From a virus (taxonomy: Duplodnaviria; Heunggongvirae; Uroviricota; Caudoviricetes): a stretch of 64,000 bases of DNA. The position numbers were made by a program, and so were the translations under genes. Positions within the stretch are counted from its first letter, which is position 1. Every line of letters begins with the position of its first letter. The notes beneath the pieces were generated by a model that was given only the letters and a program-made list of their open reading frames with translations, had not been told where the DNA came from and searched no databases. The stretch lies in the IMG/VR virus record IMGVR_UViG_3300031994_000063; one strand, 5' to 3'. Positions 1 to 64,000 of the stretch are shown in pieces.

Positions 1-7
1 AAGAATA

Positions 8-1381
8 ATGGGACGAGTGACTCCACCGCGTATTAAAAGACCTAAAAATATTATGGTTTGGCAAATAGTTGATAACAATATTTTAACTGAAAAGTTAACA
101 CCTACAGTTGGTGCTAAAAACACTATAGAGGATACAAATAGTAAAGAAAAAGTAGAGAAATTATACACTCAGCCTAAAAATCTATTTGAAGCTGTTGATT
201 TCACTAACTTAGGCGTTATTGACGAATCAGAGAAATTTTCCCCTAAATTTATTGAAGGGGAAAATTATTCTTTGAAAGGTGTTTCTTGTGATGGATTTGA
301 AATGGAGGAGAAAGTCTATAAGTTGGTAAAAGTTGTAGACGATTTTTACGGGACTAGTATTAACTCTGTGATTGTCAAGCAAATTTCTGGAGAACAAGGG
401 ATTATTTTTACTCTCTCTAAAAATGATTGTGATTATCATGGAATAGAGTATGAGAAAGGGTTACAATTATTCCCAAAAAATCTTCCTTGGACTAGGGTGA
501 AAGAAAAAATTCCGTTTGATAAAAATAATCTTTCCACAACACCAGTTAGTGATATTGATAACACAATTAGATTTATATTACTTAGACTAGATGGGTTTAA
601 AGATTATCTAGATGGGTATGTTTTAACGCCTAGTGGACATCTTATTACAGAGAAGCGTTTTATCGACACAATTAGAGTTACAAGTAAAGAGCCTATTGTA
701 TTCGGAAATGGTTTCGTTATCAACGATAAAACAAATCTTGATATTGAATTAGTATATCCTAAAAACTTATTGTTTAATCATGCTAATTTTATCTCTTCTG
801 AAGATACTATTTTTGTTATGATTAGGCTTAAAAGGGAATATGGAAATGCACAAGATGGCTATTATAATTCAATTGATAGGTGTTTTGGCGTAGAACCTAA
901 ATATTTAGAAGGTATTAACCCAACAGAATTTTTTGAAATTAGTTGGGATGAACTAGGGGCATACACTGTTGAGGAATATGAGGCTTTGAAGGCTGAAAAG
1001 GCTAGGAAAAAGGCTGAGAGAGCACGTAAACTTGAAGAAGAACGTAAACGTAAGATAGCCGAAGAAGAAAAACGCATAAAGGAACAGCGTATCCGTGCGG
1101 AGGCAGCAGTGGACAGAATGAGAGGGTATCATATGAAATTACCTTCATTTCCACCCATTCCCAATTTGGATTTTAATGGAAGCATAGGGTCTATTGATAT
1201 GATTGTCAATACATTAGACACCTATTTTGATTCATTGGATAATGCATTAACTATAATCAATGAAGATTTAAGCACAATGTCTAAACTTAGTGGTTTAGGC
1301 GATATACACAGAATTGTTTCCAATAAAGCGTATAGAAAAAGTATGGACGAGAACTTTAAAAAACTGTTAAATAATTTATAA
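8..1381 (+). CDS. hypothetical protein with C-terminal charged coiled-coil (KAEKARKKAERARKLEEERKRK)
   Basis: 457-aa intact ORF. Lys/Glu/Arg-rich helical segment near the C-terminus. No recognisable catalytic motifs. Confidence 0.6.
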   Translation: MGRVTPPRIKRPKNIMVWQIVDNNILTEKLTPTVGAKNTIEDTNSKEKVEKLYTQPKNLFEAVDFTNLGVIDESEKFSPKFIEGENYSLKGVSCDGFEMEEKVYKLVKVVDDFYGTSINSVIVKQISGEQGIIFTLSKNDCDYHGIEYEKGLQLFPKNLPWTRVKEKIPFDKNNLSTTPVSDIDNTIRFILLRLDGFKDYLDGYVLTPSGHLITEKRFIDTIRVTSKEPIVFGNGFVINDKTNLDIELVYPKNLLFNHANFISSEDTIFVMIRLKREYGNAQDGYYNSIDRCFGVEPKYLEGINPTEFFEISWDELGAYTVEEYEALKAEKARKKAERARKLEEERKRKIAEEEKRIKEQRIRAEAAVDRMRGYHMKLPSFPPIPNLDFNGSIGSIDMIVNTLDTYFDSLDNALTIINEDLSTMSKLSGLGDIHRIVSNKAYRKSMDENFKKLLNNL

Positions 1382-1385
1382 GTCA

Positions 1386-1832
1386 ATGAAAAAGATTGTA
1401 AATGAACCGAGAGAAATAGATGGAATGAGGGTTGTTCAAGACTCATGGGAAATAGCAGAAGCCTTGAAAAATGGCGAAACTGTTTTGCATTGGGAAGCTG
1501 GAACCTCTATGCAGCCATTGATAAACCACATGGAGTACTGCAAAATAACGCCTTGCGTTCCAATAGATGTGAAAAGAGGTGATGCGGTATTCTGTGTTTT
1601 GGATGATGGTATGGGTCATGAGTACCCAATGGTACATCAAGTATGGGAAATCTCTGACGCTAGCCACACAAATGAATTGTGGTTTAAGATTGGTAGCACA
1701 ATGTCTACTATTTTTGGATGGACTAAAAAAGTTTATGGCATTGCAAAGGGAACAAATATCTACCAAGAAATAACCCCAGAAATTAGGGCATCTTGGGAAG
1801 AGTATGAAGCAGTTCACGAAGAAAGAAAATAA
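1386..1832 (+). CDS. hypothetical protein, possible S24/S26-like peptidase fold
   Basis: 148-aa ORF. AGTSMQPLI resembles the Ser-Met nucleophile motif of S24/S26 peptidases. KRGDAVFCVL and VYGIAKG resemble the downstream beta-strand motifs. Weak. Confidence 0.45.
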   Translation: MKKIVNEPREIDGMRVVQDSWEIAEALKNGETVLHWEAGTSMQPLINHMEYCKITPCVPIDVKRGDAVFCVLDDGMGHEYPMVHQVWEISDASHTNELWFKIGSTMSTIFGWTKKVYGIAKGTNIYQEITPEIRASWEEYEAVHEERK

Positions 1833-2120
1833 TTTTTTTATTTTCTCTTGAAACTTTTTAAAAAACACATATATTTATAATAAACAACAAATTTTAATAA
1901 TAATATGATTACATTTAATCTACATATAGAACAGCCTTATGAACTTGGGTATGAATATCCAAGACTAGGAGGCGTGTGCGTAGGTTAAGTGTAGATTCGT
2001 ATCATATAATTATTATATATACCTTATTTAGCAAATAATGTTTATTATATAATATTGGGTGAACAATCTACGGAATGTTCACCCTTAGAGTGTTTAAATA
2101 TGTTAAAAGTTAGCGAAAAA

Positions 2121-2156
2121 TTTGGTTATTCCAATTTTTTTTCATATCTTTGCATC
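2121..2156 (+). promoter_or_regulatory. Bacteroidetes sigma-A type promoter (TTTG, spacer, TATCTTTGC), drives the tRNA cluster
   Basis: tttggttattccaattttttttcatatctttgcatcg matches the -33 TTTG / -7 TAnnTTTG consensus. About 27 similar copies in the window. Confidence 0.6.
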
Positions 2157-2263
2157 GTCCAAATGGATAGAGGTTAAATGTTAGACCGAATAAGCCCATC
2201 AATAGAACGGTGGCTACCTTATTGACAGTGTGGGTACAAACCACTCCATTTGGACAATTTAAT

Positions 2264-2337
2264 GTCGGTATAGGCGAAGTGGTTAAGCCGTAACCCCCTC
2301 AAGGTTAAGATTGTTGGTTCAAATCCAACTACCGATA
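2264..2337 (+). tRNA. tRNA-Glu(CTC)? hand-folded
   Basis: Acceptor gtcggta/taccgat (one G·U). T-arm gttgg-ttcaaat-ccaac. Anticodon stem taacc/ggtta with loop ccctcaa. Position 33 is C, which is atypical. Confidence 0.45.
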
Positions 2338-2344
2338 CATATAA

Positions 2345-2419
2345 GGCCCAATGGAGGAATTGGTTAACTCGTTGCCCTTTCAAGGCAAAGATTGCTCAGT
2401 TCGAATCTGGCTTGGGTCA
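2345..2419 (+). tRNA. tRNA-Glu(TTC)
   Basis: Acceptor ggcccaa/ttgggtc. Anticodon stem ttgcc/ggcaa with loop ctttcaa. T-loop ttcgaat. Confidence 0.55.
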
Positions 2420-2520
2420 CTCATAAAAGTCTTGATGGTGTGGTACGTAACACTTAATAAAACTTCGGTTGGTCATCATAGTTCGTGAGACATACGTTCA
2501 TCGTTCATAGCGAACACTAT

Positions 2521-2607
2521 GCCATCGTGGCGCAACTGGTTGAGACGCAACCGTTTAAGGGGCGGTAAACCGAGAGGTTTCTGTGGGTTCGACTCCCACC
2601 GATGGTA
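2521..2607 (+). tRNA. type II tRNA-Leu-like (anticodon AAG?, long variable arm)
   Basis: Acceptor gccatcg/cgatggt. Anticodon stem accgt/gcggt with loop ttaaggg. Variable-arm hairpin aaacc-gaga-ggttt. T-arm gtggg-ttcgact-cccac. Confidence 0.5.
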
Positions 2608-2613
2608 CTTAGT

Positions 2614-2689
2614 GGGAACACACAGCAAGTATTTTTGATTTAACAAGTAATTAAATTTGGGTTTTAAAAGTACAGTTAAAAATGTTCCC
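2614..2689 (+). ncRNA. hairpin-bounded repeat element (GGGAACA..CACAGCAAG .. UGUUCCC), copy a
   Basis: 5' gggaaca pairs with 3' tgttccc. Conserved ACAGCAA follows the 5' stem. Member of a family of 12 or more copies. Confidence 0.5.
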
Positions 2690-2696
2690 TTAAAAT

Positions 2697-2767
2697 TGGG
2701 GTATGGTGTAATGGTAACACTACAGATTCTGGTCCTGTCATTCTTGGTTCGAATCCGAGTACCCCAA
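2697..2767 (+). tRNA. tRNA-Gln(CTG)
   Basis: Perfect 7-bp acceptor tggggta/tacccca. D-arm gtgtaatggtaacac. Anticodon loop ttctggt. T-arm cttgg-ttcgaat-ccgag. Confidence 0.6.
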
Positions 2768-2769
2768 CG

Positions 2770-2840
2770 AATGGTGGTTCGACTCCACCTCGCTGACCGA
2801 GATTGTGGTAAATTCAACAAAGGGGTTCGAATCCCCTTCC
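2770..2840 (+). other. two isolated T-arm-like hairpins (tggtggttcgactccacc; aggggttcgaatcccctt), probable tRNA remnants
   Basis: Canonical GGTTCGANTCC T-loops flanked by 4-5 bp stems. No acceptor or anticodon arms around them. Confidence 0.35.
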
Positions 2841-2872
2841 TATTATTGGGTAGAGGGTAAGTTGAGGTCATT

Positions 2873-2997
2873 TCAGTCAATGGTGTAATGGTAGCACACC
2901 TAGTATTGGCCTAGGAGGTTTCAAGCTATAGTGCATATGGGAAGGCTTGATGGCGTTAGGAATAACGGTGGTAGTTCGAATCTATCTTGGCTGACAT
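2873..2997 (+). ncRNA. tRNA-like gene with ~50-nt insertion between anticodon arm and T-arm (anticodon region tattggc, Gln-like)
   Basis: Acceptor gtcagtc/ggctgac. D-arm tggtgtaatggtagcaca. Anticodon stem cctag/ctagg. T-arm ggtag-ttcgaat-ctatc. Total ~125 nt. Confidence 0.35.
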
Positions 2998-3189
2998 TGA
3001 GCTTATTAGTCCCTGAGAGTCGCAAAGCGTCACTCAAACTATGTAAGCCTTGTTGGGAAGCAAGTCTTTTGAGATACTAATCTAGAGTGGGAACTAGAAC
3101 GAGGAAAGATGATGTATTGCATGAGCTAGTTACCTTGTGCATTTGCTTAATTGAAACTACTTCCCTTTATTTAAAAAACATATGCCGTT

Positions 3190-3627
3190 ATGAATATAGA
3201 AAAAAGTTTCGATGCCGCATTCAAACGAATGAAAAAGCGTAATTGGGAGAAAATATACGTGCTTGTGGATATTCACGACACTGTATTTGAGGCTTGTTAT
3301 CACGAAAAAGAAGAGTATAAGTGGTATCCCTTTGCGAAGGAAGCATTGGATATTATGAGTCATGCTCAGCAGATTTCTCTCATACTATGGACATCAACAT
3401 ATGAAAATGTCATAAATGATTATGTTGAATATTTTAAAACTAATGGTATTAAGTTTGATTATATCAACCGAAACACTGAAACAGAAAACACATCACTGTC
3501 TTGCTTTGATGAGAAAACATATTTCAATGTAGGTATTGATGACAAGTTTGGGTTTGAGGCAGAAACAGATTGGGTAGTAATTTATCACTATCTTGTAGAA
3601 GGCATAAGGTTAGGGAAATTTAAATGA
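3190..3627 (+). CDS. hypothetical protein (possible HAD-like, VLVDIHDTVFE)
   Basis: 145-aa ORF. DxHDT-like segment is suggestive only. Confidence 0.45.
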   Translation: MNIEKSFDAAFKRMKKRNWEKIYVLVDIHDTVFEACYHEKEEYKWYPFAKEALDIMSHAQQISLILWTSTYENVINDYVEYFKTNGIKFDYINRNTETENTSLSCFDEKTYFNVGIDDKFGFEAETDWVVIYHYLVEGIRLGKFK

Positions 3628-3840
3628 GTGTTATGGATGAATATAATGAAAGATGGAAAAAACGTTGTGACGCATGTTCTTGTAACCCTTGTGATGGGCG
3701 TGATAGAATACTAAGGGTAAAATGCCCATATCCGTGTTGTTATGACGATAAATAAAAAAATTAAATAAGCATAAAAGCATACACAGTTCGCCACTGTGGT
3801 CAATTCGAAAGGATTGTGGTTTAGAAACCTATGCTTAATT

Positions 3841-3934
3841 CGAGGGGTAACGGCAGCGGTCTGTAAAACCGCCCTGCATTAACAAATTGTCGTAGTGGAC
3901 TCGCAGTAAGTGTGTTCAAGTCACACCCCCTCGA
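3841..3934 (+). tRNA. tRNA-Tyr(GTA)-like with 37-nt variable region
   Basis: Acceptor cgagggg/cccctcg. Anticodon stem gcggt/accgc with loop ctgtaaa. T-arm gtgtg-ttcaagt-cacac. Confidence 0.5.
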
Positions 3935-3963
3935 CAAAAAGGAATCTAACAGCAATTGATATA

Positions 3964-4045
3964 GACTTCAGACGGTTAGCTTAGTGGCTTAAAGCCTTGG
4001 ATTTTACCAAGAGAACGTAGGTTCGAATCCTGCACCACCTTAGTT
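3964..4045 (+). tRNA. tRNA-like (D-arm gctt-agtggctta-aagc, T-arm gtagg-ttcgaat-cctgc); anticodon unresolved
   Basis: Canonical D- and T-arms are visible. Acceptor pairing and anticodon loop could not be resolved by eye. Confidence 0.3.
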
Positions 4046-4132
4046 TTAATGATTCCGACATATACTTGGAAGCGTGACCTTGAAAAGCCAAGCCCAATCC
4101 ATCAGTGGCGGTAAATTGTCCAAGTTTTTAAT

Positions 4133-4214
4133 TCAGGCGGAAACGGCACATACAGTCTGCAACTAAGCCGTGTTTGATATAGCAGAGTTCGTTGGTTTGA
4201 ATCCAGCCCGCCTG
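4133..4214 (+). tRNA. tRNA-like (acceptor caggcgg/ccgcctg, T-loop tttgaat)
   Basis: 7-bp acceptor complementarity. T-arm gttgg-tttgaat-ccagc. Internal arms non-canonical. Confidence 0.35.
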
Positions 4215-4412
4215 ACGCATTGGGGGATTGTAGTCACCGCTTTGGACAATGCTAGGAAGTCTACATAGAAGAACAGACTTGATAAGAAGTAGGCAAATAA
4301 TAGTCATATAATAGTAGTACTGTAAAAATGATAACGATATGCTGAGGTAATTGATAGTAACTAGTAATGGTATCTGCTCGTAATGGTATATACTACTGTT
4401 CAATTTTTTAAA

Positions 4413-4490
4413 TGGGATAGTTGGCCGAGCGATTTAGGCGCAAGTTTGTGGCACTTGTTTAGGTTGGTTTGACTCCAACACTACCCCCAT
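4413..4490 (+). tRNA. tRNA-like with Ser/Leu-type D-region (ttggccgagcg), anticodon loop ttgtggc (GTG?)
   Basis: D-region matches TGGCCGAGCGG of class II tRNAs. Anticodon stem caagt/acttg. T-arm gttgg-tttgact-ccaac. Acceptor has one mismatch. Confidence 0.35.
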
Positions 4491-4507
4491 AATTTATTTA
4501 TAATATT

Positions 4508-5446
4508 ATGACAAATCTTAAATTGCTTACATATAACGTTGATGGACTTCCAGAAACATTGGATTTGAATGACCTCCCTTGGTTGTTTAAACCCTTTGTA
4601 TGGATATATAAGCTAATAAAGGGTACAACTGTCATTACGATTAATGATAACGTAAATAAAAAAGAGAATAATGATAAAATTGCCAAATATTTAAATTCCT
4701 CTGATGCTGACATCATTGCGGTTCAAGAGGATTTTAACTACCATGACAACTTAATCTCTAAGTTGGATAAGAAATATAATTGCGGTACTTATCTCGGTGG
4801 TTTTGACCTTTCCAAGATATTCTCAAACACTGAGTGGTTAACATATTTCCCACTTCCTAGATTTAAATGTGATGGTCTTAACTTGCTAACCAAAAAAGAA
4901 AAAGTTACCACAATTAATGAAACCATTATATCATGGAAAAAGAATTGTGGGTATTTCAGCAACGCCAACGATGCATTAACTCATAAGGGGTATAGGTTTT
5001 ATGAAATTATGAAAGAAAACGTGAAAATTGGTGTGTATGTGATTCATATGGATGCCAATTACTATACCGCTGATACTACAGAGGCTCCAAAAGACATCAA
5101 GGCTAGAGAAGCACAATTGAAGCAATTGGCAAAAGACGTAATAGAAAATTCAAAGGGGAATAACCCATTGACAATAATCATAGGTGATACAAACAGTTAT
5201 AATCAATATTCTTGGGATGTAGATAACCTTAAAAAGAATTTAATTGAACCAATTGAATCAACATATAACTTAACAATACAAGAGGTTGTGCCACAGAATT
5301 TTGCAGACTGTGATAGAATATATACAATAAGTAATGTGGGATTACTGAAAACCTTGAATATCAAGAGTTGTTATTTTGATAAGGAAATGGAGGGGGTTTC
5401 TGACCACTTACCATTGGTTTGCGAAATAGAATTTGAAAAAAAATAG
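4508..5446 (+). CDS. endonuclease/exonuclease/phosphatase (EEP) family protein
   Basis: 312 aa. N-terminal LTYNVDG and IAVQE. C-terminal SDHLPL, the EEP SDHxP catalytic motif. Confidence 0.65.
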   Translation: MTNLKLLTYNVDGLPETLDLNDLPWLFKPFVWIYKLIKGTTVITINDNVNKKENNDKIAKYLNSSDADIIAVQEDFNYHDNLISKLDKKYNCGTYLGGFDLSKIFSNTEWLTYFPLPRFKCDGLNLLTKKEKVTTINETIISWKKNCGYFSNANDALTHKGYRFYEIMKENVKIGVYVIHMDANYYTADTTEAPKDIKAREAQLKQLAKDVIENSKGNNPLTIIIGDTNSYNQYSWDVDNLKKNLIEPIESTYNLTIQEVVPQNFADCDRIYTISNVGLLKTLNIKSCYFDKEMEGVSDHLPLVCEIEFEKK

Positions 5447-5505
5447 TTAAAATATTTGGAGTTTTCAATTATTTTTTATATTTTTGCATCGTTAAAATAA
5501 AATAA

Positions 5506-5647
5506 GGAAACATACAGCAAACATCTATTGATAGCATTTGACTGATAATCAAAGGGTCGTGAGTTCGAGTCTCACCCTCCCCACAAAAGGGAATAAAACT
5601 TGGGGAGGTAGCTCAGTTGGTAGAGAAAAATCAAAAAAATGTTTCCG
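5506..5647 (+). ncRNA. hairpin-bounded element copy b enclosing a circularly permuted tRNA-Ile(GAT)-like unit
   Basis: Closing helix ggaaacat/atgtttcc. Inside: anticodon stem tttga/tcaaa with loop ctgataa, variable gggtc, T-arm gtgag-ttcgagt-ctcac, 3' acceptor cctcccc. After a 17-nt linker comes the 5' acceptor ggggagg plus D-arm tagctcagttggtagag. Confidence 0.5.
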
Positions 5648-5748
5648 AAAATCATAGGGTAGGAATGGAGTTTGGTAACGCAGGAAGTATCCAAGGTTCT
5701 CCACGTTAAATAAAAAAACTGCGAGGTTTATCACTTGCATCGTTTTAT

Positions 5749-5821
5749 CTAGGTGTAGTTCAGTTGGTAGAATGCGTCATTTGGGATGATGTGGTCGGTG
5801 GTTCGAGTCCACTTACCTAGA
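5749..5821 (+). tRNA. tRNA-Pro(TGG)
   Basis: Acceptor ctaggtg/tacctag. Anticodon stem cgtca/tgatg with loop tttggga. T-arm ggtgg-ttcgagt-ccact. Confidence 0.6.
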
Positions 5822-5957
5822 CAAATTGGTGGTTCAGTAAGAGGATTGCGCAAGGCGGTACTAAAAGAAACTAGAGAGTAGTGAATCCTATGGATAGGTG
5901 AATAAATTCTGTAGGAACGCAGCCTATCGGCAACGTGGGTTCGAATCCCACACCATC

Positions 5958-6075
5958 AACTAAGGATACTTACAGCAAATGTAACTTTGTTACAATTTCT
6001 TGGTTCGAATCCAAGCTAAACCTATGGTTTAAGCACCCATTCGTGGGTATTGGTATATTAAAACAAAAGTATCCG
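5958..6075 (+). ncRNA. hairpin-bounded element copy c (ggatact..tacagcaa..agtatcc) with internal T-arm and UUCG hairpin
   Basis: Closing helix ggatact/agtatcc. Internal cttgg-ttcgaat-ccaag and ccca-ttcg-tggg. Confidence 0.45.
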
Positions 6076-6096
6076 TTTTTTTTTTATGATAATATT

Positions 6097-6411
6097 ATGG
6101 GAGAATATAAAAAAATAACAAAAGAAGATATTGACTTTCCTAATTATTGTTTCTTTTTCATCAAAGAAATAAATGAAAGTTTGGAAGAGAACGATATTAC
6201 AAATCCAGGAGACGAATTATCATTGGAGTTGGAAACTTCAGAGCATCCTTATTGTTATGATGCTTTTGAGTTGATTGTTAGAACATTTGAGAGAAAAGGT
6301 TTTAGCACTAGAATTCCAACTTTTCATCTAGTGAAAAAAGATGGGGTGAAAATATATACTTATAATTGGAAACTCATTAAACTCCCAAAGGCAAATGATT
6401 TACCATTTTAG
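6097..6411 (+). CDS. hypothetical protein (start trimmed to avoid tRNA-like sequence)
   Basis: The table ORF 5935-6411 begins inside tRNA-like sequence. First in-frame ATG downstream of that sequence is at 6097. Confidence 0.5.
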   Translation: MGEYKKITKEDIDFPNYCFFFIKEINESLEENDITNPGDELSLELETSEHPYCYDAFELIVRTFERKGFSTRIPTFHLVKKDGVKIYTYNWKLIKLPKANDLPF

Positions 6412-6464
6412 ATAAAAATTTGATTTTAATTCATATTTTAAAATAATAGTAAATAAAAAAAGTT

Positions 6465-7493
6465 ATGAAGAAGATTTTTTTAATGTTGGCACTTGTTTGT
6501 GCCGTTGTGAGTGCAAATGCACAGATTGCAACAGAGAACAGTAATGCTTTCGATAACGTTGGGGTTGGTGTTACTGCTGGTGTATCTACACCGCTTGATT
6601 TCAACTCCGTGTTCCCTTTGAACACAAACGTTGGCTTGAAGATTACTAAGGATATTACACCAGTAATCGGATTCCAGATTGAGGGTCTTGCCGTACTCAA
6701 CGACAATCATTTCAGTGACCTTAAGACCGCTGTGAAGGCAACTAATGTCGGACTTAATGGCGCATTGAATTTGTCAAACCTTTTTTGGGGCTACAAGGGT
6801 ACTCCGCGAGTGTTTGAGGTTAGCACCGTTACGGGTCTTGGATGGCTTCATACATGGAACACATCTAAGAATAATCTGACCGCAAAGACTGGTCTTGACC
6901 TTGCGTTTAACATTGGCAAGAATAAGGCACATAGTTTGGTATTGACACCAGCGGTGTATTGGAACTTGAATAAGATTGACGCAATTCAGTTCAATAAGAA
7001 GGGCGCACAGTTGGCACTTAACTTGACTTATGTGTATCATTTTAAGACTAGCAACGGAACACATCATTTCAAGACATACGATGTTGGTGCAATGACCAAC
7101 GAGATTAATTATCTGCGTGGAAAACTTGATGAGTGTGAGAAACGTGAGCCGAAGGTTGTTGAGAAGATTGTTGAGGTTAAAACTCCAACTACTGATGCAG
7201 CAGTAGTGAAGAATGGAAATAACTCTTGGGTTGTTACATTTGCTACAGCAAGTTCAGTATTGACAAATGAGGCTAAGTTCATTCTTAACCAAGTTGGGGA
7301 TAATGCAGTTGTAGATGTTACTGCAACAGCAAGTCCTGATGGCTCAAGAGAGTTTAACCAGCGTCTCTCTGAGAAGAGAGCGGCAGTTGTTGCCGATTAC
7401 CTATCAAAGCGTGGAGTGAAAGTTAATAGTTTCGCTGGCAAGGGCGTAAGTGCCGAGAGTGGTAGGTCTGCTGTTGTTAAGACAGTTCAGTAA
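6465..7493 (+). CDS. OmpA-family outer-membrane protein (signal peptide, beta-barrel-like N-domain, OmpA-like C-domain)
   Basis: MKKIFLMLALVCAVVSANAQ signal peptide. C-terminal SPDGSREFNQRLSEKRAAVVADYL is OmpA-like. Visibly higher GC than surrounding genes. Confidence 0.6.
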   Translation: MKKIFLMLALVCAVVSANAQIATENSNAFDNVGVGVTAGVSTPLDFNSVFPLNTNVGLKITKDITPVIGFQIEGLAVLNDNHFSDLKTAVKATNVGLNGALNLSNLFWGYKGTPRVFEVSTVTGLGWLHTWNTSKNNLTAKTGLDLAFNIGKNKAHSLVLTPAVYWNLNKIDAIQFNKKGAQLALNLTYVYHFKTSNGTHHFKTYDVGAMTNEINYLRGKLDECEKREPKVVEKIVEVKTPTTDAAVVKNGNNSWVVTFATASSVLTNEAKFILNQVGDNAVVDVTATASPDGSREFNQRLSEKRAAVVADYLSKRGVKVNSFAGKGVSAESGRSAVVKTVQ

Positions 7494-7744
7494 CAACTCA
7501 ACTAAGGAGAATTACAAACGATTAGCGTTGGCGGTGATTCTACGTCCAAAACCGCAAGTTTATCGGTCATCAAATATTTGTCTACATTCTCCTTATTTTC
7601 AATTCTATAGGTGATTAGATAAACGGTTGCTGCGATAAGGTAAACAGCTCAAGGACTAATACCAAACCAGATGTTCTTGCCCTTTTTCATTAAATATATG
7701 TGTTCATAAAATATATTTGGAACATCAGTAAGTTAGTTCACCAT

Positions 7745-7816
7745 GCGAGTGTAGTTCAATGGTTAGAATGGGACCCTTCCAAGGTTCATATGACGGTTCG
7801 ATTCCGTTCACTCGCT
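7745..7816 (+). tRNA. tRNA-Gly(TCC)
   Basis: Perfect acceptor gcgagtg/cactcgc. Anticodon loop cttccaa. T-arm gacgg-ttcgatt-ccgtt. Confidence 0.65.
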
Positions 7817-7822
7817 CAACGT

Positions 7823-7971
7823 GGAAACGTACAGCAATGTATATCGTTTTAAAAAGCATTCCAAGCTAGGGGTCGCAGGTTCGAGTCCTGTCCGCCACTC
7901 AATTTTATAAACTATAATGTGGCGGTAGCTCAGTTGGATTAGAGCACTAAAAATAAACAACAAACGTTTCC
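7823..7971 (+). ncRNA. hairpin-bounded element copy d enclosing a permuted tRNA-like unit (3' half then 5' half)
   Basis: Closing helix ggaaacg/cgtttcc. Inside: T-arm gcagg-ttcgagt-cctgt plus 3' acceptor ccgccac, then a 21-nt linker, then 5' acceptor gtggcgg plus D-arm tagctcagttggattagagc. Confidence 0.5.
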
Positions 7972-7988
7972 TTTTTAAAACAATAAAA

Positions 7989-8183
7989 ATGGATAAAAAG
8001 AATACCATTAAAAAGATTTTTTTAAGGCTGATAATAATAATTTTATTTGTACCATTAACGTTATTATTGCCTTTACAAGTTATCTATTTTGGCCTCAGAT
8101 ATGCAGTGTGTGGTAATTTTGTTTGCGATAACCCTTTACCGTTTTTATTTGCAGAGTGGCTAACGGAGAAATATAACTTGTAA
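7989..8183 (+). CDS. small hydrophobic protein
   Basis: 64 aa, strongly hydrophobic (LIIIILFVPLTLLLPLQVIYFGL). Confidence 0.4.
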   Translation: MDKKNTIKKIFLRLIIIILFVPLTLLLPLQVIYFGLRYAVCGNFVCDNPLPFLFAEWLTEKYNL

Positions 8184-8191
8184 TAATTAAT

Positions 8192-8264
8192 GCAGACGTA
8201 TATCAATTGGTAGATAGCCATCTTGCCAAGATGGAGGTTGGGGAATCGTACTCCCTCGTCTGCT
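8192..8264 (+). tRNA. tRNA-Gly(GCC)
   Basis: Acceptor gcagacg/cgtctgc. Anticodon stem ccatc/gatgg with loop ttgccaa. Non-canonical T-loop. Confidence 0.55.
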
Positions 8265-8288
8265 CTTTTCAGTAAGAAACTTAACAAT

Positions 8289-8492
8289 ATGGAAAAATGT
8301 ATGCGTTGTAAGCATGAGATAATTCTAGAAGGAAACTTTATGCTTAGTGAAATCAACGGAGAAGAATTGAATGAAGATGATGATACGATGGTGACTTATG
8401 CACATTGCCCTTATTGTGGCGCAAGGTATGAGTTGACAGATACACCAGAATCTGAAAAGAGGAATTATCCATATTGGAAGATTGGGGTGTAG
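8289..8492 (+). CDS. small zinc-ribbon protein (CxxC ... CxxC)
   Basis: Trimmed from table ORF 8223-8492, which starts inside tRNA-Gly. MEKCMRCKHE ... HCPYCGARY. Confidence 0.5.
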   Translation: MEKCMRCKHEIILEGNFMLSEINGEELNEDDDTMVTYAHCPYCGARYELTDTPESEKRNYPYWKIGV

Positions 8493-8573
8493 CTTAGACA
8501 GTAAAAGCACATGCCTTATAAGCATGAGATAGTGGGAGCATTACCCATCGCCCCTACAATCTTTTTTTACAAA

Positions 8574-8701
8574 GGAAGCAAACAGCAATATTTGTTTAAA
8601 ACAGCTAATCGTAATTGATTTCGTGGGTTCGAATCCCACACTTTCCTAGATGAAAGTTGGTGGAGTGGGTAAACACGGCAGTCCAAAAACAATTGTTTCC
8701 G
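8574..8701 (+). ncRNA. hairpin-bounded element copy e (ggaagcaa..acagcaa .. ttgtttcc) with internal T-arm gtgggttcgaatcccac
   Basis: Terminal complementarity with one G·U. Internal T-arm plus acceptor-like helix actttc/gaaagt. Confidence 0.45.
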
Positions 8702-9270
8702 ATTATGCGCCTATGGGGGAATTAGTAGACCCGTTAGTCTTAGGAACTAATGTTGAAATATACGTATCAGTGCAAGTCTGATTAGGCGTACAAAAGGTGC
8801 TACGACAAGACTGAGGAAGCCAATTTGATAGTGGCGAGTTCGTATAACGCTGTAGTTAAATGGTATTTGAGTAACAGCCTTTATTAATAGGTATAGGTCA
8901 GTAGGCTTGGAAGCAGCCATCTGTTAAAGAGTGACAGTACTCAGTAAGTGGTGAGGTAATATGTTTTATGGGTTTACACCTCGTGCAAAAACCCTAGGTG
9001 CATCTAGATAATTTGGGAGTTGCAAATCCCTAACTGGCGAGAGACGAGAGGTCGAAGTCGGAGAGTCTGGAATATAAGACCGAATGAGGCTCGTGAAGTC
9101 AAGCTAGAGAACCTTTAAAGCCGCTGCTGGACTCTTGGACGAAACAGTAAACGTAAATCGTGAGGCGTAAAGTTAACTGCGCTGTCTTTGGCGTAACAGC
9201 ACACCTGTAACTATTTATTTTTAGTTGATATTTATTATTATTAAATAATAGGTATCAACTTTTTAATATT

Positions 9271-9510
9271 ATGAAACTTTCAGAAAATAGAATAAGACAA
9301 ATCATTAGAGAAACAATTGAAGAAGCAACTTTTGGTAATGTAGACCAGTTTACTCCTTATACACCAGAGGAAAGAGAACAGAACTTTAAAGGATTAGGAA
9401 GGATGGGTAATCCATCCTACGATGCATTTAAGGCTTGGAGAGAAGAGGGATTGAAGAGAGGCATTCCTTCAATACAACTTTCTTGGAACAATTACATCAA
9501 GCAAAAATAA
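9271..9510 (+). CDS. hypothetical protein
   Basis: 79-aa ORF on the coding strand. No motifs recognised. Confidence 0.5.
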   Translation: MKLSENRIRQIIRETIEEATFGNVDQFTPYTPEEREQNFKGLGRMGNPSYDAFKAWREEGLKRGIPSIQLSWNNYIKQK

Positions 9511-9532
9511 TTCTCTAAAAAATGTGAAATAA

Positions 9533-9568
9533 TTTGGCTATTCCAATTTTTTTTCATATATTTGCATT
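9533..9568 (+). promoter_or_regulatory. Bacteroidetes-type promoter upstream of small membrane peptide gene
   Basis: tttggctattccaattttttttcatatatttgcattg. Confidence 0.6.
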
Positions 9569-9586
9569 GTTAAAACGAAAAAACAA

Positions 9587-9757
9587 ATGGGAAGATTACT
9601 ATTTTTCATGTTCGCTACATTAATCATGACACTTATATTTATGACGGTGTTTAGTTTCCTAAGTAGAAAAGGCAATAAGGTTTCAAAAAAAGAAAGTAGA
9701 GAAGCCTTTGAAAAGGATATTGATGATTTAGCTAACAAAATAAAAAATAAACAATAA
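9587..9757 (+). CDS. small membrane peptide (56 aa, one TM helix)
   Basis: MGRLLFFMFATLIMTLIFMTVFSFL... lies directly after the promoter. Below the 60-aa ORF-table cutoff. Confidence 0.5.
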   Translation: MGRLLFFMFATLIMTLIFMTVFSFLSRKGNKVSKKESREAFEKDIDDLANKIKNKQ

Positions 9758-9966
9758 TAAGGTATATCTAATCTGAGAGTAAGTGGGCGATTAGTAGGAA
9801 AAGAATGCGGATGGCGTGAAATAATTAGTTGCGCAACACACGTTGTCTTATAGGTTCTGACTGAAAGTCGCATAGGAATGGGCAAATAGATTGGGTTGGT
9901 ATCGAGTTTGCCAAATGGAAAGAGTTATGCCACCTAAAGTAACTCTTGTGTATCAGATTAAAAAAT

Positions 9967-10621
9967 GCATCCGTAGCTCAATTGGACAGAGCAACGGCCT
10001 TCTATTTAAATTGGATGCATAGGCGAGAAATCCCTATGTAGAATCTCCCTAAAACGGTGGAAGTCCTAGTTAAAATTGAAGACCCTTAGTACTTATAAAG
10101 GAAAGTGGAATACGGTTTCAATGGCTTGCAGCAAACGTAAACTGCATCTGAAACAATAAGGAAGGATAATACCGTGCTAAATTGAATGTAGAGGCGAAAA
10201 AATCTCTAATGAGAATGAAAATACGCTTCAGAAAAGTTAATGATTAAGTATGCTACATTCATAAATGTGTAGAGAGTATATAGGAGATATGAGGGAAATA
10301 CATTGAATACCCTCACATTCTATTCAGATGTATCTGATAAGAATGCCTAAGTTGAAATTAAAGATGGTAGTCCAAACAGGTTAGAATGCGAAGATAAAAG
10401 TAGTATTACTATGGAAGTAGAACGCCAATCTGACTTGCAAGAATTTCAATATGGTAATAATGTATTCCAGACCACAATAAAATTATCAGATTCAAGAAGC
10501 AAATAACCGTGAAATTCGGTCGCGTGTGTATAATCAAAGCTCGCGGAAAAGATGATTTTAGCTATGGTAACATAGTGTGACAGGAAGCCGTAGGTTCTGG
10601 GTTCGAGTCCCAGCGGATGTA
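9967..10621 (+). tRNA. split tRNA-Arg(TCT) interrupted by a ~580-nt intervening sequence (group I-like intron candidate)
   Basis: 5' exon 9967-10003: acceptor gcatccg, D-arm tagctcaattggacagagc, anticodon 5' stem acggc, loop start cttct. 3' exon 10585-10621: aa, anticodon 3' stem gccgt, variable aggtt, T-arm ctggg-ttcgagt-cccag, 3' acceptor cggatgt. All stems complementary. Upstream exon ends in U, intron ends in G. aagatggtagtcc at 10361-10373 resembles the group I S element. Confidence 0.5.
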
Positions 10622-10627
10622 CTAATT

Positions 10628-10716
10628 GACCCTATAAAACGTAATTGGATGACCGTCACTGTCCTCTAAACAGTTCTACCGAGAGGTAGTTGGGGGTTCG
10701 AATCCCTCTAGGGCCA
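10628..10716 (+). tRNA. tRNA-Arg(TCT)-like with long variable arm
   Basis: Acceptor gacccta/tagggcc (6 of 7 bp). Anticodon stem actgt/acagt with loop cctctaa. Variable hairpin ctacc-gag-aggtag. T-arm ggggg-ttcgaat-ccctc. Shares 5' region aaaacgtaattggatgaccgtc with the 11109 gene. Confidence 0.4.
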
Positions 10717-10760
10717 CAACGTATCTAGGAAGCCCAGTTGCGCCTAGCTGCATGTTAGTA

Positions 10761-10913
10761 GGAACGTACAGCAGTTTGATTTAAATTTACAAAACATTTT
10801 TAATTATTAATCAGACTAGACGAAGATAAGAGAAGCGTTAAATAATCATTGCGAGGCACTTATCTATGCTCTTCGGAGCGAATGCCGAGTCAAGGCAGTA
10901 AATTGACCGTTCC
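10761..10913 (+). ncRNA. hairpin-bounded element copy f (ggaacgtacagcag .. cgttcc)
   Basis: Terminal helix. Internal UUCG hairpin gctc-ttcg-gagc. T-tract after the 3' stem. Confidence 0.45.
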
Positions 10914-10946
10914 TTTTTCTTTGAACGCAATTGACACAAAATAAAT

Positions 10947-11101
10947 GGAAACGTACAGCAGTTGACGAATCAAATTACATATTCAACTTAAAATCTCCAT
11001 GATTTTAATTAGGCAAAGGGTCGCATACCGCATTATAATAGCGAATAATAGTAACTAATTGTGATGGTCTGAATAAATGACTAGAATAAACCTACGTTTC
11101 C
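10947..11101 (+). ncRNA. hairpin-bounded element copy g (ggaaacgta cagcag .. tacgtttcc)
   Basis: 9-bp terminal complementarity. T-tract follows. Confidence 0.45.
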
Positions 11102-11108
11102 TTTTTAT

Positions 11109-11197
11109 GTAGAGGTAAAACGTAACTGGATGACCGTCCTAGTCTACGAAACTAGTGTATCGAAAGGTACTTGTGGGTTCGAATCCCACCCTCTATA
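11109..11197 (+). tRNA. tRNA-Arg(ACG)-like with long variable arm
   Basis: Acceptor gtagagg/cctctat. Anticodon stem ctagt/actag with loop ctacgaa. T-arm gtggg-ttcgaat-cccac. Confidence 0.45.
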
Positions 11198-11216
11198 CAA
11201 AATCAAATTTCCAAAT

Positions 11217-11549
11217 ATGATAATAAAAGTAAATACTGACATAGAAATCAATATAACTGAAACATATTTGATAGTTAAAGACAAAAAACTCTATAACACT
11301 GTCACTAAAAAATATGAAGGAGTAGAAGGTGATATTGTTAGTTTTAACTACATCAAAGAAGATGGCAGAAAAAGTGGCTACAAAGGATATGTTGATGGGT
11401 ATACCAATGGAGAAAATATAAAAATAAGAGGTATAAACCAAGTTTTTACACAAATTGGAGATAAAAACGTTGAACATATTTCTAGTGTTACTAGTTATAG
11501 TGATATAACTGATGAAGAAAGAGATATATTAATTGCAGAATCTGCATAA
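11217..11549 (+). CDS. hypothetical protein (start trimmed)
   Basis: Table ORF 11130-11549 begins inside the tRNA. ATG at 11217 (MIIKVNTD...). Confidence 0.5.
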   Translation: MIIKVNTDIEINITETYLIVKDKKLYNTVTKKYEGVEGDIVSFNYIKEDGRKSGYKGYVDGYTNGENIKIRGINQVFTQIGDKNVEHISSVTSYSDITDEERDILIAESA

Positions 11550-11627
11550 TTTTTTTCACTAAAAATTTGGAAATTAAAAAAATTATTTATATATTTGCAT
11601 TGTGAAACTCAATAAACAACGGATACA

Positions 11628-12062
11628 ATGGAAACCTATAGTCCTATTAAGGTAGAAGGTACTGCTTTCTATAAAAACATAAAAAGCATACTTTTCATAC
11701 CAATGAGAAAAATAGAGGAAATGAAAGTTGCTGTTCCGAGAGGAAAATGGTTTTTTTGGAAACTTTTTGGCTTAATTCCATTGATTCCAAAACGTGCAAA
11801 AGAAGACTTGTATAAAGTTGGTTGGGGAGAGGCTTTAATTAGGTTTCAACCACTTAAAAAAGCATATGAACTGAATAATGGATATTGGGAAAGCTTTTTG
11901 AATGAGAACGAGAAAACAGTCTATGCTAAAGCAAAGGTGGTAATCTCTTGTTTGGATTATAGAAATAATGAAACAAAATATTTCACAACAAATCAAGAAG
12001 CAAAAAAATACTTTGATGGCGTTAAAAACAAGTGTAAAGAGTGTGGAAACGGCTTAAAGTAA
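11628..12062 (+). CDS. hypothetical protein
   Basis: 144 aa. Promoter tttggaaattaaaaaaattatttatatatttgcattg upstream. C-terminal CKECGNG. Confidence 0.5.
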   Translation: METYSPIKVEGTAFYKNIKSILFIPMRKIEEMKVAVPRGKWFFWKLFGLIPLIPKRAKEDLYKVGWGEALIRFQPLKKAYELNNGYWESFLNENEKTVYAKAKVVISCLDYRNNETKYFTTNQEAKKYFDGVKNKCKECGNGLK

Positions 12063-12400
12063 AAAAAAAAATAAAAAAAAAAAATACAAAAAATAGAACT
12101 TTTTGAGAGTTAAATAATAATTATAGAAAAATCAATTAAACTTTTATATTATGAATACAACTATTAAAAATATCGTTAATACAATTTCTAATTCATTTGC
12201 GGATAGTAAATGGAACGATACAGTTGTGTTTAACTCAAAGGTTCTAGAACAGCTAGAAGGTGATATGGAGGTTTGAAAGATTATGTAAATAGGCACTTAC
12301 TTCACTATATATTTCCCAAGCTGTTGATGAACTCCAAAAAAAGTAATCAGCAGCTTTTTTATATATTATGGGTTAATGAAAGTTAATTTATTTACAAAAA

Positions 12401-12436
12401 TTTGGATATTAAAAAAATTTTTCGTATCTTTGCAAA
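12401..12436 (+). promoter_or_regulatory. promoter driving tRNA-Phe region
   Basis: tttggatattaaaaaaatttttcgtatctttgcaaaa. The tRNA-like 5' end starts ~12 nt downstream. Confidence 0.55.
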
Positions 12437-12494
12437 AAAGTAAATATTGGGGCTGTAGCTCAAGAGGCTTAAAATATAATGGGCAATAGAATAG

Positions 12495-12570
12495 GTGGGA
12501 GTAGCTGAGACGGTTTAGCGCTGGGTTGAAGCCCCAGGTCTTAACGGTGGTTCGATTCCACCCTCCCACA
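12495..12570 (+). tRNA. tRNA-Phe(GAA)
   Basis: Perfect acceptor gtgggag/ctcccac. Anticodon stem ctggg/cccag with loop ttgaagc. T-arm ggtgg-ttcgatt-ccacc. Confidence 0.65.
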
Positions 12571-12657
12571 CTAGAAATTTCAAAAAAAGTTGGTTCAACT
12601 CTTGAATTTTCCACTTTCTTTTACTATTTATTATATAGATAGTGATTAGAAAAAAAA

Positions 12658-13809
12658 ATGGAAAAAAAAGAAATTGATTTATCAACAGAAGAAAAAAAGA
12701 AAGAGTTTTTTGACATTCTTAATAGTTTTAAAAGTAAAACAAGCGCATGTAAATATCTTGGCGTCCATCACAATCAATATGGATTCGCATATTTAAAAAG
12801 TCTTTCAGAAAAAGTTGGTTTTGACTTAAATTTTTATTCTGAAACTAGAAAAGTTAATAGTAAGATATGTTTACATTGTGGTAAAGAATTTATTCCTAAA
12901 GATAAAATTCAAAAATTTTGTTCGCAATCATGTAGTGCTTCTTATAACAATAAGAGAAGAAATATAGAAAATACAGAATCTAGAAGAAAGCAAAGCGAAA
13001 GTCTAAAAAAATATTATAAAGAGCATCCAAAAGAGGCAAAAAATGGTTTTCGATGGATAGATGGCAAAAAGACAAGAATAGAGCCTAAAAGATGCCCAAT
13101 ATGTGGAAGTATTGATTGCGAAAGAAGGGGTATATGCAAGCATATGAAAAAGTTCTTTGAAAATCTTGTGTATTTTGGATTCGATGTCAAATGTTTAGGC
13201 ACAAATAAGGTATTTGAAGAATACGAAAGAATAAAGAAGTTATTAGAAGAAGAATATTTCAATAATCATTTATCTCCTTCAGATTTAAAAGAAAAATACC
13301 ATTACCCCAAAACATTTGAGAATATAACTCAATTGTTAAAAACAATGGGGTTTAAAACTAGAAATCTTTCAACTTGTCAAACAAATGCTATTCTAGTTGG
13401 AAAGCATATTTTACCAACATCTGAACATGAACTTAAGATGGGATTCAAACAAGGATGGCACACGACATGGGATGGTAAAAAGATATTCTATAGAAGTGGT
13501 GCAGAACTGAAATATGCTGAATTACTTGATGAAAGTAAAACGCCATATGAAGTGGAGGAATTAAGAATTGAATATTATGATACTGTGAAGGGATGCAATA
13601 GAGTGGCGATACCAGATTTTTTATTAACTGATACTAATGAAATTATTGAGGTTAAGTCAAGAATAACATTCTGCAAGCAGAATATGATAGACAAGTTCCA
13701 AAAATATAAAGAATTAGGATATAAACCTAAGTTATTATATGAAGGAATAATGTACAATGAAGAAGAAATGAAAAGTATTAAAGAATTTGATTTCCTTATA
13801 TCTCATTAA
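12658..13809 (+). CDS. zinc-finger protein with C-terminal Vsr/DUF559-like PD-(D/E)xK nuclease domain (homing-endonuclease-like)
   Basis: N-terminal CLHCGKEF..CSQSC and CPICGSIDCERRGICKHM. C-terminal VAIPDFLLTDTNEIIEVKS ... LGYKPKLLY matches the D..E.K nuclease core. Confidence 0.5.
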   Translation: MEKKEIDLSTEEKKKEFFDILNSFKSKTSACKYLGVHHNQYGFAYLKSLSEKVGFDLNFYSETRKVNSKICLHCGKEFIPKDKIQKFCSQSCSASYNNKRRNIENTESRRKQSESLKKYYKEHPKEAKNGFRWIDGKKTRIEPKRCPICGSIDCERRGICKHMKKFFENLVYFGFDVKCLGTNKVFEEYERIKKLLEEEYFNNHLSPSDLKEKYHYPKTFENITQLLKTMGFKTRNLSTCQTNAILVGKHILPTSEHELKMGFKQGWHTTWDGKKIFYRSGAELKYAELLDESKTPYEVEELRIEYYDTVKGCNRVAIPDFLLTDTNEIIEVKSRITFCKQNMIDKFQKYKELGYKPKLLYEGIMYNEEEMKSIKEFDFLISH

Positions 13810-14047
13810 AACCAAAGACCCTTGTTCAACTCAAGGTCGCGGAACGAAAATGAATATAAAATAAAAAACTAGGTAATAACAATGCGTGAATTTGGTTTTT
13901 AAAAGGTCATTTGAATAGCAAACGCTGAGTTTCTGTGACTCCATTTCTAGAATGGAAGAGATTAATTGCTAAGACCGTTGCAACGCCAATATTTAGCAAG
14001 CAACTCTGTGCGTAACTTCCGATAAGAGCGGAGACCTAGTTTAATAA

Positions 14048-14120
14048 TGCCGTGTTAGCTCAGTTGGTAGAGCGTCACCCTTGTAATGTGAATGTCGTGG
14101 GTTCGAATCCCTCACACGGC
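14048..14120 (+). tRNA. tRNA-Thr(TGT)
   Basis: Acceptor gccgtgt/acacggc. D-arm tagctcagttggtagagc. Anticodon loop cttgtaa. T-loop ttcgaat. Confidence 0.55.
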
Positions 14121-14223
14121 TCAAAAAATATGGTCTATTCGTTCAAAAGTTAGGATGTGGCCCTGTCACGGCCAAGAAAACGGGGCAGTACCGTTATAGA
14201 CCGCCATAACTAGTAAATTATAA

Positions 14224-14335
14224 ATGGATGCGTGTAAGGACTCCTCTGGGGAGTGACCATCTGAGTTGCGCGATGGGGGGCGTTACACCCATGACGATGG
14301 TAATTAAATCATAGGTTCGAATCCTATTGCATCCA
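14224..14335 (+). ncRNA. tRNA-like with ~40-nt internal insertion
   Basis: Acceptor tggatgc/gcatcca. T-arm atagg-ttcgaat-cctat. Total 112 nt. Confidence 0.35.
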
Positions 14336-14637
14336 CAAATGCTTGAAAATGAGTTTGGAGCAGTTAAAAAGGTGTGTGAAGCTCTAAATTAGTAGTTAGG
14401 TGGTGTTATGTATGTGCTCTCGAAAGATTGAGCTGACTTAAAATTGGTTAATGAATATGAAACAATTTCTCATTTTACTAGCATCAATAAAAGGTGTTCA
14501 AAAAAACGTAGTTCGAAATGCGTTGAAGTAGATTAAATGTGGAAAGTCGTACCCTTCCGAGCAGACGTGTTTTCCACGCCTAGTTTGGGTTAAAGTGGGC
14601 GAGAGATTTACGCCTCCAACACAGCATCTTTTTTATA

Positions 14638-14714
14638 CTGGGATGAAGCTTAAGTAGTATACAGCATCGGCCTGTTAAGCCGAGGACAGTGGGTGCAAGT
14701 CCCACCATCCCAGC
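14638..14714 (+). tRNA. tRNA-Asn(GTT)
   Basis: Acceptor ctgggat/atcccag. Anticodon stem tcggc/gccga with loop ctgttaa. T-arm gtggg-tgcaagt-cccac. Confidence 0.55.
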
Positions 14715-14982
14715 AATGCGTACCCAGACGTGGGACTAAAACAACATCCAAAGATGTACATATGGGTGACTAGGGTTGTTAAACTGTGAAGTGGGACGAA
14801 GTAACCCACAACGTTAACCATACGTCCGTTCAAGGTAGCAGTCATTTTACCTAGTCGTGTGCAAGCCTTTCATCTACGATAGTGATGAGGCAGTAGGGGT
14901 TGCATGTTCCAAGGCTGGCGATGGACCTTTGCAAGGTTCGTGGGAGAGTTCGATTCTCTTCAGCTCCACAAGGTAGAAAAAT

Positions 14983-15070
14983 GGAAGGGTGGCAGAGTGA
15001 TTTATTGCACAGCTCTTGAAAAGCTGCGAACGTGATGAGCGTTCCGAGGGTTTGAATCCCTCTCCTTCCT
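14983..15070 (+). tRNA. tRNA-Ser(TGA), class II
   Basis: Acceptor ggaaggg/tccttcc. Anticodon stem cagct/agctg with loop cttgaaa. Long variable hairpin gaacg..cgttc. T-arm gaggg-tttgaat-ccctc. Confidence 0.65.
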
Positions 15071-15103
15071 CGACAACGGTATTATAAAAAAAAATGAAAT
15101 GTT

Positions 15104-15535
15104 ATGCTTGAAGATAGAAGTAGTTTATTTGTAATAGTATCGTTTGGTGATTGTGGTACTAGGTTCTTTCACGCATACGAGCCCAAAAATGGGGTGCATC
15201 TTGGCAGAGTTATAGTTGACACTAAAAATGTTGAGTATGAAAGATACAAGCATTTATGTAACGGAAACAAACTAGCCAAAATCGTCAGAGTTGAAACAAA
15301 TCGTGAATATTGCGGTTTGGGTGTTGCAACAGAACTACTGAAAGAGGTGATTAGGGTATATAAAGACTATAATCTCTATCTTTTATGCCATCCAATGCCT
15401 AGAGGGCATTATGACGAATCACATAAGACGGTAAAAGATTTAAGGCAATTCTATGGTAAGTTGGGGTTTGTTCCTTGTGGGGAATTATTGCCGACAATGA
15501 TAAGAAAAGCATCCCTTCCAACATTAGGGGAGTAA
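15104..15535 (+). CDS. GNAT family N-acetyltransferase
   Basis: REYCGLGVATELLKEV matches GNAT motif A (R/Q-x-x-G-x-G/A). FYGKLGFVPCGE matches motif B. Confidence 0.6.
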   Translation: MLEDRSSLFVIVSFGDCGTRFFHAYEPKNGVHLGRVIVDTKNVEYERYKHLCNGNKLAKIVRVETNREYCGLGVATELLKEVIRVYKDYNLYLLCHPMPRGHYDESHKTVKDLRQFYGKLGFVPCGELLPTMIRKASLPTLGE

Positions 15536-15564
15536 CAAATATAGTTGGTGGCGGTTGATATAAA

Positions 15565-15876
15565 ATGACTAAAAAACAATTTGATTGGTTAAGGAATCAT
15601 CAACCATTTGAGGTAAGGTATGTTGAACGTTATGATGGCACGTGGGTTGGTGGATGCCATATTCGTAGTGCAAGTTTTATTGGTGAATATCTTGAAGTCA
15701 AAGGTGTAAGCCATTACTATGACACACACGAAAGTAGTGGGTTTAAAGAAAAGATGATAGAATCAAAAGTTCATCGTAAAGACATACGTAAAATAAAATA
15801 TTACAAAGGAATACTAACGGAGTATTATAATACCGAAGGAAACAGCAAGGGTAATAGCTTGAAAAAGTTATCGTAG
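15565..15876 (+). CDS. hypothetical protein
   Basis: 103-aa ORF. No motifs recognised. Confidence 0.45.
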   Translation: MTKKQFDWLRNHQPFEVRYVERYDGTWVGGCHIRSASFIGEYLEVKGVSHYYDTHESSGFKEKMIESKVHRKDIRKIKYYKGILTEYYNTEGNSKGNSLKKLS

Positions 15877-15963
15877 GCAACCACAAGTCGATAATTAAAG
15901 AGTGGGATGTTAAAGACGCTCCTTGTAGAGTTGTACGAGATAGTGGAATGTAGGTATTTAAAT

Positions 15964-16037
15964 AGTGGTGTATATCAGTTGGTCAGATTGTCATCCTGAT
16001 AAGATGAAGGTCGTAGGTTCAAGTCCTACCATCACTA
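15964..16037 (+). tRNA. tRNA-Ile(GAT)
   Basis: Acceptor agtggtg/catcact. Anticodon stem tcatc/gatga with loop ctgataa. T-arm gtagg-ttcaagt-cctac. Confidence 0.6.
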
Positions 16038-16049
16038 CTACAATAATAA

Positions 16050-16136
16050 GGAGGGTTGGGTGAGTGGCTTATACCGCCTCTCTGCTAAAGAGGTGTACCT
16101 TCAATGGTACCAGTGGTTCGAATCCACTACCCTCCG
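16050..16136 (+). tRNA. tRNA-Ser(GCT), class II
   Basis: Acceptor ggagggt/accctcc. Anticodon stem cctct/agagg with loop ctgctaa. Variable hairpin gtacc..ggtac. T-arm agtgg-ttcgaat-ccact. Confidence 0.65.
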
Positions 16137-16458
16137 CATTTCCCAGTTAGTTCTCTGGGCTGTTCTTAATTGAGCGAACAAAAGACGTAGATGTTGGTCC
16201 TATCGAGGAAGAAAAAAGGAAATGTGAAGGGCTGAAAGGGCGGTACTAATTCACCTTCTAGTAAAATAGAGATTGGGAGCGAGTATAATGCGTGTAGGTA
16301 GGCAACATCTTATTTATTTAATTTCGTTAAAACAAGGAGGTAGAGTATGACAGAAGTATTATTGACTGGGCTTCTCTTCTGCGTATATAGGAGAGTAGAA
16401 AATAAATTGGATAAAATTGACGGAGTGTAACTTGGCATAAAAAATATATGTCAATTAT

Positions 16459-16854
16459 TTGGGAAAGCGGAATCCTAACATATTTAATGAGTTTAATGTT
16501 ATGAGTACAGCATTGGGTTGGATTTTTTGGATTTTTTGGGCTATTGGTATTATTGATATATACTTGGGTCTATATTTTGTTTGGGCAAAAAAATACCAAG
16601 ATAATCATAGAAAAATATTAATGGGTTGGCTATTAATGATAATAGGATTAATGTTTAATAGCATTGCTGCATTAATAGAATTTAAATGGTTTGTTTTTGC
16701 TTTAAGTATTGTTGCTATTTTACTTGATTATGATGTATATAAAACAAAGAAAAAAGAATTTGGCGTGAAAGAGAATGATATGAGAGAGTTATTTCTTAAT
16801 GAAATTGCCGAATACAAATTTAAATTAGATAGAAAAAGATTTAAAATAATATGA
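16459..16854 (+). CDS. multi-pass membrane protein
   Basis: 131 aa. Several hydrophobic helices (WIFWIFWAIGIIDIYLGLYFVW; LLMIIGLMFNSIAALI; FVFALSIVAILL). Confidence 0.5.
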   Translation: MGKRNPNIFNEFNVMSTALGWIFWIFWAIGIIDIYLGLYFVWAKKYQDNHRKILMGWLLMIIGLMFNSIAALIEFKWFVFALSIVAILLDYDVYKTKKKEFGVKENDMRELFLNEIAEYKFKLDRKRFKII

Positions 16855-17096
16855 TTTTGAATGATATTAAGCCTTTGGTAAAAGGTATTGCTCAATTGCA
16901 GTATATTATGGCTGGCGGTATTGCCGTATATCACATCACTGATGTGGATGGTAACAAATATCAACTAGAGATTGACCTTTCTGACAAGAAAGATGTTGGC
17001 GAAACCGCTGCATTTAAACCAACTGAGAAAGGATTACTCCTTATGAGGTGGATTAGAAGGGCAAACGAAAATGACACACTAATCAAAATTAAGTAA
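16851..17096 (+). CDS. hypothetical protein
   Basis: 81 aa. Start overlaps the stop of the upstream gene (ATGA). Confidence 0.45.
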   Translation: MILNDIKPLVKGIAQLQYIMAGGIAVYHITDVDGNKYQLEIDLSDKKDVGETAAFKPTEKGLLLMRWIRRANENDTLIKIK

Positions 17097-17154
17097 TATG
17101 GCTGACGGAATATGATAAAAATATTGGCAACTATATACAATTAGACCCACAATT

Positions 17155-17397
17155 ATGATTAATTATTTTATAGCATTTAATGAATTATCACATGATGTAA
17201 GAGAACCATTAGGGGCTTGGGCATCTGCTATGGGTTATTACCATAATTCTAATTCAGCAAAAATCAGAGCAAAAGAGTTAGAACAAATAGGATATAAAAA
17301 TGTAACTGTATTTAAACATGATGGATATAACCCTTATGATAAAGTAATGACTCGTTGCGTGAGTTGGGATTATGTTTTAAAAAATAAGGTCAAATAA
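17155..17397 (+). CDS. hypothetical protein
   Basis: 80-aa ORF. No motifs recognised. Confidence 0.45.
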   Translation: MINYFIAFNELSHDVREPLGAWASAMGYYHNSNSAKIRAKELEQIGYKNVTVFKHDGYNPYDKVMTRCVSWDYVLKNKVK

Positions 17398-17616
17398 TAT
17401 ATAATTACCAAAATATTTACTCTAGAAGAAGATTTAAAAAAATAAATAAACGTATGAGAAAGATAAAGTGCATAAAACGTAAGAAACAGATGTAACGCTC
17501 TGTTTGCAACCAACACCGTTGGGCAAGGAGCGTTATGGATAAGATATAGAAATGCTCCTATAGCTTAATGGTAGAGCTGTGGCCTCTTTTAACTATAGGT
17601 AAAAATAGTAGAAATT

Positions 17617-17688
17617 GCGCTCATAGCTCAGAAGTAGAGCACTAGTCTTTTAAACTAGGAGTCGAGGTGGCGGAATCCTCTGGGCGCA
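17617..17688 (+). tRNA. tRNA-Lys(TTT) (non-canonical T-loop)
   Basis: Acceptor gcgctca/tgggcgc. D-arm tagctcagaagtagagc. Anticodon stem ctagt/actag with loop cttttaa. Confidence 0.5.
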
Positions 17689-17696
17689 CAATATTT

Positions 17697-17771
17697 GCGT
17701 TTGTGGCAGAGTGGTTTTATGCACCAGACTTTTAATCTGCGACTACGTGGGTTCGATTCCCACCAGACGCA
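17697..17771 (+). tRNA. tRNA-Lys(TTT)-like
   Basis: Acceptor gcgtttg/cagacgc. Anticodon stem ccaga/tctgc with loop cttttaa. T-arm gtggg-ttcgatt-cccac. Confidence 0.45.
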
Positions 17772-17777
17772 CTTAAT

Positions 17778-17849
17778 TCCCTCATAGCTCAGAAGTAGAG
17801 CACGTGTCTCTTAAACATGGGGTCGAGATTGCAAAATTCTCTGGGGGAA
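17778..17849 (+). tRNA. tRNA-Lys(CTT)
   Basis: Acceptor tccctca/tggggga. Anticodon stem cgtgt/acatg with loop ctcttaa. Confidence 0.5.
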
Positions 17850-17864
17850 CAAAAACATAACGTT

Positions 17865-18284
17865 ATGAAATATGAAATTGGAAAAACAGTAGATTTCAAT
17901 TGGGAGATATGGGAATATTACTGTAATACTGATTTACAGTATGAAGGAACTGAACGTCTTACTGGTAAGATAGAATCTTATGATGAAGAAAAACAATCTT
18001 ATTCAATAAGAGTTGGAGGGATTTTATACGAGGGCGTGAAAGAGCATGATATTATTAATAAAGCCGCTGAGTTCAAACATAATCTCATAGATAAGAAAAT
18101 TGAGATTGCCAATGCAGCATTGAAAATGAGGGATGCACTGTGGGGTATGGACCATCCAGCGCATAGGAAAGAATGCTCTGAAGAGTATGGCAAATACCGT
18201 GAAAAAATATATGACCTTATGTTTGAGTATGATGATTTAGAAGATAAATATATTATGCTTGGTGGAGAAAAAGAAACCTATTGA
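17865..18284 (+). CDS. hypothetical protein (start trimmed out of tRNA)
   Basis: ATG at 17865 (MKYEIGK...). The table ORF start at 17817 lies inside tRNA-Lys. Confidence 0.5.
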   Translation: MKYEIGKTVDFNWEIWEYYCNTDLQYEGTERLTGKIESYDEEKQSYSIRVGGILYEGVKEHDIINKAAEFKHNLIDKKIEIANAALKMRDALWGMDHPAHRKECSEEYGKYREKIYDLMFEYDDLEDKYIMLGGEKETY

Positions 18285-18295
18285 TATAACGCCTA

Positions 18296-18369
18296 TTTAG
18301 TATATCGGTTATTACACATGGTTCGTAATCTTGAGAGAGTGGTTCGATTCCACTAGTAGGCTCGATACT
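18296..18369 (+). tRNA. tRNA-Thr(CGT)?
   Basis: Acceptor gcctatt/agtaggc. T-arm agtgg-ttcgatt-ccact. Anticodon loop ttcgtaa with one stem mismatch. Confidence 0.4.
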
Positions 18370-18704
18370 AGGAGAAGCCGCATATTAGGTATACAGATGC
18401 ATTTTTATACGGTGAGGAATCTAGAACAGAACGCATTAGTCTGTAATAATGTGCCAAAGGTTCGATGTCAGGGAAGGTTACTTTGGAAATATATTTAGTG
18501 GGTACACACAGCAAAATTATTTTTTCAAACAAACTGTTAATTTGTGTAAAACGTAGGTTCGATTCCTACCCCATCCGCATTTTTAACTATAACATTTGGA
18601 TGGGTTGAAATGTTGGTTTTATGTACCCTTTTTCTAAAAAAAAGTTAATGAATTTGGCCGTTTCAATTTTTTTTCGTATATTTGCGCCATAAAAGTATAA
18701 AAAA

Positions 18705-19061
18705 ATGGAAAAAAATTTTGATAAAAACTCAGCTATATATTGGGCTGAACTAAATCGAATGAAAGAAGAAAAAAAATTGCGCGACAAAGGCAATTTAATT
18801 ATTGACTTTTTGAAAAAAACATATGAGGATGAGATAAAAAAAGTATTATCCAAAAATTATGATGAGCGAAAAGTTGAGATTGTAATACCAAAGCATCTTA
18901 GAGTTTATGGAGAAAAACAAGTTAAAATTATTGAATCTATGATTAAAGAAGAATTCAATGCGCTTGGTTTTTATATAAATTTACATGACGAAACTTGTGG
19001 GTGTATATTTGATTGCTTTTGCAATAGAAATGGTTACAAAGTAATAATCGCTTGGCATTAA
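18705..19061 (+). CDS. hypothetical protein
   Basis: 118 aa. Promoter tttggccgtttcaattttttttcgtatatttgcg upstream. Confidence 0.5.
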   Translation: MEKNFDKNSAIYWAELNRMKEEKKLRDKGNLIIDFLKKTYEDEIKKVLSKNYDERKVEIVIPKHLRVYGEKQVKIIESMIKEEFNALGFYINLHDETCGCIFDCFCNRNGYKVIIAWH

Positions 19062-19128
19062 TTATTGTCCGTTGCCATTGAAAAGAAATTTTTATGGGTT
19101 GAAAAAAAGATATAGAAACAACACTAAA

Positions 19129-19776
19129 ATGATTATTGCGTTTGATACATATTATTACGATGGGTATTCGTATACCGTTGGTGGGGTGTTTGAAAGTTGG
19201 ACAGATACCAAAGTAAAATATTTCGTCACAAGTAAAAGAGAAACAATTGATGCAAAGTACAAACCAGGAGAATTATATAAACGTGAACTACCATGTATTA
19301 TGCAGTGTTTAAAAATGATAGACCTAGATGATGTTGACACAATTATCGTTGATGGATTTGTTTGGTTGTCTGAAAACGGAAAAGATAGAACTCTTGGAAT
19401 TGGTATGCGTTTGGCGAACGCTTTAATGGTAGAATACAACAGACCAGATATATCAATTGTTGGGATTGCTAAAAATCCATACCATTGTGAGATACCAGAT
19501 TGTGTTGAAATTTTACGTGGTAACTCAAACACACCTTTATGGATAACATGCTCTGAGTATCATTTCACTAATAATTATGCATCGTTAATAAAACAAATGG
19601 TTGGTAATTATAGAATACCAGATATTATCAAATCCGTTGATTCTAAAACAAGAGACATTAAATCAGTAGGCGATAAAAAACAGCCGAAACACAAGACATA
19701 TCATATTATGACTCACGATGAATGGGTTGAATTGGGTAAACCTCAATATTGTGGTGTGTATGTAGAAGATAAATAA
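19129..19776 (+). CDS. nfi: endonuclease V (Nfi) family protein
   Basis: AFDTYYYDGYSYTVGGVF, KYKPGELYKRELPC, IIVDGFVWLSENGKDRTLGIGMRLANAL and ISIVGIAKNPY align with the EndoV blocks (DV.Y, PYiPGlLafRE, DGqG..HPRr.G.A.H.G, PtiGvAK). Confidence 0.65.
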   Translation: MIIAFDTYYYDGYSYTVGGVFESWTDTKVKYFVTSKRETIDAKYKPGELYKRELPCIMQCLKMIDLDDVDTIIVDGFVWLSENGKDRTLGIGMRLANALMVEYNRPDISIVGIAKNPYHCEIPDCVEILRGNSNTPLWITCSEYHFTNNYASLIKQMVGNYRIPDIIKSVDSKTRDIKSVGDKKQPKHKTYHIMTHDEWVELGKPQYCGVYVEDK

Positions 19777-19831
19777 TATGCTAGTAAATAAATTTACAAA
19801 CCAAAGTGGCTAGGTTTTTTAGCCACAATAC

Positions 19832-19917
19832 ATACAGGTGGGGGAGTGGTTTAACCCAGCAATCTCCAAAATTGCCGTAGTTTTGTGCTACCGTAGGTTC
19901 GAATCCTACCCTGTATG
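19832..19917 (+). tRNA. tRNA-Trp(CCA) with extended variable hairpin
   Basis: Acceptor atacagg/cctgtat. Anticodon stem gcaat/attgc with loop ctccaaa. T-arm gtagg-ttcgaat-cctac. Confidence 0.5.
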
Positions 19918-20034
19918 CTATAATCCTTATCGGTGTTTACGGTGTAACAGAGCACTGCGCTTGGTCTATTAGTACCTTGAACTAACAAAAACCGTTAACT
20001 GTCGTGGTAGGTAGAGGAAGCCTACTATATTGTT

Positions 20035-20241
20035 ATGAGTATTGGATGTATTATTACTATTTTGTATTTTGTAATCGGAACATCGCTAGCATTTATGTGG
20101 TGGAATGATGAGTATAAGGCAGAATACGAGTATGAAAAAGAATGTGGTGAAGCAGAAGACCCTATGGCAATATTACTGCTTTTACTTTTCATATTTTTCT
20201 GGCCTTTTAAAGCCGTTAGAAATTGTTTTGACAATGAATAA
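20035..20241 (+). CDS. small membrane protein (two TM helices)
   Basis: MSIGCIITILYFVIGTSLAFMWW ... ILLLLLFIFFWPF. Confidence 0.4.
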   Translation: MSIGCIITILYFVIGTSLAFMWWNDEYKAEYEYEKECGEAEDPMAILLLLLFIFFWPFKAVRNCFDNE

Positions 20242-20857
20242 TAAGATAACTGAAAAGAAAAAAATACTATTCAGTAATTGTGAGGTTATTGTTGAAAAAT
20301 ACGATAATCACACAATAGATTCATATTCAATCACTCATGGCGAATCTTTTTTTCATGTTGGTGAACGTAAGGAGATTATAAATGGTGATAGAATTGTATC
20401 TAAAGAAGGTAAATGGCACAATAGGATAAAATGTAAATCGCCTTTGGGTTTTTATTATTATAAAGGAGAAAGCGATATACGTTATAAAACGTCTTATGAT
20501 GAATGCGGTAGGAGGAAAATATATATTATCACTTTTGACGGTGGTAGGTATGAAATAAAATATCTTGTTTCGTACAATAATACCTCAATATGCCATGAGA
20601 CGAGACCTTGGGATTTAAGTGGCAATGGAATGCCAGACCATTTTATCAAGGATTTGGAAAAGGTTCTGAATGATATTGTTGATTTCATGTATGGAACAAA
20701 ACTATATGATAAAGAAAAGATTTCAGAATTTAAAAATGACGTGTTCACAGATTTGTTTGGCTTTCCAGATGGAATGAAATCCCAAACAAATGAAGGAAAA
20801 ATTCTTTCTCACGGTTTTGATTTAAAAATGTCGTTTAGAAAAAGAAAAGAAGCATGA
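20234..20857 (+). CDS. hypothetical protein with C-terminal tail SHGFDLKMSFRKRK
   Basis: Start moved to the ATG at 20234 to avoid overlap with the 20035 ORF. C-terminal motif shared with ORF 44434-45072. Confidence 0.5.
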   Translation: MNNKITEKKKILFSNCEVIVEKYDNHTIDSYSITHGESFFHVGERKEIINGDRIVSKEGKWHNRIKCKSPLGFYYYKGESDIRYKTSYDECGRRKIYIITFDGGRYEIKYLVSYNNTSICHETRPWDLSGNGMPDHFIKDLEKVLNDIVDFMYGTKLYDKEKISEFKNDVFTDLFGFPDGMKSQTNEGKILSHGFDLKMSFRKRKEA

Positions 20858-21441
20858 AAAATCATACCAAACGATTTATGGTCATTTTCTCTATGTGGGG
20901 AAAGTCACTGTCTGCAAGAGATATGAGGGGGCTATTCAATCTTAAAGAATATGCCCATTCTGAAACCGAATTTGATACCGAATCAGAATGGAAAGAGGAA
21001 GTAGGGTTAATTGAAGATGTGTATGCAGATACCCCCAAACCGTATAAAGTAGAGATAGAGGGTTCTAAATACCATGAGAAAACATGGGAATTTGAAGTAA
21101 ACAGTAGATTTTGGGGCTACCTTGTCCTTGATTTTGATAAAGAAAGAGTTATTAAGGTTGGTGGTGACGGAATCTATAAATATCATAAAAATGGTATAGG
21201 AAGTTGGAGGTCAGAACTAGTAAGCCTTAGAATGCTTGATGAATTCTTTAGGGGTAAAGACGAAATACCTAAAGACTATGTTTTCGATACTGGCGAATAT
21301 GAAGGATGGCTTCAATATCGTTGGGGTGATAGGAAAAACGCTATAACTCGTGATAATAGAAAAGTACGCACGAAGAAAGTAGTCAAAGGAAAACATGCAC
21401 CATTAACAGATGAGGAACGTGAATATATTTTATCTGAATAA
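20854..21441 (+). CDS. hypothetical protein
   Basis: 195 aa. ATGA overlap with the upstream gene. Confidence 0.5.
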   Translation: MKNHTKRFMVIFSMWGKSLSARDMRGLFNLKEYAHSETEFDTESEWKEEVGLIEDVYADTPKPYKVEIEGSKYHEKTWEFEVNSRFWGYLVLDFDKERVIKVGGDGIYKYHKNGIGSWRSELVSLRMLDEFFRGKDEIPKDYVFDTGEYEGWLQYRWGDRKNAITRDNRKVRTKKVVKGKHAPLTDEEREYILSE

Positions 21442-21657
21442 AAACATATTTTAACTGTTAATATTTGGAACTTTCAAAAACTTTATATATCTTTGCATTG
21501 TTAATTAATTGTCTAACTAAATAAATTACGATTATGATTGAGTTTATCATTGGTGGCGTTGTAGGTTGGTTTGCTTATAAGTATAAAGGCAAGATTGGTC
21601 TCTAATAGGCTGATAACTTACGAAAAAGGCACTGAGTTTGTCTAACAGTGCCAAACT

Positions 21658-21728
21658 AGGGCATTCGTTCATCGGAAGGACATTAGGCTTACATCCTAAG
21701 AAGGGCGGTTCGATTCCGTCATGCCCTA
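21658..21728 (+). tRNA. tRNA-Val(TAC)
   Basis: Acceptor agggcat/atgccct. Anticodon stem ttagg/cctaa with loop cttacat. T-arm ggcgg-ttcgatt-ccgtc. Confidence 0.55.
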
Positions 21729-21812
21729 CTTTTTTCTAAAAAAAACGTTAAAATATTTGGCTATTTCAATTTTTTTTTCATATCTTTGCATTACAAAAAA
21801 AAAATAAATGTC

Positions 21813-21938
21813 ATGGAGGTAAAATGTGTAAAATGTGGAAATCATATCAAAATTGACATTTCCAATGCGATTGACGAGAATGGTGAGGTGTTTTTATGCC
21901 CTCATTGTGGTTTTCATTTTAGATATACCGAAAAATAA
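21813..21938 (+). CDS. small zinc-ribbon protein (41 aa)
   Basis: MEVKCVKCGNH...CPHCGF directly after a consensus promoter. Confidence 0.45.
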   Translation: MEVKCVKCGNHIKIDISNAIDENGEVFLCPHCGFHFRYTEK

Positions 21939-22177
21939 CCTTTTGCACGTTAAAGGCTTATCAGCAGGACAGCAACAGTGAATATCTATAACGTGCTCGT
22001 AAGCATACTTTAGATTAAGAATGCCGTATATTGGTCTTAACTACGTTAATGCAAGACAAGTCTGCGATGGCTCGAAGGGGTACAGTAGGCGAAACATGCT
22101 TGAGGGGTGATATATTGGAAGACACACGCCATCTTATAGTGGGGTACAGTAGGTTCAAATCCTATCACAAGCACTAA

Positions 22178-22250
22178 GGAAACATACAGCAAGTATTAAG
22201 AATTTTTAAGAGCAAAACTTTTAATTTTGATTTCTAAAAACATGTTTCCG
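22178..22250 (+). ncRNA. hairpin-bounded element copy h
   Basis: ggaaacat acagcaag ... atgtttcc. Confidence 0.45.
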
Positions 22251-22277
22251 TATTTTTAACATAAAACAATATTTATA

Positions 22278-22838
22278 ATGGCAGTAGGTGTTATCATTGC
22301 AAGAATACAGCCCATACATAAAGGGCATCTTGAGTTAATACGGCAAGCACTAAACGAGAATGAAAATGTTCTTCTGCTCGTTGGTTCTGCCGATAAACTC
22401 AATAAAAGGAATCCAATACCAATTGCTATGAGATTGGAACTCGCTAATAAGGCGATAGAAGAGGCATTTAAAGAGGACTCTAAAAGGGTTAGAATACAAC
22501 CATTAGCAGACCTTACAGATGAATCGGACAACTCTCATGATTGGGGCTTTTATCTCTATAGTCACATTGTTGGGTTTACAAAATCTCCAGAGTTTACAAT
22601 ATATTACTCTGATGGTTTTGAGATAATTATGCAGTGGTTTCCACCTTTCATTACGAGAGATTTCGTATCATTCAAACTTAATGCAAGGGGAACTATCCAC
22701 AATAGTCTGTCTGCTACGAAAGTAAGGGAAATGATTCTTAAAGAGGATATTGAAAGCCTTAGAGAAGCAGTTCCAACTTGCGTTATAGAAAATGCAATGA
22801 TTTTGAAACATTTTATTGAAGCGTTTAAAGACGTATAA
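22278..22838 (+). CDS. nicotinamide/nicotinate mononucleotide adenylyltransferase (NadM-type)
   Basis: GVIIARIQPIHKGHLELIRQA matches the GRFQPxHxGH nucleotidyltransferase motif of archaeal-type NMNAT. Confidence 0.7.
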   Translation: MAVGVIIARIQPIHKGHLELIRQALNENENVLLLVGSADKLNKRNPIPIAMRLELANKAIEEAFKEDSKRVRIQPLADLTDESDNSHDWGFYLYSHIVGFTKSPEFTIYYSDGFEIIMQWFPPFITRDFVSFKLNARGTIHNSLSATKVREMILKEDIESLREAVPTCVIENAMILKHFIEAFKDV

Positions 22839-22979
22839 TAAAAATATAGCTAGTTCCGCAGTACGATAAATAAATTGGCAAGCGTATAACGTTGGTATCC
22901 TATAACGGACTCATATAACATTAGGAGGTCTAGTGAAACTTGTGTGGTGAAAAATCGGAAATCCACAAACTAGCTTTAT

Positions 22980-23053
22980 CGAGGGGTATATCAGTTGGTT
23001 AGATTGTCATCCTGATAAGATGAAGGTCGCAAGTTCAAGTCTTGCCCTCTCGA
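22980..23053 (+). tRNA. tRNA-Ile(GAT) second copy
   Basis: Acceptor cgagggg/cctctcg. Anticodon arm identical to the 15964 copy. T-arm gcaag-ttcaagt-cttgc. Confidence 0.55.
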
Positions 23054-23500
23054 CAATTTTTTATCATGGGCTTGTAATGGATTTGACAGCAATGCATTTG
23101 GTAAGAAACAAGCAGTGGGCATACACTTGAAATAGCAAAAAAAATATAAACGGCGAGAATGTTAATTCTCCTGCTTACGAGTACGCTATTGCAGCGTAAG
23201 TAAGCCGAGAGGCTAGGCTCTTAGGAACAGAACATCCTAGCATTCTTTCTTTAGTCATCTTTTAGTTTTCCTTGTTTTCACAAAACAAGGTGGTCTCAAA
23301 GGCGGTGTCTTCGGACACTTTGGGGAAGCTTGTATAATTTCTTATGGAATGGTTGTTTGGACCGCAGTTCGACTCTGCGCAAGTCCACTTAACTACTTGA
23401 AAATCAAACGCTTAACAAAATTTAAGAAAAAACTTCTTGAAAATTTTGGAACTTTCAAAAATTTTATATATCTTTGCATTGTTAAACAAAAAGACATACA

Positions 23501-23782
23501 ATGAGTAAAATTTTAGATAAAGATTTCAGAAACGAACTATATAAAAGCCTTCAAGAGGCTGGTTATAGCAAAGGAGAGGCTACTAATATTGTTAGTGTAA
23601 AATATTGTGAGGCTCTTAAAATCAATTTAGTTGATAAACTTAGAGAACAAGCAGATAATATTGAGCATGGCAAAGAGGAACTATTGCTTAGTGTTGATGA
23701 ATATAGTAGTATCCTTTCAGAATTGGCTAAACTCAAAGAGTTTTTCGACAAAAAAGAAGAAAAAAATGCAAATAAATCTTAA
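23501..23782 (+). CDS. hypothetical protein
   Basis: 93 aa. Promoter ttttggaactttcaaaaattttatatatctttgcattg upstream. Confidence 0.5.
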   Translation: MSKILDKDFRNELYKSLQEAGYSKGEATNIVSVKYCEALKINLVDKLREQADNIEHGKEELLLSVDEYSSILSELAKLKEFFDKKEEKNANKS

Positions 23783-23841
23783 AAAATTTGGATATTAAAA
23801 ATATTTTTCATATCTTTGCATTGTTGATTTGAAAATAGCAA

Positions 23842-23906
23842 GGAAACTTACAGCAAATTATTCTTAACATCAAATTGTCACTTTGAAACGTTTAGAAAAG
23901 GTTTCC
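23842..23906 (+). ncRNA. hairpin-bounded element copy i
   Basis: ggaaac ttacagcaa ... ggtttcc. Confidence 0.45.
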
Positions 23907-23924
23907 GATTTAAATACATAATAT

Positions 23925-24009
23925 CGTGGGATAGTGTAATGGTAACATGCAAGGCTCATAACCTTGAGACGGAACTCGCATCGTGTTGGTTCGAATCCAA
24001 CTCCCGCAA
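23925..24009 (+). tRNA. tRNA-Met(CAT)-like with C1·A72 and 18-nt variable region
   Basis: Anticodon stem caagg/ccttg with loop ctcataa. T-arm gttgg-ttcgaat-ccaac. 3' end tcccgcaa resembles bacterial initiator tRNA. Confidence 0.45.
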
Positions 24010-24012
24010 CTA

Positions 24013-24170
24013 ATTTTGTGGTGGACAAATCAAAAAACCACCTTTTGGAAGATACCAGAGGAGAACGTCAGTAATGACGATGTAGACAAATGGGCATTAA
24101 GTTCGTGCTTAATGTGTCACTTCGGTGGCTTCGCTAGTGCAAATCTAGCTCTACCAACAAATGTAGTATA
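24013..24170 (+). ncRNA. structured small RNA, copy 1 of a ~160-nt duplicated element
   Basis: Hairpins ggtgg..ccacc, acgtca-GUAA-tgacgt (GNRA), cattaag-ttcgtg-cttaatg, tcac-UUCG-gtgg, gctag-tgcaaat-ctagc. Second copy at 24316 carries compensatory changes in three helices. Confidence 0.6.
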
Positions 24171-24315
24171 AACGCTCAGGTGCAATCGGCAGTAAAGGTT
24201 GGCGAGGAAAGTGAGGTTGCGACAAACACACAACTGTATGAAACATAGCAGATGTCCTTTACCATTAAATTAGTTCTGCAAAATGAATTAGCCTTTACAA
24301 TACTATAATTATATC

Positions 24316-24474
24316 TTGTGGTGGACAAGTTAAAAAACCACCTTTTGGTTAGTACCAGAGGAGAACGTCAGCAATGACGATGTAGACAAATGGGCATCAA
24401 GTTCGTGCTTGATGTGCTTCTTCGGAAGCTTCAGCAGTGCAAATCTGCTCTAACCAACTAGATATGCCTTTTCG
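24316..24474 (+). ncRNA. structured small RNA, copy 2 of the duplicated element
   Basis: ~88% identical to copy 1. Helices catcaag/cttgatg, cttc-UUCG-gaag and agcag/ctgct preserve pairing through double substitutions. GCAA replaces GUAA in the tetraloop. Confidence 0.6.
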
Positions 24475-25588
24475 TGCCGTAGACAACGGTAAAAATGGGT
24501 TTTATGTGGTTAAACAATCCATATCTATGGTAACTTCGGGAGCCATAATTCTAGAGAACGTGTACTAGAAAAAAATGAATTGGGGAAGGTATTCTATAAT
24601 GGTGTAAAGAATTGGAGCTTGGGATAGAAGCCCACCTCGTAAGAGGAAGCAGTTTACTGATTATAATAATCCAAAATGGAAATAATACCCAAAAGAATAA
24701 GCCGATTCTAAGAGGAAATATCTTGTGAAAGATATAAGGCTGATGGCTAGCTTTCGTAGCCAGATAGAAGGATAATCCAGTGATGGGATAAATGAGACGG
24801 ACATTGACAACTAAGCCGACTCAGATGCTCTGGTTTCCCAGAGCATTTCACTGAAAAGCATATGGTACGGTATGTCGTTCGGTAGGTAAACTGTGGGACA
24901 TACTACCTAGGTTAACCGCTTAGGTTGAGTAGTGATACAATAGATTACCATATGGAACTCGATACAATAGTCACCAGTTGGCGTGTTGGGTTCAAGTAAA
25001 CATTCGTCTTAACGTGAAAGGCGTGGTCTATAAGCGTTAAGAACCGTAAGGCTGAGAATGGGTATTAGTGCTACAGACCTGTGGTGGGTTTGGCATAGGA
25101 AGGCGATTTAGTGGGCTGTGTTCAAAAGACACGGATGCTAAGGGTCGCACCTCGTCTTCCATTAGTTGTGAGTTGTAGCTCAAGTGGTAGAGCAGCCGAC
25201 TTGAAATCAGCGTGTTACAGGTTCGATTCCTGTCGATTCTAATAATAGAATTATAGAAGCAAAAGTGTGCGACACTGAGCAGATAAAATGCACTTATCTC
25301 TCCTGCAATATGGAGGCATCGGTGACTCGCAAGGAATCCGATGAACGAGTAAAAGTAGTCATCTGAGTTAACAGGAGGCATCCTGTGAATCCGCAAGAGC
25401 TTGGTGGTGAAATGAATGTTATGATTCTGTACCGAGAGGTTTAAATCAGTAAGAGTTTGGTAGTTTTCGCAAAACTATCGTGCATGATGTCTACGTCTGC
25501 CGTAAGGTAGCGTGTGAAGAGCAAGTTCCAACGCTTGTATAAAGGCATCAACAATAAGGTCAAATTCTCAGCCTTTTTGTATTTATAT

Positions 25589-25713
25589 AGGGATTTAGCT
25601 TAATTGGCAAGAGTAATTTGTTGCGACTTAAGGAATAAAGCACTCTCGACTTCGGAACAGAGTGTGCCTTTAACTGTTAATAAACGATGGCGGTTCGAGT
25701 CCGTCAGTCCCTG
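25589..25713 (+). ncRNA. tRNA-like with ~50-nt insertion (contains repeat tctcgacttcggaacaga)
   Basis: Perfect acceptor agggatt/agtccct. D-arm tagcttaattggcaagag. T-arm ggcgg-ttcgagt-ccgtc. Total 125 nt. Confidence 0.35.
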
Positions 25714-25856
25714 CAATAAGTAATTCTCATGGGGTATAAACACGTTGGGTGGTGACCTGCTGGTCGGTTTCATGCATAAGAAGACCATACGAGAGGCGGT
25801 AAATATAAGACCTCTTGGAGTTCGAATCTCCAATACTCCACTTAAACAATTAACAT

Positions 25857-26183
25857 ATGAGAGAATTTACTTATAGCGGTTTCGAAAATCAAGAAACTTG
25901 CAATCACCTCAGAGGAGGTGAGACGTGTAAAGTAACTGGTATTGGAAATTCTATGACCCCTATTCTTAAATCAAGACAAGCGGTTATATGTGAACCAGTA
26001 AAAGATGATACAAAACTAGAAAAGAAAGATATTGTTCTTTGCAAAGTTAGAGGTCATCATTATCTGCACCTAATCCATGCAATTAAAAATGATAGTGAAT
26101 ATCTTATTGGTAGCAATAGAGGGCATATGAACGGATGGGTAGGTAGAAACCAAATCTACGGAAAAGTAGTAGAGATTCTTTAA
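25857..26183 (+). CDS. S24-family (LexA/UmuD-like) peptidase domain protein
   Basis: VTGIGNSMTPIL (GDSM-like Ser motif), KKDIVLCKV, HLIHAIKNDSEYLIGSN and IYGKVVEIL follow the S24 C-terminal domain pattern. Confidence 0.55.
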   Translation: MREFTYSGFENQETCNHLRGGETCKVTGIGNSMTPILKSRQAVICEPVKDDTKLEKKDIVLCKVRGHHYLHLIHAIKNDSEYLIGSNRGHMNGWVGRNQIYGKVVEIL

Positions 26184-26230
26184 GGTCAAATGGTTGTAAT
26201 GAAGGTTCGATTCCTTCTGACTAACAAACG

Positions 26231-26302
26231 GGGGTATAGGCTAACAGGCTAAACTGATAGCTTTGCAAGCTATATTTGAGAGTTCGAGTCTCTCTACCTC
26301 CA
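26231..26302 (+). tRNA. tRNA-Ala(TGC)
   Basis: Acceptor gggggta/tacctcc. Anticodon stem atagc/gctat with loop tttgcaa. T-arm gagag-ttcgagt-ctctc. Confidence 0.6.
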
Positions 26303-26385
26303 CTAAGGTATTGGATAATGCTACGATGAGTAGGTAAAGAGTTTCGTAGTGTGGCTTTACCGTTTCCAATTCCTTAACCAATAGT

Positions 26386-26458
26386 GGGAACTTACAGCAA
26401 TGACTATATGGAATTTGCTTGAAACGAATACAACCGAAAAAAGTTCCCTTCAGCACAA
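26386..26458 (+). ncRNA. hairpin-bounded element copy j
   Basis: gggaactt acagcaatg ... aagttccc. Confidence 0.45.
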
Positions 26459-26684
26459 AACTTACGATAGAGGCGTAGGGGTACAAGCGTGGGCTAACGT
26501 TAACTGAATTAACAGCTACTGAGGGTGTGAGTAATTACATCTAGGCGTAATGGTGGACACTTAGTAATAGCCTTATTGGTGTGCCGAAGTGCTCAATGTC
26601 AAGTCCTTATGGGATAAAAGAAATCTTGGCGGTTGAGAATAACGAGATTCCAGATGAAAGTACCTCCGTAAGTTTTATTAATCA

Positions 26685-26768
26685 TGGGGTGATGTAGTGG
26701 TAACATGACGGTCTCATAAGCCGTATACGCTTGAAACGCTTGCGTTGGTTCGAATCCAACCCCCTTGA
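26685..26768 (+). tRNA. tRNA(CAT)-like with long variable region
   Basis: Anticodon stem acggt/gccgt with loop ctcataa. T-arm gttgg-ttcgaat-ccaac. Acceptor pairing imperfect. Confidence 0.4.
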
Positions 26769-26773
26769 CATAA

Positions 26774-26839
26774 GGAAGCATACAGCAATGTTTTAATAGG
26801 ACTTGATTTGTAATCAAATATTCTAGAAAAATGTTTCCG
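26774..26839 (+). ncRNA. hairpin-bounded element copy k
   Basis: ggaagcat acagcaatg ... atgtttccg followed by a T-tract. Confidence 0.45.
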
Positions 26840-27023
26840 TTTTTATTAACTAATTAAAATAAAAATAATTATTATGAAGAAAAACAGTTTTTGGTAGGTT
26901 TTCAGCCAATTTTGGTAGCTGAATCGTGTTCGTGGTACTCCTAAAATTAATTCGTTAGGGGAAAAAAGTGAAGTAAAGTTTTTAACATTTAAAGAATATA
27001 ACGAATTAATAATAGGAAAAAAT

Positions 27024-27335
27024 ATGAATACAAAAATTTTTACAAACAACGCAACCACTAAAGAACAGTATCTTAAATTTAAGGAGTATATCAAAAGTAG
27101 AGAGCATTCTCATTGGACTTACGTAGCATATTACATTTTTAAGCATCGTATTGAAGGCGAGGAACGTGATAAGTATCTTGATGAAGAGGTTAAGACTCGT
27201 TGCCATAAAGGTCTCTACAGTGGTAGACTAGTTGGTAGTGGTGGTGATATGACTGAGAATTATGCAATTCCACTTTTTAAAAATTACGTTATCGAGGAGT
27301 ATAACAAATTTGCATCCGCAGAAAGCAATGACTAA
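27024..27335 (+). CDS. hypothetical protein
   Basis: 103-aa ORF. No motifs recognised. Confidence 0.45.
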   Translation: MNTKIFTNNATTKEQYLKFKEYIKSREHSHWTYVAYYIFKHRIEGEERDKYLDEEVKTRCHKGLYSGRLVGSGGDMTENYAIPLFKNYVIEEYNKFASAESND

Positions 27336-27627
27336 AAAGAAGTTATACATACTCGTAGATAGAGCGTTAAAACCAGTATATGGTTGTGTTCAAGGCGGTC
27401 ATGCAGTGGCTCAATGGATGATTGAGCATCCTAATAGCCTTGAATGGAGTAACGATTATTTGATTTATCTATATGCTGACGTAGATAAGTGGAAAAGAAG
27501 GCTTGAAGGGTATGGCATTGACTACACCGAGTTTAAAGAACCAGATTTAAACTATAAAACAACAGCCTTGGCGGTTTTCGGACACGAAGAGCTATTTAAA
27601 AATTTGAAAACAGTAACCGAAGACTGA
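27328..27627 (+). CDS. peptidyl-tRNA hydrolase PTH2-like protein (tentative)
   Basis: KKKLYILVDRALKPVYGCVQGGHAVAQ and C-terminal KTTALAVFG follow the PTH2 pattern (K..lVvR.DL.m..GK.aaQ..HA ... TvvalGP). Start set at the ATG at 27328. Confidence 0.45.
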   Translation: MTKKKLYILVDRALKPVYGCVQGGHAVAQWMIEHPNSLEWSNDYLIYLYADVDKWKRRLEGYGIDYTEFKEPDLNYKTTALAVFGHEELFKNLKTVTED

Positions 27628-27727
27628 TGCGATATAAAAGCACTATAGGCTCTTGCTTATGGTGCTTTTTTCGTAAAAAATTCTTAAAAAATTTTGATAA
27701 TTCAATTTTTTTTAGTATCTTTGCAAT

Positions 27728-28045
27728 ATGAAAAAAGCAGCAAGTTTAAATATTGGCGATACTGCCATATACATAAATGGCTACGATGTTATAGAATCAA
27801 AAGTAGTCAAAGAGCCTATTAACGATGGTAAAACTAGACCAAGTTTCAAAATCGGTAGAACTGACCTTGAAAATGGTGAATATCTCGTTAATGGGCAGCT
27901 TGTGTATGATAGCGAAGAAGAAGCCAAAAAAGTGGCAATAGAGAGGTTAAAAGAAGCAATCAAGAGGCATACCGATGAAAAGCTCATTGCTGAAGGTATG
28001 CTGCTTGTTCTGAACAATAAGTTGAAAAAATTATCTGAATCTTAA
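27728..28045 (+). CDS. hypothetical protein
   Basis: 105 aa. Promoter ttttgataattcaattttttttagtatctttgcaatATG immediately upstream. Confidence 0.5.
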   Translation: MKKAASLNIGDTAIYINGYDVIESKVVKEPINDGKTRPSFKIGRTDLENGEYLVNGQLVYDSEEEAKKVAIERLKEAIKRHTDEKLIAEGMLLVLNNKLKKLSES

Positions 28046-28054
28046 TATTTAACT

Positions 28055-28145
28055 GGGCATATGGCAGAGTGGTTTAATGTGCTGAACTCTAAATTCAGTA
28101 TGGGCTTGAGAAAGTTCATCGTGGGTTCGAATCCTACTATGCTCG
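28055..28145 (+). tRNA. class II tRNA with anticodon CTA (putative amber suppressor)
   Basis: Acceptor gggcata/tatgctc. D-region tggcagagtggtttaatgt. Anticodon stem ctgaa/ttcag with loop ctctaaa. Long variable arm. T-arm gtggg-ttcgaat-cctac. Confidence 0.5.
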
Positions 28146-28244
28146 CTACAGCTAGTACAAAGTTAAAAATTGTTAAAGTTGAACTGATTATTTGGTTAGT
28201 TCACCTTTTTTTCGTACCTTTGCATCAATAAAACAATAAACAGC

Positions 28245-28703
28245 ATGAAAAAAATTTTATTTACAATGTTAGCCGCACTCTGTTTGGCTGCTTGTAGCGG
28301 CTTCAGTAAAAAAGACAAAGCATTATTCAGAGTTGATTTCATGGATGCATGTTGTAACTATGAAGTTGCAAAAGGTGAAGTGGTTAGAAGTTATATGAGT
28401 CTAGGTATACAAGAAGGTAAATATATACCTGACACAGTAAAAATTAAAACTGAATTAGACTCGTGTATTCGTGTGTTAATGTCAGAATCATTCGATTCTA
28501 TTTTCATAAACTACAGCGAAGATTTTTTGAAAGATAGAATTATCGGTTATAAATCTAAAGAGGAATTTTATCAAAAATGGGTAGATGAAGGTGTTGAAGA
28601 AGTTATGTCCGTAATTAAGCGTGAAATAAATTACCGTAAAATTATGAATCCAACAGAAGATGATAAAATTGAATTTCTAAAAGAATGTGGACTAATACAA
28701 TAA
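28245..28703 (+). CDS. lipoprotein
   Basis: MKKILFTMLAALCLAACSG signal peptide with lipobox. Confidence 0.55.
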   Translation: MKKILFTMLAALCLAACSGFSKKDKALFRVDFMDACCNYEVAKGEVVRSYMSLGIQEGKYIPDTVKIKTELDSCIRVLMSESFDSIFINYSEDFLKDRIIGYKSKEEFYQKWVDEGVEEVMSVIKREINYRKIMNPTEDDKIEFLKECGLIQ

Positions 28704-28798
28704 TGTTAAATAAGATTAAAGTTGAGGAAGATGGTTGTCTTTCTCAATTTTTTTTTATATTTTTGCAATAAAGTAAAAAATAATTTATAATAAAAGCA

Positions 28799-29215
28799 AT
28801 GGTATTTAATGACTTAAAACAATTAAACGGACAAATAATTCAGTATTATGAGGTGTGTGGAAACAAAGTCACCCCTAGAACTGCACAAGTTAGATATAAT
28901 AGCTACAATAACGTCATCATATTAACGAAATATGATAAACTAGGTAGGCGTACTAAGCCTGGTACCGCTATATTTTTGTCTCACTTCATATTGCCTAATG
29001 GTAATACTACACCATCATCTACAATAAGCACTAATAAATTAGTTGGAGAATCTTCGATGGCTAAAATCCATATCTGGTATAGTTGTAGAACAGATATATA
29101 CATTTACCTTCAAAAAGAGGATGCATATAATAGAGCCATCAATAAATTAAGGGAAGAACGTAGAAATGTTGACAAAAAAATGCTTGCTCTCCAAAAAGAA
29201 TTGTACAAAAAATAA
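28799..29215 (+). CDS. hypothetical protein
   Basis: 138 aa. Promoter upstream. Confidence 0.5.
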   Translation: MVFNDLKQLNGQIIQYYEVCGNKVTPRTAQVRYNSYNNVIILTKYDKLGRRTKPGTAIFLSHFILPNGNTTPSSTISTNKLVGESSMAKIHIWYSCRTDIYIYLQKEDAYNRAINKLREERRNVDKKMLALQKELYKK

Positions 29216-29220
29216 AATAT

Positions 29221-29721
29221 ATGAAAGATAAATTAAGAATATTGGGTGTAGAATTACTCAATTCAAATTTGACGATTGGCACAGTAGAACATTGCACTAG
29301 TGGTTTACTTGGCGCATCCATATCAAGTATGTGTGGACTAGATACAGTTTATTGCGGAACAATAGTTGTTGTTGACCAACCCCATATGGAGAAACTATTA
29401 GATGTATCGCCTAACGCAATAAAAAACAATGGGCTTGTAAGTTCCCAAGTGGCTTGCCAAATGGCTCTAAATGGTCTTTATAAGTTAAATACAGATATTT
29501 GTGTTGCGGTGGTTGGTAATGTATTGCCTACGGAAGACTTTAATGAGGATACTTATAATGTCGTTTGGATTTGTATTGCGACAATGACAGATAAAAAAGT
29601 AGATTTTAAATATAGCAAAATACAAGTAGATGGATTACGAGGCCAAAACATTGAAACTGTAATTGAGTCTGCTTTAGAAACTCTTATAGTTGAAATTAAA
29701 CACATTACTGTTGAAAAATAA
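29221..29721 (+). CDS. pncC: CinA-C/PncC-like NMN deamidase
   Basis: LTIGTVEHCTSGLLGASIS matches the CinA C-terminal domain motif (lT.A.AESCTGG). Confidence 0.6.
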   Translation: MKDKLRILGVELLNSNLTIGTVEHCTSGLLGASISSMCGLDTVYCGTIVVVDQPHMEKLLDVSPNAIKNNGLVSSQVACQMALNGLYKLNTDICVAVVGNVLPTEDFNEDTYNVVWICIATMTDKKVDFKYSKIQVDGLRGQNIETVIESALETLIVEIKHITVEK

Positions 29722-30089
29722 TGGACTGTGTATTTTGTGACATCCAAAAGGATAGGATAATCTATCAAGATTCTTTATGGATTGCTATTTTAGATGGTTA
29801 TCCAGTTTCGGAAGGGCATACCCTATTAATTCCCAAAAGGCATTGCGAAACCTATTTTGATTTAAACCAAGTGGAATTGGGCACTCTTATTGGTGCAATT
29901 GACCGCGTTAAAGAAATACTTGATTCTAAATACAAGCCAAATGGGTATAACATAGGGGTGAATTGTGGCGAGGCTGCTGGGCAAACCGTTATGCATTGCC
30001 ATATACACGTTATACCTAGATATAACGGTGATTGTGAAGACCCAAGAGGGGGTGTGAGGGGTGTCATTCAATCTAAACAAAAATATTAA
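29721..30089 (+). CDS. HIT-family hydrolase
   Basis: HCHIHVIPR histidine-triad motif. Overlapping start (ATG A) with the pncC-like gene. Confidence 0.75.
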   Translation: MDCVFCDIQKDRIIYQDSLWIAILDGYPVSEGHTLLIPKRHCETYFDLNQVELGTLIGAIDRVKEILDSKYKPNGYNIGVNCGEAAGQTVMHCHIHVIPRYNGDCEDPRGGVRGVIQSKQKY

Positions 30090-30510
30090 TATGATTACTG
30101 TGAGAAAATTTTGGACTATTGTATTCATAACAATTGCGTTGTCATTTTCTTTATTAGCCTATGCTGATACCTATTATTTCCAAGGTGTAAAGAAAAAAGA
30201 TACAAATGGCAAAGAATATCTTATTTTTAACGATGGACGAGTTGATATTGGTCTCAAGATAGATGAGAATGACAAATTGCAGTTAATTCCTATAATACCT
30301 AAAACCGACTCCATAGCGAAACAGAAAAAAAAAGACGAAAAAATGGAAAAAGAAAAAAAGAGTGTTGCAAACATTCAAAATTTTGTGAATAATATTTTGA
30401 AACTATCTGTCACCCTTATTGGAATGATAATTATTTTCCTTGTTGTTTCTGTTTTATGCGGCATAATTTGGATAATTGTTGGGATACTTACAATTTATAA
30501 AAAAAGTTAA
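30061..30510 (+). CDS. membrane protein (N- and C-terminal TM helices)
   Basis: FWTIVFITIALSFSLLAYA and LIGMIIIFLVVSVLCGIIWIIVGIL. Confidence 0.5.
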   Translation: MSFNLNKNINMITVRKFWTIVFITIALSFSLLAYADTYYFQGVKKKDTNGKEYLIFNDGRVDIGLKIDENDKLQLIPIIPKTDSIAKQKKKDEKMEKEKKSVANIQNFVNNILKLSVTLIGMIIIFLVVSVLCGIIWIIVGILTIYKKS

Positions 30511-30574
30511 TAAATTTGGCTATTCCAATGTTTTTTCATATCTTTGCATTGTGAAACAAAAAACATTATAAGTT

Positions 30575-30727
30575 ATGATTAACGAATATGACGATTATTT
30601 AGATGAATCCCTTTACGAGGATTACGATGAAGACTATGATGATGACCCCATTTTTGATGACGAATTTGACGATGATTGGGACTATTTTAATTTCCTCAAC
30701 TGCTTCAATAGGAGCTTCTACAATTAA
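30575..30727 (+). CDS. highly acidic small protein (50 aa, ~50% Asp/Glu)
   Basis: MINEYDDYLDESLYEDYDEDYDDDPIFDDEFDDDWDYF... directly after a consensus promoter. Confidence 0.5.
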   Translation: MINEYDDYLDESLYEDYDEDYDDDPIFDDEFDDDWDYFNFLNCFNRSFYN

Positions 30728-30870
30728 ATAAAGATATAGCCAAAGAGAGTCTAACGTAGGATTCGTATATGCGCTGAAACGGAAAGAAATTGGCTTAAAT
30801 GTGTTAGAGTCTAGGCGTAAAACACGGCATATGCGATAGAATTAAATTGAAAGTTCCTTTGGCAATTTGG

Positions 30871-30944
30871 GGGCCTTTAGCTTAGTTGGTTAAAGCAAAA
30901 CACTCATAATGTTGAGACCGCAGGTTCAAGTCCTGCAAGGCCCA
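30871..30944 (+). tRNA. tRNA-Met/Ile(CAT)
   Basis: Acceptor gggcctt/aaggccc. D-arm tagcttagttggttaaagc. Loop ctcataa. T-arm gcagg-ttcaagt-cctgc. Confidence 0.55.
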
Positions 30945-31050
30945 CGATGGCATCAGAGTCATTAGGTGACAGGCCATTACCTTTTGAAAGTTCGATACCA
31001 TTCTAGGTACTTAGGTCTTTGCTATAATAGACGATATAAACAGATAGCGC

Positions 31051-31124
31051 CGCAGAGTGGAGCAGTTGGTTAGCTTGCCCCACGCATAATGGGGAGGTCG
31101 GTAGTTCGAATCTATCCTCTGCAA
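31051..31124 (+). tRNA. initiator-like tRNA-fMet(CAT)
   Basis: C1·A72 mismatch with otherwise paired acceptor cgcagag/ctctgca. Anticodon stem cccca/tgggg (G-C rich next to the loop). Loop cgcataa. Confidence 0.5.
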
Positions 31125-31142
31125 CTAAGAAATATATAGTGT

Positions 31143-31502
31143 ATGGATAAAGAATTAACATTTAAAGACGTATATATGCCACCATTTTATATTGGTGGAT
31201 TCAAAATTTATGGCTTCAGCAAGAACGGAACTAAAACATTTACAGCGTTTGGGGATGTTGCGCAATCGCATATGTTTAACATTGTGGGCATTCTCAATGG
31301 TGAGTCATCTGAAAAATACAATAAAAAAGATGTAACTGTAGAGAAAGACAAACTATACATCAATGGTAATCTGATTATGGTTCGTGGTTGGGGAAAACTC
31401 ACTGGAACTGGGGAAGGGTGTTATCATCTTAACCACACGGATGCAGCAAAACTCCAAGATAAATTTATCCAATGGGTTGTAGATACGATTACTGAGGATT
31501 AA
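31143..31502 (+). CDS. hypothetical protein
   Basis: 119-aa ORF. No motifs recognised. Confidence 0.5.
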   Translation: MDKELTFKDVYMPPFYIGGFKIYGFSKNGTKTFTAFGDVAQSHMFNIVGILNGESSEKYNKKDVTVEKDKLYINGNLIMVRGWGKLTGTGEGCYHLNHTDAAKLQDKFIQWVVDTITED

Positions 31503-31592
31503 TTATTAAATGATGTTAACAAATTTGGTTAAACCATTTTTTTTTTCATATCTTTGCATCGAATTTCAAACAACTAATTTAAATATTAAAAC

Positions 31593-32414
31593 ATGAAGAA
31601 ATTTTTAGTAGCATTTTCGCTTGCCGTTGTAGCAATGGCAAGTATGACAAGTTGTCATGGTGTACGTCCAGAGGCTGATGAAGAGGCGGTTCTCGTTGAT
31701 AAACCTTGGTTTTTGGGGCATGGCGGCATTAACATGACTCCAGTACAGACTGGTTTGTCATGGGTTTGGTGGAGCACGTCTTCTGAGACATTTAAGATTG
31801 TTCCGTTCAAGCATCAAGTGGATATGGACGATTTGTTCTCTGATGACAACACACCGTTGGATTTTCATACCATTATCATCACACAGATTGAGAAGGGTAA
31901 GTCTCCTATTCTGTTGCAGAATTATGGTGTAGATTGGTTCAATACTAACTTGTATAACTATTACTGTAACTTGGTACGTGACCATATTTCTCAGCATAGT
32001 CCTTTTGACCTTATGAGTAATCGTGCAATCCTCAATGAAATTGACACAAAGGTACTTAAGCAGATGCAAGATTATGTGGCAAAGTTGTCCAAGGAGAAAG
32101 AGTTTCCAGTTGTCATAAAACAAGTTACCATTGGTAAGGCTATGCCTAATAAGGAGCAGTTGGCCGAAATGAACAATACGGCAAAGGCTGTGCAAGCAAA
32201 GCAGACTCAAGAGCGTGAGGCAGAGGTACAGTTAGCTCGTGAAAAGGCTGAACGTCAGAGGGCAATTGCTGATAAGGCATATATGTCAGCACTGAACCTT
32301 ACAGTTCCTCAATACATTGAACTGCGTAAGTGGGAAGTCATTGAAAAGAAGAATGGTGCTAACATTGACGTAGTTGTCGGTGGAGGTACAGCAATGATGT
32401 ATCCAGTAAAATGA
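31593..32414 (+). CDS. lipoprotein, possible SPFH/band-7-like C-terminal region
   Basis: MKKFLVAFSLAVVAMASMTSC lipobox. C-terminal Ala/Glu/Gln-rich helical segment. Higher GC than neighbours. Confidence 0.45.
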   Translation: MKKFLVAFSLAVVAMASMTSCHGVRPEADEEAVLVDKPWFLGHGGINMTPVQTGLSWVWWSTSSETFKIVPFKHQVDMDDLFSDDNTPLDFHTIIITQIEKGKSPILLQNYGVDWFNTNLYNYYCNLVRDHISQHSPFDLMSNRAILNEIDTKVLKQMQDYVAKLSKEKEFPVVIKQVTIGKAMPNKEQLAEMNNTAKAVQAKQTQEREAEVQLAREKAERQRAIADKAYMSALNLTVPQYIELRKWEVIEKKNGANIDVVVGGGTAMMYPVK

Positions 32415-32613
32415 CGAACTAAGGGTATACAACCTTCCCTTTTCTATCGCGTAATGGTGTGACGCATAAGGTTGTGGAGTGGTTGCCCTCAAGCAACTGA
32501 CTGGGTTGTCGGAATTCGAGTCTGTGTGGGTTTTAAACCGTCTCGTTGGTTGAGTACAACTGTTGCCTTTAGGTGGAATGAGCAACGCTAGCAAAATCAA
32601 TCCACCGCTATAC

Positions 32614-32690
32614 TCCCTTCGTCTAATGGCTAGGACAACAATAGCGCGACGCTGGAGAACGAGGTTCGATTCCTTGAGGGGGTACAAACA
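32614..32690 (+). tRNA. tRNA-like (acceptor actccct/agggggt, D-arm gtctaatggctaggac, T-arm cgagg-ttcgatt-ccttg); anticodon arm aberrant
   Basis: Acceptor, D- and T-arms are good. No canonical 7-nt anticodon loop. Confidence 0.35.
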
Positions 32691-32699
32691 TTTAGGAAT

Positions 32700-33089
32700 A
32701 TGGATAAAAAAGTTGTAAGTGTTGTGGTGGATGGGGTTGAAAAAGAAAAAATCACCATTGGTGAAGCCAATGAAAGAAAAAAAACATTTTCCCCACTTTT
32801 AGTAAATAACATTTGTTATGAGGAATTACGGGATGCGAGGAAAAAGGTGAAAACGACTAATTATGGCACAAGTTTTGACCTTGAAAATTTAATTAAATAC
32901 TTACAAGAAATACATTCTAAATTTGGTAATATGGATGTATTATATTATAATGGAAAAACTGAATGTTTTACTCGTCCATCTTTATCAGATATAGATGTGG
33001 TCAAAAAATATTTTACTATTTCTGGAAACATGGAAACAAAAAATATGGAAATAAAAAATGATAAAGCTTTATCATTTTTTCATTCATGA
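32700..33089 (+). CDS. hypothetical protein
   Basis: 129-aa ORF. No motifs recognised. Confidence 0.5.
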   Translation: MDKKVVSVVVDGVEKEKITIGEANERKKTFSPLLVNNICYEELRDARKKVKTTNYGTSFDLENLIKYLQEIHSKFGNMDVLYYNGKTECFTRPSLSDIDVVKKYFTISGNMETKNMEIKNDKALSFFHS

Positions 33090-33126
33090 AATAATAAATA
33101 CTGCACACTAATCAATAATTTTTTAT

Positions 33127-34113
33127 ATGGCAAATAAACCATCTTTAACAGACATATTCAGTGGCATGAGTGCCAATGAGACAATTGTTAAAGCGAAAGA
33201 GCAGAAAGACCCTAAGAAACTTTGGAAAGAGTTTTGGTTTGAAAATGAGGTCTGTTGCCTTTTTGCTGACGCAAATGTCGGTAAGAGTATTCTTGCCGTT
33301 CAGATTGGTAATGCCATTGCTGAAAAAGTGAAAAACGGTGAGACTGTTTTATACTATGACTTTGAGTTGAGTAAAAAGCAGTTTGAACTTAGATATACTG
33401 ACGAAAAAACAAAGGATACATTTAATTTCAGTGATAAATTCATTAGAGTGGAACTTGATTCAGATGCGGTCAAAGATTATTGTGACGCGACAAAAGAGAG
33501 TTTCGATGATGTTCTTATTGGAGGAATTGAGGCTAACATTAACAAATATAATTCAAGAATTATAATTGTTGATAACCTTAGTTGGCTTGTCAATATGAAA
33601 GATACTGCAACTACTGCTGGAAAACTTATGAAAAATCTCTGTACGTTAAAGAAAAAATACGGAATGAGTATTCTAGTTCTCTCGCACACGCCAAAAAGGA
33701 ATTTGGGTTCTCCACTTACGCAGAACAGCCTAAGTGGTAGTAAAAAACTAACCAATTTCTTTGATGCAATGTTTGCAGTCGGTATGAGTCTTAAAGACCA
33801 AACGCTGAGATACGTTAAGCAGATTAAAGTTCGTACTGGCGAGTTCAAGTATGGTGCTAACCATGTTGAGATTTGTAAGATTGAGAAGAACGGCTCATTC
33901 CTAGGATTCACACACATTGGATATGCAACTGAGGCTGAACACTTGCAACCGCCAAAAAAGAAAGAGATTGTTAAAACTGTTTCTAGTGGTGGAAAGAAGA
34001 GAAAAGGCAGACGTACAATGAGTGGAAGAATGTTTAGGAGCGAATTAGCGGCATACCAGATAGATATGATTTCACAATTGGTTGATGATGCATTTGAAAC
34101 ATTTACTAAATAG
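33127..34113 (+). CDS. RecA/KaiC/DnaB-like P-loop ATPase (Sak4-like candidate)
   Basis: Walker A FADANVGKSI. Walker B IIIVDNLSWL. Basic C-terminal tail. Confidence 0.5.
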   Translation: MANKPSLTDIFSGMSANETIVKAKEQKDPKKLWKEFWFENEVCCLFADANVGKSILAVQIGNAIAEKVKNGETVLYYDFELSKKQFELRYTDEKTKDTFNFSDKFIRVELDSDAVKDYCDATKESFDDVLIGGIEANINKYNSRIIIVDNLSWLVNMKDTATTAGKLMKNLCTLKKKYGMSILVLSHTPKRNLGSPLTQNSLSGSKKLTNFFDAMFAVGMSLKDQTLRYVKQIKVRTGEFKYGANHVEICKIEKNGSFLGFTHIGYATEAEHLQPPKKKEIVKTVSSGGKKRKGRRTMSGRMFRSELAAYQIDMISQLVDDAFETFTK

Positions 34114-34121
34114 ATTAATAT

Positions 34122-34739
34122 ATGAAGAAAGTGACATTATCAAGTTGTATCACCAAACTCTTTTTAGGAGTTGTGATAGTGATGGGATTCATTTGGGTGT
34201 TCTCTAAGCTATTTCCTAGAGCATATGATACATTAGAAGCCAAGGCGTTAGGAATCGAAAAGGACACGGCTACAGTGATTCAGATTACCAAATCGGATAC
34301 AATACCGAAGACTGAAACCACAAAGGTTTTGAAGCAAGTTCCAAATGACTTTAAACTAGCGGTCAAACTACAACATGAGGATAATTGCTACCTTGTTCCC
34401 ACTAAAATCAACGGAATACCGATGATGATGACATTGGATACAGGTGCTACCGACATTTCTATTTCTGTTGTTGAGTATATGTTCTTGAAAAAGCAAAAAT
34501 TACTCAATGATTCAACTCTAGAAAGTGGCCAATGTAGGATTGCCAATGGAGATACGGTAAAGTCTTATACAATCATTATAAATGAGGTAGAAGTGGGAGG
34601 TATAAAGGTTAATAACATACCTTGCGTTGTTATGGAACAGCAAGATGCTCCTTTACTATTAGGTATGAGTGTTTTAAAGAAATTAGGTGATGATATTTCC
34701 ATTGATTACAAACGTAACCTTTTAATATTAAGGAAATAG
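34122..34739 (+). CDS. retropepsin-like aspartic protease with N-terminal TM segment
   Basis: MMMTLDTGATDISIS carries the D-T-G-A active-site motif. GMSVLKKLG near the C-terminus. Confidence 0.55.
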   Translation: MKKVTLSSCITKLFLGVVIVMGFIWVFSKLFPRAYDTLEAKALGIEKDTATVIQITKSDTIPKTETTKVLKQVPNDFKLAVKLQHEDNCYLVPTKINGIPMMMTLDTGATDISISVVEYMFLKKQKLLNDSTLESGQCRIANGDTVKSYTIIINEVEVGGIKVNNIPCVVMEQQDAPLLLGMSVLKKLGDDISIDYKRNLLILRK

Positions 34740-34753
34740 TTAAAACATTAACA

Positions 34754-34810
34754 GTTTTTAACACGAAAAAATTTGGAAATTACAAATAAAATTTATATCT
34801 TTGCAATGTG
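34754..34810 (+). promoter_or_regulatory. promoter, copy 1 of a 57-nt tandem duplicated unit
   Basis: gtttttaacacgaaaaaatttggaaattacaaataaaatttatatctttgcaatgt. Repeated at 34854 with period 100. Confidence 0.55.
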
Positions 34811-34853
34811 ATTCGGAAACGAAAACAATATACAAAATGAGGTTTAAATTTTA

Positions 34854-34910
34854 AATGTTTTTAACACGAAAAAATTTGGAAATTACAAATAAAATTTATA
34901 TCTTTGCAAT
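34854..34910 (+). promoter_or_regulatory. promoter, copy 2 of the tandem duplicated unit
   Basis: Identical 57-mer to copy 1. Confidence 0.55.
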
Positions 34911-34996
34911 GTAAAACAAAAACAAACTAGCAACGAAAGTTGCAAACAAATATTTCACAATTCACAATTTTTTATTAACTTTAAAACTTAAACAAA

Positions 34997-35344
34997 ATGG
35001 GAAAGTTTTTACAGATGATGAGTCAGAATGACTCGAAGGCTCTTGTAGCACGTGCGTCACAAATTAACACTCAGGCAAAGATTGCCCAGGAGGAGATTAT
35101 CCACAAGCTCAAGATTGAGAAGACTAACGTGGAAATGCAGATTCAGGGTCTGACTGACTTCGCTCCAGACACCACTGATTCTCTGCGCCCTGGTGTAAAG
35201 GGTTGGAATCCTAACAAGTGGGCTGCTGACCTGCAGGATGCTAAGACTCGTCTCTACGAGCTTGGTGTTGAACTGAAGATTGCTCAGTCAACCTATGACG
35301 AGTTCTTCGGTGGTGACGATGAGGATGCGGCTGATGCCAAGTAA
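34997..35344 (+). CDS. hypothetical protein (GC-rich moron)
   Basis: 115 aa. Markedly higher GC. Followed by an intrinsic terminator. Confidence 0.5.
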   Translation: MGKFLQMMSQNDSKALVARASQINTQAKIAQEEIIHKLKIEKTNVEMQIQGLTDFAPDTTDSLRPGVKGWNPNKWAADLQDAKTRLYELGVELKIAQSTYDEFFGGDDEDAADAK

Positions 35345-35364
35345 TCAGAGACACCTCTAACCTA

Positions 35365-35401
35365 GGTGGGTAGCCACCAAAATGGCTACTCACCTTTTTT
35401 C
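35365..35401 (+). terminator. rho-independent terminator
   Basis: ggtgggtagcca-ccaaaa-tggctactcacc followed by tttttt. Confidence 0.6.
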
Positions 35402-35432
35402 AAAGTATTAACTTAAAAAGACAAGAGACTTT

Positions 35433-36017
35433 ATGTGGAAATTCGTAAAACTTCATTCTGACAACAGCCCTATGGCTGAGATTTTGTCACAGTGCAGCGA
35501 CAAGTCTAATCTCCGTCTCGTTATCTATCACCTCTCTGAGAATCATGTAGAGTGTGCAACTGTCAGCCCTAACGAGGTTCGTCAGCTTACTCTCACTAGT
35601 GAAGAGGCACGTACAATCCGCAATGAGGCACGTAATGGTGTACATGCGATTCTTGCCTTTGACTGTGGTAGTGGACACGTTTACTTGATTGACAGTACTC
35701 CAGAGCTTCAAGTTGCTTCGGCTGTGTTGCTTTGCGTTGTTACTGAATTGCTGAATGGCTGCGTACAGCCAAGGCAGAATCAGTGTGGTAGACCAGAGGT
35801 ACGTATGGCACGTCCTAGCATCGAGAAAGTTGCTGAAGCCAACTATCGTGCAATGCAGCAGTTCGAGCAAGAGGTTGCAAGACGTGACGCTCACGGACGC
35901 TTTGTCCGCAAGGCAGATTCGCTTGTTGCTCATCCAAACGAGCCTTGGAAGAATCCTCCATTGGCAGAGAGTGCTGATACCGTTATGAATCGTAGGTTCA
36001 GACTCGGTAGACACTAA
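35433..36017 (+). CDS. hypothetical protein (GC-rich moron)
   Basis: 194 aa. Plus strand chosen over the fully overlapping minus ORF because all other genes here are plus-strand. A terminator follows. Confidence 0.45.
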   Translation: MWKFVKLHSDNSPMAEILSQCSDKSNLRLVIYHLSENHVECATVSPNEVRQLTLTSEEARTIRNEARNGVHAILAFDCGSGHVYLIDSTPELQVASAVLLCVVTELLNGCVQPRQNQCGRPEVRMARPSIEKVAEANYRAMQQFEQEVARRDAHGRFVRKADSLVAHPNEPWKNPPLAESADTVMNRRFRLGRH

Positions 36018-36024
36018 ACAAACT

Positions 36025-36066
36025 AAGGCTTATCATTTAGGAGAATGGATGATAAGCCTTTTTTAT
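36025..36066 (+). terminator. rho-independent terminator
   Basis: aaggcttatcat ... atgataagcctt followed by tttta. Confidence 0.55.
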
Positions 36067-36069
36067 TAA

Positions 36070-36142
36070 GGTGGGGTGGCTGAACGAATTAGGCACGGAC
36101 CTCCTAAGTCCGACAATATGGGTTTGACTCCCATCCCCATCA
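36070..36142 (+). tRNA. tRNA-Arg(CCT)
   Basis: Acceptor ggtgggg/ccccatc (one G·U). Anticodon stem cggac/gtccg with loop ctcctaa. T-arm atggg-tttgact-cccat. Confidence 0.55.
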
Positions 36143-36372
36143 CAAATACATAATAAATATGAAATACGAAAAAGATTTCCAAACATATTTGTTTAATATG
36201 CATTCCAATGGCGATATATTCGCTGAATATTGGAGGCCATTCACCTATGAGGAATGGGTTAAAAATGGAAAACCGATTCATGATGGTGGTGTTAAATTAG
36301 ATGATAATACGGAGCATCTAACCACTTTCAGATATTAAATTATTTTTTGTACGTATTAGAATATTTATAATC

Positions 36373-36660
36373 ATGAAAACTAGGGATAAAGCATATAGAA
36401 GGTGGAAAGACCGCATGAAATATGTATCTAGGCTGAAAAAGGTTCTATATTATTGGGGTGTTGAAGATAAAAATGCCCCTAACAAATGGAGAAAGGCGAA
36501 AAACTGGAAAGAGTTAGATACTCCAGATAGTAAAGCTAAACAGTATAAGACTGTTACTAGAAAATGGTCTTATATGTATGATAAAATAGAATCGCATATA
36601 AGGAATAAAAAACAACGAAAAGAAGGAAAAGATATTTCAAATAATTTTCTTAAAACATAG
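36373..36660 (+). CDS. hypothetical basic protein
   Basis: 95 aa. Lys/Arg-rich. Confidence 0.5.
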   Translation: MKTRDKAYRRWKDRMKYVSRLKKVLYYWGVEDKNAPNKWRKAKNWKELDTPDSKAKQYKTVTRKWSYMYDKIESHIRNKKQRKEGKDISNNFLKT

Positions 36661-37319
36661 TATTTATGATACCATGTAATGAAAAATGTCAATTATATTT
36701 TAGGTGCGAATTTGCAAGTCGCAGACCTAGATGTATTTTCGATATGGGGATATATGTTGAAGAAGAAGATGAAGATGAATTTCTTGAAAAATTAACTTAT
36801 TAAAATAAGAATAAATTATGATGATGCCAAAAGATAAAGAAATGCAAGATTTTTTCCGTAAGAAATTGAGGATAGCTTTACTTGGTGAAACATCATTAAT
36901 GACGCACAATCAAGTGAGCGAATTATGTAGGAAATTCTTTGAATACGGCATAGAATACGCTAAAAAGTCTTAAGGAAAGTTTTGTTAGGCAATTAAATAG
37001 AATAATTATGCAAGTACTTTAAATAGAACTATAATATAATTATGGATTATATATTAATAGAAAATTATGCTTGTGGTTTAACAGACTTATATTTGTATCA
37101 CCTAGCCAGCACGTGAGGCAGATTGGGATGCAAGGGCTTTCAAGGTTAATCCAACTAGCAATGGCGTAGCTAACTATTGCATAGGGGTTAACTTTTTTGT
37201 TTTTTAACGGTAGTAGTACATTGTACGAGAATGTTGACCTAGGCGGCAGTGGTGCAAATCCATAACTACCGACATTAGTTATAATAATTTAATTAAAAAA
37301 TTTAGAAAATTAAGTAAAG

Positions 37320-38681
37320 ATGAAGAAGTTATTGTTGATGGGTTTTGTAGCCCTTGCTTTCGCAAGTTGCGTAAGTGACAAATCAGTTGCCCCACAGACT
37401 CATAACCAAAAGTACGATGCTGCTTTTGAGAATCTTGTGGGTGGTAAAGTTAACGCCAATGTAAATTGGGGCTTCACTGATATGAATACCAATGTGGTAA
37501 AGGATAAAGATGATGCAAGTGTCTCTCGCCGTGCGCATAATGTAAATCGTAATGAGTGGGGTACTTCTTCTTGTGCTGTTAAAGTTCCTGTAAACGTTAC
37601 TCCCAATGAAAGACAGTTAGTTTATGACTATTTCAATGCAAAACGTGAGGGAGCTGTTAACAAGAATAACGTCATTTGGACTGACTACTTCATTTCTGAG
37701 GTATGGAAAGGTACGTCTACTTCTAAAGATGGAAATGGAAATGATGTATTAGGTTCTGACAAGATGAATCACTTGCAAGTTCTTAAGGGTGATGGCAGCA
37801 TTAACTCTGATGGTGCTTTAGTAGGAAACTGGGAGCACGCAAACGACTTCAATAACGGTAGCCACAACTCTTCATTTGGTACTATAGAAGGACATACATT
37901 TATGTATAATAGTGGTACATACGATTTTGCTTATCATAATACAGTGGATTCTAAATACCATAATGAATATATAATTATTCCTGGTTCTGAAATTGACCCC
38001 TCTTTAGCAGAATATTACTATGTTGGTTTCGATTTCTATGCTACACATCCAACAGGACAAGAGAATAATAAGAACATGGATGTTGAGCGCGACTGGTTCT
38101 TTACTGACTGGATTGTACGTATCAGTCCTGCGGAATATATGGATACTCAGCGTATTATGGTCGAAGACTTGATTGACAGCAATCTTAACAATGTTAATAT
38201 CAGTGACTGGGACTTTAACGATGCAGTATTCGATGTAGCTTTTACTACTAATTATGACGGCGAAAAAAAGAAGAATCTAGATTATGCTGTTATCACTCTG
38301 TGGGCAGCAGGTGGTACTAAGGCTCTGACTATAGGTGGTAGGGAAGTACACGAGTTGTTTGGCCAGTCAGTTTCTACCATGATTAACACCAATGCTAATG
38401 GTGGTGTAGATGGCTTGGCTCCTGTTCAATTCCGTATACTTCTTGGCGAGTCAACTTACGCTCCACATAATGCCCTTGAGGTTGTAACAAAGGTTAATTC
38501 TACAGAATTGGTAGCCAAGCAGGGTGAGTCAACTCAGAAATTTGCTGTTCCTGTTGGTACTCGTTGGATGAAAGAACGCAAATTAATAACAGTTACATAT
38601 ACAGAATTCTCTAATTATGTAAAGAATAATTCTCCGTTAGAGTGGTACAACACCGTTACCAATGCAAGCCTTCTGTATTAA
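37320..38681 (+). CDS. lipoprotein (453 aa)
   Basis: MKKLLLMGFVALAFASC lipobox. Asn/Gly-rich. Higher GC. Confidence 0.55.
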   Translation: MKKLLLMGFVALAFASCVSDKSVAPQTHNQKYDAAFENLVGGKVNANVNWGFTDMNTNVVKDKDDASVSRRAHNVNRNEWGTSSCAVKVPVNVTPNERQLVYDYFNAKREGAVNKNNVIWTDYFISEVWKGTSTSKDGNGNDVLGSDKMNHLQVLKGDGSINSDGALVGNWEHANDFNNGSHNSSFGTIEGHTFMYNSGTYDFAYHNTVDSKYHNEYIIIPGSEIDPSLAEYYYVGFDFYATHPTGQENNKNMDVERDWFFTDWIVRISPAEYMDTQRIMVEDLIDSNLNNVNISDWDFNDAVFDVAFTTNYDGEKKKNLDYAVITLWAAGGTKALTIGGREVHELFGQSVSTMINTNANGGVDGLAPVQFRILLGESTYAPHNALEVVTKVNSTELVAKQGESTQKFAVPVGTRWMKERKLITVTYTEFSNYVKNNSPLEWYNTVTNASLLY

Positions 38682-38780
38682 TTTGAGCCCATCAAATGCA
38701 ATCATAAACAATTTTTTCAAAATAGGGAAATATTTATTATATATTAAGAAAATAATATATTTTAATAGTGTAAGTAAGTA

Positions 38781-39368
38781 ATGTTTATAGGGTCTAATAA
38801 TTCATTAACATACCTTAGACCATCTACATGGTGGTCTAAGGCTTTCAAATGGTTTGGAAAATGCCAATCAGCAGACTACAAAGAGCAATATACATATTGT
38901 GGCGTGAGATTTTTTGATTTTCATCTATATGCTGATAATCATTGCCATGTCATTATAAAAAACGGAAAATATAAATATAATTTGTTTTCATTCTATGAAA
39001 CACTCAAATATCTCAATGATAAAGGTGATGTAACTCTTAATGTAGTTTTTGAAGCATCTTTATCTGATAAAGATAATGATACAGAATACAAAAGAATTGA
39101 AAAAAAATTCTCTGAAATATGTGGAATAATGGAAGTCATATACCCAAATATTAAATATATAGGTGGGTATAGGAAATATGATGGGGAAAAATTATATACC
39201 TTTAAGTATGAAGCGGAAAACGGAACTCCTAACATTATTGATATGAGCAATAACATTTGGCTTTACCGTTTTCTTCCAATCCTATCTAGTTTCAGAAATA
39301 GATACTACATCAAGAAATATGAGAATGAAAATGGTTTTCTTCTTTTAAATTTCGTTGATAGAAGATAA
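38781..39368 (+). CDS. hypothetical protein
   Basis: 195-aa ORF. No motifs recognised. Confidence 0.5.
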   Translation: MFIGSNNSLTYLRPSTWWSKAFKWFGKCQSADYKEQYTYCGVRFFDFHLYADNHCHVIIKNGKYKYNLFSFYETLKYLNDKGDVTLNVVFEASLSDKDNDTEYKRIEKKFSEICGIMEVIYPNIKYIGGYRKYDGEKLYTFKYEAENGTPNIIDMSNNIWLYRFLPILSSFRNRYYIKKYENENGFLLLNFVDRR

Positions 39369-39380
39369 AATCTCATAAAT

Positions 39381-39463
39381 AGTGGTATGGTAGAGTGGTC
39401 AATTGCGCTTCTCTCATAAGGAAGTTGGGAAACCTATCGCTGATTCGAATTCAGCTACCACTA
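39381..39463 (+). tRNA. tRNA(CAT) with long variable arm
   Basis: Acceptor agtggta/taccact. Anticodon stem cttct/ggaag with loop ctcataa. T-arm gctga-ttcgaat-tcagc. Confidence 0.5.
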
Positions 39464-39468
39464 CAAAG

Positions 39469-39560
39469 AAGCATACAGCAAGTATCTCTGTGGAGGAATG
39501 GTATACTCAATAGTCTGCAAAACTATTTTTTGTGGGTTCGAATCCCACCTTTAATGCTTC
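39469..39560 (+). ncRNA. hairpin-bounded element copy l with internal T-arm gtgggttcgaatcccac
   Basis: gaagcat acagcaag ... atgcttc. A terminator-like hairpin follows at 39574-39604. Confidence 0.45.
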
Positions 39561-40312
39561 TTGTTTTATATCAAAGCACTCAGAAATGGGTGCTTTTTTT
39601 CATTTTTAGATATTCATTAAGAACTGATTTATATCAATTAAAAGTGTAAAAATAACAATTTTACTTTGGAAATTTTGGGTATTAATTATATTTTTCATAT
39701 CTTTGCAATGTTGTAAATGATTAGTGTGTTCGCACACATATGATTGATTTACATCAAAATTAAGGGCATTTTTTGAAAATGGGTAAATGAAATGATTGTT
39801 TTTAAAAAATTATATAATATATATTATAGGAAGTGAGTGAATAATTGTTGATATAGAAAACTTGAAATTTAATCTTGGTTATGTAATCACTAGAAAGCAA
39901 AGAACAGTGAGTAACTTGAAAAAATAATAGGAAGAAGTGCAAAAGAAAGTTTCTCATCTGTAGGATTTATAAAGCTAGGGTATTATAAATGGTCTAAGTT
40001 GAATTTGGCTAATGAGTATTACAAAAACCTATATTGTTATTTTTCATATCTATATCAGATTGTTAAATTTAAATTGAAAGGGAAATAATTATGAAGAAGA
40101 TAGCAAATTTTCTACATGCTTGGCTTAACAACTATGCTAGCATGACTCCCACTGGAATGATTCCATTGGTGTAATGACAGCTTGGGAAGTTTTGCCCTAG
40201 CCAAACGAAAGCAACAGTAAGTGCAGCGGAATTGTTAGGGGTTTAGACCCTTTAACAGTTCCTAAAAAAAAAAGAAGTAAGTAAATAAGTAAGTGTAAAA
40301 AGGGAAATAATT

Positions 40313-40702
40313 ATGAAGAAGTTTTTTTTAATGATGGTGATGATGTTCACCATGAGTGTGTATTCATTTGCAGAGGATAACAATGCAACTAAGTTAACAA
40401 ATACTGAAAAGTATGAGTTGAAAGTAAATCATCGTAGATTGGCATGTGTGCTAGATATGTCAAAAGACCAGATGGAAATGTCGGATGAAATAATCTCAGA
40501 ACTTGAGAGAGATATGGTTTTTGCATCTTGCATGGATACAGAAGAAAGCAGTGAGAAAATCGTTGCAAACGCAGTTAAGAAGAATATCAGATATATGTCT
40601 TATATCTTGAATGATAAGCAATATCGTAAGTATTTGATGCTTCTTAATCTTACATTAGAGCATAGAGGTTTTGATGTTTATAATATAAACAAAATTAAGT
40701 AA
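40313..40702 (+). CDS. secreted small protein
   Basis: MKKFFLMMVMMFTMSVYSFA signal peptide. Preceded by the leader aagggaaataattATGAAGAAG, which is shared by two neighbouring micro-ORFs. Confidence 0.5.
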   Translation: MKKFFLMMVMMFTMSVYSFAEDNNATKLTNTEKYELKVNHRRLACVLDMSKDQMEMSDEIISELERDMVFASCMDTEESSEKIVANAVKKNIRYMSYILNDKQYRKYLMLLNLTLEHRGFDVYNINKIK

Positions 40703-40926
40703 GTGAAGAAAGGGAAATAATTATGAAAACAATTGGTAATTTAGCTAAGAAAGCAATTAAATGGTATTTTGACAAGTATGCACAGTGTTATAACGAAAGT
40801 TATTATAAATATGCATATAGACTCTATTAATAAATTGAATAAAAGTTGGTGCTTCTGCATCAACTTTTTGTTTTTTTAACGGTTTTATTTTGGATATTCA
40901 ATTTTTTTTTAGTATCTTTGCATTGT

Positions 40927-41427
40927 ATGGGAAAATTAAAATGGCATGGAAATGTACGCAAGAAGTTAACAGAAAATGATAAAATTGAGTTTTTAACGAA
41001 ACAACTTATTCTTGCGAATAACAAAAAGTTTAAATTGTCTCATTTTTATGTTGAAAAAAAATGGTACGCTTTCTTAAAAAAAAGAAAATTATTCCAAAAA
41101 TACGTCAATATAATAAATGAAATGTGCCAAAGAAGGGGGTTTAGCAGTAGTTATTTTGGTTTAGCATACGCTGGCAAAATCAAAAAAATATGCCGATGCA
41201 TAGATGAATTCATAAGTGGTAATGTAGCATATCGTTGGTGGCAAAACTTATATGATGATTTTATGTTTGAAGAAAATAAAATAAATATAAACCATATTAT
41301 GAGTGCTAGGCTGTATATGACTGATAAAAAAGAGGAACGTCATTCTACATACATAGGAAGCAGTAAACTAGAGAAAAGTATATATGATACGTTAGTGGAC
41401 GGTTTCTTTAAACTATTTACGAGATAA
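40927..41427 (+). CDS. hypothetical protein (start set after promoter)
   Basis: Promoter ttttggatattcaatttttttttagtatctttgcattg lies inside the table ORF. ATG at 40927 (MGKLKWH...). Confidence 0.5.
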   Translation: MGKLKWHGNVRKKLTENDKIEFLTKQLILANNKKFKLSHFYVEKKWYAFLKKRKLFQKYVNIINEMCQRRGFSSSYFGLAYAGKIKKICRCIDEFISGNVAYRWWQNLYDDFMFEENKININHIMSARLYMTDKKEERHSTYIGSSKLEKSIYDTLVDGFFKLFTR

Positions 41428-41900
41428 TGGAATACCCAGAATTATATTTAGATTGGATAGAATATCTGCATGAAAAAAAAATATATGGAGCATGGAAAAA
41501 CGACTTATCGTTATGTGCGTATGCATGTAAAAACGCTCCTAATCCAAGGCGCTATATTTTTGGCTTATGCGGAAAATCTGACTACATAGACACAATTATC
41601 AATTCATTTGGCGTAGCAAACGATAAAGGTCTTAGATATATAATAGATAGTATTGTTCGTGATTTAAAATGGACTATTGCTTATTACAGTTCATCAAAAA
41701 TAGATTGGTTTCAAATATATCATAATTTTTATACTTTAAGGCATCCACCAATTACATTATCTAGAAAGTTATCCAAAAAACTTTATAGGGCTAACAACAA
41801 AATAAGCAGTTGCTATCACTCAAGAGAAAAAGAAGAACAACCTTGGTATGATAAAAGCTACGAAAAAAATAAATATAATAAAAAAGCATGGAGAAAATGA
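41427..41900 (+). CDS. hypothetical protein
   Basis: 157 aa. ATGA overlap with the upstream gene. Confidence 0.5.
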   Translation: MEYPELYLDWIEYLHEKKIYGAWKNDLSLCAYACKNAPNPRRYIFGLCGKSDYIDTIINSFGVANDKGLRYIIDSIVRDLKWTIAYYSSSKIDWFQIYHNFYTLRHPPITLSRKLSKKLYRANNKISSCYHSREKEEQPWYDKSYEKNKYNKKAWRK

Positions 41901-42481
41901 CAAATCGTCCTTGTCTGGACATGAATAAACTTATCGAAGGTATAAGAGAAATTTGTGAAAATAGCGGTATTAATGAAGAAGCGTTCTTGGAACTTATCAA
42001 TAAATGTTTTATTGGTTGGTTTAGCCGTTCAATGGCAACAGCTCTATTTGCATTTTGTAAGGATGAAGAAGGCGATTGGTGCGTCCTAGCATCAGAGCGT
42101 GGAGAAGAGGCTGCTGATTTCAGAGGTATGTGGAATTGCACTTGTGGTTATCTTGATTATGATGAAACCACCAAAGAATGTGCTGTGCGTGAGTGTTTTG
42201 AGGAAACTGGAGTTAAACTCCCAATTGAAAGCCTCATTTTTATTGGATATGAGGACGACCCAGTTAAAGCAAATAGGCAGAACGTTACTTTCCGTTTTGC
42301 TGCCAAAATAGAAGACCGCATTACATCTGATTTTAAATTCTCTAAAGAACATAATGAAGGTAAAGAGGTGGGCAAGATTGCTTGGGTTAAGGTCAAGGAC
42401 ATTGATAATTATGAATGGGCTTTTAATCATAAGAATCGTATAGTAGAAATTTTCAATCAAGTGATAAATGAACATAATTAA
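41888..42481 (+). CDS. NUDIX hydrolase
   Basis: GGYLDYDETTKECAVRECFEETGV matches the Nudix box Gx5Ex7REUxEExGU. Confidence 0.75.
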   Translation: MEKMTNRPCLDMNKLIEGIREICENSGINEEAFLELINKCFIGWFSRSMATALFAFCKDEEGDWCVLASERGEEAADFRGMWNCTCGYLDYDETTKECAVRECFEETGVKLPIESLIFIGYEDDPVKANRQNVTFRFAAKIEDRITSDFKFSKEHNEGKEVGKIAWVKVKDIDNYEWAFNHKNRIVEIFNQVINEHN

Positions 42482-42803
42482 CTTACTGAATAATTCAACT
42501 AGTAAAAATAAGCCAAAAAGCGTTAGCAAATTCTATAAAAAATGGTTACATTGGCTTAAGACTCATAAACTATTCGATGAATATATGATTTATATGGATA
42601 ATGTGTTTATGAATAGAGAAACATATCCAGTGGCTGACGATTATGATACGTTGTACAATTTGACTAAGAGTTTGCAAGACTATGGAAGAATATATGTTGG
42701 CAATACTAGCATAAGTATAATGTGGTATATTGAATTCATCAGTTTTGTGCGTGATACTGTACGTTGGTGGGATTTTTGCACAAAATTGAAATTTCTAGCG
42801 TAA
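42468..42803 (+). CDS. hypothetical protein
   Basis: 111-aa ORF. No motifs recognised. Confidence 0.45.
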   Translation: MNIINLLNNSTSKNKPKSVSKFYKKWLHWLKTHKLFDEYMIYMDNVFMNRETYPVADDYDTLYNLTKSLQDYGRIYVGNTSISIMWYIEFISFVRDTVRWWDFCTKLKFLA

Positions 42804-42907
42804 AAATTTGGATAATAAAAAAAATATTTATATCTTTGCACAAATTTCAAAAAGATGATATTTATTTTAATTAAATAATAATTTTAAAAATTAAAAAAAA
42901 ATTAGAA

Positions 42908-43087
42908 ATGAAAAAGTTAGTATTTTTTGTTATGGCTAGCGTTGCCATGACATTTGCAGCTTGCGGTGGTCAGACTGCATCAGAACAGAATGCAAATGAC
43001 TCTGACAGTGTTGCAGTAGTTGACTCACTTGCTGGTGACAGCCTTGTAGTTGATTCGCTTGTACCTGACAGTGCAGTTGCAGAGTAA
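42908..43087 (+). CDS. small lipoprotein (59 aa)
   Basis: MKKLVFFVMASVAMTFAACGG. Consensus promoter upstream and terminator downstream. Confidence 0.5.
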   Translation: MKKLVFFVMASVAMTFAACGGQTASEQNANDSDSVAVVDSLAGDSLVVDSLVPDSAVAE

Positions 43088-43112
43088 ACTAAAAAACAGT
43101 TTAGTAAGTAAC

Positions 43113-43166
43113 AACGCTAGATGATAATTTCCGTAACTATCCATCTAGCGTTTATTTTTTTTTTTA
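43113..43166 (+). terminator. rho-independent terminator
   Basis: aacgctagatg ... catctagcgtt followed by a ~13-nt T-tract. Confidence 0.6.
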
Positions 43167-43262
43167 TGCATTATGAAAATTATTTGCAAACGTGGAGAAA
43201 AGGATTATTAATATTTATATTTTTCATAGTAATCTGATATTTATAATAAAATATTCATTATT

Positions 43263-44450
43263 ATGAAAAAATTAACGACATATGAGTTTATTGAAAAAGC
43301 CAAGAAAGTCCACGGAGATAAATATGATTATTCAAAAGTTGAATATGTTAACAGTAGAACAAAAATTTGCATTATTTGCCCACAACACGGAGAGTTTTGG
43401 CAAACCCCAAATGCGCATTTAATGAAAGAAGGGTGTCCTAAATGTAAGGGCGAAAACGTATCAAAAGAAAATAGATGCACAACAAATGAATTTATTGAGA
43501 AAGCAAAAAAGGTTCATGGAGATAAGTATGATTACTCAAAGGTAGATTACAAAAATAATAGTACAAAGGTTTGCATTATATGCCCTATTCATGGCGAGTT
43601 TTGGCAAACACCAAACTCGCATTTAAATGGGTGCGGATGCCCAAAATGCGGTATAGAAACAATAAGGAAAAATAACATTGGGAAGAAAAGAAATGGCGGT
43701 AAAACAGCATTAAGCATTGATAGTTTTATTGAGAAAGCAAAAAAGGTTCATGGAGATAAGTATGATTACTCAAAAGTGAAATATACCAACAACAAAACCA
43801 AAGTTTGCATAGTTTGTCCCATTCATGGCGAGTTTTGGCAAACCCCAAATGCACACTTATTGGGTTTTGGGTGCTATAGATGTGGTCGTGAATCTATGTC
43901 CACAAAGCAGACAAAAAACACTGAAATTTTTATAGAAGAGGCAAAAAAGGTTCATGGGAATAAATATGATTATTCAAAAGTGAAATATACAATTGGAAAT
44001 AAAAAAGTGACCATTATATGTCCTATTCACGGTGAGTATTTTCAAAGACCATATAATCACCTACGAGGTCAAGGATGTCCTTACTGTAATGAAAGCAGCT
44101 TAGAAAAAGAAATTAATGACATTTTATGCGAACACAATATAAACTTCATAAAACAATGTAAAAAAGATACTTTTGGGTGGTTAGGTAAACAAAGTTTGGA
44201 TTTTTATTTACCAGAATATAATATTGCTATTGAATGCCAAGGGGTACAGCATTTCGGACCGTATGCTTTTTTTGGTGGCGATAAAGGATTTTATAAACAA
44301 ATTGAAAGAGATTATAAAAAATTAAAAAAATGTATTGAGCATAATATAAAAGTATTGTATTATACAAATCCATCATTTGACACATTATATGAAGTTATAA
44401 CAGATAAAGAAGAATTAATAAAAATAATAACAAATGAAAATTATAAGTAA
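43263..44450 (+). CDS. homing-endonuclease-like protein: 4 tandem Zn-binding modules plus Vsr/DUF559-like PD-(D/E)xK nuclease domain
   Basis: Four ~75-aa repeats (KVHGDKYDYSKV..ICPIHGEFWQTPN.HL.GCPKC). C-terminal LDFYLPEYNIAIECQGVQHF ... DYKKLKKCIEHNIKVLYY matches the DUF559/Vsr core. Confidence 0.55.
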   Translation: MKKLTTYEFIEKAKKVHGDKYDYSKVEYVNSRTKICIICPQHGEFWQTPNAHLMKEGCPKCKGENVSKENRCTTNEFIEKAKKVHGDKYDYSKVDYKNNSTKVCIICPIHGEFWQTPNSHLNGCGCPKCGIETIRKNNIGKKRNGGKTALSIDSFIEKAKKVHGDKYDYSKVKYTNNKTKVCIVCPIHGEFWQTPNAHLLGFGCYRCGRESMSTKQTKNTEIFIEEAKKVHGNKYDYSKVKYTIGNKKVTIICPIHGEYFQRPYNHLRGQGCPYCNESSLEKEINDILCEHNINFIKQCKKDTFGWLGKQSLDFYLPEYNIAIECQGVQHFGPYAFFGGDKGFYKQIERDYKKLKKCIEHNIKVLYYTNPSFDTLYEVITDKEELIKIITNENYK

Positions 44451-45072
44451 AATTCGTGATTATTATGATTATCTCCAAAATTATTTTGGTATTGATGAAT
44501 TAGTTGTATATGACAGAAGGAAATCATATCCAATTGATTTGAATAATTTTTATATTGGTTACGGTCTTGATAACATTTTCAAAAAAGAAAAAGATAAGGC
44601 ATATGATATAAAGCGTAGATTGGTTAAAGGGTATGGAATCAAAGTTCCAGTTATGGAAGGAAGAATTTTTTATTTTGTTGTAGAAAGTGGGTATTATCAT
44701 TATTTTTTTAAGATTGAACGGTATCTTGATGATAATGATAAAGTGATTTTAGAGCCGCAACTAATCGAAAAAAAGAAAATTGGCAAAGAACAGAGATTAA
44801 GTGATTGCCCTTTATCTATTTGCACTGATGTGTTATATGCTAGATATAGAGGCACTTTTTCTGTTAGTAAAGATTCAAGAAATGTTGTTGAAAATCCGAT
44901 ATTAAAAAATACATATATTCCTAAATTCATTGATGCAAGAGAAATGTGGAATAATCTTTATGAATACATATCTTCTCTAAGAGATAAAGAATTTGAAGAT
45001 ACAAGAACTAACGACCAACACATAGAATCGCATGGCTTCGACAAAAAAATCAGTTTCAGACATAGAAAATAG
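44434..45072 (+). CDS. hypothetical protein with C-terminal tail SHGFDKKISFRHRK
   Basis: 212 aa. C-terminal motif shared with ORF 20234-20857. Confidence 0.5.
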   Translation: MKIISKIRDYYDYLQNYFGIDELVVYDRRKSYPIDLNNFYIGYGLDNIFKKEKDKAYDIKRRLVKGYGIKVPVMEGRIFYFVVESGYYHYFFKIERYLDDNDKVILEPQLIEKKKIGKEQRLSDCPLSICTDVLYARYRGTFSVSKDSRNVVENPILKNTYIPKFIDAREMWNNLYEYISSLRDKEFEDTRTNDQHIESHGFDKKISFRHRK

Positions 45073-45799
45073 AATCGGGACCACGGAATCAGGTGAAATC
45101 GCTTATAACCTAGATGCTTTTGATAGATTGTATAAAGGTAATATAATCATCACAAAAAGGTTAACCGATAAATTGATAGAAAAACTTATCGAGTATAAAG
45201 ATAAGATAATATTACATTGCTGCGTAACTGGCATGGGTTCAACTCGTATTGAGCCGTTTGTTCCTAATCCGCAAGCAACTCTAGAAAAGTTACAAAAATT
45301 GATTGATGGCGGCTTTCCAACAGACCACATAGTATTAAGGGTTGACCCAATAGTTCCAACTATTAAAGGGTTAAACACTGCTACAAGCGTTTTAAGGCTC
45401 TTTAGAGGGCTTGGGATTAAAAGGGTAAGGATTTCCTTCTTGGACAATTATAAACACGTCAGAGAGCGTTTTAAAGAAATTGGGGTCGAATTATATAATG
45501 GTGAATTTCATGCCCCACTAAAAGAAAGACTCAAATATTTGACTGCTATCAAATATTGTGCTGAAGAATGCGGTTATGAATCTGTTGAAGCTTGTGGCGA
45601 ACCTGGAATTGAAAGTATACCTTGTCTTTCTCAGAAAGATATTGATATTTTAGGTCTTACTGATGAAATTGTGCTAGAAGGAAGTAAAGGACAACGAAAC
45701 AGTTGTCATTGTCCTAGTAATAAAAAAGAATTATTAAAAATAAAGCCGCGTAAATGCAACAATGGCTGTTTATATTGCTACTGGAAAGATGAAAATTGA
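45032..45799 (+). CDS. hypothetical protein with C-terminal CxxxCxxC cysteine cluster
   Basis: 255 aa. RKCNNGCLYCYWK at the extreme C-terminus. HCCVTGMG earlier. Confidence 0.45.
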   Translation: MASTKKSVSDIENRIGTTESGEIAYNLDAFDRLYKGNIIITKRLTDKLIEKLIEYKDKIILHCCVTGMGSTRIEPFVPNPQATLEKLQKLIDGGFPTDHIVLRVDPIVPTIKGLNTATSVLRLFRGLGIKRVRISFLDNYKHVRERFKEIGVELYNGEFHAPLKERLKYLTAIKYCAEECGYESVEACGEPGIESIPCLSQKDIDILGLTDEIVLEGSKGQRNSCHCPSNKKELLKIKPRKCNNGCLYCYWKDEN

Positions 45800-46094
45800 A
45801 ATTGAATTAGAAGATTGGAAATGCGAAGAAATTATTGCAATGAATCATTTTGCCGTTGAAGAGGTTACTGCGTATTATTCATATGATATAAATCCATATG
45901 GAAATATCTCTACGAGCGATAACTTGAAGCCAATAAAAATAAAAATTGCATATCCAATTGATGAAAAACCAATAGAATTGGAAAAAAAATATCCAATGTT
46001 AGCAAATTTGGAGAAACATAAATATGAAAAAGTTGTAAACAAACTTTTTAGCAAAATGTTATGGTATACGATTTTAGATGTTAAAATACATTAA
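45762..46094 (+). CDS. hypothetical protein
   Basis: 110-aa ORF. No motifs recognised. Confidence 0.45.
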   Translation: MAVYIATGKMKIEIELEDWKCEEIIAMNHFAVEEVTAYYSYDINPYGNISTSDNLKPIKIKIAYPIDEKPIELEKKYPMLANLEKHKYEKVVNKLFSKMLWYTILDVKIH

Positions 46095-46168
46095 AATGTG
46101 GGTTCATTATTTGAACTCTCATTTTTTTTTTATACCTTTGCACCAAATTACTTAATTTATTAAGACTT

Positions 46169-46678
46169 ATGTTTAAAATAATTGCATGTATTAACCAAAA
46201 AAGAGCATTGGGAAAGGATGGAAAACTTCTTTACCACATTGGCAATGACCTTGCTAATTTCAAACGTATGACAGTTGGTAATGTTGTCATTATGGGTAGA
46301 AAAACTTTCGAATCCCTTCCCAATGGTGAGCCTCTGAAGGATAGAATAAACATTATTCTTACGACTTCTAGAGATTTTGGAGTAAGTGGGGAATATGATA
46401 ACGTATACATTGTAAACTCAATTGATGACGTTATCGAATTATGTGACGCTTTTTTCTCTGACAAAGAGTTATTTGTAATTGGTGGTGGAGAGATATACCG
46501 TCAGTTTATGGAGAGAAACCTTATCAATGAGTTAAGACTAACTATTGTGGAAGATGACAATGATGGAGATACAATCTTTCCAGAGTTTGACGAAAAAGAA
46601 TGGAGAACCTATTACAAATCAATGTTGCAAGGTAATGGAACTCAATTCTGCTTTCATGTTTTAAAGAAGAACGACTAA
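46169..46678 (+). CDS. folA: dihydrofolate reductase
   Basis: IIACINQKRALGKDGKLLYHIGNDLANFKRMTVGNVVIMGRKTFESL and FVIGGGEIYRQF align with the DHFR signature. Confidence 0.85.
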   Translation: MFKIIACINQKRALGKDGKLLYHIGNDLANFKRMTVGNVVIMGRKTFESLPNGEPLKDRINIILTTSRDFGVSGEYDNVYIVNSIDDVIELCDAFFSDKELFVIGGGEIYRQFMERNLINELRLTIVEDDNDGDTIFPEFDEKEWRTYYKSMLQGNGTQFCFHVLKKND

Positions 46679-46680
46679 AA

Positions 46681-47043
46681 ATGAATGAAAATGAAAACGT
46701 CAGTAATATTCTATCTCATACAATAATAGAGAGAAAAGCATGTGATAAGTGGAACTCAAAAACCATACAAGAAAGAATACACGCAAGTTATAAGTATAAA
46801 CACATTTTTGTAAAATACAATCTGCCATCTAATGATTGGACTAATAAATTTGACGAATTAACAAATCATCAGAGGAATATTTTGCTTAAAGGTGAATTAA
46901 TTAGGACTTATGACTCTTTGCCAAATATAGATAAAACCAAAATCAAACGTGAATTTGGTTTGTCTCATTTTTCAAGTAAATGGTTTAAGCTTTCTCCGCG
47001 TGATAAAAAGAAACTTCTAAATTCTGTATTACACAATGCGTAA
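46681..47043 (+). CDS. hypothetical protein
   Basis: 120-aa ORF. No motifs recognised. Confidence 0.45.
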   Translation: MNENENVSNILSHTIIERKACDKWNSKTIQERIHASYKYKHIFVKYNLPSNDWTNKFDELTNHQRNILLKGELIRTYDSLPNIDKTKIKREFGLSHFSSKWFKLSPRDKKKLLNSVLHNA

Positions 47044-47281
47044 GAAAGTAAAAAATGTAAATAGAGATATTAGAGACATTTGTTATTTTATTACCCATGT
47101 CAAAGAGATTGATTTCAGAATTAGTCTCATTAAAGAACTTGGGTATAAGATAGGCGTTAATGTTGCCACTGAAGACTGTAAAGAAAAGGATATTACAATT
47201 GGTAAAAGAAAAGAAACAAGAATTCAGATTGAGCCTAAAATCAAACATTCGCCGCTAGTAAGATGTGCGATAGTAGAGTAA
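47036..47281 (+). CDS. hypothetical protein
   Basis: 81-aa ORF. No motifs recognised. Confidence 0.4.
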   Translation: MRKKVKNVNRDIRDICYFITHVKEIDFRISLIKELGYKIGVNVATEDCKEKDITIGKRKETRIQIEPKIKHSPLVRCAIVE

Positions 47282-47345
47282 TTCTGAGTTAAAAAAAGTT
47301 AAAGTATATATTAATAATTTGTTTAATTAAAAAATTTTTATATCT

Positions 47346-48803
47346 TTGCGAAAACTTATTAAATTAATAATAGAAATGGCTGACTCAAACACTTTAAATG
47401 AGAATGGCAATGTTGTTGCCAACACACCTTCTGAGGAAAATATTCCTACGCAAGAGGTAAAGACAAAAGAAAATGACTCTAACGAGAATGTAGAGAATAA
47501 AGATGAAAACAAAACATCTTCTAACACTGTTGCTACTGACAACAATGCTAATTCTTCAACTGAGTCAAAGTCCAATGAGAATGTAGAGGAGACACTTCCA
47601 GAAGACCCAAGGGATGATGATATGAAACTCCTTTACTTGGATAAAGAATTCGTATACGAGTGCATGGCTGTACCAACTCATTCTAAGAAAGAGTATCGTA
47701 TGGTTACATTCATTATGCTATGGGCTAGAAAGAATAACATTACCTATGAGTTTGATGACTTCGGTAACATCTACCTCACAAAGGGTGAACTTGCAGAGGG
47801 AGAATTTTATCCTTGTGTAACTTCTCACTTGGACACTGTTCAAGATAGGCAAGACCCATATATCTATGCTGGCGTTCCTCTTGATATTAAAACAGAGAGA
47901 ACTAAGGATGGAGACCATAAAATTAGTGTTGACTCGAATGGTGGAGCATCTATTGGTATTGGCGCTGATGACAAAGGTGGTGTCTGCATCTGTTTGACTA
48001 TGTTCAATTATGTAGATAAACTCAAGGCTTGTTTCTTCTTGGATGAGGAAACTGGATGCCACGGCTCTGACAATTTGGATGCAGAATGGTTTGAAAATGT
48101 CGGTTACGTTATTGGATTCGACTCTCCAGAACTTTATCGTGCTGCTTGGGCATGTAGCGGTGTCAAACTCTTTAGTTATGATTTCTACGCAAAGCATATG
48201 AAAGACGTATGTGACCGTTGGGGTCTTACTAAAGGATGTTTCTTCTCTGAGCCTTATACCGATGTGAAGAATATTCGGGAGAAAACGGATATTATCTGTA
48301 TGAATTTTGGTAACGGTGGCTATAATCCTCACTCTCCTACAGAGTATACAATTATAGAGGATATGGATAGTGCTTGCGGTATGGGTATTGACCTTGTTGA
48401 TAACATTGGCTGCACACAGCATAAACTCAAGAGTACTAGCAGTTGGACTAACCATACAAATAACACATACAAGCGCAACGCTGATGGTACATACAAGTGT
48501 ATCACAACTGATGACACTGAATTGCTTCGAGACCTTGGGGATAACTGCCGTAAAAGCAATTATGGATTTAGTAGCCAAACTACTCGTACAACCAACACAA
48601 CCACTACAGCCACTACAAAGAAAGAAGATGAACTCAAGTTTGAAACAGTCAAGTATATTGTCAATCGCTATGATTCACATATCCTTGGCATCAAAGAAGA
48701 TGTTCTTGAGGCGGTTAAGGCTTTGTGCGAAAAGTCTAAAGTAGAATTCAGTGAATTCGAAAAGGTTATTAATGATAAATTTAGTAACGAAATTAAATTC
48801 TAA
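47346..48803 (+). CDS. M20/M42-type metallopeptidase-like protein with low-complexity N-terminus
   Basis: CVTSHLDTVQ (HxD), GADDKGGV (GxxDDKxG) and FFLDEETGCHGS (catalytic EE) motifs. Asn/Ser/Glu-rich first ~90 aa. Confidence 0.55.
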   Translation: MRKLIKLIIEMADSNTLNENGNVVANTPSEENIPTQEVKTKENDSNENVENKDENKTSSNTVATDNNANSSTESKSNENVEETLPEDPRDDDMKLLYLDKEFVYECMAVPTHSKKEYRMVTFIMLWARKNNITYEFDDFGNIYLTKGELAEGEFYPCVTSHLDTVQDRQDPYIYAGVPLDIKTERTKDGDHKISVDSNGGASIGIGADDKGGVCICLTMFNYVDKLKACFFLDEETGCHGSDNLDAEWFENVGYVIGFDSPELYRAAWACSGVKLFSYDFYAKHMKDVCDRWGLTKGCFFSEPYTDVKNIREKTDIICMNFGNGGYNPHSPTEYTIIEDMDSACGMGIDLVDNIGCTQHKLKSTSSWTNHTNNTYKRNADGTYKCITTDDTELLRDLGDNCRKSNYGFSSQTTRTTNTTTTATTKKEDELKFETVKYIVNRYDSHILGIKEDVLEAVKALCEKSKVEFSEFEKVINDKFSNEIKF

Positions 48804-48814
48804 CAAAACGATTT

Positions 48815-51301
48815 ATGATAGGTACTAATATAAGAGGAATCAGACACTTGTTTAGGGTGTCTGATTACTCTCTTAGAAAGATTTTAGTTAGGGCTGGAGA
48901 ACATGGTTTTGACATTTGTGAGGTTTTAAAGACAAACCCAAATTCACAGATTGGTGAAAAACTGTTCATTTTCAATAATTGGTTTAATAGTCACAACTTC
49001 GGAACGTCAACCTTGGCTAGTCTTTCGAAAGAGATTGCGAATGATTTACAATCCATTAGCCATCCTAGGTTACTAGAGGTTAGTAAAGCATCAACTGGGT
49101 TTGGCGATTATGCTAGTATTCTGACTGAAATCACTCTGTTGCCAGAATCTTTCGATAAAGATTATCAAGCATTTTTGAAGGAAAATGCAAAAATGATTAG
49201 AAGCCTCTCAGATAAGTATGGTTTAAACCCAAATGATATACAATGCAAGAGATTGTATATATATACCGATGGCTCTAAGAATTTTTTCCAATGGGCTGTT
49301 GATGTATATTACAAGGCACATTGTTCTATGAGAACTATACACAATATCTTGTTATGGAATGAATATTATAAACAGTTGACAAAAAAACTTTCCAAGGGTA
49401 CAATAACTGCATATACTACACAGAGTAGCATAAACGACCTTATGGAAGAGTTGTCAATATTAAGGAACGAGAAAAGAGTTAATGACGCGATTAACGAATT
49501 TAACACAGTCCAGAAAAAATTGTTGAGAAACAACGAATTATCTGATACCGATAAAAAGACCCTTGCAAGATTCTCTAAACTTTCAGAGATAAAGAAAATA
49601 AACTTTATCAAGAAAGTGTCTACGATTGATGATTTCAATGAACTTATGCGTCAGATGAGGCATGTGACAAGTGTTCATTTTGACTGGAACAAAGACTCCT
49701 TTATGGATTTCATCAATAATGTTGAGGGAATTAATTACAAGGTAATATTTGAAAACGATTATGTAGTCTTGGTTAAAGTTGATGACTACGACACGATAAA
49801 ACAATTGGGTAAGACCACTAACTGGTGTATTTCTAAAAACAAAACATATTGGAATCAATATGTCGGTAACACTCATGGTAAATCTACCCAGTATATGATA
49901 TTTGATTTCTCAAAGTTAGAGGATGATAAACTATCCATTATTGGATTTACAACCACTCACAACAAAGGCATTACATCAGCGCATAATTTCATTAACGACA
50001 ATCTAATGGATGTTGGCCACAATCCTAACGCAACTATGCTCAAATCATATTTGGCTAGATTTGATGGTAGGAATAGCATATATAGTGTGCTGCAAAATTG
50101 TGGTATTGACATAACACTTGTTGCACATTATGATAGACCTCAATATCAGTGGGATTATGACCATTTCATGTCGTACCTTTACGAATGCGTAGATAAAAAC
50201 AATGTTGACATAATCAAACACGATGGAGATAAACTAGTACTCTCTGTCCGTGATGAGAACATCAAATATTTGTTAGGTGATGCCTACATGGATAATATTT
50301 CGTCAGATGATTATGAGTTACAGCACATCATATTTGCAGATTTTTCTATCAGCCAATATGATTCAAATAAATTGATGTTTGCCATAATATATGACGGTGG
50401 TTGTGGGGAAGATTATCCAAGCAACGTATTCAATGAGTCATCTACCCAGACACGTGCCAATTTCGATGGCAAACTGATTGAGTTTGGCGTACCTTACGAT
50501 ATTATCAGAAGGACTGATGATATTGACAAAAAAGTAAGGAATGCTTACGCATCGTTTAACACTGAGGTTTTAAAGGAATGCATAAAAGTTGACAAAAAAT
50601 GCTTGCATAGAGCAATGCATGAGTATTTTGACCAAGGCGATAATTATTCCTTCATCAATTCATCACTCGTAGATTATTTGTCTTTCGATTATCTAGATTT
50701 GGTATATGACAATGGCCATTATCTTGGAGAGTATATGGATTCCTCATATATTGCTGAAATACTGAAGAACTTGTTTAACCTTCTGAAAGGTGCTTCTAGA
50801 CAATTGTATAGGAATGCAATTCTTGAAAAACCTAGTGAAGAGAGAATACATTTGTTCTATGACGAAAAGATACCTAATCGTGATGATGTTATGTATGTTG
50901 GCTACTATCTTTTAATAAAACGTATCTTGGTCAGTGAAAACAACAGTAACAAAGTGAATTTCAATACAGCCTATGTAAAATTATTGAGTAACATTTTCAA
51001 CTCAAGCCTTAAGGGAGACCTTATAAAAGAGTTTATGTTTATGATGCTTAATAATTTGGATATGTCTAGTAAAAGGGAATCACCGTCATATATCGTTAAC
51101 TATTTCATTAGATATGGTGATGAAGAAATGCAAGAAGCAATTAAAAAACTTGCTGATAGGTATGAATGGATAAAACCAGTTTATGAAAATGCTTTGAAAT
51201 CAAAGAAAGAGCGTGAAGATTTCATTTCTCGCAATTCTGGCGCATTTGTAACCATTCCAAACATTACAGTATCAAGATTTGTAGATGACGCACCATTCTA
51301 A
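48815..51301 (+). CDS. large hypothetical protein (828 aa), paralog of the 51635 gene
   Basis: Shares block TNWCISKNKTYWNQYV..QYMIFDFSKLEDDKLSIIGFTTTHNKGITSAHNF with GWCIAREESYFKSYV..QYFLFDFSRKESDAFAHIGFTVEGGTGIVEAQTCHNY in the next gene. Confidence 0.55.
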   Translation: MIGTNIRGIRHLFRVSDYSLRKILVRAGEHGFDICEVLKTNPNSQIGEKLFIFNNWFNSHNFGTSTLASLSKEIANDLQSISHPRLLEVSKASTGFGDYASILTEITLLPESFDKDYQAFLKENAKMIRSLSDKYGLNPNDIQCKRLYIYTDGSKNFFQWAVDVYYKAHCSMRTIHNILLWNEYYKQLTKKLSKGTITAYTTQSSINDLMEELSILRNEKRVNDAINEFNTVQKKLLRNNELSDTDKKTLARFSKLSEIKKINFIKKVSTIDDFNELMRQMRHVTSVHFDWNKDSFMDFINNVEGINYKVIFENDYVVLVKVDDYDTIKQLGKTTNWCISKNKTYWNQYVGNTHGKSTQYMIFDFSKLEDDKLSIIGFTTTHNKGITSAHNFINDNLMDVGHNPNATMLKSYLARFDGRNSIYSVLQNCGIDITLVAHYDRPQYQWDYDHFMSYLYECVDKNNVDIIKHDGDKLVLSVRDENIKYLLGDAYMDNISSDDYELQHIIFADFSISQYDSNKLMFAIIYDGGCGEDYPSNVFNESSTQTRANFDGKLIEFGVPYDIIRRTDDIDKKVRNAYASFNTEVLKECIKVDKKCLHRAMHEYFDQGDNYSFINSSLVDYLSFDYLDLVYDNGHYLGEYMDSSYIAEILKNLFNLLKGASRQLYRNAILEKPSEERIHLFYDEKIPNRDDVMYVGYYLLIKRILVSENNSNKVNFNTAYVKLLSNIFNSSLKGDLIKEFMFMMLNNLDMSSKRESPSYIVNYFIRYGDEEMQEAIKKLADRYEWIKPVYENALKSKKEREDFISRNSGAFVTIPNITVSRFVDDAPF

Positions 51302-51310
51302 AAAAATAAA

Positions 51311-51343
51311 TGGTGTGTAAGGTATTTACACACCACATTTTTA
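51311..51343 (+). terminator. rho-independent terminator
   Basis: tggtgtgtaa-ggtattta-cacacca followed by ttttt. Confidence 0.5.
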
Positions 51344-51634
51344 ATCCACTTTGATTATGAAAACATTTACGTTGTTTATTGCTATTGCATTTACCGTTTT
51401 TTTTATAAACGATAAATTCAGTAAAGCAGTCAGGGTTATCGCCTTCAACGAAGATGAAACAAAACATAGTGCAATTTATTCATTTATAATGATGATGATA
51501 ATCATTATCTCATGGACAATATATTTTTCTTTCTTTTAATTTTTATTAACATAAAAAATTTTGTAGAGTAGAAAAATTATTATATCTTTGCACAAACAAA
51601 CGGAAAAAAAACAAATTTAATTCTTTTATTAAAC

Positions 51635-53695
51635 ATGACTTATAATAAAAAACAGATGCAGCCTTTGATTGATAAGTATGGCATCAATCCAGAGACTAAC
51701 AAATTGTTTATTAAAGTATGTGAAATGTTCGATGGTCAGTCAAACTACCAGATTTGGGCTGTTAGAATGATATTCTCTCAGTCAATGACCTTTGAAGAGT
51801 TGGAAACCATTCACACTTGGATTACTACCAACAGTAACATGATTAACAAACTCGAAAAGCAGAATGTTGTATCATACTCTAATAAAAGTGGAGTTGCCCA
51901 GTTACTTAAAGAGATTAAGGGTCTTGAACGTATTGCTTTTGTTAAGAATATTATCTCTCATTTCAATACTGAGCAGAAAAAGATTCTGACTGAATCTATT
52001 TTGGGTAAGGAATACACTCCAATTGAGGCGTATGAGAATGCAAACCTTAAAAAATGGTATGACGTTTTCAAGACGTTCAATAAAAAACCTATGAATATTA
52101 AGAACAAGTTCTACAGCAGTAGTTCTGCTCTTAAAAACGCTGCATCACTCCATCAAGCAATTCTAGATTGTCTCAACCAAACTTATGATTGGAAAGAGGG
52201 CAAAGAAGACCTTCTTGCTTACATTGAACACAATGCAAAAGACTGCGAAGTGGTTTTCAATGAAGGACCATGCGTGGTAGTTTATGTTCCGTCATTCCAA
52301 TCTAGTCATAATTTGTGTGGTAACGGACGTACTGGTTGGTGCATCGCTCGTGAAGAGTCCTATTTTAAAAGTTATGTGACAAGTAAATCGAACCGTAGTC
52401 AATATTTCTTGTTCGATTTTAGCAGAAAAGAAAGTGATGCATTTGCACACATTGGTTTTACTGTTGAGGGTGGAACTGGCATTGTTGAAGCACAAACTTG
52501 CCATAACTATCCAATGATTAATCCTTACACACAAGGCAACGAAAGTCTAAGCATTTATAATGTATTCGATAAGTTCGGCATTAAAATGAGCACTTTCATG
52601 CGTTTGCCTAAAGAACTAGGATTCACTTGGAATATTACCGATATTATAGCGATGGTCAAAAAATCTCCAGAATCATTTGCTATTGCATATGAGCGCGATG
52701 GACGTTTGATTATAAATGTCCTTAACTCTAGAGTGTTCAATGATTTTGTTAAGAAAACTTTTATCAAAACCAACAATTTTAACGCCATTGACAATAACAA
52801 CAAAACCTATTTGTTTATGGATTTTAACCTTCCGATAAACAATGAAAGGTCACTGATTGCAATGCAATATCGCAAAGATATGTATGGGTCGTTGTCTTTG
52901 TCTAGGATGTATGACATTTTTGGTGCTGATATTTCAAAAGAAGGATATTTATCAAAAATTGGTATTTCTACAGATGAGTATCTAAATCGTGAGGCAATTG
53001 ACCCATCAATCCTTCTTCACAAACTCATTGATGAGAACGATGAGATTGGGGCCATCAAGTTGATTGAGAAAGAACGTGGTAAAATAAATGTTAACTATGA
53101 ATTTAACCAGAGAATTCCTATTTTCTCAGCAATAACTAACAAAATGTTCAAACTTTTTGACACTATTGTTAATTGTGAAGGATTTAACTCACAAATTGAG
53201 GATGGTTTTGGCGAAACTTTGCTTCAGTCATTAATCTATTTGCATGGAAGCGATGAGGTTGCAAGTTCAGAAGAGGATAACAAGATATTGACTAATATGA
53301 TTAAGTCAATCCTTTCTAGTAAAAACTTTAATCTTGCGGCAAAAGACATCAATAACGATTGCGCTCTTAATACTGCTTGTGAGTATACAAATGAGGTCTG
53401 GATTGTAAAAGAACTAGTTTCCAATAAAAGTGTTGATGTAAACGTTGTTAACGAATTTGATTGCACGGCTGTCGGTAATTGTATCAGAAACAACAACCTT
53501 GAGGCGCTTAAAGTTCTTGGACAACGACCAGATTTGAAAATAAGAAAAGAGGATAAAAGTTTGGCAAAAGAATTCGGTATTAATTTGGACGAATACATAA
53601 AGCCAACTGACTCAATATTCGGAAAGTATACTACTGAAAAAGTAGGTGCTTTCGCTGAAGAAGAGGAATTGGAACTAGAGCTAACAAGAGCATAA
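51635..53695 (+). CDS. large hypothetical protein (686 aa) with C-terminal ankyrin-like repeats, paralog of the 48815 gene
   Basis: Shared ~80-aa block (see 48815). C-terminal DGFGETLLQSLIYLHGSDEV ... DCTAVGNCIRNNNLEALKVLG fits the ankyrin repeat pattern. Confidence 0.55.
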   Translation: MTYNKKQMQPLIDKYGINPETNKLFIKVCEMFDGQSNYQIWAVRMIFSQSMTFEELETIHTWITTNSNMINKLEKQNVVSYSNKSGVAQLLKEIKGLERIAFVKNIISHFNTEQKKILTESILGKEYTPIEAYENANLKKWYDVFKTFNKKPMNIKNKFYSSSSALKNAASLHQAILDCLNQTYDWKEGKEDLLAYIEHNAKDCEVVFNEGPCVVVYVPSFQSSHNLCGNGRTGWCIAREESYFKSYVTSKSNRSQYFLFDFSRKESDAFAHIGFTVEGGTGIVEAQTCHNYPMINPYTQGNESLSIYNVFDKFGIKMSTFMRLPKELGFTWNITDIIAMVKKSPESFAIAYERDGRLIINVLNSRVFNDFVKKTFIKTNNFNAIDNNNKTYLFMDFNLPINNERSLIAMQYRKDMYGSLSLSRMYDIFGADISKEGYLSKIGISTDEYLNREAIDPSILLHKLIDENDEIGAIKLIEKERGKINVNYEFNQRIPIFSAITNKMFKLFDTIVNCEGFNSQIEDGFGETLLQSLIYLHGSDEVASSEEDNKILTNMIKSILSSKNFNLAAKDINNDCALNTACEYTNEVWIVKELVSNKSVDVNVVNEFDCTAVGNCIRNNNLEALKVLGQRPDLKIRKEDKSLAKEFGINLDEYIKPTDSIFGKYTTEKVGAFAEEEELELELTRA

Positions 53696-53704
53696 TTAAC
53701 ATCA

Positions 53705-53751
53705 AATGAGTGATGAATAAAAAAAATAATTTCATCACTCATTTTTTTTTA
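53705..53751 (+). terminator. rho-independent terminator
   Basis: aatgagtgatgaa ... ttcatcactcatt followed by ttttttttt. Confidence 0.6.
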
Positions 53752-53834
53752 TCTTTTAATTTGTTTTTTAAGAAAAAAAAACATATCTTTGCAAAAAGAA
53801 AATTTTATGTTAAACAATTAAAACCTAATTTGTT

Positions 53835-55250
53835 ATGAAAATTTATGATTATGGTAAAATCAAGACTTGTTTAATATGCGGAAGCATTAATGGGAATGTT
53901 GACCATTTTGTTAAAATGATTGTTGGTAGTCTAACCGACATAAGAAAGTATAAAGTCGAGCAGCACCCAAAAGAAATAGAAAGACAAGAAAGGATTAGAA
54001 GAAAACAAGAAGAAGAGGCTCAAGTATTGGCTGATAGACGCGACCCATTTGGCATAGGTGGCGGCATTCCACACCCTCATGACCAGCATGGCAATACCAT
54101 TAGAAGGTATGCGAAGAAAATAAGCAAAATGCCGAGGTCTTGTGGCTATCTTTTAGATAACACTGTGTTAATTGTCAATGGCTCAAATACATTTGGTCAA
54201 AACGATTTGAAATATTATTATGACAAATTTAATATGCTAAATGATGTGTTAGCCGACAATAACACGCATATCCTATTTGTGAGAGGTAATGATGACCCTA
54301 AATATTTTACGGATGAATTACTTAATCTTAGTAATGTGAAAACTATTCAAGATTATTCTGTAATTAAACTAAGCAAGTTCAACTGTTTATGTATCGGTGG
54401 TCAAGTTTCATTGGACAGACTTTGGAAATCTGAGCAAGAAAAAAGAATAGGTAAGAAAATGTTTTGGGAAAATGAGAAGATGATGTTTGACGAAAATGCT
54501 ATAAACGAAATATTTTCCAAGCACAAAATATCTTGTATTGTTACACCTAGTTCCCCATCATTTGCATATCCAGGAACAAACGTTTTCAAGAAAAGCCCTT
54601 GGGTCGCAAAAGATAAATCTCTTTTAAATGACCTTAACGATGAAAGGGTAATGATGGATAGAATATATAATAAAATCATTGAAAGTAAAAGCAAGCCTTA
54701 TATGTGGGCTTACAGTAGGTTTGATACTTCTAATCAATCTATGATTAATGATATGTTATTTCAATCATTGTGTCCGTTTCAGTTTCTCAACTTTAATGAC
54801 ACAGCCGCAGAATTCTTTAACATCGACTTTTCTAAACAACTTAAAGAAAATGAATTTTCGTCAAATGGCGAAATGGTTAAAAAATCTTATACCATTTCAT
54901 CGTCAATAGGAGATTTTAGGAATGCCTTTAATGATGATGACATTTTTGGTGTAGCTGACGAAGAAATTGACGAAGATGACCATGCTGAAGAGGGTAATGA
55001 ACAAGAAGAAATGGGAGATTTTGAAATGGCAAATCCAAATATGGAAATGGCGCAAGTTGAGGCTGAAAATGTCAATGAAATGAATGGAGTACCGTATTTA
55101 GGTGATACGATACATTGGGAACCTGGACGCTATGCAATACTTGAAGATAATATAGCAGCACCAACTCTTGATATGGATGTGGCAACTGCTGAGAGAGCAG
55201 TGCCCTATGAAATATTTCGAGAAAGCGTTGACGTAGCATTAAGGCAATAA
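53835..55250 (+). CDS. metallophosphoesterase-like protein (degenerate motifs), acidic C-terminus
   Basis: ICGSINGNVDHF and HILFVRGNDDP loosely resemble calcineurin-like phosphoesterase motifs (GDxHG, GNH[DE]). C-terminal 100 aa very acidic. Confidence 0.3.
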   Translation: MKIYDYGKIKTCLICGSINGNVDHFVKMIVGSLTDIRKYKVEQHPKEIERQERIRRKQEEEAQVLADRRDPFGIGGGIPHPHDQHGNTIRRYAKKISKMPRSCGYLLDNTVLIVNGSNTFGQNDLKYYYDKFNMLNDVLADNNTHILFVRGNDDPKYFTDELLNLSNVKTIQDYSVIKLSKFNCLCIGGQVSLDRLWKSEQEKRIGKKMFWENEKMMFDENAINEIFSKHKISCIVTPSSPSFAYPGTNVFKKSPWVAKDKSLLNDLNDERVMMDRIYNKIIESKSKPYMWAYSRFDTSNQSMINDMLFQSLCPFQFLNFNDTAAEFFNIDFSKQLKENEFSSNGEMVKKSYTISSSIGDFRNAFNDDDIFGVADEEIDEDDHAEEGNEQEEMGDFEMANPNMEMAQVEAENVNEMNGVPYLGDTIHWEPGRYAILEDNIAAPTLDMDVATAERAVPYEIFRESVDVALRQ

Positions 55251-55265
55251 ATGTAGGAGGAGAAA

Positions 55266-56033
55266 ATGGCACAAACCAATAGCAAATTTTATTCGTTGAT
55301 GGTTGTCGGCGAAAACCCTAAAAGCATAGTGGAAAAATATGGTTCTGAATACAAAACAGAACCATATGTAAAATACAAATATCTAAATGCTAAAAAATAT
55401 CAAGATACAGCAATTAAAACACTTGATACTATGTTAGCAAATATTGACAAAATAGGTTTACCGCCAACAACCAAAGAGGCTTTGGAAAATAGGCTAGACA
55501 CCATCAAAAAACTATCTCCATTTGAATACTACAGAGAACTTACCGATGGTATGTACTATAATGAAAATGGGGATGCATTATCAGAAGAAAACCCAAACGT
55601 TAAGTATAATACTTGTAGGATAGGGCGCAATTTCTGTATACCATTGAAATTGAAAGATGGGTCAGAATCATATAGCGCACTTGCTAAAGACGTTGATTGG
55701 GATGCGATGAATGGCGCTAACAAAGAGGTATATGAATCTGCTTGGGAACTTGTGGTCGATGGTAGAGAGCCACAGAACGACCAAGAGAAGACCATTTACG
55801 AATCAATGAAGGATAGGGAAGCATACTTTGAGAACTTCAAGTCAAAAGAGTCTTACGTTACCTATAGCACAGCATACTGGAATTATGCCTACGCTGATAA
55901 GAATGGATGGGTTGATGTTGACGATGATGGAAATGAGGAAAGATGGATAAATGAATTCTATTCTAGATTCGTTGAAAAACTGAAACCAAATGACCTTGTA
56001 TCCATTTTTGAATGTTCAATCAATAATGGTTAA
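55266..56033 (+). CDS. hypothetical acidic protein
   Basis: 255-aa ORF. Terminator follows at 56047-56081. Confidence 0.5.
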   Translation: MAQTNSKFYSLMVVGENPKSIVEKYGSEYKTEPYVKYKYLNAKKYQDTAIKTLDTMLANIDKIGLPPTTKEALENRLDTIKKLSPFEYYRELTDGMYYNENGDALSEENPNVKYNTCRIGRNFCIPLKLKDGSESYSALAKDVDWDAMNGANKEVYESAWELVVDGREPQNDQEKTIYESMKDREAYFENFKSKESYVTYSTAYWNYAYADKNGWVDVDDDGNEERWINEFYSRFVEKLKPNDLVSIFECSINNG

Positions 56034-56046
56034 AAAAATTAAAAAA

Positions 56047-56081
56047 ACGTGAGATAATTTTGCTGTCTCACGTTTTTTTCA
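56047..56081 (+). terminator. rho-independent terminator
   Basis: acgtgagata ... tctcacgt followed by ttttttt. Confidence 0.55.
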
Positions 56082-56114
56082 TATATTTGCATTAACGTAA
56101 AATGTAAACTAATT

Positions 56115-57074
56115 ATGGCTGAAAATACACTGTTATTTAAACAATTTAGAAGTAAATTTGTCAAAGACTTCAATTTGCCCATCCAAGTTGTCCAATCGCC
56201 TTATTTTGACGAACATATAAAACTACTTGAGGATGATTGTGGGGCAAATACAAAATATCTCACCTTGTTAGAAACTGTTAGAGATAAATTTGACGGTAAT
56301 ATGCAGAAATTCCTTGAGTATCGGCATATCATTGAAGACCAAATATTAGCCTATATACTAAATTCTGAGGCTTACAAGGAGTTTAATAACGATAAGAACA
56401 CAATTCCCTCAGAAACACCAATTGTAGGCTCTAGAGAACTCTATACGAAAGAACAAGATGGATGCTTTTTCATATCCTATGATATGATTAAGGCAAATTT
56501 CCAAGCATTGAGGTATGCAAATCCAGCAATTGTAAGGGATTGCAACACATATGAAGAGTTTATTGGCAAGTTTACTGACATCGAATATTTTGCCCATGCA
56601 AAACAACTTAGGCAAGTAATATTCGGTAAACTAAATGGCAAAAGAACTGCTTCGATTGAGAAATTAATTTCAAATAGATTCGCAAAAGAATATAGTCAGA
56701 GATTAGGAATATATGGATTTGAACCATATTCAATTAAAACTGATGAAATTATCTTCAAGTTTGATTGTAGTGAATCAGAATTTGAATCTTTTCACTCTTC
56801 TGACATAGAATTCAGTGGATTTAAATTCCGTGTGAACAAATTTAAACTTATGTCTCAAGACTTCAAACGTGGAGTTTCTGACAGAATTGTCACGGCATAT
56901 ATTAAAGAAGATTATTTAAATGGCAGGAAACACACTTTACATTGCGTTCCTGACACTTATTACCCACAAGTGTATAAACTACTCAATGGGATGGAAATAA
57001 CGCCATCAGATTTAGTTTTCTACTATGAACACGAATTGGCTAAATTTATGTATCCGTTAGAAATGATAAAATAA
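56115..57074 (+). CDS. hypothetical protein
   Basis: 319 aa. Promoter cacgtttttttcatatatttgcattaacg upstream. Confidence 0.5.
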   Translation: MAENTLLFKQFRSKFVKDFNLPIQVVQSPYFDEHIKLLEDDCGANTKYLTLLETVRDKFDGNMQKFLEYRHIIEDQILAYILNSEAYKEFNNDKNTIPSETPIVGSRELYTKEQDGCFFISYDMIKANFQALRYANPAIVRDCNTYEEFIGKFTDIEYFAHAKQLRQVIFGKLNGKRTASIEKLISNRFAKEYSQRLGIYGFEPYSIKTDEIIFKFDCSESEFESFHSSDIEFSGFKFRVNKFKLMSQDFKRGVSDRIVTAYIKEDYLNGRKHTLHCVPDTYYPQVYKLLNGMEITPSDLVFYYEHELAKFMYPLEMIK

Positions 57075-57075
57075 A

Positions 57076-58482
57076 ATGAACGAACTATTATTTAAAAAAG
57101 TTGATGATAGAATCAAACACCTAGTTGACCTCATACAAGCGTCAATCAAAAACACCCATTTTGAAGGAAAGGTATATTTGGTTGGCGGTTGTGTGCGCGA
57201 TGCATTGTTAGGATTGCCCATTAAAGACATCGACATCGTTGTTGAAATGAAGAACGGGGGGATGCTGTTTGCTGGATATATGGCAATGAAACATCAATGC
57301 TATGTTCAGAATACTAATCCAGTGATATTTGAAAACTATGGAACTGCGAAGTTCCAATTATTCAAGAATGATGAATTCAAAGATATAGAGATTGAATGTG
57401 TCCAAACTAGAAAGGAACAGTACCACAAGGAAAGCAGAAACCCAGAAACTGTATTCGGAAGCCTTGAAGAAGACGCAAAGAGGCGTGACCTTACCATTAA
57501 TTCTCTATATTATAACATCAGTACAGAGAAAATACATGATTTTAACGGCTCTTTAGATGACTTGGTAAATCAAGTAATAAAGACTCCAACTGACCCAGAT
57601 GTTACATTCAATGATGACCCATTGAGAATTCTACGTGTAATTCGTTTTTCAACTAGATTCGGTTGGGATATTGAAAAAAACACTTGGTTAGGTATGGTTA
57701 AAAATGCGCACCGTATTCAAATTATTTCACAAGAAAGAATTAGTGATGAAATATCCAAGATTCTACTTTGTGAAAAACCAAGTATCGGTATTAGGAAAAT
57801 GTATTTCTGTGGCATTCTGCATAGAGTGATGCCCGATATTTATGATACAACCTACGCTTATGAGTCAAGGAATCCTATGGTTAGCACATTTGACCATACG
57901 ATGAACGTGCTAGATACTGTTCAGCCTTATTTAGAAAACAGATTAGCTGCTTTATTCCATGATGTTGGTAGAATCATAACAGAGAAGCGTAGGGATGTAA
58001 TGCCAGATAAGTTTAGTGCAGAAATTGCTGCAAGCGACTTGAAGGACATGAAATACCCTAATTACATCATTAAATCTGTTGAAACTGCTATTAAGCATCA
58101 TAGAGGTTTTGCAAGTTATGCTGATGGTATATTGCCTCCAGATAAGAAGATTAGGAAATTCATCAACTTAACTGGTGATGATTTAGGAGCAACTGTTGAC
58201 CTAATGAACGCCAATAATCTCTATTGTACTTTTGGTAAGAAGAAAAGACAAGTTCTTGATATTCTCAATAGAATTGAAGAAATGGAAGACGCTGAAAAAG
58301 CAGCAAATGTTAAACTTCCAATTTCTGGGAATGACATCATAAAAGAATTTAAAATCAAACCTTCTCCAACAATCGGCATATTGCTTGAGGCAGTCAAAGA
58401 TGCTTACTTTGAGAATCCTAATATGACTAAGGATGAAGCATTTGAGATTGTAGAGAACAAATTGAAGAGCCTAACAGTCTAA
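57076..58482 (+). CDS. cca: tRNA nucleotidyltransferase (CCA-adding enzyme) with HD domain
   Basis: YLVGGCVRDALLGLPIKDIDIVV is the class II polymerase-beta head motif. LAALFHDVGR is the HD motif. 468 aa is typical of bacterial CCA enzymes. Confidence 0.8.
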   Translation: MNELLFKKVDDRIKHLVDLIQASIKNTHFEGKVYLVGGCVRDALLGLPIKDIDIVVEMKNGGMLFAGYMAMKHQCYVQNTNPVIFENYGTAKFQLFKNDEFKDIEIECVQTRKEQYHKESRNPETVFGSLEEDAKRRDLTINSLYYNISTEKIHDFNGSLDDLVNQVIKTPTDPDVTFNDDPLRILRVIRFSTRFGWDIEKNTWLGMVKNAHRIQIISQERISDEISKILLCEKPSIGIRKMYFCGILHRVMPDIYDTTYAYESRNPMVSTFDHTMNVLDTVQPYLENRLAALFHDVGRIITEKRRDVMPDKFSAEIAASDLKDMKYPNYIIKSVETAIKHHRGFASYADGILPPDKKIRKFINLTGDDLGATVDLMNANNLYCTFGKKKRQVLDILNRIEEMEDAEKAANVKLPISGNDIIKEFKIKPSPTIGILLEAVKDAYFENPNMTKDEAFEIVENKLKSLTV

Positions 58483-58520
58483 TCTATTAGGCTCTTTAAG
58501 TAATATATAATGACAATAAC

Positions 58521-58829
58521 TTACTTATGCCTATTACGTGGATGGAGTGAATTCAAATATTGTCTTTCATCTTTATACCCCATGTCATTGAATGAACGCA
58601 TGTTTTTTTTATTTGGGCTAATATTACTTTGCTTTTCTGCATAGTCATCTGTGGCGATAAAATTTAAATCTCCTTTGGCTGATTGCCTTCCAGCTAATCT
58701 ACCAAGCATATATTGACCCTTTGGCGTATCACCAATTTCTTTCAAAATATTGTTCACAGATTCTCTAACAATTCTGTGAAGGTCACTTTCTGTTAGTCTA
58801 ATCAATTTCTTATTCATATTTAAATACAT
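58521..58829 (-). CDS. hypothetical protein (only convincing minus-strand gene)
   Basis: 102-aa ORF with no plus-strand ORF overlapping. Diverges from an AT-rich palindromic intergenic region at 58830-59020. Confidence 0.45.
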   Translation of the reverse strand: MYLNMNKKLIRLTESDLHRIVRESVNNILKEIGDTPKGQYMLGRLAGRQSAKGDLNFIATDDYAEKQSNISPNKKNMRSFNDMGYKDERQYLNSLHPRNRHK

Positions 58830-59023
58830 ATTTATTTGATTATTATCCTATATAAATATCAGCAAGCACAAAAAATACAGCCACTTCTAGCCACATTTTA
58901 CAAATCATTTGGGTCAACTGCTATATTATATTATTATTAATTAATATTAAAATATATTAATAATATATATTATATTTTTATATTTAAATTATTTTTAGTA
59001 TATTTGCGTAAAAAAGAAAAACT

Positions 59024-59386
59024 ATGGGTACACTATGTAAAAACTGTCCTTTCAAAGGCATTAAAACTGAAACGGATTCTTGTACTACTCTATTTGCAAA
59101 AAAATATCATAACTCTTGTGTTACGTATGATATTACTAGACATAAGGAGAAACAAGAAAGGGAAGAATTCATAAAGGAACTTGAGGAGTTTACTAATGAA
59201 AAGAAAACAGCGAAAACACTTGATGAAACTACTAAAGTTAAAAAGGTATCAAAACCAAGAAAATCAAGAAAGCCTAAAAAAGAAACAAACGATAAAGGTA
59301 TAGAAACAAAAGAAACTATTGCAGAAATTGTTGGCAGTATTGCTAATGCTGCTGTGGTTTGCGAAAATAATAATAAAACAGAATAA
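59024..59386 (+). CDS. hypothetical basic protein with N-terminal Cys cluster
   Basis: MGTLCKNCPFKG..SCTT..HNSC. Lys-rich C-terminal half. Confidence 0.45.
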   Translation: MGTLCKNCPFKGIKTETDSCTTLFAKKYHNSCVTYDITRHKEKQEREEFIKELEEFTNEKKTAKTLDETTKVKKVSKPRKSRKPKKETNDKGIETKETIAEIVGSIANAAVVCENNNKTE

Positions 59387-59393
59387 ATTATAT

Positions 59394-59969
59394 ATGAATA
59401 AAATCTTAATTTTAATAGATAGTCAATATGGCTTTCTAGAAGGTGGCAATCTTCCAGTGGAAGGCGCAACCCATAAAATGAATCGTCTTGCTGAATTTAT
59501 ACGTGAAAACGGTCCAGCATATGATAAGATATTTCTAACGGCAGATTGGCATCCGCATACGCATTGTTCATTCAAGGCAAACGGTGGGGTATGGCCAGAA
59601 CATTGCGTACAACATACGCATGATGCAGCAATCTATCAGCCAATTATTGATGCTTTGAACGCTATTAATAGTGACTACATTGTTTTGACTAAAGGGGTTG
59701 ATGAAGACCACGAGGAATATTCAGTGTTTAAGAATGAAAAGTCTAATGCATTGCTTACCAACATATGCGAAATGATGAAAGTGACTGATATTGACATTTG
59801 CGGTATCGCATTAGACGTATGTGTATTTGATTCTTTGAAAGATGGATTAAGGGCATTCCCAAATACTAATTTTCACCTTCTTATTGATTTTTGCCCAGCA
59901 ATAACAAAAGATGGGGAGGAAAAAGTTATAAACTTTATCAATAATTCAGAAAGAGTAAATATTGGATAA
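59394..59969 (+). CDS. pncA: nicotinamidase/pyrazinamidase
   Basis: LILIDSQYGF (catalytic Asp), DWHPHTHCSF and WPEHC (metal site), LTKG (Lys), DICGIALDVCV (catalytic Cys). Start set at MNKILIL. Confidence 0.8.
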   Translation: MNKILILIDSQYGFLEGGNLPVEGATHKMNRLAEFIRENGPAYDKIFLTADWHPHTHCSFKANGGVWPEHCVQHTHDAAIYQPIIDALNAINSDYIVLTKGVDEDHEEYSVFKNEKSNALLTNICEMMKVTDIDICGIALDVCVFDSLKDGLRAFPNTNFHLLIDFCPAITKDGEEKVINFINNSERVNIG

Positions 59970-59972
59970 TAA

Positions 59973-60227
59973 ATGAGTAGGATAGAAATACCGATGACGG
60001 AGTATAATGGTTTAAAAAATAAAATTAAATCATTAGAGCAAACTCTAGTTGATGTTTCAAAGGAAACAGCAATATATAAAGAGAAATTAAGCATCTTGGA
60101 AAGCCTTGTTATGGATTTGGAAGATGAAAAAGTCCTTAACAGAATCTTTAGTTGGAAAAACATCGTTAACCCATTTAAAGAAGTATTCAAAAAGGATGGT
60201 AAAAAGCAAGAAACTAAGACAACTTAG
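59973..60227 (+). CDS. hypothetical coiled-coil protein
   Basis: 84-aa ORF. Heptad-like pattern. Confidence 0.4.
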   Translation: MSRIEIPMTEYNGLKNKIKSLEQTLVDVSKETAIYKEKLSILESLVMDLEDEKVLNRIFSWKNIVNPFKEVFKKDGKKQETKTT

Positions 60228-60825
60228 AATAAAAAGAAAACTAAAAAAGGCTAAAAAGGTGGAAGAACAAATAAAAAAAAACCCATATGCTGATATTGAT
60301 TCTGAATTTTGTGGAATTAGTAAAAACCACCAACTAGTACGAGATTTTTGTAGGGCATTAAAAAACAAAAAAGTTTTTGGTTTATTCCGCATAAGATATT
60401 CGATAAAAGACGTTTCTCCTATAGAAAAAAGAAATGCGCTAAGAGTGTACTCTCCCATCCCTTTGAAAGACATCACACTGTATGAACAACTAGATAAATC
60501 TGATTTGATAAAAAGGCTTAGAGTGCTTTCTAAGATGTTTTATTTAAATCATTATGATGTTAATAAATGGGAAAAAATAAATAATACTAGTATATCTAGT
60601 TATTTAAAATTCTACGCTGAAGATTATTTGAGCAAAAAATCTTATCCGATAAAACACTCATTATTGTATTATCAATTTTTGTTCGGAATAGGCTCTGCTA
60701 TAGTTGGACTTGTTTTAATGTTTTGTCTTATATACTATATGTGGGGATATTCTGCATTAATGACAATGTTAGGGTTGTTGTTGGTATATAGTGCTATCGT
60801 GACAACAGAAATCTATAAAAGATAA
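60106..60825 (+). CDS. hypothetical protein, Lys-rich N-terminus and C-terminal TM helices (start uncertain)
   Basis: 239-aa ORF overlapping the previous ORF in another frame. C-terminal FLFGIGSAIVGLVLMFCLIYYMWGYSALMTMLGLLLVYSAIV. Confidence 0.4.
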   Translation: MLWIWKMKKSLTESLVGKTSLTHLKKYSKRMVKSKKLRQLRIKRKLKKAKKVEEQIKKNPYADIDSEFCGISKNHQLVRDFCRALKNKKVFGLFRIRYSIKDVSPIEKRNALRVYSPIPLKDITLYEQLDKSDLIKRLRVLSKMFYLNHYDVNKWEKINNTSISSYLKFYAEDYLSKKSYPIKHSLLYYQFLFGIGSAIVGLVLMFCLIYYMWGYSALMTMLGLLLVYSAIVTTEIYKR

Positions 60826-60844
60826 CGTTTTTTAACATGATTTA

Positions 60845-60880
60845 TTTGGGTATTTGAAATATTTTTCGTACCTTTGCACC
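60845..60880 (+). promoter_or_regulatory. promoter driving tRNA-like gene at 61086
   Basis: tttgggtatttgaaatatttttcgtacctttgcacc. Confidence 0.5.
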
Positions 60881-61085
60881 ATGAAGCTTCAAAACGGTAA
60901 CTGAAAGACGTGGTGAGGGCAGTCCTGCCACACGACATTGCTAAGATATAACAGTCTCGACTTCGGAACAGATTGACGCTTGCAATGGAGTTAGTTTGAC
61001 CGAGATTGTAAAACAGTCGGTTATCAAGCAATCACTTAGATGAGTGCGGAAGAAGGAAACGCTAGCCGCATGAAGATTGCGTTAA

Positions 61086-61170
61086 GGACAATAGCTCAGT
61101 TGGGAGAGCGCACAAGAAACGTGGAAACACAAAGTAAGGTGAGGTCTGTAGTTCGAGTCTACATTGTCCT
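61086..61170 (+). ncRNA. tRNA-like with ~25-nt insertion carrying a GGAAAC-motif fragment
   Basis: Perfect acceptor ggacaat/attgtcc. D-arm agctcagttgggagagc. T-arm tgtag-ttcgagt-ctaca. Insertion aagaaacgtggaaacacaaagtaagg. Confidence 0.4.
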
Positions 61171-61186
61171 ACTAATTAATAAAAAA

Positions 61187-61390
61187 ATGGCAACAGAAAC
61201 TTTAGGAGCACATCTTAGGAATTTATTAACCCCATATAAAACATTGTTGTCTCTTGTTGAGGACATCAATAATGGAGAAATTGAATTGGATGTTCTGAAA
61301 AAAATCAAATGTGATAACATTGACGAAATTATAGAATTTTCCCATTCCGACAAAATGGAAAATAATTTGTGGAGAGAAGAAACAGAATAA
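61187..61390 (+). CDS. hypothetical protein (start trimmed out of tRNA-like gene)
   Basis: ATG at 61187 (MATETLGAHL...). Confidence 0.45.
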   Translation: MATETLGAHLRNLLTPYKTLLSLVEDINNGEIELDVLKKIKCDNIDEIIEFSHSDKMENNLWREETE

Positions 61391-61408
61391 TCAATAAAAA
61401 TAAAATTT

Positions 61409-62317
61409 ATGAGTCTAGAAGTTTATCAAAAAATAAACACCTTGCATAAAAGGTATGTATTTGATGGCAATAAATGTCCAAACAAAAAGTGGCTTAAGTT
61501 CAAAAATAAAATAATCTTGGGCGAGTTTTCAAACATTGAGGCTAGTTACCTTTTCAATTGTCCTTGGGAGGCATATAGTAAGATAGATGGCACAAACTCT
61601 AAGATTGCATTTTTTCCATCTACCCAAGAGATTCGTATTGAGGGTAAAAACGAGGAATCAAGCTCTCAGCATGGACAGTTCGAAATGTTGCAAGAGATTG
61701 GTGAGCGTATCAAGCCACAACTTTGTGCAATGTTCCCAAAAGAGAGTGCTAGATTTACCCCAGTAAAGAACAAAGAAACCAATAAGGTTCAATATTACCT
61801 AGAGGCAGATGGTTCAGCCCTTATTGAGCCTAAAAATGGGTTTGTTGGTGTGGAACTTGAAGAGACTCCAGTTTATATCTACGGAGAGTATTTTGGTACT
61901 GGTATTCAGAAGTGCGGTTCTCGTTATATTCAGAATGGTAATGCATTCCGTGTGTTTGACATAAAACAGCAAGGTTGGTGGACACCAAAGGATGTAAGAG
62001 ACTCATTGTGTAAGGGTCTTGGACTAGACACTGTTCCTTTCTTGGGTATAATGACGCTCAAGGAAATCGAAGATAAGGTTAGGGGTGGCTTCACAACTCA
62101 GTTTGAGGGCGCTGCTGACCCAACTATGATTGAGGAGGGTATTGTTGCTCGTCCAGTGATTCCACTTTGCGATGGAAGCGGTAAGAGAATCATCGTAAAG
62201 GTTAAATACTGTGATTACATTGCGTATGACACTGTGCGTAAGGAGTTTTCAGACGAAGAGTTTGAAGAGTTTAACACATGGTATCACGAAAACATTGAAA
62301 ATATTAAAGTAGAGTGA
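61409..62317 (+). CDS. RNA ligase, Rnl2-like
   Basis: Motif I KIDGTN (compare KIHGTN of T4 Rnl2). Motif IV EGIVARP. Motif V IIVKVK. Size consistent. Confidence 0.65.
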   Translation: MSLEVYQKINTLHKRYVFDGNKCPNKKWLKFKNKIILGEFSNIEASYLFNCPWEAYSKIDGTNSKIAFFPSTQEIRIEGKNEESSSQHGQFEMLQEIGERIKPQLCAMFPKESARFTPVKNKETNKVQYYLEADGSALIEPKNGFVGVELEETPVYIYGEYFGTGIQKCGSRYIQNGNAFRVFDIKQQGWWTPKDVRDSLCKGLGLDTVPFLGIMTLKEIEDKVRGGFTTQFEGAADPTMIEEGIVARPVIPLCDGSGKRIIVKVKYCDYIAYDTVRKEFSDEEFEEFNTWYHENIENIKVE

Positions 62318-62550
62318 TGGCTAGAGACTTGTTTAGAAGTATAATCAGAATAATAATTGTGCTGTGCCTAATGGGTAGTTGTGTTGAGGGATGTTATTTT
62401 ATGAGTGAACTATCAAAAAACCAAACTGATAGGTATAACCCATATTATAACAACTCTAGGAGTTACCCATATGGTAACGTTGAAGAAGCAGAGGAAATAG
62501 ACTATGAGCCAATTAACACAGATACAATCAGTGAGACGTTCAAGCCCTAA
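62314..62550 (+). CDS. hypothetical protein
   Basis: 78 aa. ATGA overlap with the upstream gene. Confidence 0.4.
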   Translation: MMARDLFRSIIRIIIVLCLMGSCVEGCYFMSELSKNQTDRYNPYYNNSRSYPYGNVEEAEEIDYEPINTDTISETFKP

Positions 62551-62941
62551 AGCTAAAAAAGTGTTTATTTACCACAAGAATAGTGGGCGCACGGATTTTT
62601 TGCCTTTTAGGGTTGGCGATATTGTTCGTGTCATAGATTGGGGAGAATCTTATTCTACTTATAAAAAGGCATTTATTTATTTTACAAATAGTGCGGACAC
62701 ACCATACTATTGTGGGTTTACCTTAGAAACAGAAAAACGAAGAAAAGAAGATGGTGATAAACAATGTTTTAAGATAATAAATATTGCAGAGCATGGAGAT
62801 AATAATGGAAATATAGTTTGCTATATTCAAGATAGGGCTAAACATGGCGTAGTTATAGGGCCAGAAGGCTTAAAACTAGTAAAACAATTTCCTCTTAGAA
62901 AAAATGAAACAATTAACATATTATTAAAAAAAATAAAATGA
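62504..62941 (+). CDS. hypothetical protein
   Basis: 145-aa ORF. No motifs recognised. Confidence 0.45.
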   Translation: MSQLTQIQSVRRSSPKAKKVFIYHKNSGRTDFLPFRVGDIVRVIDWGESYSTYKKAFIYFTNSADTPYYCGFTLETEKRRKEDGDKQCFKIINIAEHGDNNGNIVCYIQDRAKHGVVIGPEGLKLVKQFPLRKNETINILLKKIK

Positions 62942-64000
62942 AACAGATTATTACACATTTTACTGACAATGACGCATATACCTTTACTTGCCAGTATTAC
63001 ATTCTTCACACATATCCTCGTGCAGAGGTGCGGTATTCATTTTTTGACCGCAACCACACACGTTATCCAAAAGGTTTTGGTGAACTGTTGCAAGAACAGA
63101 TTAATGGCATGAAAGATGTTGTGATTACAGAGGATGAAATAGATTTTATGAAAAGTCGTATTTACTTCCTTCCTGAATGGTATTACAACTTTCTACGTGG
63201 TTTTAGATTTAATCCCTCAGAGGTACATATTTTCCAAGACCTTGATGGGTATCTGTCCATTATGATTGAAGGCAAATGGTATTCTACAATTATGTGGGAA
63301 ATGCCTATTCTTTCAACAATATCTGAACTCATGCATATCATCAATGGTGATATTGAAAAATATGACACCAAAATAGAATGGGAGAAAGCATATGAGAAGG
63401 GTATGAAAGCATTGGAGGGTGGATTGCTGCTCTCAGATATGGGAACTAGACGTAGATTCTCGTTTGAGAACCAGTATAACGTTCTTCATGCGTTGAAAAA
63501 GGCATTTGTTGATTGTGACAAACTAGGTAAGTGCAACGGTAAACTAGTAGGTACATCTAACGTGTGGTTCGCAAAGGAGTTTGGTATGACACCAATCGGC
63601 ACGATGAGCCACCAAATATGCTCTTTTGAGGAATGCGTTAGTGGTGTATTTGAATGCAATCATCAAGTCATGACGAAATGGTCTGATGTCTATGACGGTG
63701 ACTTGGGCATTTATCTACCAGATTGCTTTGGCTCTAATGTATTTTTGTCAAATTTCTCCAAGAAAATGGCCAAGATGTTTGACGGAATCCGAATTGACAG
63801 CGGTGACGAAAAGGAAGAGACCGAGAAGATGATTGAGAAATATAACTCTCTTGGTATTGACCCTAAAACCAAGTCAATAGTATATTCCAATGCCCTTACA
63901 ATAGATAAGGCTATTGATTTACATAAGTGGCTTGATGGACGCATGAAGGATTCTTATGGCATAGGAACGCATCTTATGGCTGACGTTACCAACAGTGAAA
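62938..64000 (+). CDS. pncB: nicotinate phosphoribosyltransferase (partial, runs off window end)
   Basis: Translated by hand. FTDNDAYTFT, FLPEWYYNFLRGFRFNPSEV, IMWEMPILSTISELMH, DMGTRRRFSF, GTMSH and GIRIDSGD align closely with E. coli PncB blocks. Confidence 0.85.
   Translation, partial: MKQIITHFTDNDAYTFTCQYYILHTYPRAEVRYSFFDRNHTRYPKGFGELLQEQINGMKDVVITEDEIDFMKSRIYFLPEWYYNFLRGFRFNPSEVHIFQDLDGYLSIMIEGKWYSTIMWEMPILSTISELMHIINGDIEKYDTKIEWEKAYEKGMKALEGGLLLSDMGTRRRFSFENQYNVLHALKKAFVDCDKLGKCNGKLVGTSNVWFAKEFGMTPIGTMSHQICSFEECVSGVFECNHQVMTKWSDVYDGDLGIYLPDCFGSNVFLSNFSKKMAKMFDGIRIDSGDEKEETEKMIEKYNSLGIDPKTKSIVYSNALTIDKAIDLHKWLDGRMKDSYGIGTHLMADVTNSE

Follow-up and report, generated by a model that had tools for sequence, protein, structure and literature searches.

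What does an uncultured jumbo phage encode in a tRNA/RNA island of about 30 kb (positions 2150-32700, + strand), and are its many oddly shaped RNAs decaying tRNAs or conserved elements? In the 64,000-nucleotide stretch of phage DNA analysed here (the window), an initial annotation had folded at least 40 tRNA or tRNA-like genes and proposed that they are under relaxed or unusual constraints, or are processed by phage-specific factors. On balance, we favor reading the locus as a translation and RNA module in which tRNA-processing enzymes would mature the variant tRNAs as well as the mimics. Several of its RNAs belong to families for which Rfam 15 has no entry.

Content of the island

The proposed size and gene number hold: the range contains 33 decoding tRNAs on the + strand (union of ARAGORN and the Rfam tRNA model), about 20 further T-arm-bearing elements that are not standard tRNAs (tRNA-likes), a tmRNA (tag GENVNSPAYEYAIAA), a GOLLD RNA whose linker houses a tRNA, and an intron-split tRNA (Table 1). 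The small RNAs derived from tRNAs fall into several families. Over the whole window, ARAGORN predicted 30 tRNAs and 1 tmRNA, and the Rfam tRNA model gave 31 matches above the gathering score (36-72 bits). Strict scanning for T-arms (5-bp stem, loop [TG]T[CT][GA]ANN) found 49 sites on the + strand vs 1 on the - strand, far beyond chance; isolated T-arm hairpins with no assigned element remain at 2773, 2821, 13820, and 26201. The first reading missed the tRNA-His at 4415, and Arg(CCT) at 36070 and a CAT tRNA at 39381 fall outside its range. It also took everything for tRNA: one such call (25169-25241) sits within the GOLLD RNA, and many items are GOLLD, the intron, a closing-stem RNA family, or a 125-nt motif.

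Table 1. Features of the window, all on the + strand, with supporting program or remark.
Positions	Feature	Support or remark
2264-2338	tRNA-Glu(CTC)	ARAGORN, Rfam tRNA
2345-2420	tRNA-Glu(TTC)	ARAGORN, Rfam tRNA
2521-2608	tRNA-Leu(AAG), class II	ARAGORN, Rfam tRNA
2614-2689	Short closing-stem/ACAGCAA unit	
2697-2768	tRNA-Gln(CTG)	ARAGORN, Rfam tRNA
2773-2789, 2821-2837	Two T-arm hairpins	matching 5' acceptor strand absent
2874-2994	tRNA-Gln(UUG)-like, 121 nt	conserved in 4 distinct relatives
3841-3934	tRNA-like, 94 nt	acceptor stem, T-arm, no D-arm
3941-4041	GGAATCTA-ACAGCAA motif, then tRNA-like	
4134-4215	tRNA-like, 82 nt, acceptor stem, T-arm	conserved in relatives
4415-4488	tRNA-His(GTG), T-loop TTTGACT	ARAGORN; not listed by Rfam
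5506-5646	Closing-stem/ACAGCAA unit, circularly permuted tRNA-like module	Rfam YrlA 33.3 bits; model R1 55 bits
5749-5822	tRNA-Pro(TGG)	ARAGORN, Rfam tRNA
5827-5959	tRNA-like, 133 nt	acceptor TGGTGGT/ACCATCA, canonical T-arm
5964-6074	Closing-stem/ACAGCAA unit	permuted T-arm and acceptor hairpin, then T-run
7745-7817	tRNA-Gly(TCC)	ARAGORN, Rfam tRNA
7823-7971	Closing-stem/ACAGCAA unit, permuted tRNA-like module	Rfam YrlA 34.6 bits
8192-8265	tRNA-Gly(GCC), divergent T-loop ATCGTAC	ARAGORN
8483-8557	tRNA-Ile(TAT), T-loop AGCATTA	
8574-8700	Permuted closing-stem unit	
8707-8791	tRNA-Leu(TAG)	
9967-10622	tRNA-Arg(TCT) with intron	ARAGORN -i
10628-10717	tRNA-Arg(TCT), class-II-shaped	
10760-10914, 10947-11101	Two closing-stem units, 155 nt	no T-arm
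11109-11198	tRNA-Arg(ACG), class-II-shaped	
12495-12571	tRNA-Phe(GAA)	ARAGORN, Rfam tRNA
14049-14122	tRNA-Thr(TGT)	ARAGORN, Rfam tRNA
14226-14335	tRNA-like, 110 nt	D-arm replaced by stable hairpin
14639-14714	tRNA-Asn(GTT)	
14896-14968	tRNA-Ala(TGC)	G3:U70, odd D-arm
14983-15071	tRNA-Ser(TGA)	
15964-16038	tRNA-Ile(GAT)	ARAGORN, Rfam tRNA
16050-16137	tRNA-Ser(GCT)	ARAGORN, Rfam tRNA
17617-17689	tRNA-Lys(TTT), first of three in tandem	ARAGORN/Rfam
17697-17772	tRNA-Lys(TTT), second, canonical	ARAGORN/Rfam
17778-17850	tRNA-Lys(CTT), third	ARAGORN/Rfam
18291-18363	tRNA-Thr(CGT)	ARAGORN, Rfam tRNA
18500-18628	Closing-stem/ACAGCAA unit, permuted tRNA-like module, degenerate D-arm	RNAalifold, model R1
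19832-19918	tRNA with CCA (Trp) anticodon, class-II-shaped, 87 nt	ARAGORN, Rfam tRNA
21658-21729	tRNA-Val(TAC)	ARAGORN, Rfam tRNA
22098-22174	Weak tRNA-like	97-100% conserved in relatives
22178-22249	Short closing-stem unit	
22980-23054	tRNA-Ile(GAT)	ARAGORN, Rfam tRNA
23068-23390	tmRNA	ARAGORN
23842-23906	Short closing-stem unit	
23925-24010	CAT tRNA, 86 nt	variable region 18 nt
24034-24159, 24333-24459	~125-nt five-helix motif, two copies	
24744-25574	GOLLD RNA	Rfam
25169-25241	Class-I tRNA, UGA anticodon	in GOLLD linker
25589-25713	tRNA-like, 125 nt	Rfam tRNA 36.2 bits with 60-nt insert
25731-25840	tRNA-like, 110 nt	acceptor stem G3:U70, canonical T-arm
26230-26303	tRNA-Ala(TGC)	
26386-26448	Short closing-stem unit	
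26683-26769	CAT tRNA, 87 nt	
26774-26838	Short closing-stem unit	
28055-28146	CUA (amber-reading) tRNA, class-II-shaped, 92 nt	ARAGORN, Rfam tRNA
30871-30945	CAT tRNA, 75 nt	ARAGORN, Rfam tRNA
31051-31125	CAT tRNA, 75 nt, initiator-like C1xA72 mismatch	ARAGORN, Rfam tRNA
32612-32684	tRNA-like, 73 nt	anticodon arm cut to short stem and triloop
36070-36143	tRNA-Arg(CCT)	ARAGORN, Rfam tRNA
39381-39464	CAT tRNA, 84 nt	
39467-39561	Closing-stem unit	around non-permuted tRNA-like with GCA loop
57076-58482	CCA-adding tRNA nucleotidyltransferase ORF	Pfam: PolyA_pol head, RNA-binding, HD domains
61085-61171	tRNA-like, 87 nt	expanded anticodon region
61409-62317	RNA ligase domain ORF (PF09414)	Pfam

Variant tRNAs and tRNA-like elements

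Long variable arms had been noted in Trp, Met, and Arg tRNAs and are confirmed in Trp(CCA) 19832, Met(CAT) 23925, 26683, and 39381, Arg(TCT) 10628, and Arg(ACG) 11109, and likewise in the CTA species at 28055, whose variable stem has 8 bp and a GAGA loop. Arg, Met, Trp, and CUA tRNAs with long variable arms also occur in related phages of 295-412 kb; among orthologues, the variable stem covaries in the Arg, Trp, and CUA species, whereas the anticodons are fixed. No in-frame TAG use that would call for a CUA tRNA is evident within the window. Divergent T-loops were also correctly recognized (TGCAAGT in Asn 14639; the 9-nt loops of Lys 17617, TGGCGGAAT, and of Lys 17778, TTGCAAAAT). The supposed tRNA-Tyr is instead the tRNA-like at 3841-3934, with loop CUGUAAA (GUA) and a 37-nt variable region.

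The four loci described as carrying insertions (2874, 14226, 25589, and 61085) are real and not folding choices alone. The element at 2874-2994 combines a 7-bp acceptor stem and a Gln-type D-arm with an anticodon loop UAUUGGC, in which position 33 is A, and a 53-nt variable region that contains two hairpins, one GNRA-capped. At 25589-25713, a 53-nt anticodon-arm extension (capping loop CGACUUCGGAAC) is conserved and covaries, with double compensatory changes at 12 pairs. The tip at the anticodon-arm position of 14226-14335 is variable, and the orthologue in relative L010 lacks 33 nt there, mid-element. Standard D and anticodon arms are absent from 4134-4215, and 5827-5959 is 100% identical in the nearest relatives.

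Several tRNA-likes of 82-133 nt and the 25589 arm extension recur in relatives (IMG/VR phage contigs of 295-412 kb), and almost every odd element has orthologues there. Because of this recurrence, and because paired positions change together in the aligned orthologues, the odd shapes appear to be conserved adaptations and not decay. Relaxed constraint is not supported, since the deviant elements recur and their extra helices carry compensatory changes, and the alternative of unusual constraints is supported. The 14896 element, identical at 73/73 positions in relative L005 although the EndoV-like protein of L005 is only 59% identical, also speaks against relaxation. Recent exchange of island segments, instead of selection, could account for high identity between distant phages.

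Small-RNA families and a tRNA intron

The closing-stem family, which has no Rfam entry, consists of an 8-bp stem GGAAACNN...NNGUUUCC followed by ACAGCAA, and has at least 13 copies here; strict units number 10 on the + strand and 0 on the - strand (mean in shuffles 0.44). The "permuted Ile" of the initial annotation is indeed a permuted tRNA-like, but it is one of five such modules in this repeated family; the order in 5506-5646 is T-arm, closed acceptor hairpin, D-arm, and the permuted hairpin loops mostly begin alike (N-C-A). Closing stem and acceptor hairpin of the permuted units covary, as counted in sequences pre-selected for pairing; RNAalifold on BLAST-selected orthologues gives the same helices, and a model built from the orthologues of one unit retrieves the other units with identical ends. 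The tRNA-like at 3970-4041 has a 6-nt anticodon loop (Rfam 38.7 bits). The family is present in more than 120 metagenome contigs, almost always in co-oriented tRNA islands (12.4 tRNAs per 10 kb by ARAGORN; 1030 to 1 in the same orientation as the motif), and the motif starts 10 nt or less from a tRNA 3' end in 37 of 112 cases.

The GOLLD RNA matches over the full Rfam model with 82.3 bits (E 6e-20), under the gathering score of 150. Its 3' half (25098-25574) is conserved, DNA conservation is 77-89%, and blastn matches include Lak, mycobacteriophage, and Flavobacterium phage records. In its published description, GOLLD neighbors the tRNA islands of phages and its linker contains tRNAs; the copy here, with its embedded tRNA, agrees (PMC12286853). 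The ~125-nt motif lacks an Rfam entry and shows compensatory changes at 23/36 pairs; in relatives, it is present in 2-6 copies, located upstream of GOLLD.

The "split Arg" is an interrupted tRNA-Arg as proposed, but is actually a single intron-containing gene (ARAGORN intron mode). The 581-nt, ORF-less intron (about 10004-10584) lies directly 3' of the anticodon; the L010 and L005 orthologues are uninterrupted, and in other phages this intron is found at the identical position of Arg(TCT), CAT, and Leu(TAG) tRNAs. The three nucleotides preceding TGCATAGG fit the anticodon (GGA with TCT, GTG with CAT), and the Leu(TAG) copy departs from the U.G/terminal-G pattern. Rfam group I and group II models gave no match even at E<=10, and the proposed P7 of the consensus fold has one compensatory pair only. 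The intron is probably group-I-like and mobile.

Proposed maturation and roles

None of 36 tRNAs checked encodes CCA, C directly follows the discriminator (N73) in 34 of them, and the ORFs of the CCA-adding enzyme and the RNA ligase follow downstream of the island; with these, phage-specific processing factors are plausible. RNase P and RNase Z would excise tRNAs and tRNA-likes from long transcripts, and the phage CCA-adding enzyme would complete their 3' ends. The same cuts would also release closing-stem/ACAGCAA RNAs, a few nucleotides from tRNA ends, and open the loop of permuted acceptor hairpins.

The decoding tRNAs, including the class-II-shaped Arg, Met, Trp, and CUA species and the T-loop variants, would supply translation, with the CUA tRNA reading amber, and their altered shapes are plausibly poor substrates for host tRNA-cleaving defenses. 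The tRNA-likes retain either the half formed by acceptor stem and T-arm or the T/D elbow, without a normal anticodon loop. Most likely they are mimics that would act toward tRNA-binding proteins as scaffolds or as decoys. We infer that the island RNAs may have an anti-defense or scaffold role; the anti-defense and decoy roles are proposed by analogy, and there is precedent for anti-defense (PMC10264068, PMC11464382, PMC11555353, PMC13056530).

The closing-stem family resembles YrlA in architecture but is without its Ro-binding (Rsr-binding) motif, and no Ro60/TROVE protein is found among the 14 ORFs of at least 300 aa in the window; a Ro-type partner is thus unsupported. In YrlA-type Y RNAs, a tRNA-like domain is displayed on a closing stem, a parallel to the mimic role proposed here.

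Genomic setting and tRNA content

The window has a G+C content of 35% with a GC skew that is positive all along, and essentially all genes lie on the + strand. Protein-anchored searches of IMG/VR recovered relatives with protein identities of 41-96%, the contigs of which measure 295,155 to 412,753 bp, and the window is thus a piece of an uncultured jumbo phage. Comparison of the window with 50,697 deposited phage records gave no near DNA match outside tRNA and GOLLD, and the sole near match between the island and these records is a long-arm CAT tRNA, which is 86% identical to an unannotated stretch of the crAss-like Bacteroides phages PhiCrAssBcn22 and 23. Feature coordinates are collected in the table.

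Coordinates of RNA elements and genes (positions in the window unless another contig is named; single numbers are start positions)
Feature	Position	Basis or remark
tRNA-Arg(TCT) with intron	9967-10622	ARAGORN, long introns allowed
Closing-stem units with permuted tRNA-like module	5506, 5964, 7823, 8574, 18500	
Closing-stem unit with non-permuted tRNA-like	39467	GCA loop
Closing-stem units of 155 nt	10760-10914, 10947-11101	no T-arm
Closing-stem units of 63-76 nt	2614, 22178, 23842, 26386, 26774	simple hairpins
tmRNA	23068-23390	RF00023, ARAGORN
Long-arm CAT tRNA	23925-24010	
125-nt motif, window copies	24034-24159, 24333-24459	upstream of GOLLD
125-nt motif, copies in relatives	L005 13631-15496; L006 6809-7598; L007 14384-17053	
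GOLLD conserved block	24744-25574	downstream of CAT tRNA
GOLLD model match	25098-25574	RF02032
tRNA in GOLLD linker	25169-25241	
CUA tRNA	28055-28146	
Cytidylyltransferase-like (NMNAT-type), CinA domain, NUDIX and isochorismatase-family genes	22278-22838, 29221-29721, 41888-42481, 59319-59969	through and after island
ORF of 395 aa	43263-44450	
CCA-adding tRNA nucleotidyltransferase	57076-58482	Pfam
RNA ligase	61409-62317	Pfam

Other Pfam matches outside the island include DHFR, NUDIX, CinA, HIT and a cytidylyltransferase-like protein, and small ORFs are scattered among the island RNAs. The scatter of NMNAT-type, CinA, NUDIX and isochorismatase-family genes is reminiscent of the NAD+ salvage gene sets that gut jumbo phages reportedly carry. 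The 395-aa ORF contains four tandem repeats of ~60 aa with treble-clef/DUF723-type zinc-finger matches and a weak Rpp14/Pop5 match (E 0.009, under the curated cut-off). No splicing endonuclease domain was found above threshold, the same 395-aa ORF giving a weak tRNA_int_end_N2 match (E 0.0056). Reading TAG, TGA or TAA as sense merged no ORFs across the 64 kb, and reading TAG as sense extended none; stop-codon recoding was therefore rejected as an account of the non-coding stretches, and any TAG recoding must lie elsewhere in the genome. A weak match to Rfam Hammerhead HH9 upstream of tRNA-Phe (12306-12373, 19.5 bits, E 0.25, gathering score 52) is probably due to chance.

The tRNA and tRNA-like island reported in the initial annotation is real and its isotype list largely correct: ARAGORN predicts 30 tRNAs and a tmRNA, and Rfam 31 tRNAs above the gathering score and a tmRNA. 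Elements at 8483, 14639, 17617, 17778, 39484 and 25589 were found by Rfam and not ARAGORN, and His 4415, Gly 8192, Leu 8707, Arg 11109 and CAT 31051 by ARAGORN and not Rfam. With tRNAs defined by the RF00005 gathering score of 29 bits and a cloverleaf of about 71-90 nt, the window holds ~33 decoding tRNAs (31 matches, 36-72 bits). The RF00005 model did not match 2874, 3841, 4134, 5827, 14226, 25731, 32612 or 61085, and 25589 exceeds the gathering score only with a 60-nt insert. A T-arm scan found 49 sites on the + strand and one on the - strand, ~20 of them outside standard tRNAs, and non-standard elements make up about a third of those bearing a T-arm. A functional decoder has an anticodon loop of 7 nt with U33; read from the sequence, this loop has A33 at 2874 and 6 nt at 3970, and 25589, 32612 and 14226 are without a standard loop. 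The ARAGORN 'intron' readings at 2874 (Ser), 5784-5960 (Thr), 26128 (Thr), 24346 (Leu) and others, scoring 90-104, conflict with better parses and were rejected.

CCA is encoded in none of the tRNAs of the window. The first base after the discriminator, followed by A or T, is C in 34 of the 36 listed tRNAs, that is, in all 34 free-standing ones, standard or odd, the exceptions being the tRNA-like at 3970 and the tRNA inside GOLLD. This C also stands behind tRNA-likes and at the start of most permuted acceptor-hairpin loops, and N73 followed by C may be a 3'-processing signature.

The tmRNA scores 73.4 bits over the full RF00023 model (threshold 47), and ARAGORN reads its tag as GENVNSPAYEYAIAA*. 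GOLLD was identified by description, as a phage RNA of ~800 nt beside tRNAs with a conserved 3' domain, a variable 5' domain and an optional linker tRNA; its location near phage tRNA islands and its linker tRNAs are published features (PMC12286853). In the window these features are found in a conserved block of 831 nt with a tRNA in the linker and a 3' part for which blastn gives alignments to records of Lak phages, mycobacteriophages and Flavobacterium phages, and the whole RF02032 model (positions 1-416) is matched at 82.3 bits (E 6e-20), short of the gathering score of 150. Upstream lie two copies of a ~125-nt motif, which occurs in 2-6 copies per relative, always before GOLLD, in every relative covering that region. 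RNAalifold folds it into five helices with compensatory changes in 23 of 36 predicted pairs, and the stretches AUACCAGAGGAGAAC and GAUGUAGACAAAU and a loop UGCAAAU are invariant. The motif has no Rfam match, and its array before GOLLD may inform the function of the GOLLD cage.

Class-II-shaped tRNAs and the interrupted tRNA-Arg

Two Arg tRNAs, TCT at 10628 and ACG at 11109, carry a GNRA-capped variable stem of 5 bp, which in relatives changes through compensatory pairs (CUACC/GGUAG, GUAUC/GGUAC, CUGUC/GACAG, CACCA/UGGUG) while the anticodon, TCT, ACG or CCT, stays constant. Anticodon and covarying variable stem are kept in four phages for an 87-nt tRNA with a CCA anticodon, and the conserved CUA (amber-reading) tRNA retains in three phages both its anticodon and a GAGA-looped stem of 8 bp; the long CAT tRNAs have a conserved variable region of 17-18 nt without a clear helix. 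The tRNA-Sec model scores only 26 bits on 10628. A class-II-shaped paralogue of the CCA tRNA in another relative (L003, ~5174-5265) has the anticodon GTT (Asn), so the long-arm architecture is also joined to another class I anticodon.

The initial annotation had listed a split Arg gene. The split holds, and ARAGORN reads the locus as a tRNA-Arg(TCT) with a 581-nt intron after position 37, its uninterrupted counterpart being present in the relatives L010 and L005. A scan of IMG/VR with a conserved 23-mer found the element at the identical site in three isotypes, namely Arg(TCT) (contigs L057, L058), CAT (L056, L063, L064) and class II Leu(TAG) (L060). The 5' exon of the intron-bearing Arg gene is decayed in the nearest relative (L002/L022), and L005 has a copy just downstream of an intact tRNA with its own T-arm and acceptor strand at the end. 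The three bases preceding a conserved TGCATAGG track the anticodon (GGA with TCT, GTG with CAT), so that a U36.G wobble would form at the junction, and five of the six copies end the intron with G; read in the same register, the Leu(TAG) copy obeys neither the triplet nor the terminal-G rule. In the fold that RNAalifold predicts from seven copies, a hairpin at the 5' end is accompanied by a long-range helix, AUCUCC/GGAGAU, around the helices ACGGU/ACCGU and GUCC/GGAU with their A-rich internal loops, by a covarying hairpin, by a long UUGAAAUU/AAUUUCAA helix, and by a 3' three-way junction closed by CCAC/GUGG (covarying to CUAC/GUAG) with a GYAA-capped hairpin. P3, P4, P5, P6, P8 and the 3' junction come from this prediction; in a hand layout the helices fit the group I order, with GAGUAUAU/AUGUAUUC as a candidate P7 crossing P3, a weak, hand-placed helix with one compensatory pair (C-G in the contig L061). 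No Rfam family, ROOL and intron families included, matched 9960-10630 even at E<=10, and blastn did not find the element in deposited phages. Classical group I R/S elements were rejected, as an S-like match is unconserved and in the wrong order.

We rate the 581-nt element as somewhat more probably than not a group-I-like self-splicing intron. Group I introns are marked by a U.G pair at the 5' splice site, in a P1 made with an internal guide, by a terminal G and by a core with a P3/P7 pseudoknot. Like the group I introns of bacterial tRNA anticodon loops it is ORF-less, sits in the anticodon loop, is missing from orthologous genes and occurs in several isotypes, with an internal triplet predicted to pair with the anticodon (U36.G), a terminal G in most copies, a GNRA-capped terminal hairpin and, in the hand layout, the helix order P3-P4-P5-P6-P7-P3'-P8-P7'-P9; it differs in matching no Rfam intron model, in the weak P7 and in the Leu(TAG) copy that departs from the splice-site pattern. 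Cyanobacterial tRNA introns are about half the size of this 500-600-nt element. The main rival, that the element is a large stable RNA scaffolded on tRNA halves, tmRNA-like and the reverse of GOLLD's embedded tRNA, would suit the absence of a matching intron model, the L005 copy that ends with its own T-arm and acceptor strand, and the nearest relative, where only an acceptor-like 5' strand (ACATCCG), a T-arm and a 3' strand are left around the element. We consider it doubtful, since it does not account for a shared insertion site in three tRNA isotypes whose two exons are intact, for the covariation of the intron-proximal triplet with the anticodon, for G as the last intron nucleotide in most copies, or for helices that can be arranged in group I order with a P3/P7 pseudoknot. 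If it is an intron, the element would represent a mobile type moving between phage tRNA genes.

Other tRNA-likes and the closing-stem units

Elements at 2874, 3841, 4134, 5827, 14896, 22098, 25731 and 32612 have a full 7-bp acceptor stem (6/7 pairs at 22098) and a canonical T-arm, and are 78-100% identical in relatives. The one at 14896, a tRNA-Ala(UGC) with G3:U70 and an odd D-arm, is identical at 73/73 positions in L005, where an EndoV-like protein is 59% identical. Exchange of island segments in recent time could inflate identities between phages, so that compensatory changes weigh more than identity. The element at 25589-25713 keeps a 53-nt insertion in eight homologues (72-96% identity). 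Its inner helix varies as CACUCU/AGAGUG, CAGUCU/AGAUUG, CAAUAC/GUAUUG and CAAUGC/GCAUUG, its apical loop CGACUUCGGAAC is almost invariant among homologues, and RNAalifold finds 12 pairs with double changes in a consensus fold that is a single long arm without an anticodon loop. Protein-spliced tRNA introns of Archaea and eukaryotes have a bulge-helix-bulge motif where exon and intron meet; in the consensus fold of the 25589 insert all bulges are of 1 nt. A reading as tRNA-Asn with an intron was rejected because the anticodon would switch from GTT to GAT among orthologues and because of the single-arm consensus; alternatively, the element could have a GCG/ACG (Arg) anticodon with the insert at 37/38. 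At 14226-14335 the L010 orthologue shares the acceptor stem, the hairpin replacing the D-arm and the T-arm, with a 5-nt loop against 38 nt in the window.

Thirteen units in the window, with a partial fourteenth at 3941, are each enclosed by an 8-bp end-pairing stem whose 5' strand is followed by ACAGCAA. The stem covaries among units (GGAAACAU/AUGUUUCC, GGAAACGU/ACGUUUCC, GGAUACUU/AAGUAUCC, GGGUACA/UGUACCC, GGGAACUU/AAGUUCCC, AGAAGCAU/AUGCUUCU), with additional types in relatives, and strict units number 10 on the + strand and 0 on the - strand, compared with 0.44 in shuffles. The 155-nt units, which carry ACAGCAG, lie between the two long-arm Arg tRNAs, and the first is 78-97% identical in many relatives. 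Five units contain a tRNA-like module in the order T-arm, acceptor hairpin, D-arm. What had been called a permuted tRNA is indeed permuted in order; it is not a true tRNA, and the module sits in a repeated closing-stem small-RNA family. Permuted units were aligned by anchored parsing, the MAFFT alignment being poor, and in this set, pre-selected for pairing, the acceptor hairpin has many pair types per column (U-A, A-U, C-G and G-C at one). Independently of that pre-selection, the closing stem, T-arm and acceptor hairpin emerge again when RNAalifold is run on orthologues of 18500 chosen by BLAST. A covariance model built from six 18500-orthologue sequences finds 5506 (55 bits), 7823, 8574, 23842, 5964, 39467 and 2614 at E ~1e-3 or better and, more weakly, 22178, 26386 and 26774, all with the ends placed by eye. 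Units lie 3-7 nt from adjoining tRNA ends, as in Leu-unit-Gln (2521-2768) and Ile-unit-Leu (8483-8791), and a T-run follows many of them.

A metagenome scan for GGAAACNTACAGCAA plus a T-arm returned at least 120 contigs (683 kb). Among the matches listed, ARAGORN predicts 845 tRNAs (12.4 per 10 kb), at least one tRNA is present at 117 of 120 loci, the tRNA strand is that of the motif by 1030 to 1, the motif starts within 10 nt of a tRNA 3' end in 37 of 112, and permuted, non-permuted and plain forms all occur. A scan of species genomes gave three chance matches and one true member, on a Bacteroidales MAG contig (L066, CALAVA010000259.1, 1-8000) with 18 co-oriented tRNAs in 8 kb and the unit directly after tRNA-Gly; this contig, which is a prophage or else phage DNA that was binned together with its host, provides a host lead. 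Two of the closing-stem units had no blastn match in deposited phages, and no description of the motif was found in the literature, the incomplete coverage of which makes this weak evidence of absence. As far as sequence comparison goes, the closing-stem family is thus generally present in the tRNA islands of uncultured contigs, which presumably derive from phages.

A more speculative reading, which we hold to be less likely than not, is that the closing-stem RNAs are a widespread, undescribed class of phage tRNA-island RNA, a clamp with interchangeable tRNA-derived modules. RNase P and RNase Z would excise these RNAs, a GGAAAC/ACAGCAA platform would serve to bind some conserved factor of phage or host, and the RNAs could be Ro-independent counterparts of Y RNAs, perhaps decoys for tRNA-cleaving nucleases or recruiters of tRNA enzymes; in this reading host tRNases would fail to recognise a structurally distinct decoding set made up of the class-II-shaped Arg, Met, Trp and CUA tRNAs. 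Alternatively, the tRNA-likes and closing-stem units might be mainly processing punctuation for RNase P and RNase Z, with functionless excised pieces. Cuts there would separate and stabilise neighbouring tRNAs and small mRNAs, in keeping with the few nucleotides between units and tRNA ends, the third or so of metagenome motifs (37/112 among the matches listed) within 10 nt of a tRNA and the interspersed small ORFs. Such punctuation is nevertheless unlikely, as it needs an acceptor/T minihelix only and leaves unexplained the invariant ACAGCAA beside a covarying stem in at least 120 contigs, the conserved apical loop of 25589 and the conserved D-arm of the permuted modules. Multiple copies, inverted-repeat ends of ~8 nt and variable interiors would also be expected of MITE-like mobile DNA repeats spread in intergenic DNA, but we regard this origin as highly improbable given that units and tRNAs always point the same way (10 units to 0 in the window, 1030 tRNAs to 1 among the metagenome matches listed), that the arms change compensatorily, including G.U pairs functional in RNA only, that ACAGCAA is not symmetric, and that structured tRNA-like modules lie inside.

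Decay of the odd elements into tRNA pseudogenes under relaxed constraint, the first reading of the initial annotation, could draw on visible degeneration (the lost 5' exon of the intron-bearing Arg gene in the nearest relative, an uncompensated change in the proposed P7), on T-arm hairpins without a partner at 2773, 2821, 13820 and 26201, and on the low scores (90-104) of several ARAGORN 'intron' calls. This too is improbable: most odd elements are 80-100% conserved where phage proteins are only 52-96% identical, their extra helices still pair through double changes, and all are on the transcribed strand with the C-after-N73 signature. For most elements the recurrence of the same shapes in relatives, with covarying helices, likewise speaks against errors of folding. 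Judged by comparative sequence evidence, the odd shapes of most elements are neither folding error nor decay; conservation in relatives and compensatory changes uphold the suggestion of unusual constraint and not that of relaxed constraint.

Proposed working and comparison with known systems

The usual view of phage tRNA islands is that of codon-supply kits and, lately, of spare parts against tRNA-cleaving immunity. In the island described here much of the region is conserved, tRNA-shaped RNA other than tRNA, and several of its components appear undescribed so far. Its content and arrangement, the conservation and covariation of its RNAs, the C after N73 in place of encoded CCA, and the genes for a CCA-adding enzyme and an RNA ligase are the observations on which we base a working scheme. 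RNase P and RNase Z would cut long transcripts at each acceptor/T-arm unit, freeing tRNAs, tRNA-likes and the intervening closing-stem RNAs and opening the permuted hairpin loops, and CCA would be added after cutting. The decoding tRNAs would serve phage translation, the altered tRNA shapes might, by analogy with published anti-defence cases (PMC10264068, PMC11464382, PMC11555353, PMC13056530), allow escape from tRNA-cleaving defences, and the tRNA-likes and closing-stem RNAs could act on tRNA-binding factors as mimics or scaffolds. The closing-stem family, found on at least 120 metagenome contigs, nearly always within tRNA islands, and absent from Rfam 15, is a new target for the role of tRNA mimicry in infection, and the class-II-shaped Arg, Met and Trp tRNAs offer a test of tRNA-shape dependence in synthetases and defence nucleases.

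The nearest likeness in part order is YrlA, in which a closing-stem 5' strand, T-arm, acceptor-like stem-loop, D-arm and 3' strand follow one another as in the permuted units. The Rfam YrlA model (RF02553) aligns to 5531-5648 and 7851-7973 over the T-arm, closed acceptor hairpin and D-arm, in that order, at 33.3 and 34.6 bits, below the gathering score of 69. YrlA carries GNCGAAN0-1G close to its 5' end, where Rsr is presumed to bind (PMC4201824), whereas the window units have GGAAACNN-ACAGCAA in its place; none of the 13 units has GNCGAAN0-1G in its 5' region, and there is one internal match in the first 155-nt unit. YrlA is encoded beside a TROVE/Ro60 gene of the same strand; none of the 14 ORFs of at least 300 aa in the window gave a TROVE match. 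The absence of GNCGAAN0-1G, the lack of TROVE in the window and a score half of the gathering score place the closing-stem family outside YrlA, and its stem, unlike that of YrlA, also encloses non-permuted tRNA-likes or plain hairpins, in many copies per genome and inside tRNA islands.

In permuted tRNA genes (red alga Cyanidioschyzon) and two-piece tmRNA genes, the 3' half precedes the 5' half with a short joining loop, and the permuted modules likewise have the T-arm and acceptor 3' strand before the acceptor 5' strand and D-arm; Rfam beta_tmRNA aligns weakly to one T-arm and hairpin (5559-5610, 22 bits). Unlike two-piece tmRNA the modules have no tag reading frame, and their ends rebuild no anticodon stem-loop: the anticodon stem remnant is 0-3 bp, and an 8-bp open stem, ACAGCAA and A-rich linkers stand there instead. 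The tRNA cluster of phage T4 includes RNAs C and D (species 1 and 2), small stable RNAs with no assigned function that are transcribed along with the tRNAs and set free by tRNA-processing enzymes; the small RNAs of the window are likened to them by description only, as a lead.

Allo-tRNAs combine long variable arms with class I amino-acid anticodons, occur in metagenomes including phages, and have possible suppressor or regulatory roles (Mukai et al., PMC5389517). The long-arm tRNAs of the window resemble them in both arm and anticodon, but allo-tRNAs are defined by a 12-bp acceptor branch split 8/4 or 9/3 between acceptor and T-stem (PMC5389517), and 10628, 11109, 19832, 23925, 26683, 28055 and 39381 are 7/5 in the ARAGORN drawing. 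Like the arrays of Lak phages of Prevotella, other huge phages and megaphages, and mycobacteriophages, the island as a whole has co-oriented tRNAs by the dozen, a tmRNA, a suppressor tRNA and GOLLD by a Met tRNA, and it is set apart from them by three RNA elements absent from Rfam 15 and by the non-standard make-up of about a third of its T-arm elements.

What the first reader, a model, noticed from the sequence alone, without database searches (positions are those of the whole stretch)
2614..39560. 12-plus-copy family of hairpin-bounded RNA elements: 5' GG(A/G)AAC-N-(U/C)ACAGCA(A/G), then 45-150 nt, then 3' GUU(U/C)CC
Each copy begins with GGAAAC (or GGGAAC / GGAAGC), one or two variable nt, then the near-invariant ACAGCAA. 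Each ends 50-150 nt downstream with the exact reverse complement of its own first 6-9 nt; for example ggaaacgta pairs with tacgtttcc at 10947-11101. The start coordinates are 2614, 5506, 5958, 7823, 8574, 10761, 10947, 22178, 23842, 26386, 26774 and 39469. The terminal pairing is maintained by copy-specific compensating differences (ggatact/agtatcc, gggaactt/aagttccc, gaagcat/atgcttc). This argues for selection on an RNA helix rather than a DNA inverted repeat of fixed sequence. Most copies sit immediately 3' of a tRNA, and many 3' stems are followed by a T-tract. Interiors vary from short A/T-rich loops to inserts with UUCG hairpins, tRNA T-arm modules or whole permuted tRNA units. Candidate functions are a tRNA-processing or terminator signal, the target of a phage RNA-processing enzyme, or a mobile intron-like cassette. 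A degenerate copy is inserted inside the tRNA-like gene at 61086-61170.
Basis: seen in the sequence. Interest (0 to 1): 0.75.

Follow-up and report, generated by a model that had tools for sequence, protein, structure and literature searches.

The report
Clamped tRNA-mimic RNA family, jumbo phage
A large gut or rumen phage carries at least 13 copies of a small RNA gene in which the two ends pair into a 7-bp clamp next to an invariant ACAGCAA, and the clamp encloses pieces of tRNA, from a bare anticodon hairpin to a whole circularly permuted tRNA; I found no published description of this kind of tRNA mimic.

Summary
All lie on the tRNA strand. Each has a 7-bp end-to-end helix (P1), a U, an invariant ACAGCA(A/G), 35-130 nt of cargo, and the P1 complement. 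P1 covaries strongly and its only mismatches are G.U in the + sense, so it is an RNA helix. About 75 further members occur in roughly 35 IMG/VR contigs of 14-412 kb (mostly above 90 kb), and almost none in 185,000 bacterial genomes. Some copies hold an anticodon-type stem-loop on a rod. Some hold a T-arm, closed acceptor and D-arm, as in YrlA. Some hold a complete permuted tRNA opened at the D/anticodon junction. Orthologous copies keep the architecture but change the anticodon triplet. No Rfam family reaches its threshold (YrlA scores 34.6 bits against a cut-off of 69). The CGAA motif of Y RNAs is absent, and the window encodes no Ro60 or reverse transcriptase. Best reading (about 0.4): Y-RNA-like modular tRNA mimics with a constant docking clamp and a variable tRNA-part cargo. 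Main rival: genuine permuted pre-tRNAs matured with the phage RNA ligase and CCA enzyme.

The parts
2614..2689 (+). Copy 1, short rod type. P1 is GGGAACA (2614-2620) with UGUUCCC (2683-2689). The motif ACAGCAA is at 2622-2628. The cargo has an anticodon-like hairpin UUAAA-UUUGGGU-UUUAA (2651-2667). It lies 6 nt after tRNA-Leu(AAG) and 7 nt before tRNA-Gln.
3943..4056 (+). Weak 14th copy. P1 is GGAAUC/GAUUCC (6 bp). The motif ACAGCAA is at 3949-3955. The cargo is an unpermuted tRNA-like body that ARAGORN calls 'tRNA-???' at 3970-4041. An ortholog is present in L033.
5506..5646 (+). Copy 2, a complete circularly permuted tRNA. In order it holds P1 (5506-5512), the motif (5514-5520), an anticodon arm UUUGA-CUGAUAA-UCAAA (GAU, 5537-5553), a T-arm (5559-5575), the acceptor 3' strand CCUCCCC (5576-5582), an 18-nt spacer, the acceptor 5' strand GGGGAGG (5602-5608), a D-arm (5611-5625) and P1' (5640-5646). 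The tRNA is opened at position 26/27. The copy lies about 20 nt after the promoter at 5449-5488.
   Evidence: (YrlA 33.3 bits)
5964..6074 (+). Copy 3. It holds P1 GGAUACU/AGUAUCC, the motif at 5972-5978, a hairpin, a T-arm (CUUGG-UUCGAAU-CCAAG), an acceptor-like 7-bp stem closed by a 3-nt loop, a UUCG hairpin in the D-arm position, and a 3' U10 tract. It lies 4 nt after a tRNA-like 3' end.
7823..7971 (+). Copy 4, YrlA-like or permuted tRNA. It holds P1 GGAAACG/CGUUUCC, the motif at 7831-7837, and a leader-trailer helix UUUUA/UAAAA. Next comes AAAGC-AUUCCAA-GCUAG, which is either a weak Gly-type anticodon arm or a conserved V region. Then follow a T-arm, the acceptor CCGCCAC/GUGGCGG with a 20-nt loop, a D-arm, and a conserved 3' joiner AUAAACAACAA. 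A U-tract follows. The copy lies 6 nt after tRNA-Gly(UCC).
   Evidence: (YrlA 34.6 bits, model 1-114)
8574..8700 (+). Copy 5. P1 is GGAAGCA/UGUUUCC with a G.U pair. The motif is at 8582-8588. The cargo is a hairpin, a T-arm, a 6-bp acceptor closed by a 6-nt loop, and a class-II-like D-arm. tRNA-Leu(UAG) follows 6 nt downstream.
10760..10914 (+). Copy 6. P1 is AGGAACG/CGUUCCU and the motif is ACAGCAG (10768-10774). The cargo is about 130 nt of structured RNA of unknown type that includes a GCUCUUCGGAGC hairpin. Orthologs occur in L035, L089, L093 and L102. A U-tract follows.
10947..11101 (+). Copy 7. P1 is GGAAACGUA/UACGUUUCC (9 bp) and the motif is ACAGCAG (10955-10961). The cargo is unknown and shares GCGAAUAAUAGUAAC with orthologs of copy 6. 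The ortholog L089-4242 has a compensated P1 (GGAAGCG/CGCUUCC). A U-tract follows, then tRNA-Arg(ACG).
18500..18628 (+). It holds P1 GGGUACA/UGUACCC, the motif at 18508-18514, an anticodon arm ACAAA-CUGUUAA-UUUGU (GUU), a T-arm, the acceptor CCCAUCC/GGAUGGG with a 21-nt loop, and a D-loop-like UUGAAAUGUUGG. A U-tract follows.
22178..22249 (+). Copy 9, short rod. It holds P1 GGAAACAU/AUGUUUCC, the motif at 22186-22192, an inner helix, and the anticodon-type hairpin CAAAA-CUUUUAA-UUUUG. It lies 4 nt after a tRNA-like 3' end. Orthologous sites in L036 and L091 hold differently built copies.
23842..23906 (+). Copy 10, short rod. It holds P1 GGAAAC(U)/(G)GUUUCC, the motif at 23850-23856, and the hairpin UCAAA-UUGUCAC-UUUGA (GUC). 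It lies about 20 nt after the promoter at 23781-23820 and 18 nt before a class-II-shaped tRNA(CAU).
26386..26448 (+). Copy 11, short rod. It holds P1 GGGAACUU/AAGUUCCC, the motif at 26394-26400, and the hairpin AUUUG-CUUGAAA-CGAAU (UGA). Orthologs in L036 and L091 keep the loop and change the stem.
26774..26838 (+). Copy 12, short rod. It holds P1 GGAAGCAU/AUGUUUCC with a G.U pair, the motif at 26782-26788, an inner helix UAGGA/UUCUA, and the hairpin UUGA-UUUGUAA-UCAA. It lies 5 nt after a class-II-shaped tRNA(CAU). Orthologs carry CUUAUAA, CUUGAAA or CUUUUAA loops.
39467..39561 (+). Copy 13. P1 is AGAAGCAU/AUGCUUCU and the motif is at 39475-39481. The cargo is an unpermuted D-arm, an anticodon arm AAUAGU-CUGCAAA-ACUAUU (GCA) and a T-arm, with no acceptor of its own. 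Rfam scores the cargo as tRNA at 43.6 bits (39484-39556). It lies 3 nt after a class-II-shaped tRNA(CAU).

Best explanation
These are genes for a phage-specific family of small structured RNAs embedded in the tRNA operons.

What is shown:
- The 5' and 3' ends of each RNA pair into a 7-bp helix (P1, consensus GGAAACN/NGUUUCC).
- P1 is followed on the 5' strand by U and an invariant ACAGCA(A/G). Complementary segments are under-represented inside the elements, so this stretch appears to be kept single-stranded.
- The 3' strand of P1 is approached through an A-rich joiner.
- This gives a stem-bulge-stem platform that is the only constant part of the family.
- The platform carries a variable cargo that is always derived from tRNA. 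The cargo can be an anticodon-type stem-loop on a rod, or a T-arm with a closed acceptor stem and a D-arm in the permuted order seen in the bacterial Y RNA YrlA, or a whole tRNA opened at the D/anticodon junction.

What is inferred:
- The family works like Y RNAs. The constant platform docks one protein that is not yet identified, from the phage or the host.
- The cargo presents a chosen part of a tRNA to enzymes that recognise tRNAs. These could be anticodon-directed nucleases or modification enzymes, RNase P or the CCA enzyme, or repair enzymes. The RNA would act as a decoy, tether or sponge.
- The U-tract after terminal copies serves as the operon terminator.
For: - Enrichment and pairing are far beyond chance.
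- P1 covaries. Seven of 8 pairs change on both sides, none of 500 shuffles reaches the observed score, and sliding the partner strand collapses the pairing. Mismatches in pairs 1-6 are only G.U or U.G in the + sense.
- About 75 distinct members occur in roughly 35 viral contigs. A scan of 185,579 bacterial and archaeal genomes gave a chance-level number of hits and only one true member, in a phage-like Bacteroidales contig.
- Segments complementary to ACAGCAA are under-represented inside the elements, for example UUGCU in 1 element against 4.2 expected.
- Cargo helices covary between phages. All 8 acceptor pairs change on both sides in type B, and T-arms and anticodon stems also covary.
- Anticodon-type hairpins (Y-U-NNN-R-N loops on stems of at least 4 bp) occur in 31 of 50 members, against 5.7 in shuffles. 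This count includes T-arm hairpins, whose loops fit the same filter. The non-T-arm loops match those I recall from memory for authentic tRNA loops (CUUUUAA, CUGCAAA, UUUGGGU, CUUGAAA, CUGAUAA, UUGUCAC).
- The Rfam YrlA model aligns end to end with copies 7823 and 5506 (34.6 and 33.3 bits, E about 1e-4).
- No single cargo module is universal. Copies 5964 and 8574 and L089-2364 lack an anticodon arm, and the rod copies lack T and D arms. The 5964 acceptor is sealed by a 3-nt loop. The common denominator is therefore the platform, not a decodable tRNA.
- Orthologous copies keep the architecture but change the anticodon triplet (UGU/UAU/UGA/UUU, and GUU/GUC/UUU) and rebuild P1. This is expected for a mimic under diversifying pressure.
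- Two copies sit first behind their own promoter.
- Published Y RNA-like RNAs are described as a 5'-3' stem flanking a bulge with a short conserved motif, followed by a second stem. Some carry a tRNA-like domain and occur in phages (PMC4201824, PMC12135203, PMC7824862).
Against: - No partner protein is identified.
- The Y-RNA signature (CGAA, or GNCGAAN0-1G) is absent, and ACAGCAA is a different sequence.
- The Rfam score is half the gathering cut-off.
- No TROVE/Ro60 gene was found among about 50 ORFs of the 64-kb window, whereas known Y RNAs lie next to rsr.
- There are no expression or end-mapping data.
- In type C, RNAalifold pairs CAGCA with the D-loop-like UGUUG, so the motif may not always be single-stranded.
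- Copies 5506 and 18500 and their relatives are complete enough to be real tRNA precursors.
- The family set was selected by motif plus pairing, so the invariance of ACAGCA within that set is partly circular. removes the circularity only for the window.
Confidence: 0.4

Rival explanations
1. The copies are genuine circularly permuted tRNA genes. P1 plus ACAGCAA would be the leader-trailer signal that brings the two ends together. The leader and trailer are removed, and the nick at position 26/27 or 29/30 is sealed by the phage Rnl2-family ligase. RNase P, 3' processing and the phage CCA-adding enzyme then open the acceptor loop, giving a normal tRNA. The short rod copies would be regulators or relics of this pathway.
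For: - Copies 5506, 7823, 8574 and 18500 and their orthologs have the 3' half, a spacer of 3-21 nt and then the 5' half.
- The 7-bp acceptor stems covary.
- Each acceptor 3' strand is followed by a discriminator base and then usually C, as I read it at the canonical tRNA genes of this phage.
- In L089-373 and L035-12057 the anticodon stem is assembled from ACG, contiguous with the D-arm, and GA, contiguous with the loop. That is a break at 29/30 inside a duplex, which I recall as the kind of nick Rnl2 ligases seal.
- The window encodes an RNA ligase of family PF09414 (61409-62317) and a CCA-adding enzyme with an HD domain (57076-58482).
- ORF 53835-55250 may be a metallophosphoesterase. This rests only on a GNDD-like motif seen by eye.
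- M. smegmatis YrlA, which has the same domain order, is cut by RNase P and receives CCA (PMC4201824).
Against: - No bulge-helix-bulge motif forms at the junction, and no splicing endonuclease is encoded in the window.
- The distance from ACAGCAA to the presumed splice point varies from 9 to 25 nt.
- Eight of the 13 copies cannot yield a tRNA. They are rods without T or D arms, or carry a sealed acceptor (5964), or hold unknown cargo (10760, 10947).
- Some orthologs of type C lack the anticodon arm.
- The window already has canonical genes for Ile(GAU), Gly(UCC), Lys(UUU), Pro(UGG), Ser(UGA) and Thr(UGU).
- Anticodon changes between orthologs are not accompanied by changes in the discriminator base.
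- No permuted tRNA has been reported in a bacterium or phage in the library searched.
Confidence: 0.22
2. The element is a cis-acting element of the tRNA operons. The clamp would define tRNA 3' ends, for example through an endonuclease cut just 5' of P1. It would also protect the transcript ends from exonucleases and, with the U-tract, terminate transcription. The cargo would be tolerated filler derived from duplicated tRNA genes.
For: - Seven of the 13 copies start 3-6 nt after a tRNA or tRNA-like 3' end.
- About a third of the family is preceded by RGU directly before P1.
- Seven of the 13 are followed by a U-tract, and at least three of those without one are followed by another tRNA.
- P1 is 7 bp followed by U8, like an acceptor stem.
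Against: - The cargo is not filler. Its helices covary, and its loops are conserved between phages while the stems change.
- Two copies are the first gene behind a promoter, and one follows another copy.
- An invariant single-stranded heptamer is not needed for a terminator or a protective stem.
- CCA-less tRNAs can be matured by RNase Z without a downstream structure. This rests on established knowledge and was not tested here.
Confidence: 0.15
3. The element is a small self-cleaving ribozyme, or the substrate of a dedicated nuclease, that cuts at the 5' edge of P1. This would release the upstream tRNA, as the HDV-like theta ribozymes found downstream of phage tRNAs do.
For: - The elements sit directly 3' of tRNAs.
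- They have a conserved core next to a helix that starts with G.
- Conserved flanking nucleotides occur (GU or AA before G1; the base after P1' is U or G and never A).
Against: - No ribozyme family in Rfam matches, even at E up to 10 with relaxed filters.
- The topology is wrong for HDV-like ribozymes, because the partner of P1 lies at the 3' end and G1 pairs with C rather than U.
- Only about 7 unpaired conserved nucleotides are present and no pseudoknot partner was found.
Confidence: 0.06
4. The element is a DNA-level feature. It would be a miniature inverted-repeat transposable element, a recombination site like integron attC, or simply decaying tRNA pseudogenes.
For: - The termini are inverted repeats.
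- There are many copies with variable interiors.
- Many homing endonuclease genes and introns occur in this phage group (PMC12880540).
Against: - The ends covary copy by copy instead of keeping one sequence.
- Mismatches are G.U only in the + sense, and all copies lie on the transcribed strand.
- Copies occupy orthologous positions in related phages, with conserved flanks.
- No target-site duplications were seen.
- Pseudogenes would not keep compensated helices.
Confidence: 0.04

Closest known systems
YrlA / bacterial and phage Y RNAs (Rfam RF02553; Chen et al. 2014, PMC4201824; Thermus phage phiLo Yrl1/2, PMC12135203)
   Same: - The 5' and 3' ends form a terminal stem.
- A short conserved purine-rich motif sits in a bulge on the 5' strand, and an A-rich strand lies opposite.
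- A second stem follows.
- In copies 5506, 5964, 7823, 8574 and 18500 the tRNA-like domain has the order variable region, T-arm, closed acceptor-like stem, D-arm.
- Several paralogs share one stem and differ in the rest.
- The family occurs in phages.
- The YrlA model aligns over its whole length with two copies.
   Different: - The motif is ACAGCA(A/G), not CGAA or GNCGAAN0-1G.
- Scores reach half the Rfam cut-off.
- No Ro60/TROVE gene lies nearby.
- There are 13 or more copies per 40 kb instead of 1-4 next to rsr.
- Many members carry only an anticodon-type hairpin, which Y RNAs lack.
- Some carry a full anticodon arm in addition to the T, acceptor and D modules.
Circularly permuted tRNA genes of Cyanidioschyzon merolae, other algae and Thermofilum pendens
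   Same: - The 3' half of the tRNA is encoded upstream of the 5' half.
- The termini of the transcript pair with each other.
- The break position varies between genes.
   Different: - In those systems the break carries a bulge-helix-bulge motif that is cut by the splicing endonuclease. Here there is none.
- Here the break always lies at the D/anticodon junction (26/27 to 29/30), and the leader carries a conserved heptamer.
- The host is a bacteriophage.
- Most family members cannot form a tRNA.
Two-piece (circularly permuted) tmRNA genes
   Same: - The tRNA-like domain is permuted, with the T-arm and acceptor 3' strand before the acceptor 5' strand.
- The acceptor loop is processed.
- The phage's own one-piece tmRNA (23068-23390) happens to carry GACAGCAAUG just after its acceptor strand.
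   Different: - There is no mRNA-like reading frame and no pseudoknots.
- The Rfam tmRNA models match only the T-arm and acceptor pieces (16-22 bits).
Retron msr-msd RNA
   Same: A terminal stem is formed by the two ends (a1/a2), with a conserved G-containing triplet (AGC) directly after the 5' strand. This resemblance is recalled from memory and was not tested.
   Different: - No reverse transcriptase gene was found in the window.
- There are many copies.
- The cargo is tRNA-like rather than a long msd hairpin.
tRNA-linked processing elements (the mascRNA-type tRNA-like 3'-end signal; HDV-like theta ribozymes downstream of phage tRNAs)
   Same: A structured element lies immediately 3' of a tRNA or RNA gene in phage tRNA arrays.
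   Different: - The topology does not fit HDV-like ribozymes.
- There is no Rfam ribozyme match.
- Some copies precede tRNAs or stand first behind a promoter.

Membership tests
YrlA / Y RNA | A terminal stem made by the 5' and 3' ends that flanks a bulge and a second stem (stem-bulge-stem) | tested here: met
   P1 is 7 bp and covaries. ACAGCAA lies directly 3' of the 5' strand. Inner helices are present in 2614, 22178, 23842, 26774 and 7823.
YrlA / Y RNA | The conserved CGAA (GNCGAAN0-1G) motif in the 5' strand, which is the Ro60 contact | tested here: not met
   All 50 aligned members have ACAGCA(A/G) at that place, and none of the copies read had CGAA there. The motif definitions come from PMC4201824 and PMC12135203.
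YrlA / Y RNA | A tRNA-like domain in the order V, T-arm, acceptor-like stem-loop, D-arm | tested here: inconclusive
   Present in 5 of the 13 window copies (5506, 5964, 7823, 8574, 18500), with covarying acceptor and T stems. Absent from the 8 others.
YrlA / Y RNA | Reaches the Rfam gathering score of RF02553 (69 bits) | tested here: not met
   34.6 bits at 7851-7973 and 33.3 bits at 5531-5648. Other copies give no hit.
YrlA / Y RNA | Encoded next to a Ro60/Rsr (TROVE) gene and bound by that protein | tested here: not met
   No TROVE hit among about 50 ORFs of the window in Pfam or PHROGs. The rest of the 300-400 kb genome and any binding could not be tested.
Circularly permuted tRNA gene | The 3' half lies upstream of the 5' half on one strand, and together they give a full cloverleaf with an anticodon | tested here: met
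   Copy 5506 gives a full cloverleaf (Ile GAU), as do L056, L089-373 and L035-12057. Copy 18500 (Asn GUU) lacks a D-stem. Copy 7823 has only a weak Gly-type arm. This applies to 3-4 of the 13 copies only.
Circularly permuted tRNA gene | A bulge-helix-bulge motif formed by leader and trailer at the junction | tested here: not met
   Leader and trailer meet at a three-way junction. No 3-nt bulge, 4-bp helix, 3-nt bulge arrangement can be drawn for 5506, 7823 or L089-373. This was done by manual threading of the sequences.
Circularly permuted tRNA gene | A circular intermediate and a mature, aminoacylatable tRNA | not testable with these tools
   This needs RNA sequencing or Northern blots from infected cells.
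Known self-cleaving ribozymes and other Rfam families | A match to a curated covariance model | tested here: not met
   A gathering-threshold search of the whole window found only tRNA and tmRNA. E-value searches of 2500-11250 and 10700-11120 gave no ribozyme or other ncRNA family.
Intrinsic terminator | A G+C-rich hairpin immediately followed by a U-tract | tested here: inconclusive
   Seven of the 13 copies have at least 4 U within 6 nt after P1'. However, the helix is long-range, A/U-rich, and encloses 35-130 nt.
Retron ncRNA | An adjacent reverse transcriptase gene | tested here: not met
   No RVT domain was found in the window ORFs scanned.
DNA inverted-repeat element (MITE, attC) | Fixed terminal repeats recognised as DNA, strand-symmetric, with insertion polymorphism | tested here: not met
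   The ends covary. Wobbles are G.U only in the + sense, and all copies lie on one strand. Positions are orthologous in L036, L091, L076 and L102.

The most novel reading that the evidence does not exclude
The family is a modular library of tRNA-part decoys. One constant clamp would give stability or recruit the repair machinery. It would display interchangeable anticodon loops (Lys, Cys, Pro, Ser, Ile, Tyr, Asn, Asp, Thr and Phe types) or elbow/acceptor modules. These would soak up or misdirect host tRNA-cleaving defence nucleases, and the displayed anticodon would evolve quickly between related phages. A second novel reading is equally unexcluded for a subset of copies. These could be the first circularly permuted tRNA genes in a virus of bacteria, matured through nick sealing by the phage Rnl2-type ligase. 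That would give this ligase family a natural substrate.
Probability: 0.2. Interest if true: 0.9.

Novelty: new variant of a known kind. Interest (0 to 1): 0.74.

Why it matters
Phage tRNA arrays are usually read as simple codon-supply or anti-defence gene sets. Here a third of the 'tRNA region' of a jumbo Bacteroidota phage is occupied by a previously unannotated RNA family that reuses tRNA parts behind one conserved clamp. Three consequences would follow if the main or rival readings hold.

- If these are Y-RNA-like mimics, the concept of Y RNAs extends to a multi-copy, modular form without the known Ro60 motif. That points to an unknown RNA-binding partner.
- If some are true permuted tRNAs, gene permutation and ligase-dependent tRNA maturation are no longer confined to eukaryotes and archaea. 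Phage Rnl2 ligases would also gain a physiological substrate, which is an open question.
- If they are decoys for anticodon nucleases, they would be an RNA-based counter-defence.

There is also a practical point. ARAGORN and Rfam miss or mis-call these loci, so tRNA counts for such phages are unreliable.

Tried and rejected
- Known RNA families. An Rfam gathering search of the window and E-value searches of 2500-11250, 7800-8000 and 10700-11120 gave nothing except tRNA, tmRNA and sub-threshold YrlA.
- HDV-like, hammerhead, twister, hatchet, K-turn and C/D-box readings. All were rejected on topology or missing core nucleotides. This was a manual comparison from memory.
- Group I intron origin of the 10760 and 10947 cargo. 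I recalled short identities to the Azoarcus intron core (AGACUAGACG, GCCGAG-CAAG, UAAGGCAA). No Rfam Intron_gpI hit supports it, so it is left as an unverified lead.
- A pairing partner for ACAGCAA in cis. Complementary 4-5-mers are depleted, not enriched. The only candidate is UGUUG in type C, and it does not covary.
- A host version of the family. One scan of 185,579 genomes with GGAAACNTACAGCAA-N35-65-GTTTCC gave 36 hits against about 34 expected. One was a true member, in a phage-like contig. A 4-copy repeat in Gaoshiqia shares the 15-mer but has only a 6-bp complement.
- A partner protein. Pfam and PHROGs scans of about 50 ORFs found no TROVE, reverse transcriptase, splicing endonuclease or RtcB. 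Reading the unknown ORFs of 450-830 aa by eye showed no HEAT-ring plus vWA pattern.
- Walking out of the window with the look-up of encoding contigs reached only a 9.8-kb contig.
- Deposited phage genomes. There was no near match. The only distant match was a tRNA 3' fragment next to an integrase in Bacteroides phage BS-TP2, which I took to be an att site rather than an element.
- Literature. I found no paper on permuted tRNAs or this motif in phages. The Jug phage paper (PMC12880540), which may describe this lineage, never mentions tRNA.
- My first loose pairing filter, which allowed G.U freely, passed about half of random ACAGCA sites. I replaced it with a stricter one.

Full report
**Setting.** The window looks like part of a jumbo phage of Bacteroidota.
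- It has 31 ARAGORN tRNAs plus a tmRNA, all on the + strand. Rfam adds eight more tRNAs.
- It has more than 15 copies of a TTTG...TAnnTTTGCA promoter.
- It encodes NAD-salvage genes, a CCA-adding enzyme (57076-58482) and an RNA ligase of family PF09414 (61409-62317).
- It has no near relative among deposited phages.
- Syntenic relatives occur in IMG/VR contigs of 90-412 kb. That is compatible with the 'Jug' phages of Bacteroides/Phocaeicola (PMC12880540), whose description does not mention tRNAs at all.

- The 5' motif occurs 11 times against 0.12 expected.
- Every one of these hits, chosen without looking downstream, has a complement of at least 7 bp anchored on its first base. This happens in 2-9% of shuffles per copy.
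- The reverse search, starting from GGRAAC-type end-to-end helices, recovers ACAGCA at position +9 in all 13 copies, while the other 21 + strand helices it found lack the motif and look like background.
- The 'degenerate copy' inside the tRNA-like gene at 61086-61170 is not a member. It shares only GGAAACAC, with no heptamer and no complement.

**RNA or DNA, and which strand?** I aligned the two ends of 36 distinct family members from the window and viral contigs.
- Seven of 8 pairs show changes on both sides.
- The covariation score is 0.496 against 0.186 in shuffles, with 0 of 500 shuffles reaching it. Pairing collapses when the partner strand is slid.
- Pairs 1-6 are paired in every sequence, and the only non-Watson-Crick pairs there are G.U or U.G. 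These would be A.C mismatches on the other strand.
- The helix therefore forms in RNA made from the + strand.
- The helix is 7 bp. Position 8 is U in 37 of 50 members and is unpaired in half of them. Then comes ACAGCA(A/G).
- The 3' strand is preceded by an A-rich joiner and followed by U or G, never A.
- The family set was selected for motif and pairing, so percentages are inflated. The number of pair types and the window-only tests do not depend on that selection.

**Distribution.** About 75 distinct members occur in roughly 35 viral contigs. A scan of one genome for each of 185,579 bacterial and archaeal species with a 20-base pattern gave 36 hits where about 34 were expected by chance. Only one was a true member, directly 3' of a tRNA in a phage-like Bacteroidales contig. 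The family is a phage feature and not a host RNA.

**What is inside?** This is the main new point. The cargo is tRNA-derived in every copy I could interpret.
- (a) Short rods (2614, 22178, 23842, 26386, 26774). These have P1, the heptamer as a bulge, an inner helix, and an apical hairpin. The hairpin has a 4-6-bp stem and a 7-nt loop of anticodon-loop form, such as CUUUUAA, UUUGGGU, UUGUCAC, CUUGAAA and UUUGUAA.
  - Hairpins passing the loop filter occur in 31 of 50 members, against 5.7 in shuffles. That count includes T-arm hairpins, whose loops fit the same filter.
- (b) Permuted tRNA-like domains (5506, 7823, 8574, 18500, and in miniature 5964). These hold an anticodon arm or hairpin, a variable region, a T-arm, the acceptor 3' strand, a loop of 3-21 nt, the acceptor 5' strand, and a D-arm or D-loop.
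  - Copy 5506 and its relatives form a complete tRNA(GAU) opened between positions 26 and 27.
  - In L089-373 and L035-12057 the break lies inside the anticodon stem, between 29 and 30.
  - Acceptor, T and anticodon stems covary between phages. All 8 acceptor pairs change on both sides in type B.
  - The internal acceptor 3' strands are followed by a discriminator base and then usually C, as I read it at the ordinary tRNA genes here. The base after P1' does not follow this pattern.
- (c) Copy 39467 holds an unpermuted D-arm, an anticodon arm (GCA) and a T-arm without its own acceptor.
- (d) Copies 10760 and 10947 carry about 130 nt of conserved structured RNA that I could not classify.
- No cargo module is universal. 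Only the clamp and the heptamer are.

**Evolution.** Copies sit at orthologous positions in related phages, but they are rebuilt quickly.
- Downstream of the same conserved tRNA-like gene, the window, L036 and L091 carry elements of about 50, about 65 and 72 nt. They have different P1 sequences, and their loops are CUUUUAA, CUUUAAA and CUUUUAA.
- Orthologs of 26774 show UUUGUAA, CUUAUAA, CUUGAAA and CUUUUAA on the same stem.
- Orthologs of 18500 show GUU, GUC or UUU, and two orthologs have no anticodon arm at all.
- The architecture is conserved while the displayed triplet changes.

**The heptamer.** Segments complementary to ACAGCAA are under-represented within the elements. This fits a site that is kept single-stranded for recognition in trans. 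The one predicted cis partner, UGUUG in type C, does not covary.

**Comparison with known things.** The nearest known architecture is the bacterial or phage Y RNA. It is described as a terminal 5'-3' stem, a bulge with a short conserved motif, and a second stem. In YrlA there is also a tRNA-like domain in exactly the permuted order T-arm, closed acceptor, D-arm (PMC4201824, PMC12135203). Some jumbo phages encode Ro60/TROVE with a tRNA-like partner (PMC7824862).
- The Rfam YrlA model aligns over its full length with copies 7823 and 5506, but reaches only 34.6 and 33.3 bits against a cut-off of 69.
- The defining CGAA motif is replaced by ACAGCAA.
- No TROVE gene is present in the window.
- The family therefore works like a Y RNA in design but fails the membership tests.

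The other close comparison is the circularly permuted tRNA gene of red algae and some archaea. The gene order matches for a few copies. However, there is no bulge-helix-bulge motif and no splicing endonuclease, and most members cannot make a tRNA. I found no report of permuted tRNAs in bacteria or phages.

**Most likely mechanism.**
- Shown: a multi-copy RNA family with a constant stem-bulge platform and variable, conserved tRNA-part cargo, transcribed within tRNA operons. Copies at the end of an operon are followed by a U-tract.
- Inferred (confidence about 0.4): the platform docks one protein, and the cargo mimics the part of a tRNA that some enzyme recognises. The RNAs would then act as tethers or decoys.
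- The rapid turnover of the anticodon triplet fits a role in the conflict over tRNA cleavage, and the phage also carries an RNA ligase and a CCA enzyme. This is not evidence for that role.
- Main rival (about 0.22): the complete copies are real permuted pre-tRNAs sealed by the phage ligase at the 26/27 or 29/30 nick.
- Lesser rivals: a cis-acting processing, stability or terminator element (0.15), a ribozyme (0.06), and a DNA-level element or pseudogenes (0.04).

**Limits.**
- There are no transcript data.
- Only 64 kb of a genome of perhaps 300-400 kb is visible, so a distant partner gene cannot be excluded.
- Several structural assignments come from manual threading. These are the break positions, the Gly-type arm in 7823 and the D-loop in 18500.
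- The match of loop sequences to authentic tRNA anticodon loops and the resemblances to retron and group I sequences are from memory.

Noticed in passing
window 11109-11198, 10628-10717, 19832-19918, 23925-24010, 26683-26769, 39381-39464, 28055-28146: Seven tRNAs have a class-II shape, with a long variable arm and a long D-loop, but carry anticodons that class-II tRNAs do not normally have: ACG, UCU, CCA, CAU (three times) and CUA. SerRS and LeuRS ignore the anticodon, so these could be recoding or mistranslating tRNAs. Three of the CAU ones lie directly beside a clamp element.
   Followed up: partly
window 9967-10622: A tRNA-Arg(UCU) gene is interrupted in the anticodon loop by a 581-nt insert, presumably a group I intron. 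The Rfam Intron_gpI model did not detect it. ARAGORN with introns allowed also reports large inserts at 14357-14969 and elsewhere.
   Followed up: partly
window 25589-25714, 2874-2995, 24346-24458, 25731-25841: Unpermuted tRNA-like genes carry inserts of 18-55 nt, some visibly hairpin-forming. In 25589-25714 the insert sits near the D/anticodon junction, the same place where the clamp emerges in the permuted copies. These could be the closed-loop counterparts of the clamp elements.
   Followed up: no
window 23068-23390: The phage encodes a tmRNA with tag peptide GENVNSPAYEYAIAA. Its 5' part reads GGAUUUGACAGCAAUG, so it contains the family's heptamer right after the D-loop-like segment. This may be coincidence.
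   Followed up: no
window 2115-2154, 5449-5488, 9527-9566, 11560-11599, 12395-12434, 18647-18686, 21458-21497, 21750-21789, 23439-23478, 23781-23820, 27686-27725, 28728-28767, 30509-30548, 34766-34805, 34869-34908: There are fifteen or more copies of a strongly conserved 40-nt promoter-like repeat (AAATTTGG-N17-19-TAtcTTTGCA). It matches the Bacteroidota -33/-7 promoter type.
   Followed up: partly
window 10760-11101 and L035, L089, L093, L102: The unknown cargo of the two ACAGCAG copies shares conserved blocks (GAAGAAGCGUUAA, GCGAAUAAUAGUAAC, UAAGGCAA). It also shares short strings that I recall from the core of the Azoarcus group I intron (AGACUAGACG, GCCGAG-CAAG). Rfam gives no hit, so the meaning is unknown.
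   Followed up: partly
window 53835-55250, 56115-57074, 57076-58482, 61409-62317, 4508-5446: This is a possible RNA-repair gene set. It includes an ORF with a GNDD-type metallophosphoesterase motif, an unknown 319-aa ORF overlapping the start of the CCA-adding enzyme (which has an HD domain), a PF09414 RNA ligase, and an endonuclease/exonuclease/phosphatase-family protein between tRNA-His and copy 5506.
   Followed up: partly
window 24013-24146 and 24313-24446: A 134-nt direct repeat with 87% identity lies 300 nt apart in non-coding sequence downstream of the class-II tRNA(CAU).
   Followed up: no
L122, L131, L148, L149 (Gaoshiqia hydrogeniformans chromosome NZ_CP186334.1): A dispersed repeat with at least 4 copies starts with GGAAACTTACAGCAAATTTCAAA, the same 15-mer as the phage family, and ends with GTTTCC. 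The pairing is only 6 bp and the interior is unrelated and G+C-rich. Its nature is unknown.
   Followed up: no
window 61085-61172: A tRNA-like gene upstream of the RNA ligase has an anticodon arm expanded by about 14 nt (CACAAGAAACGUGGAAACACAAAGUAAGGUG). It is not a member of the clamp family.
   Followed up: partly
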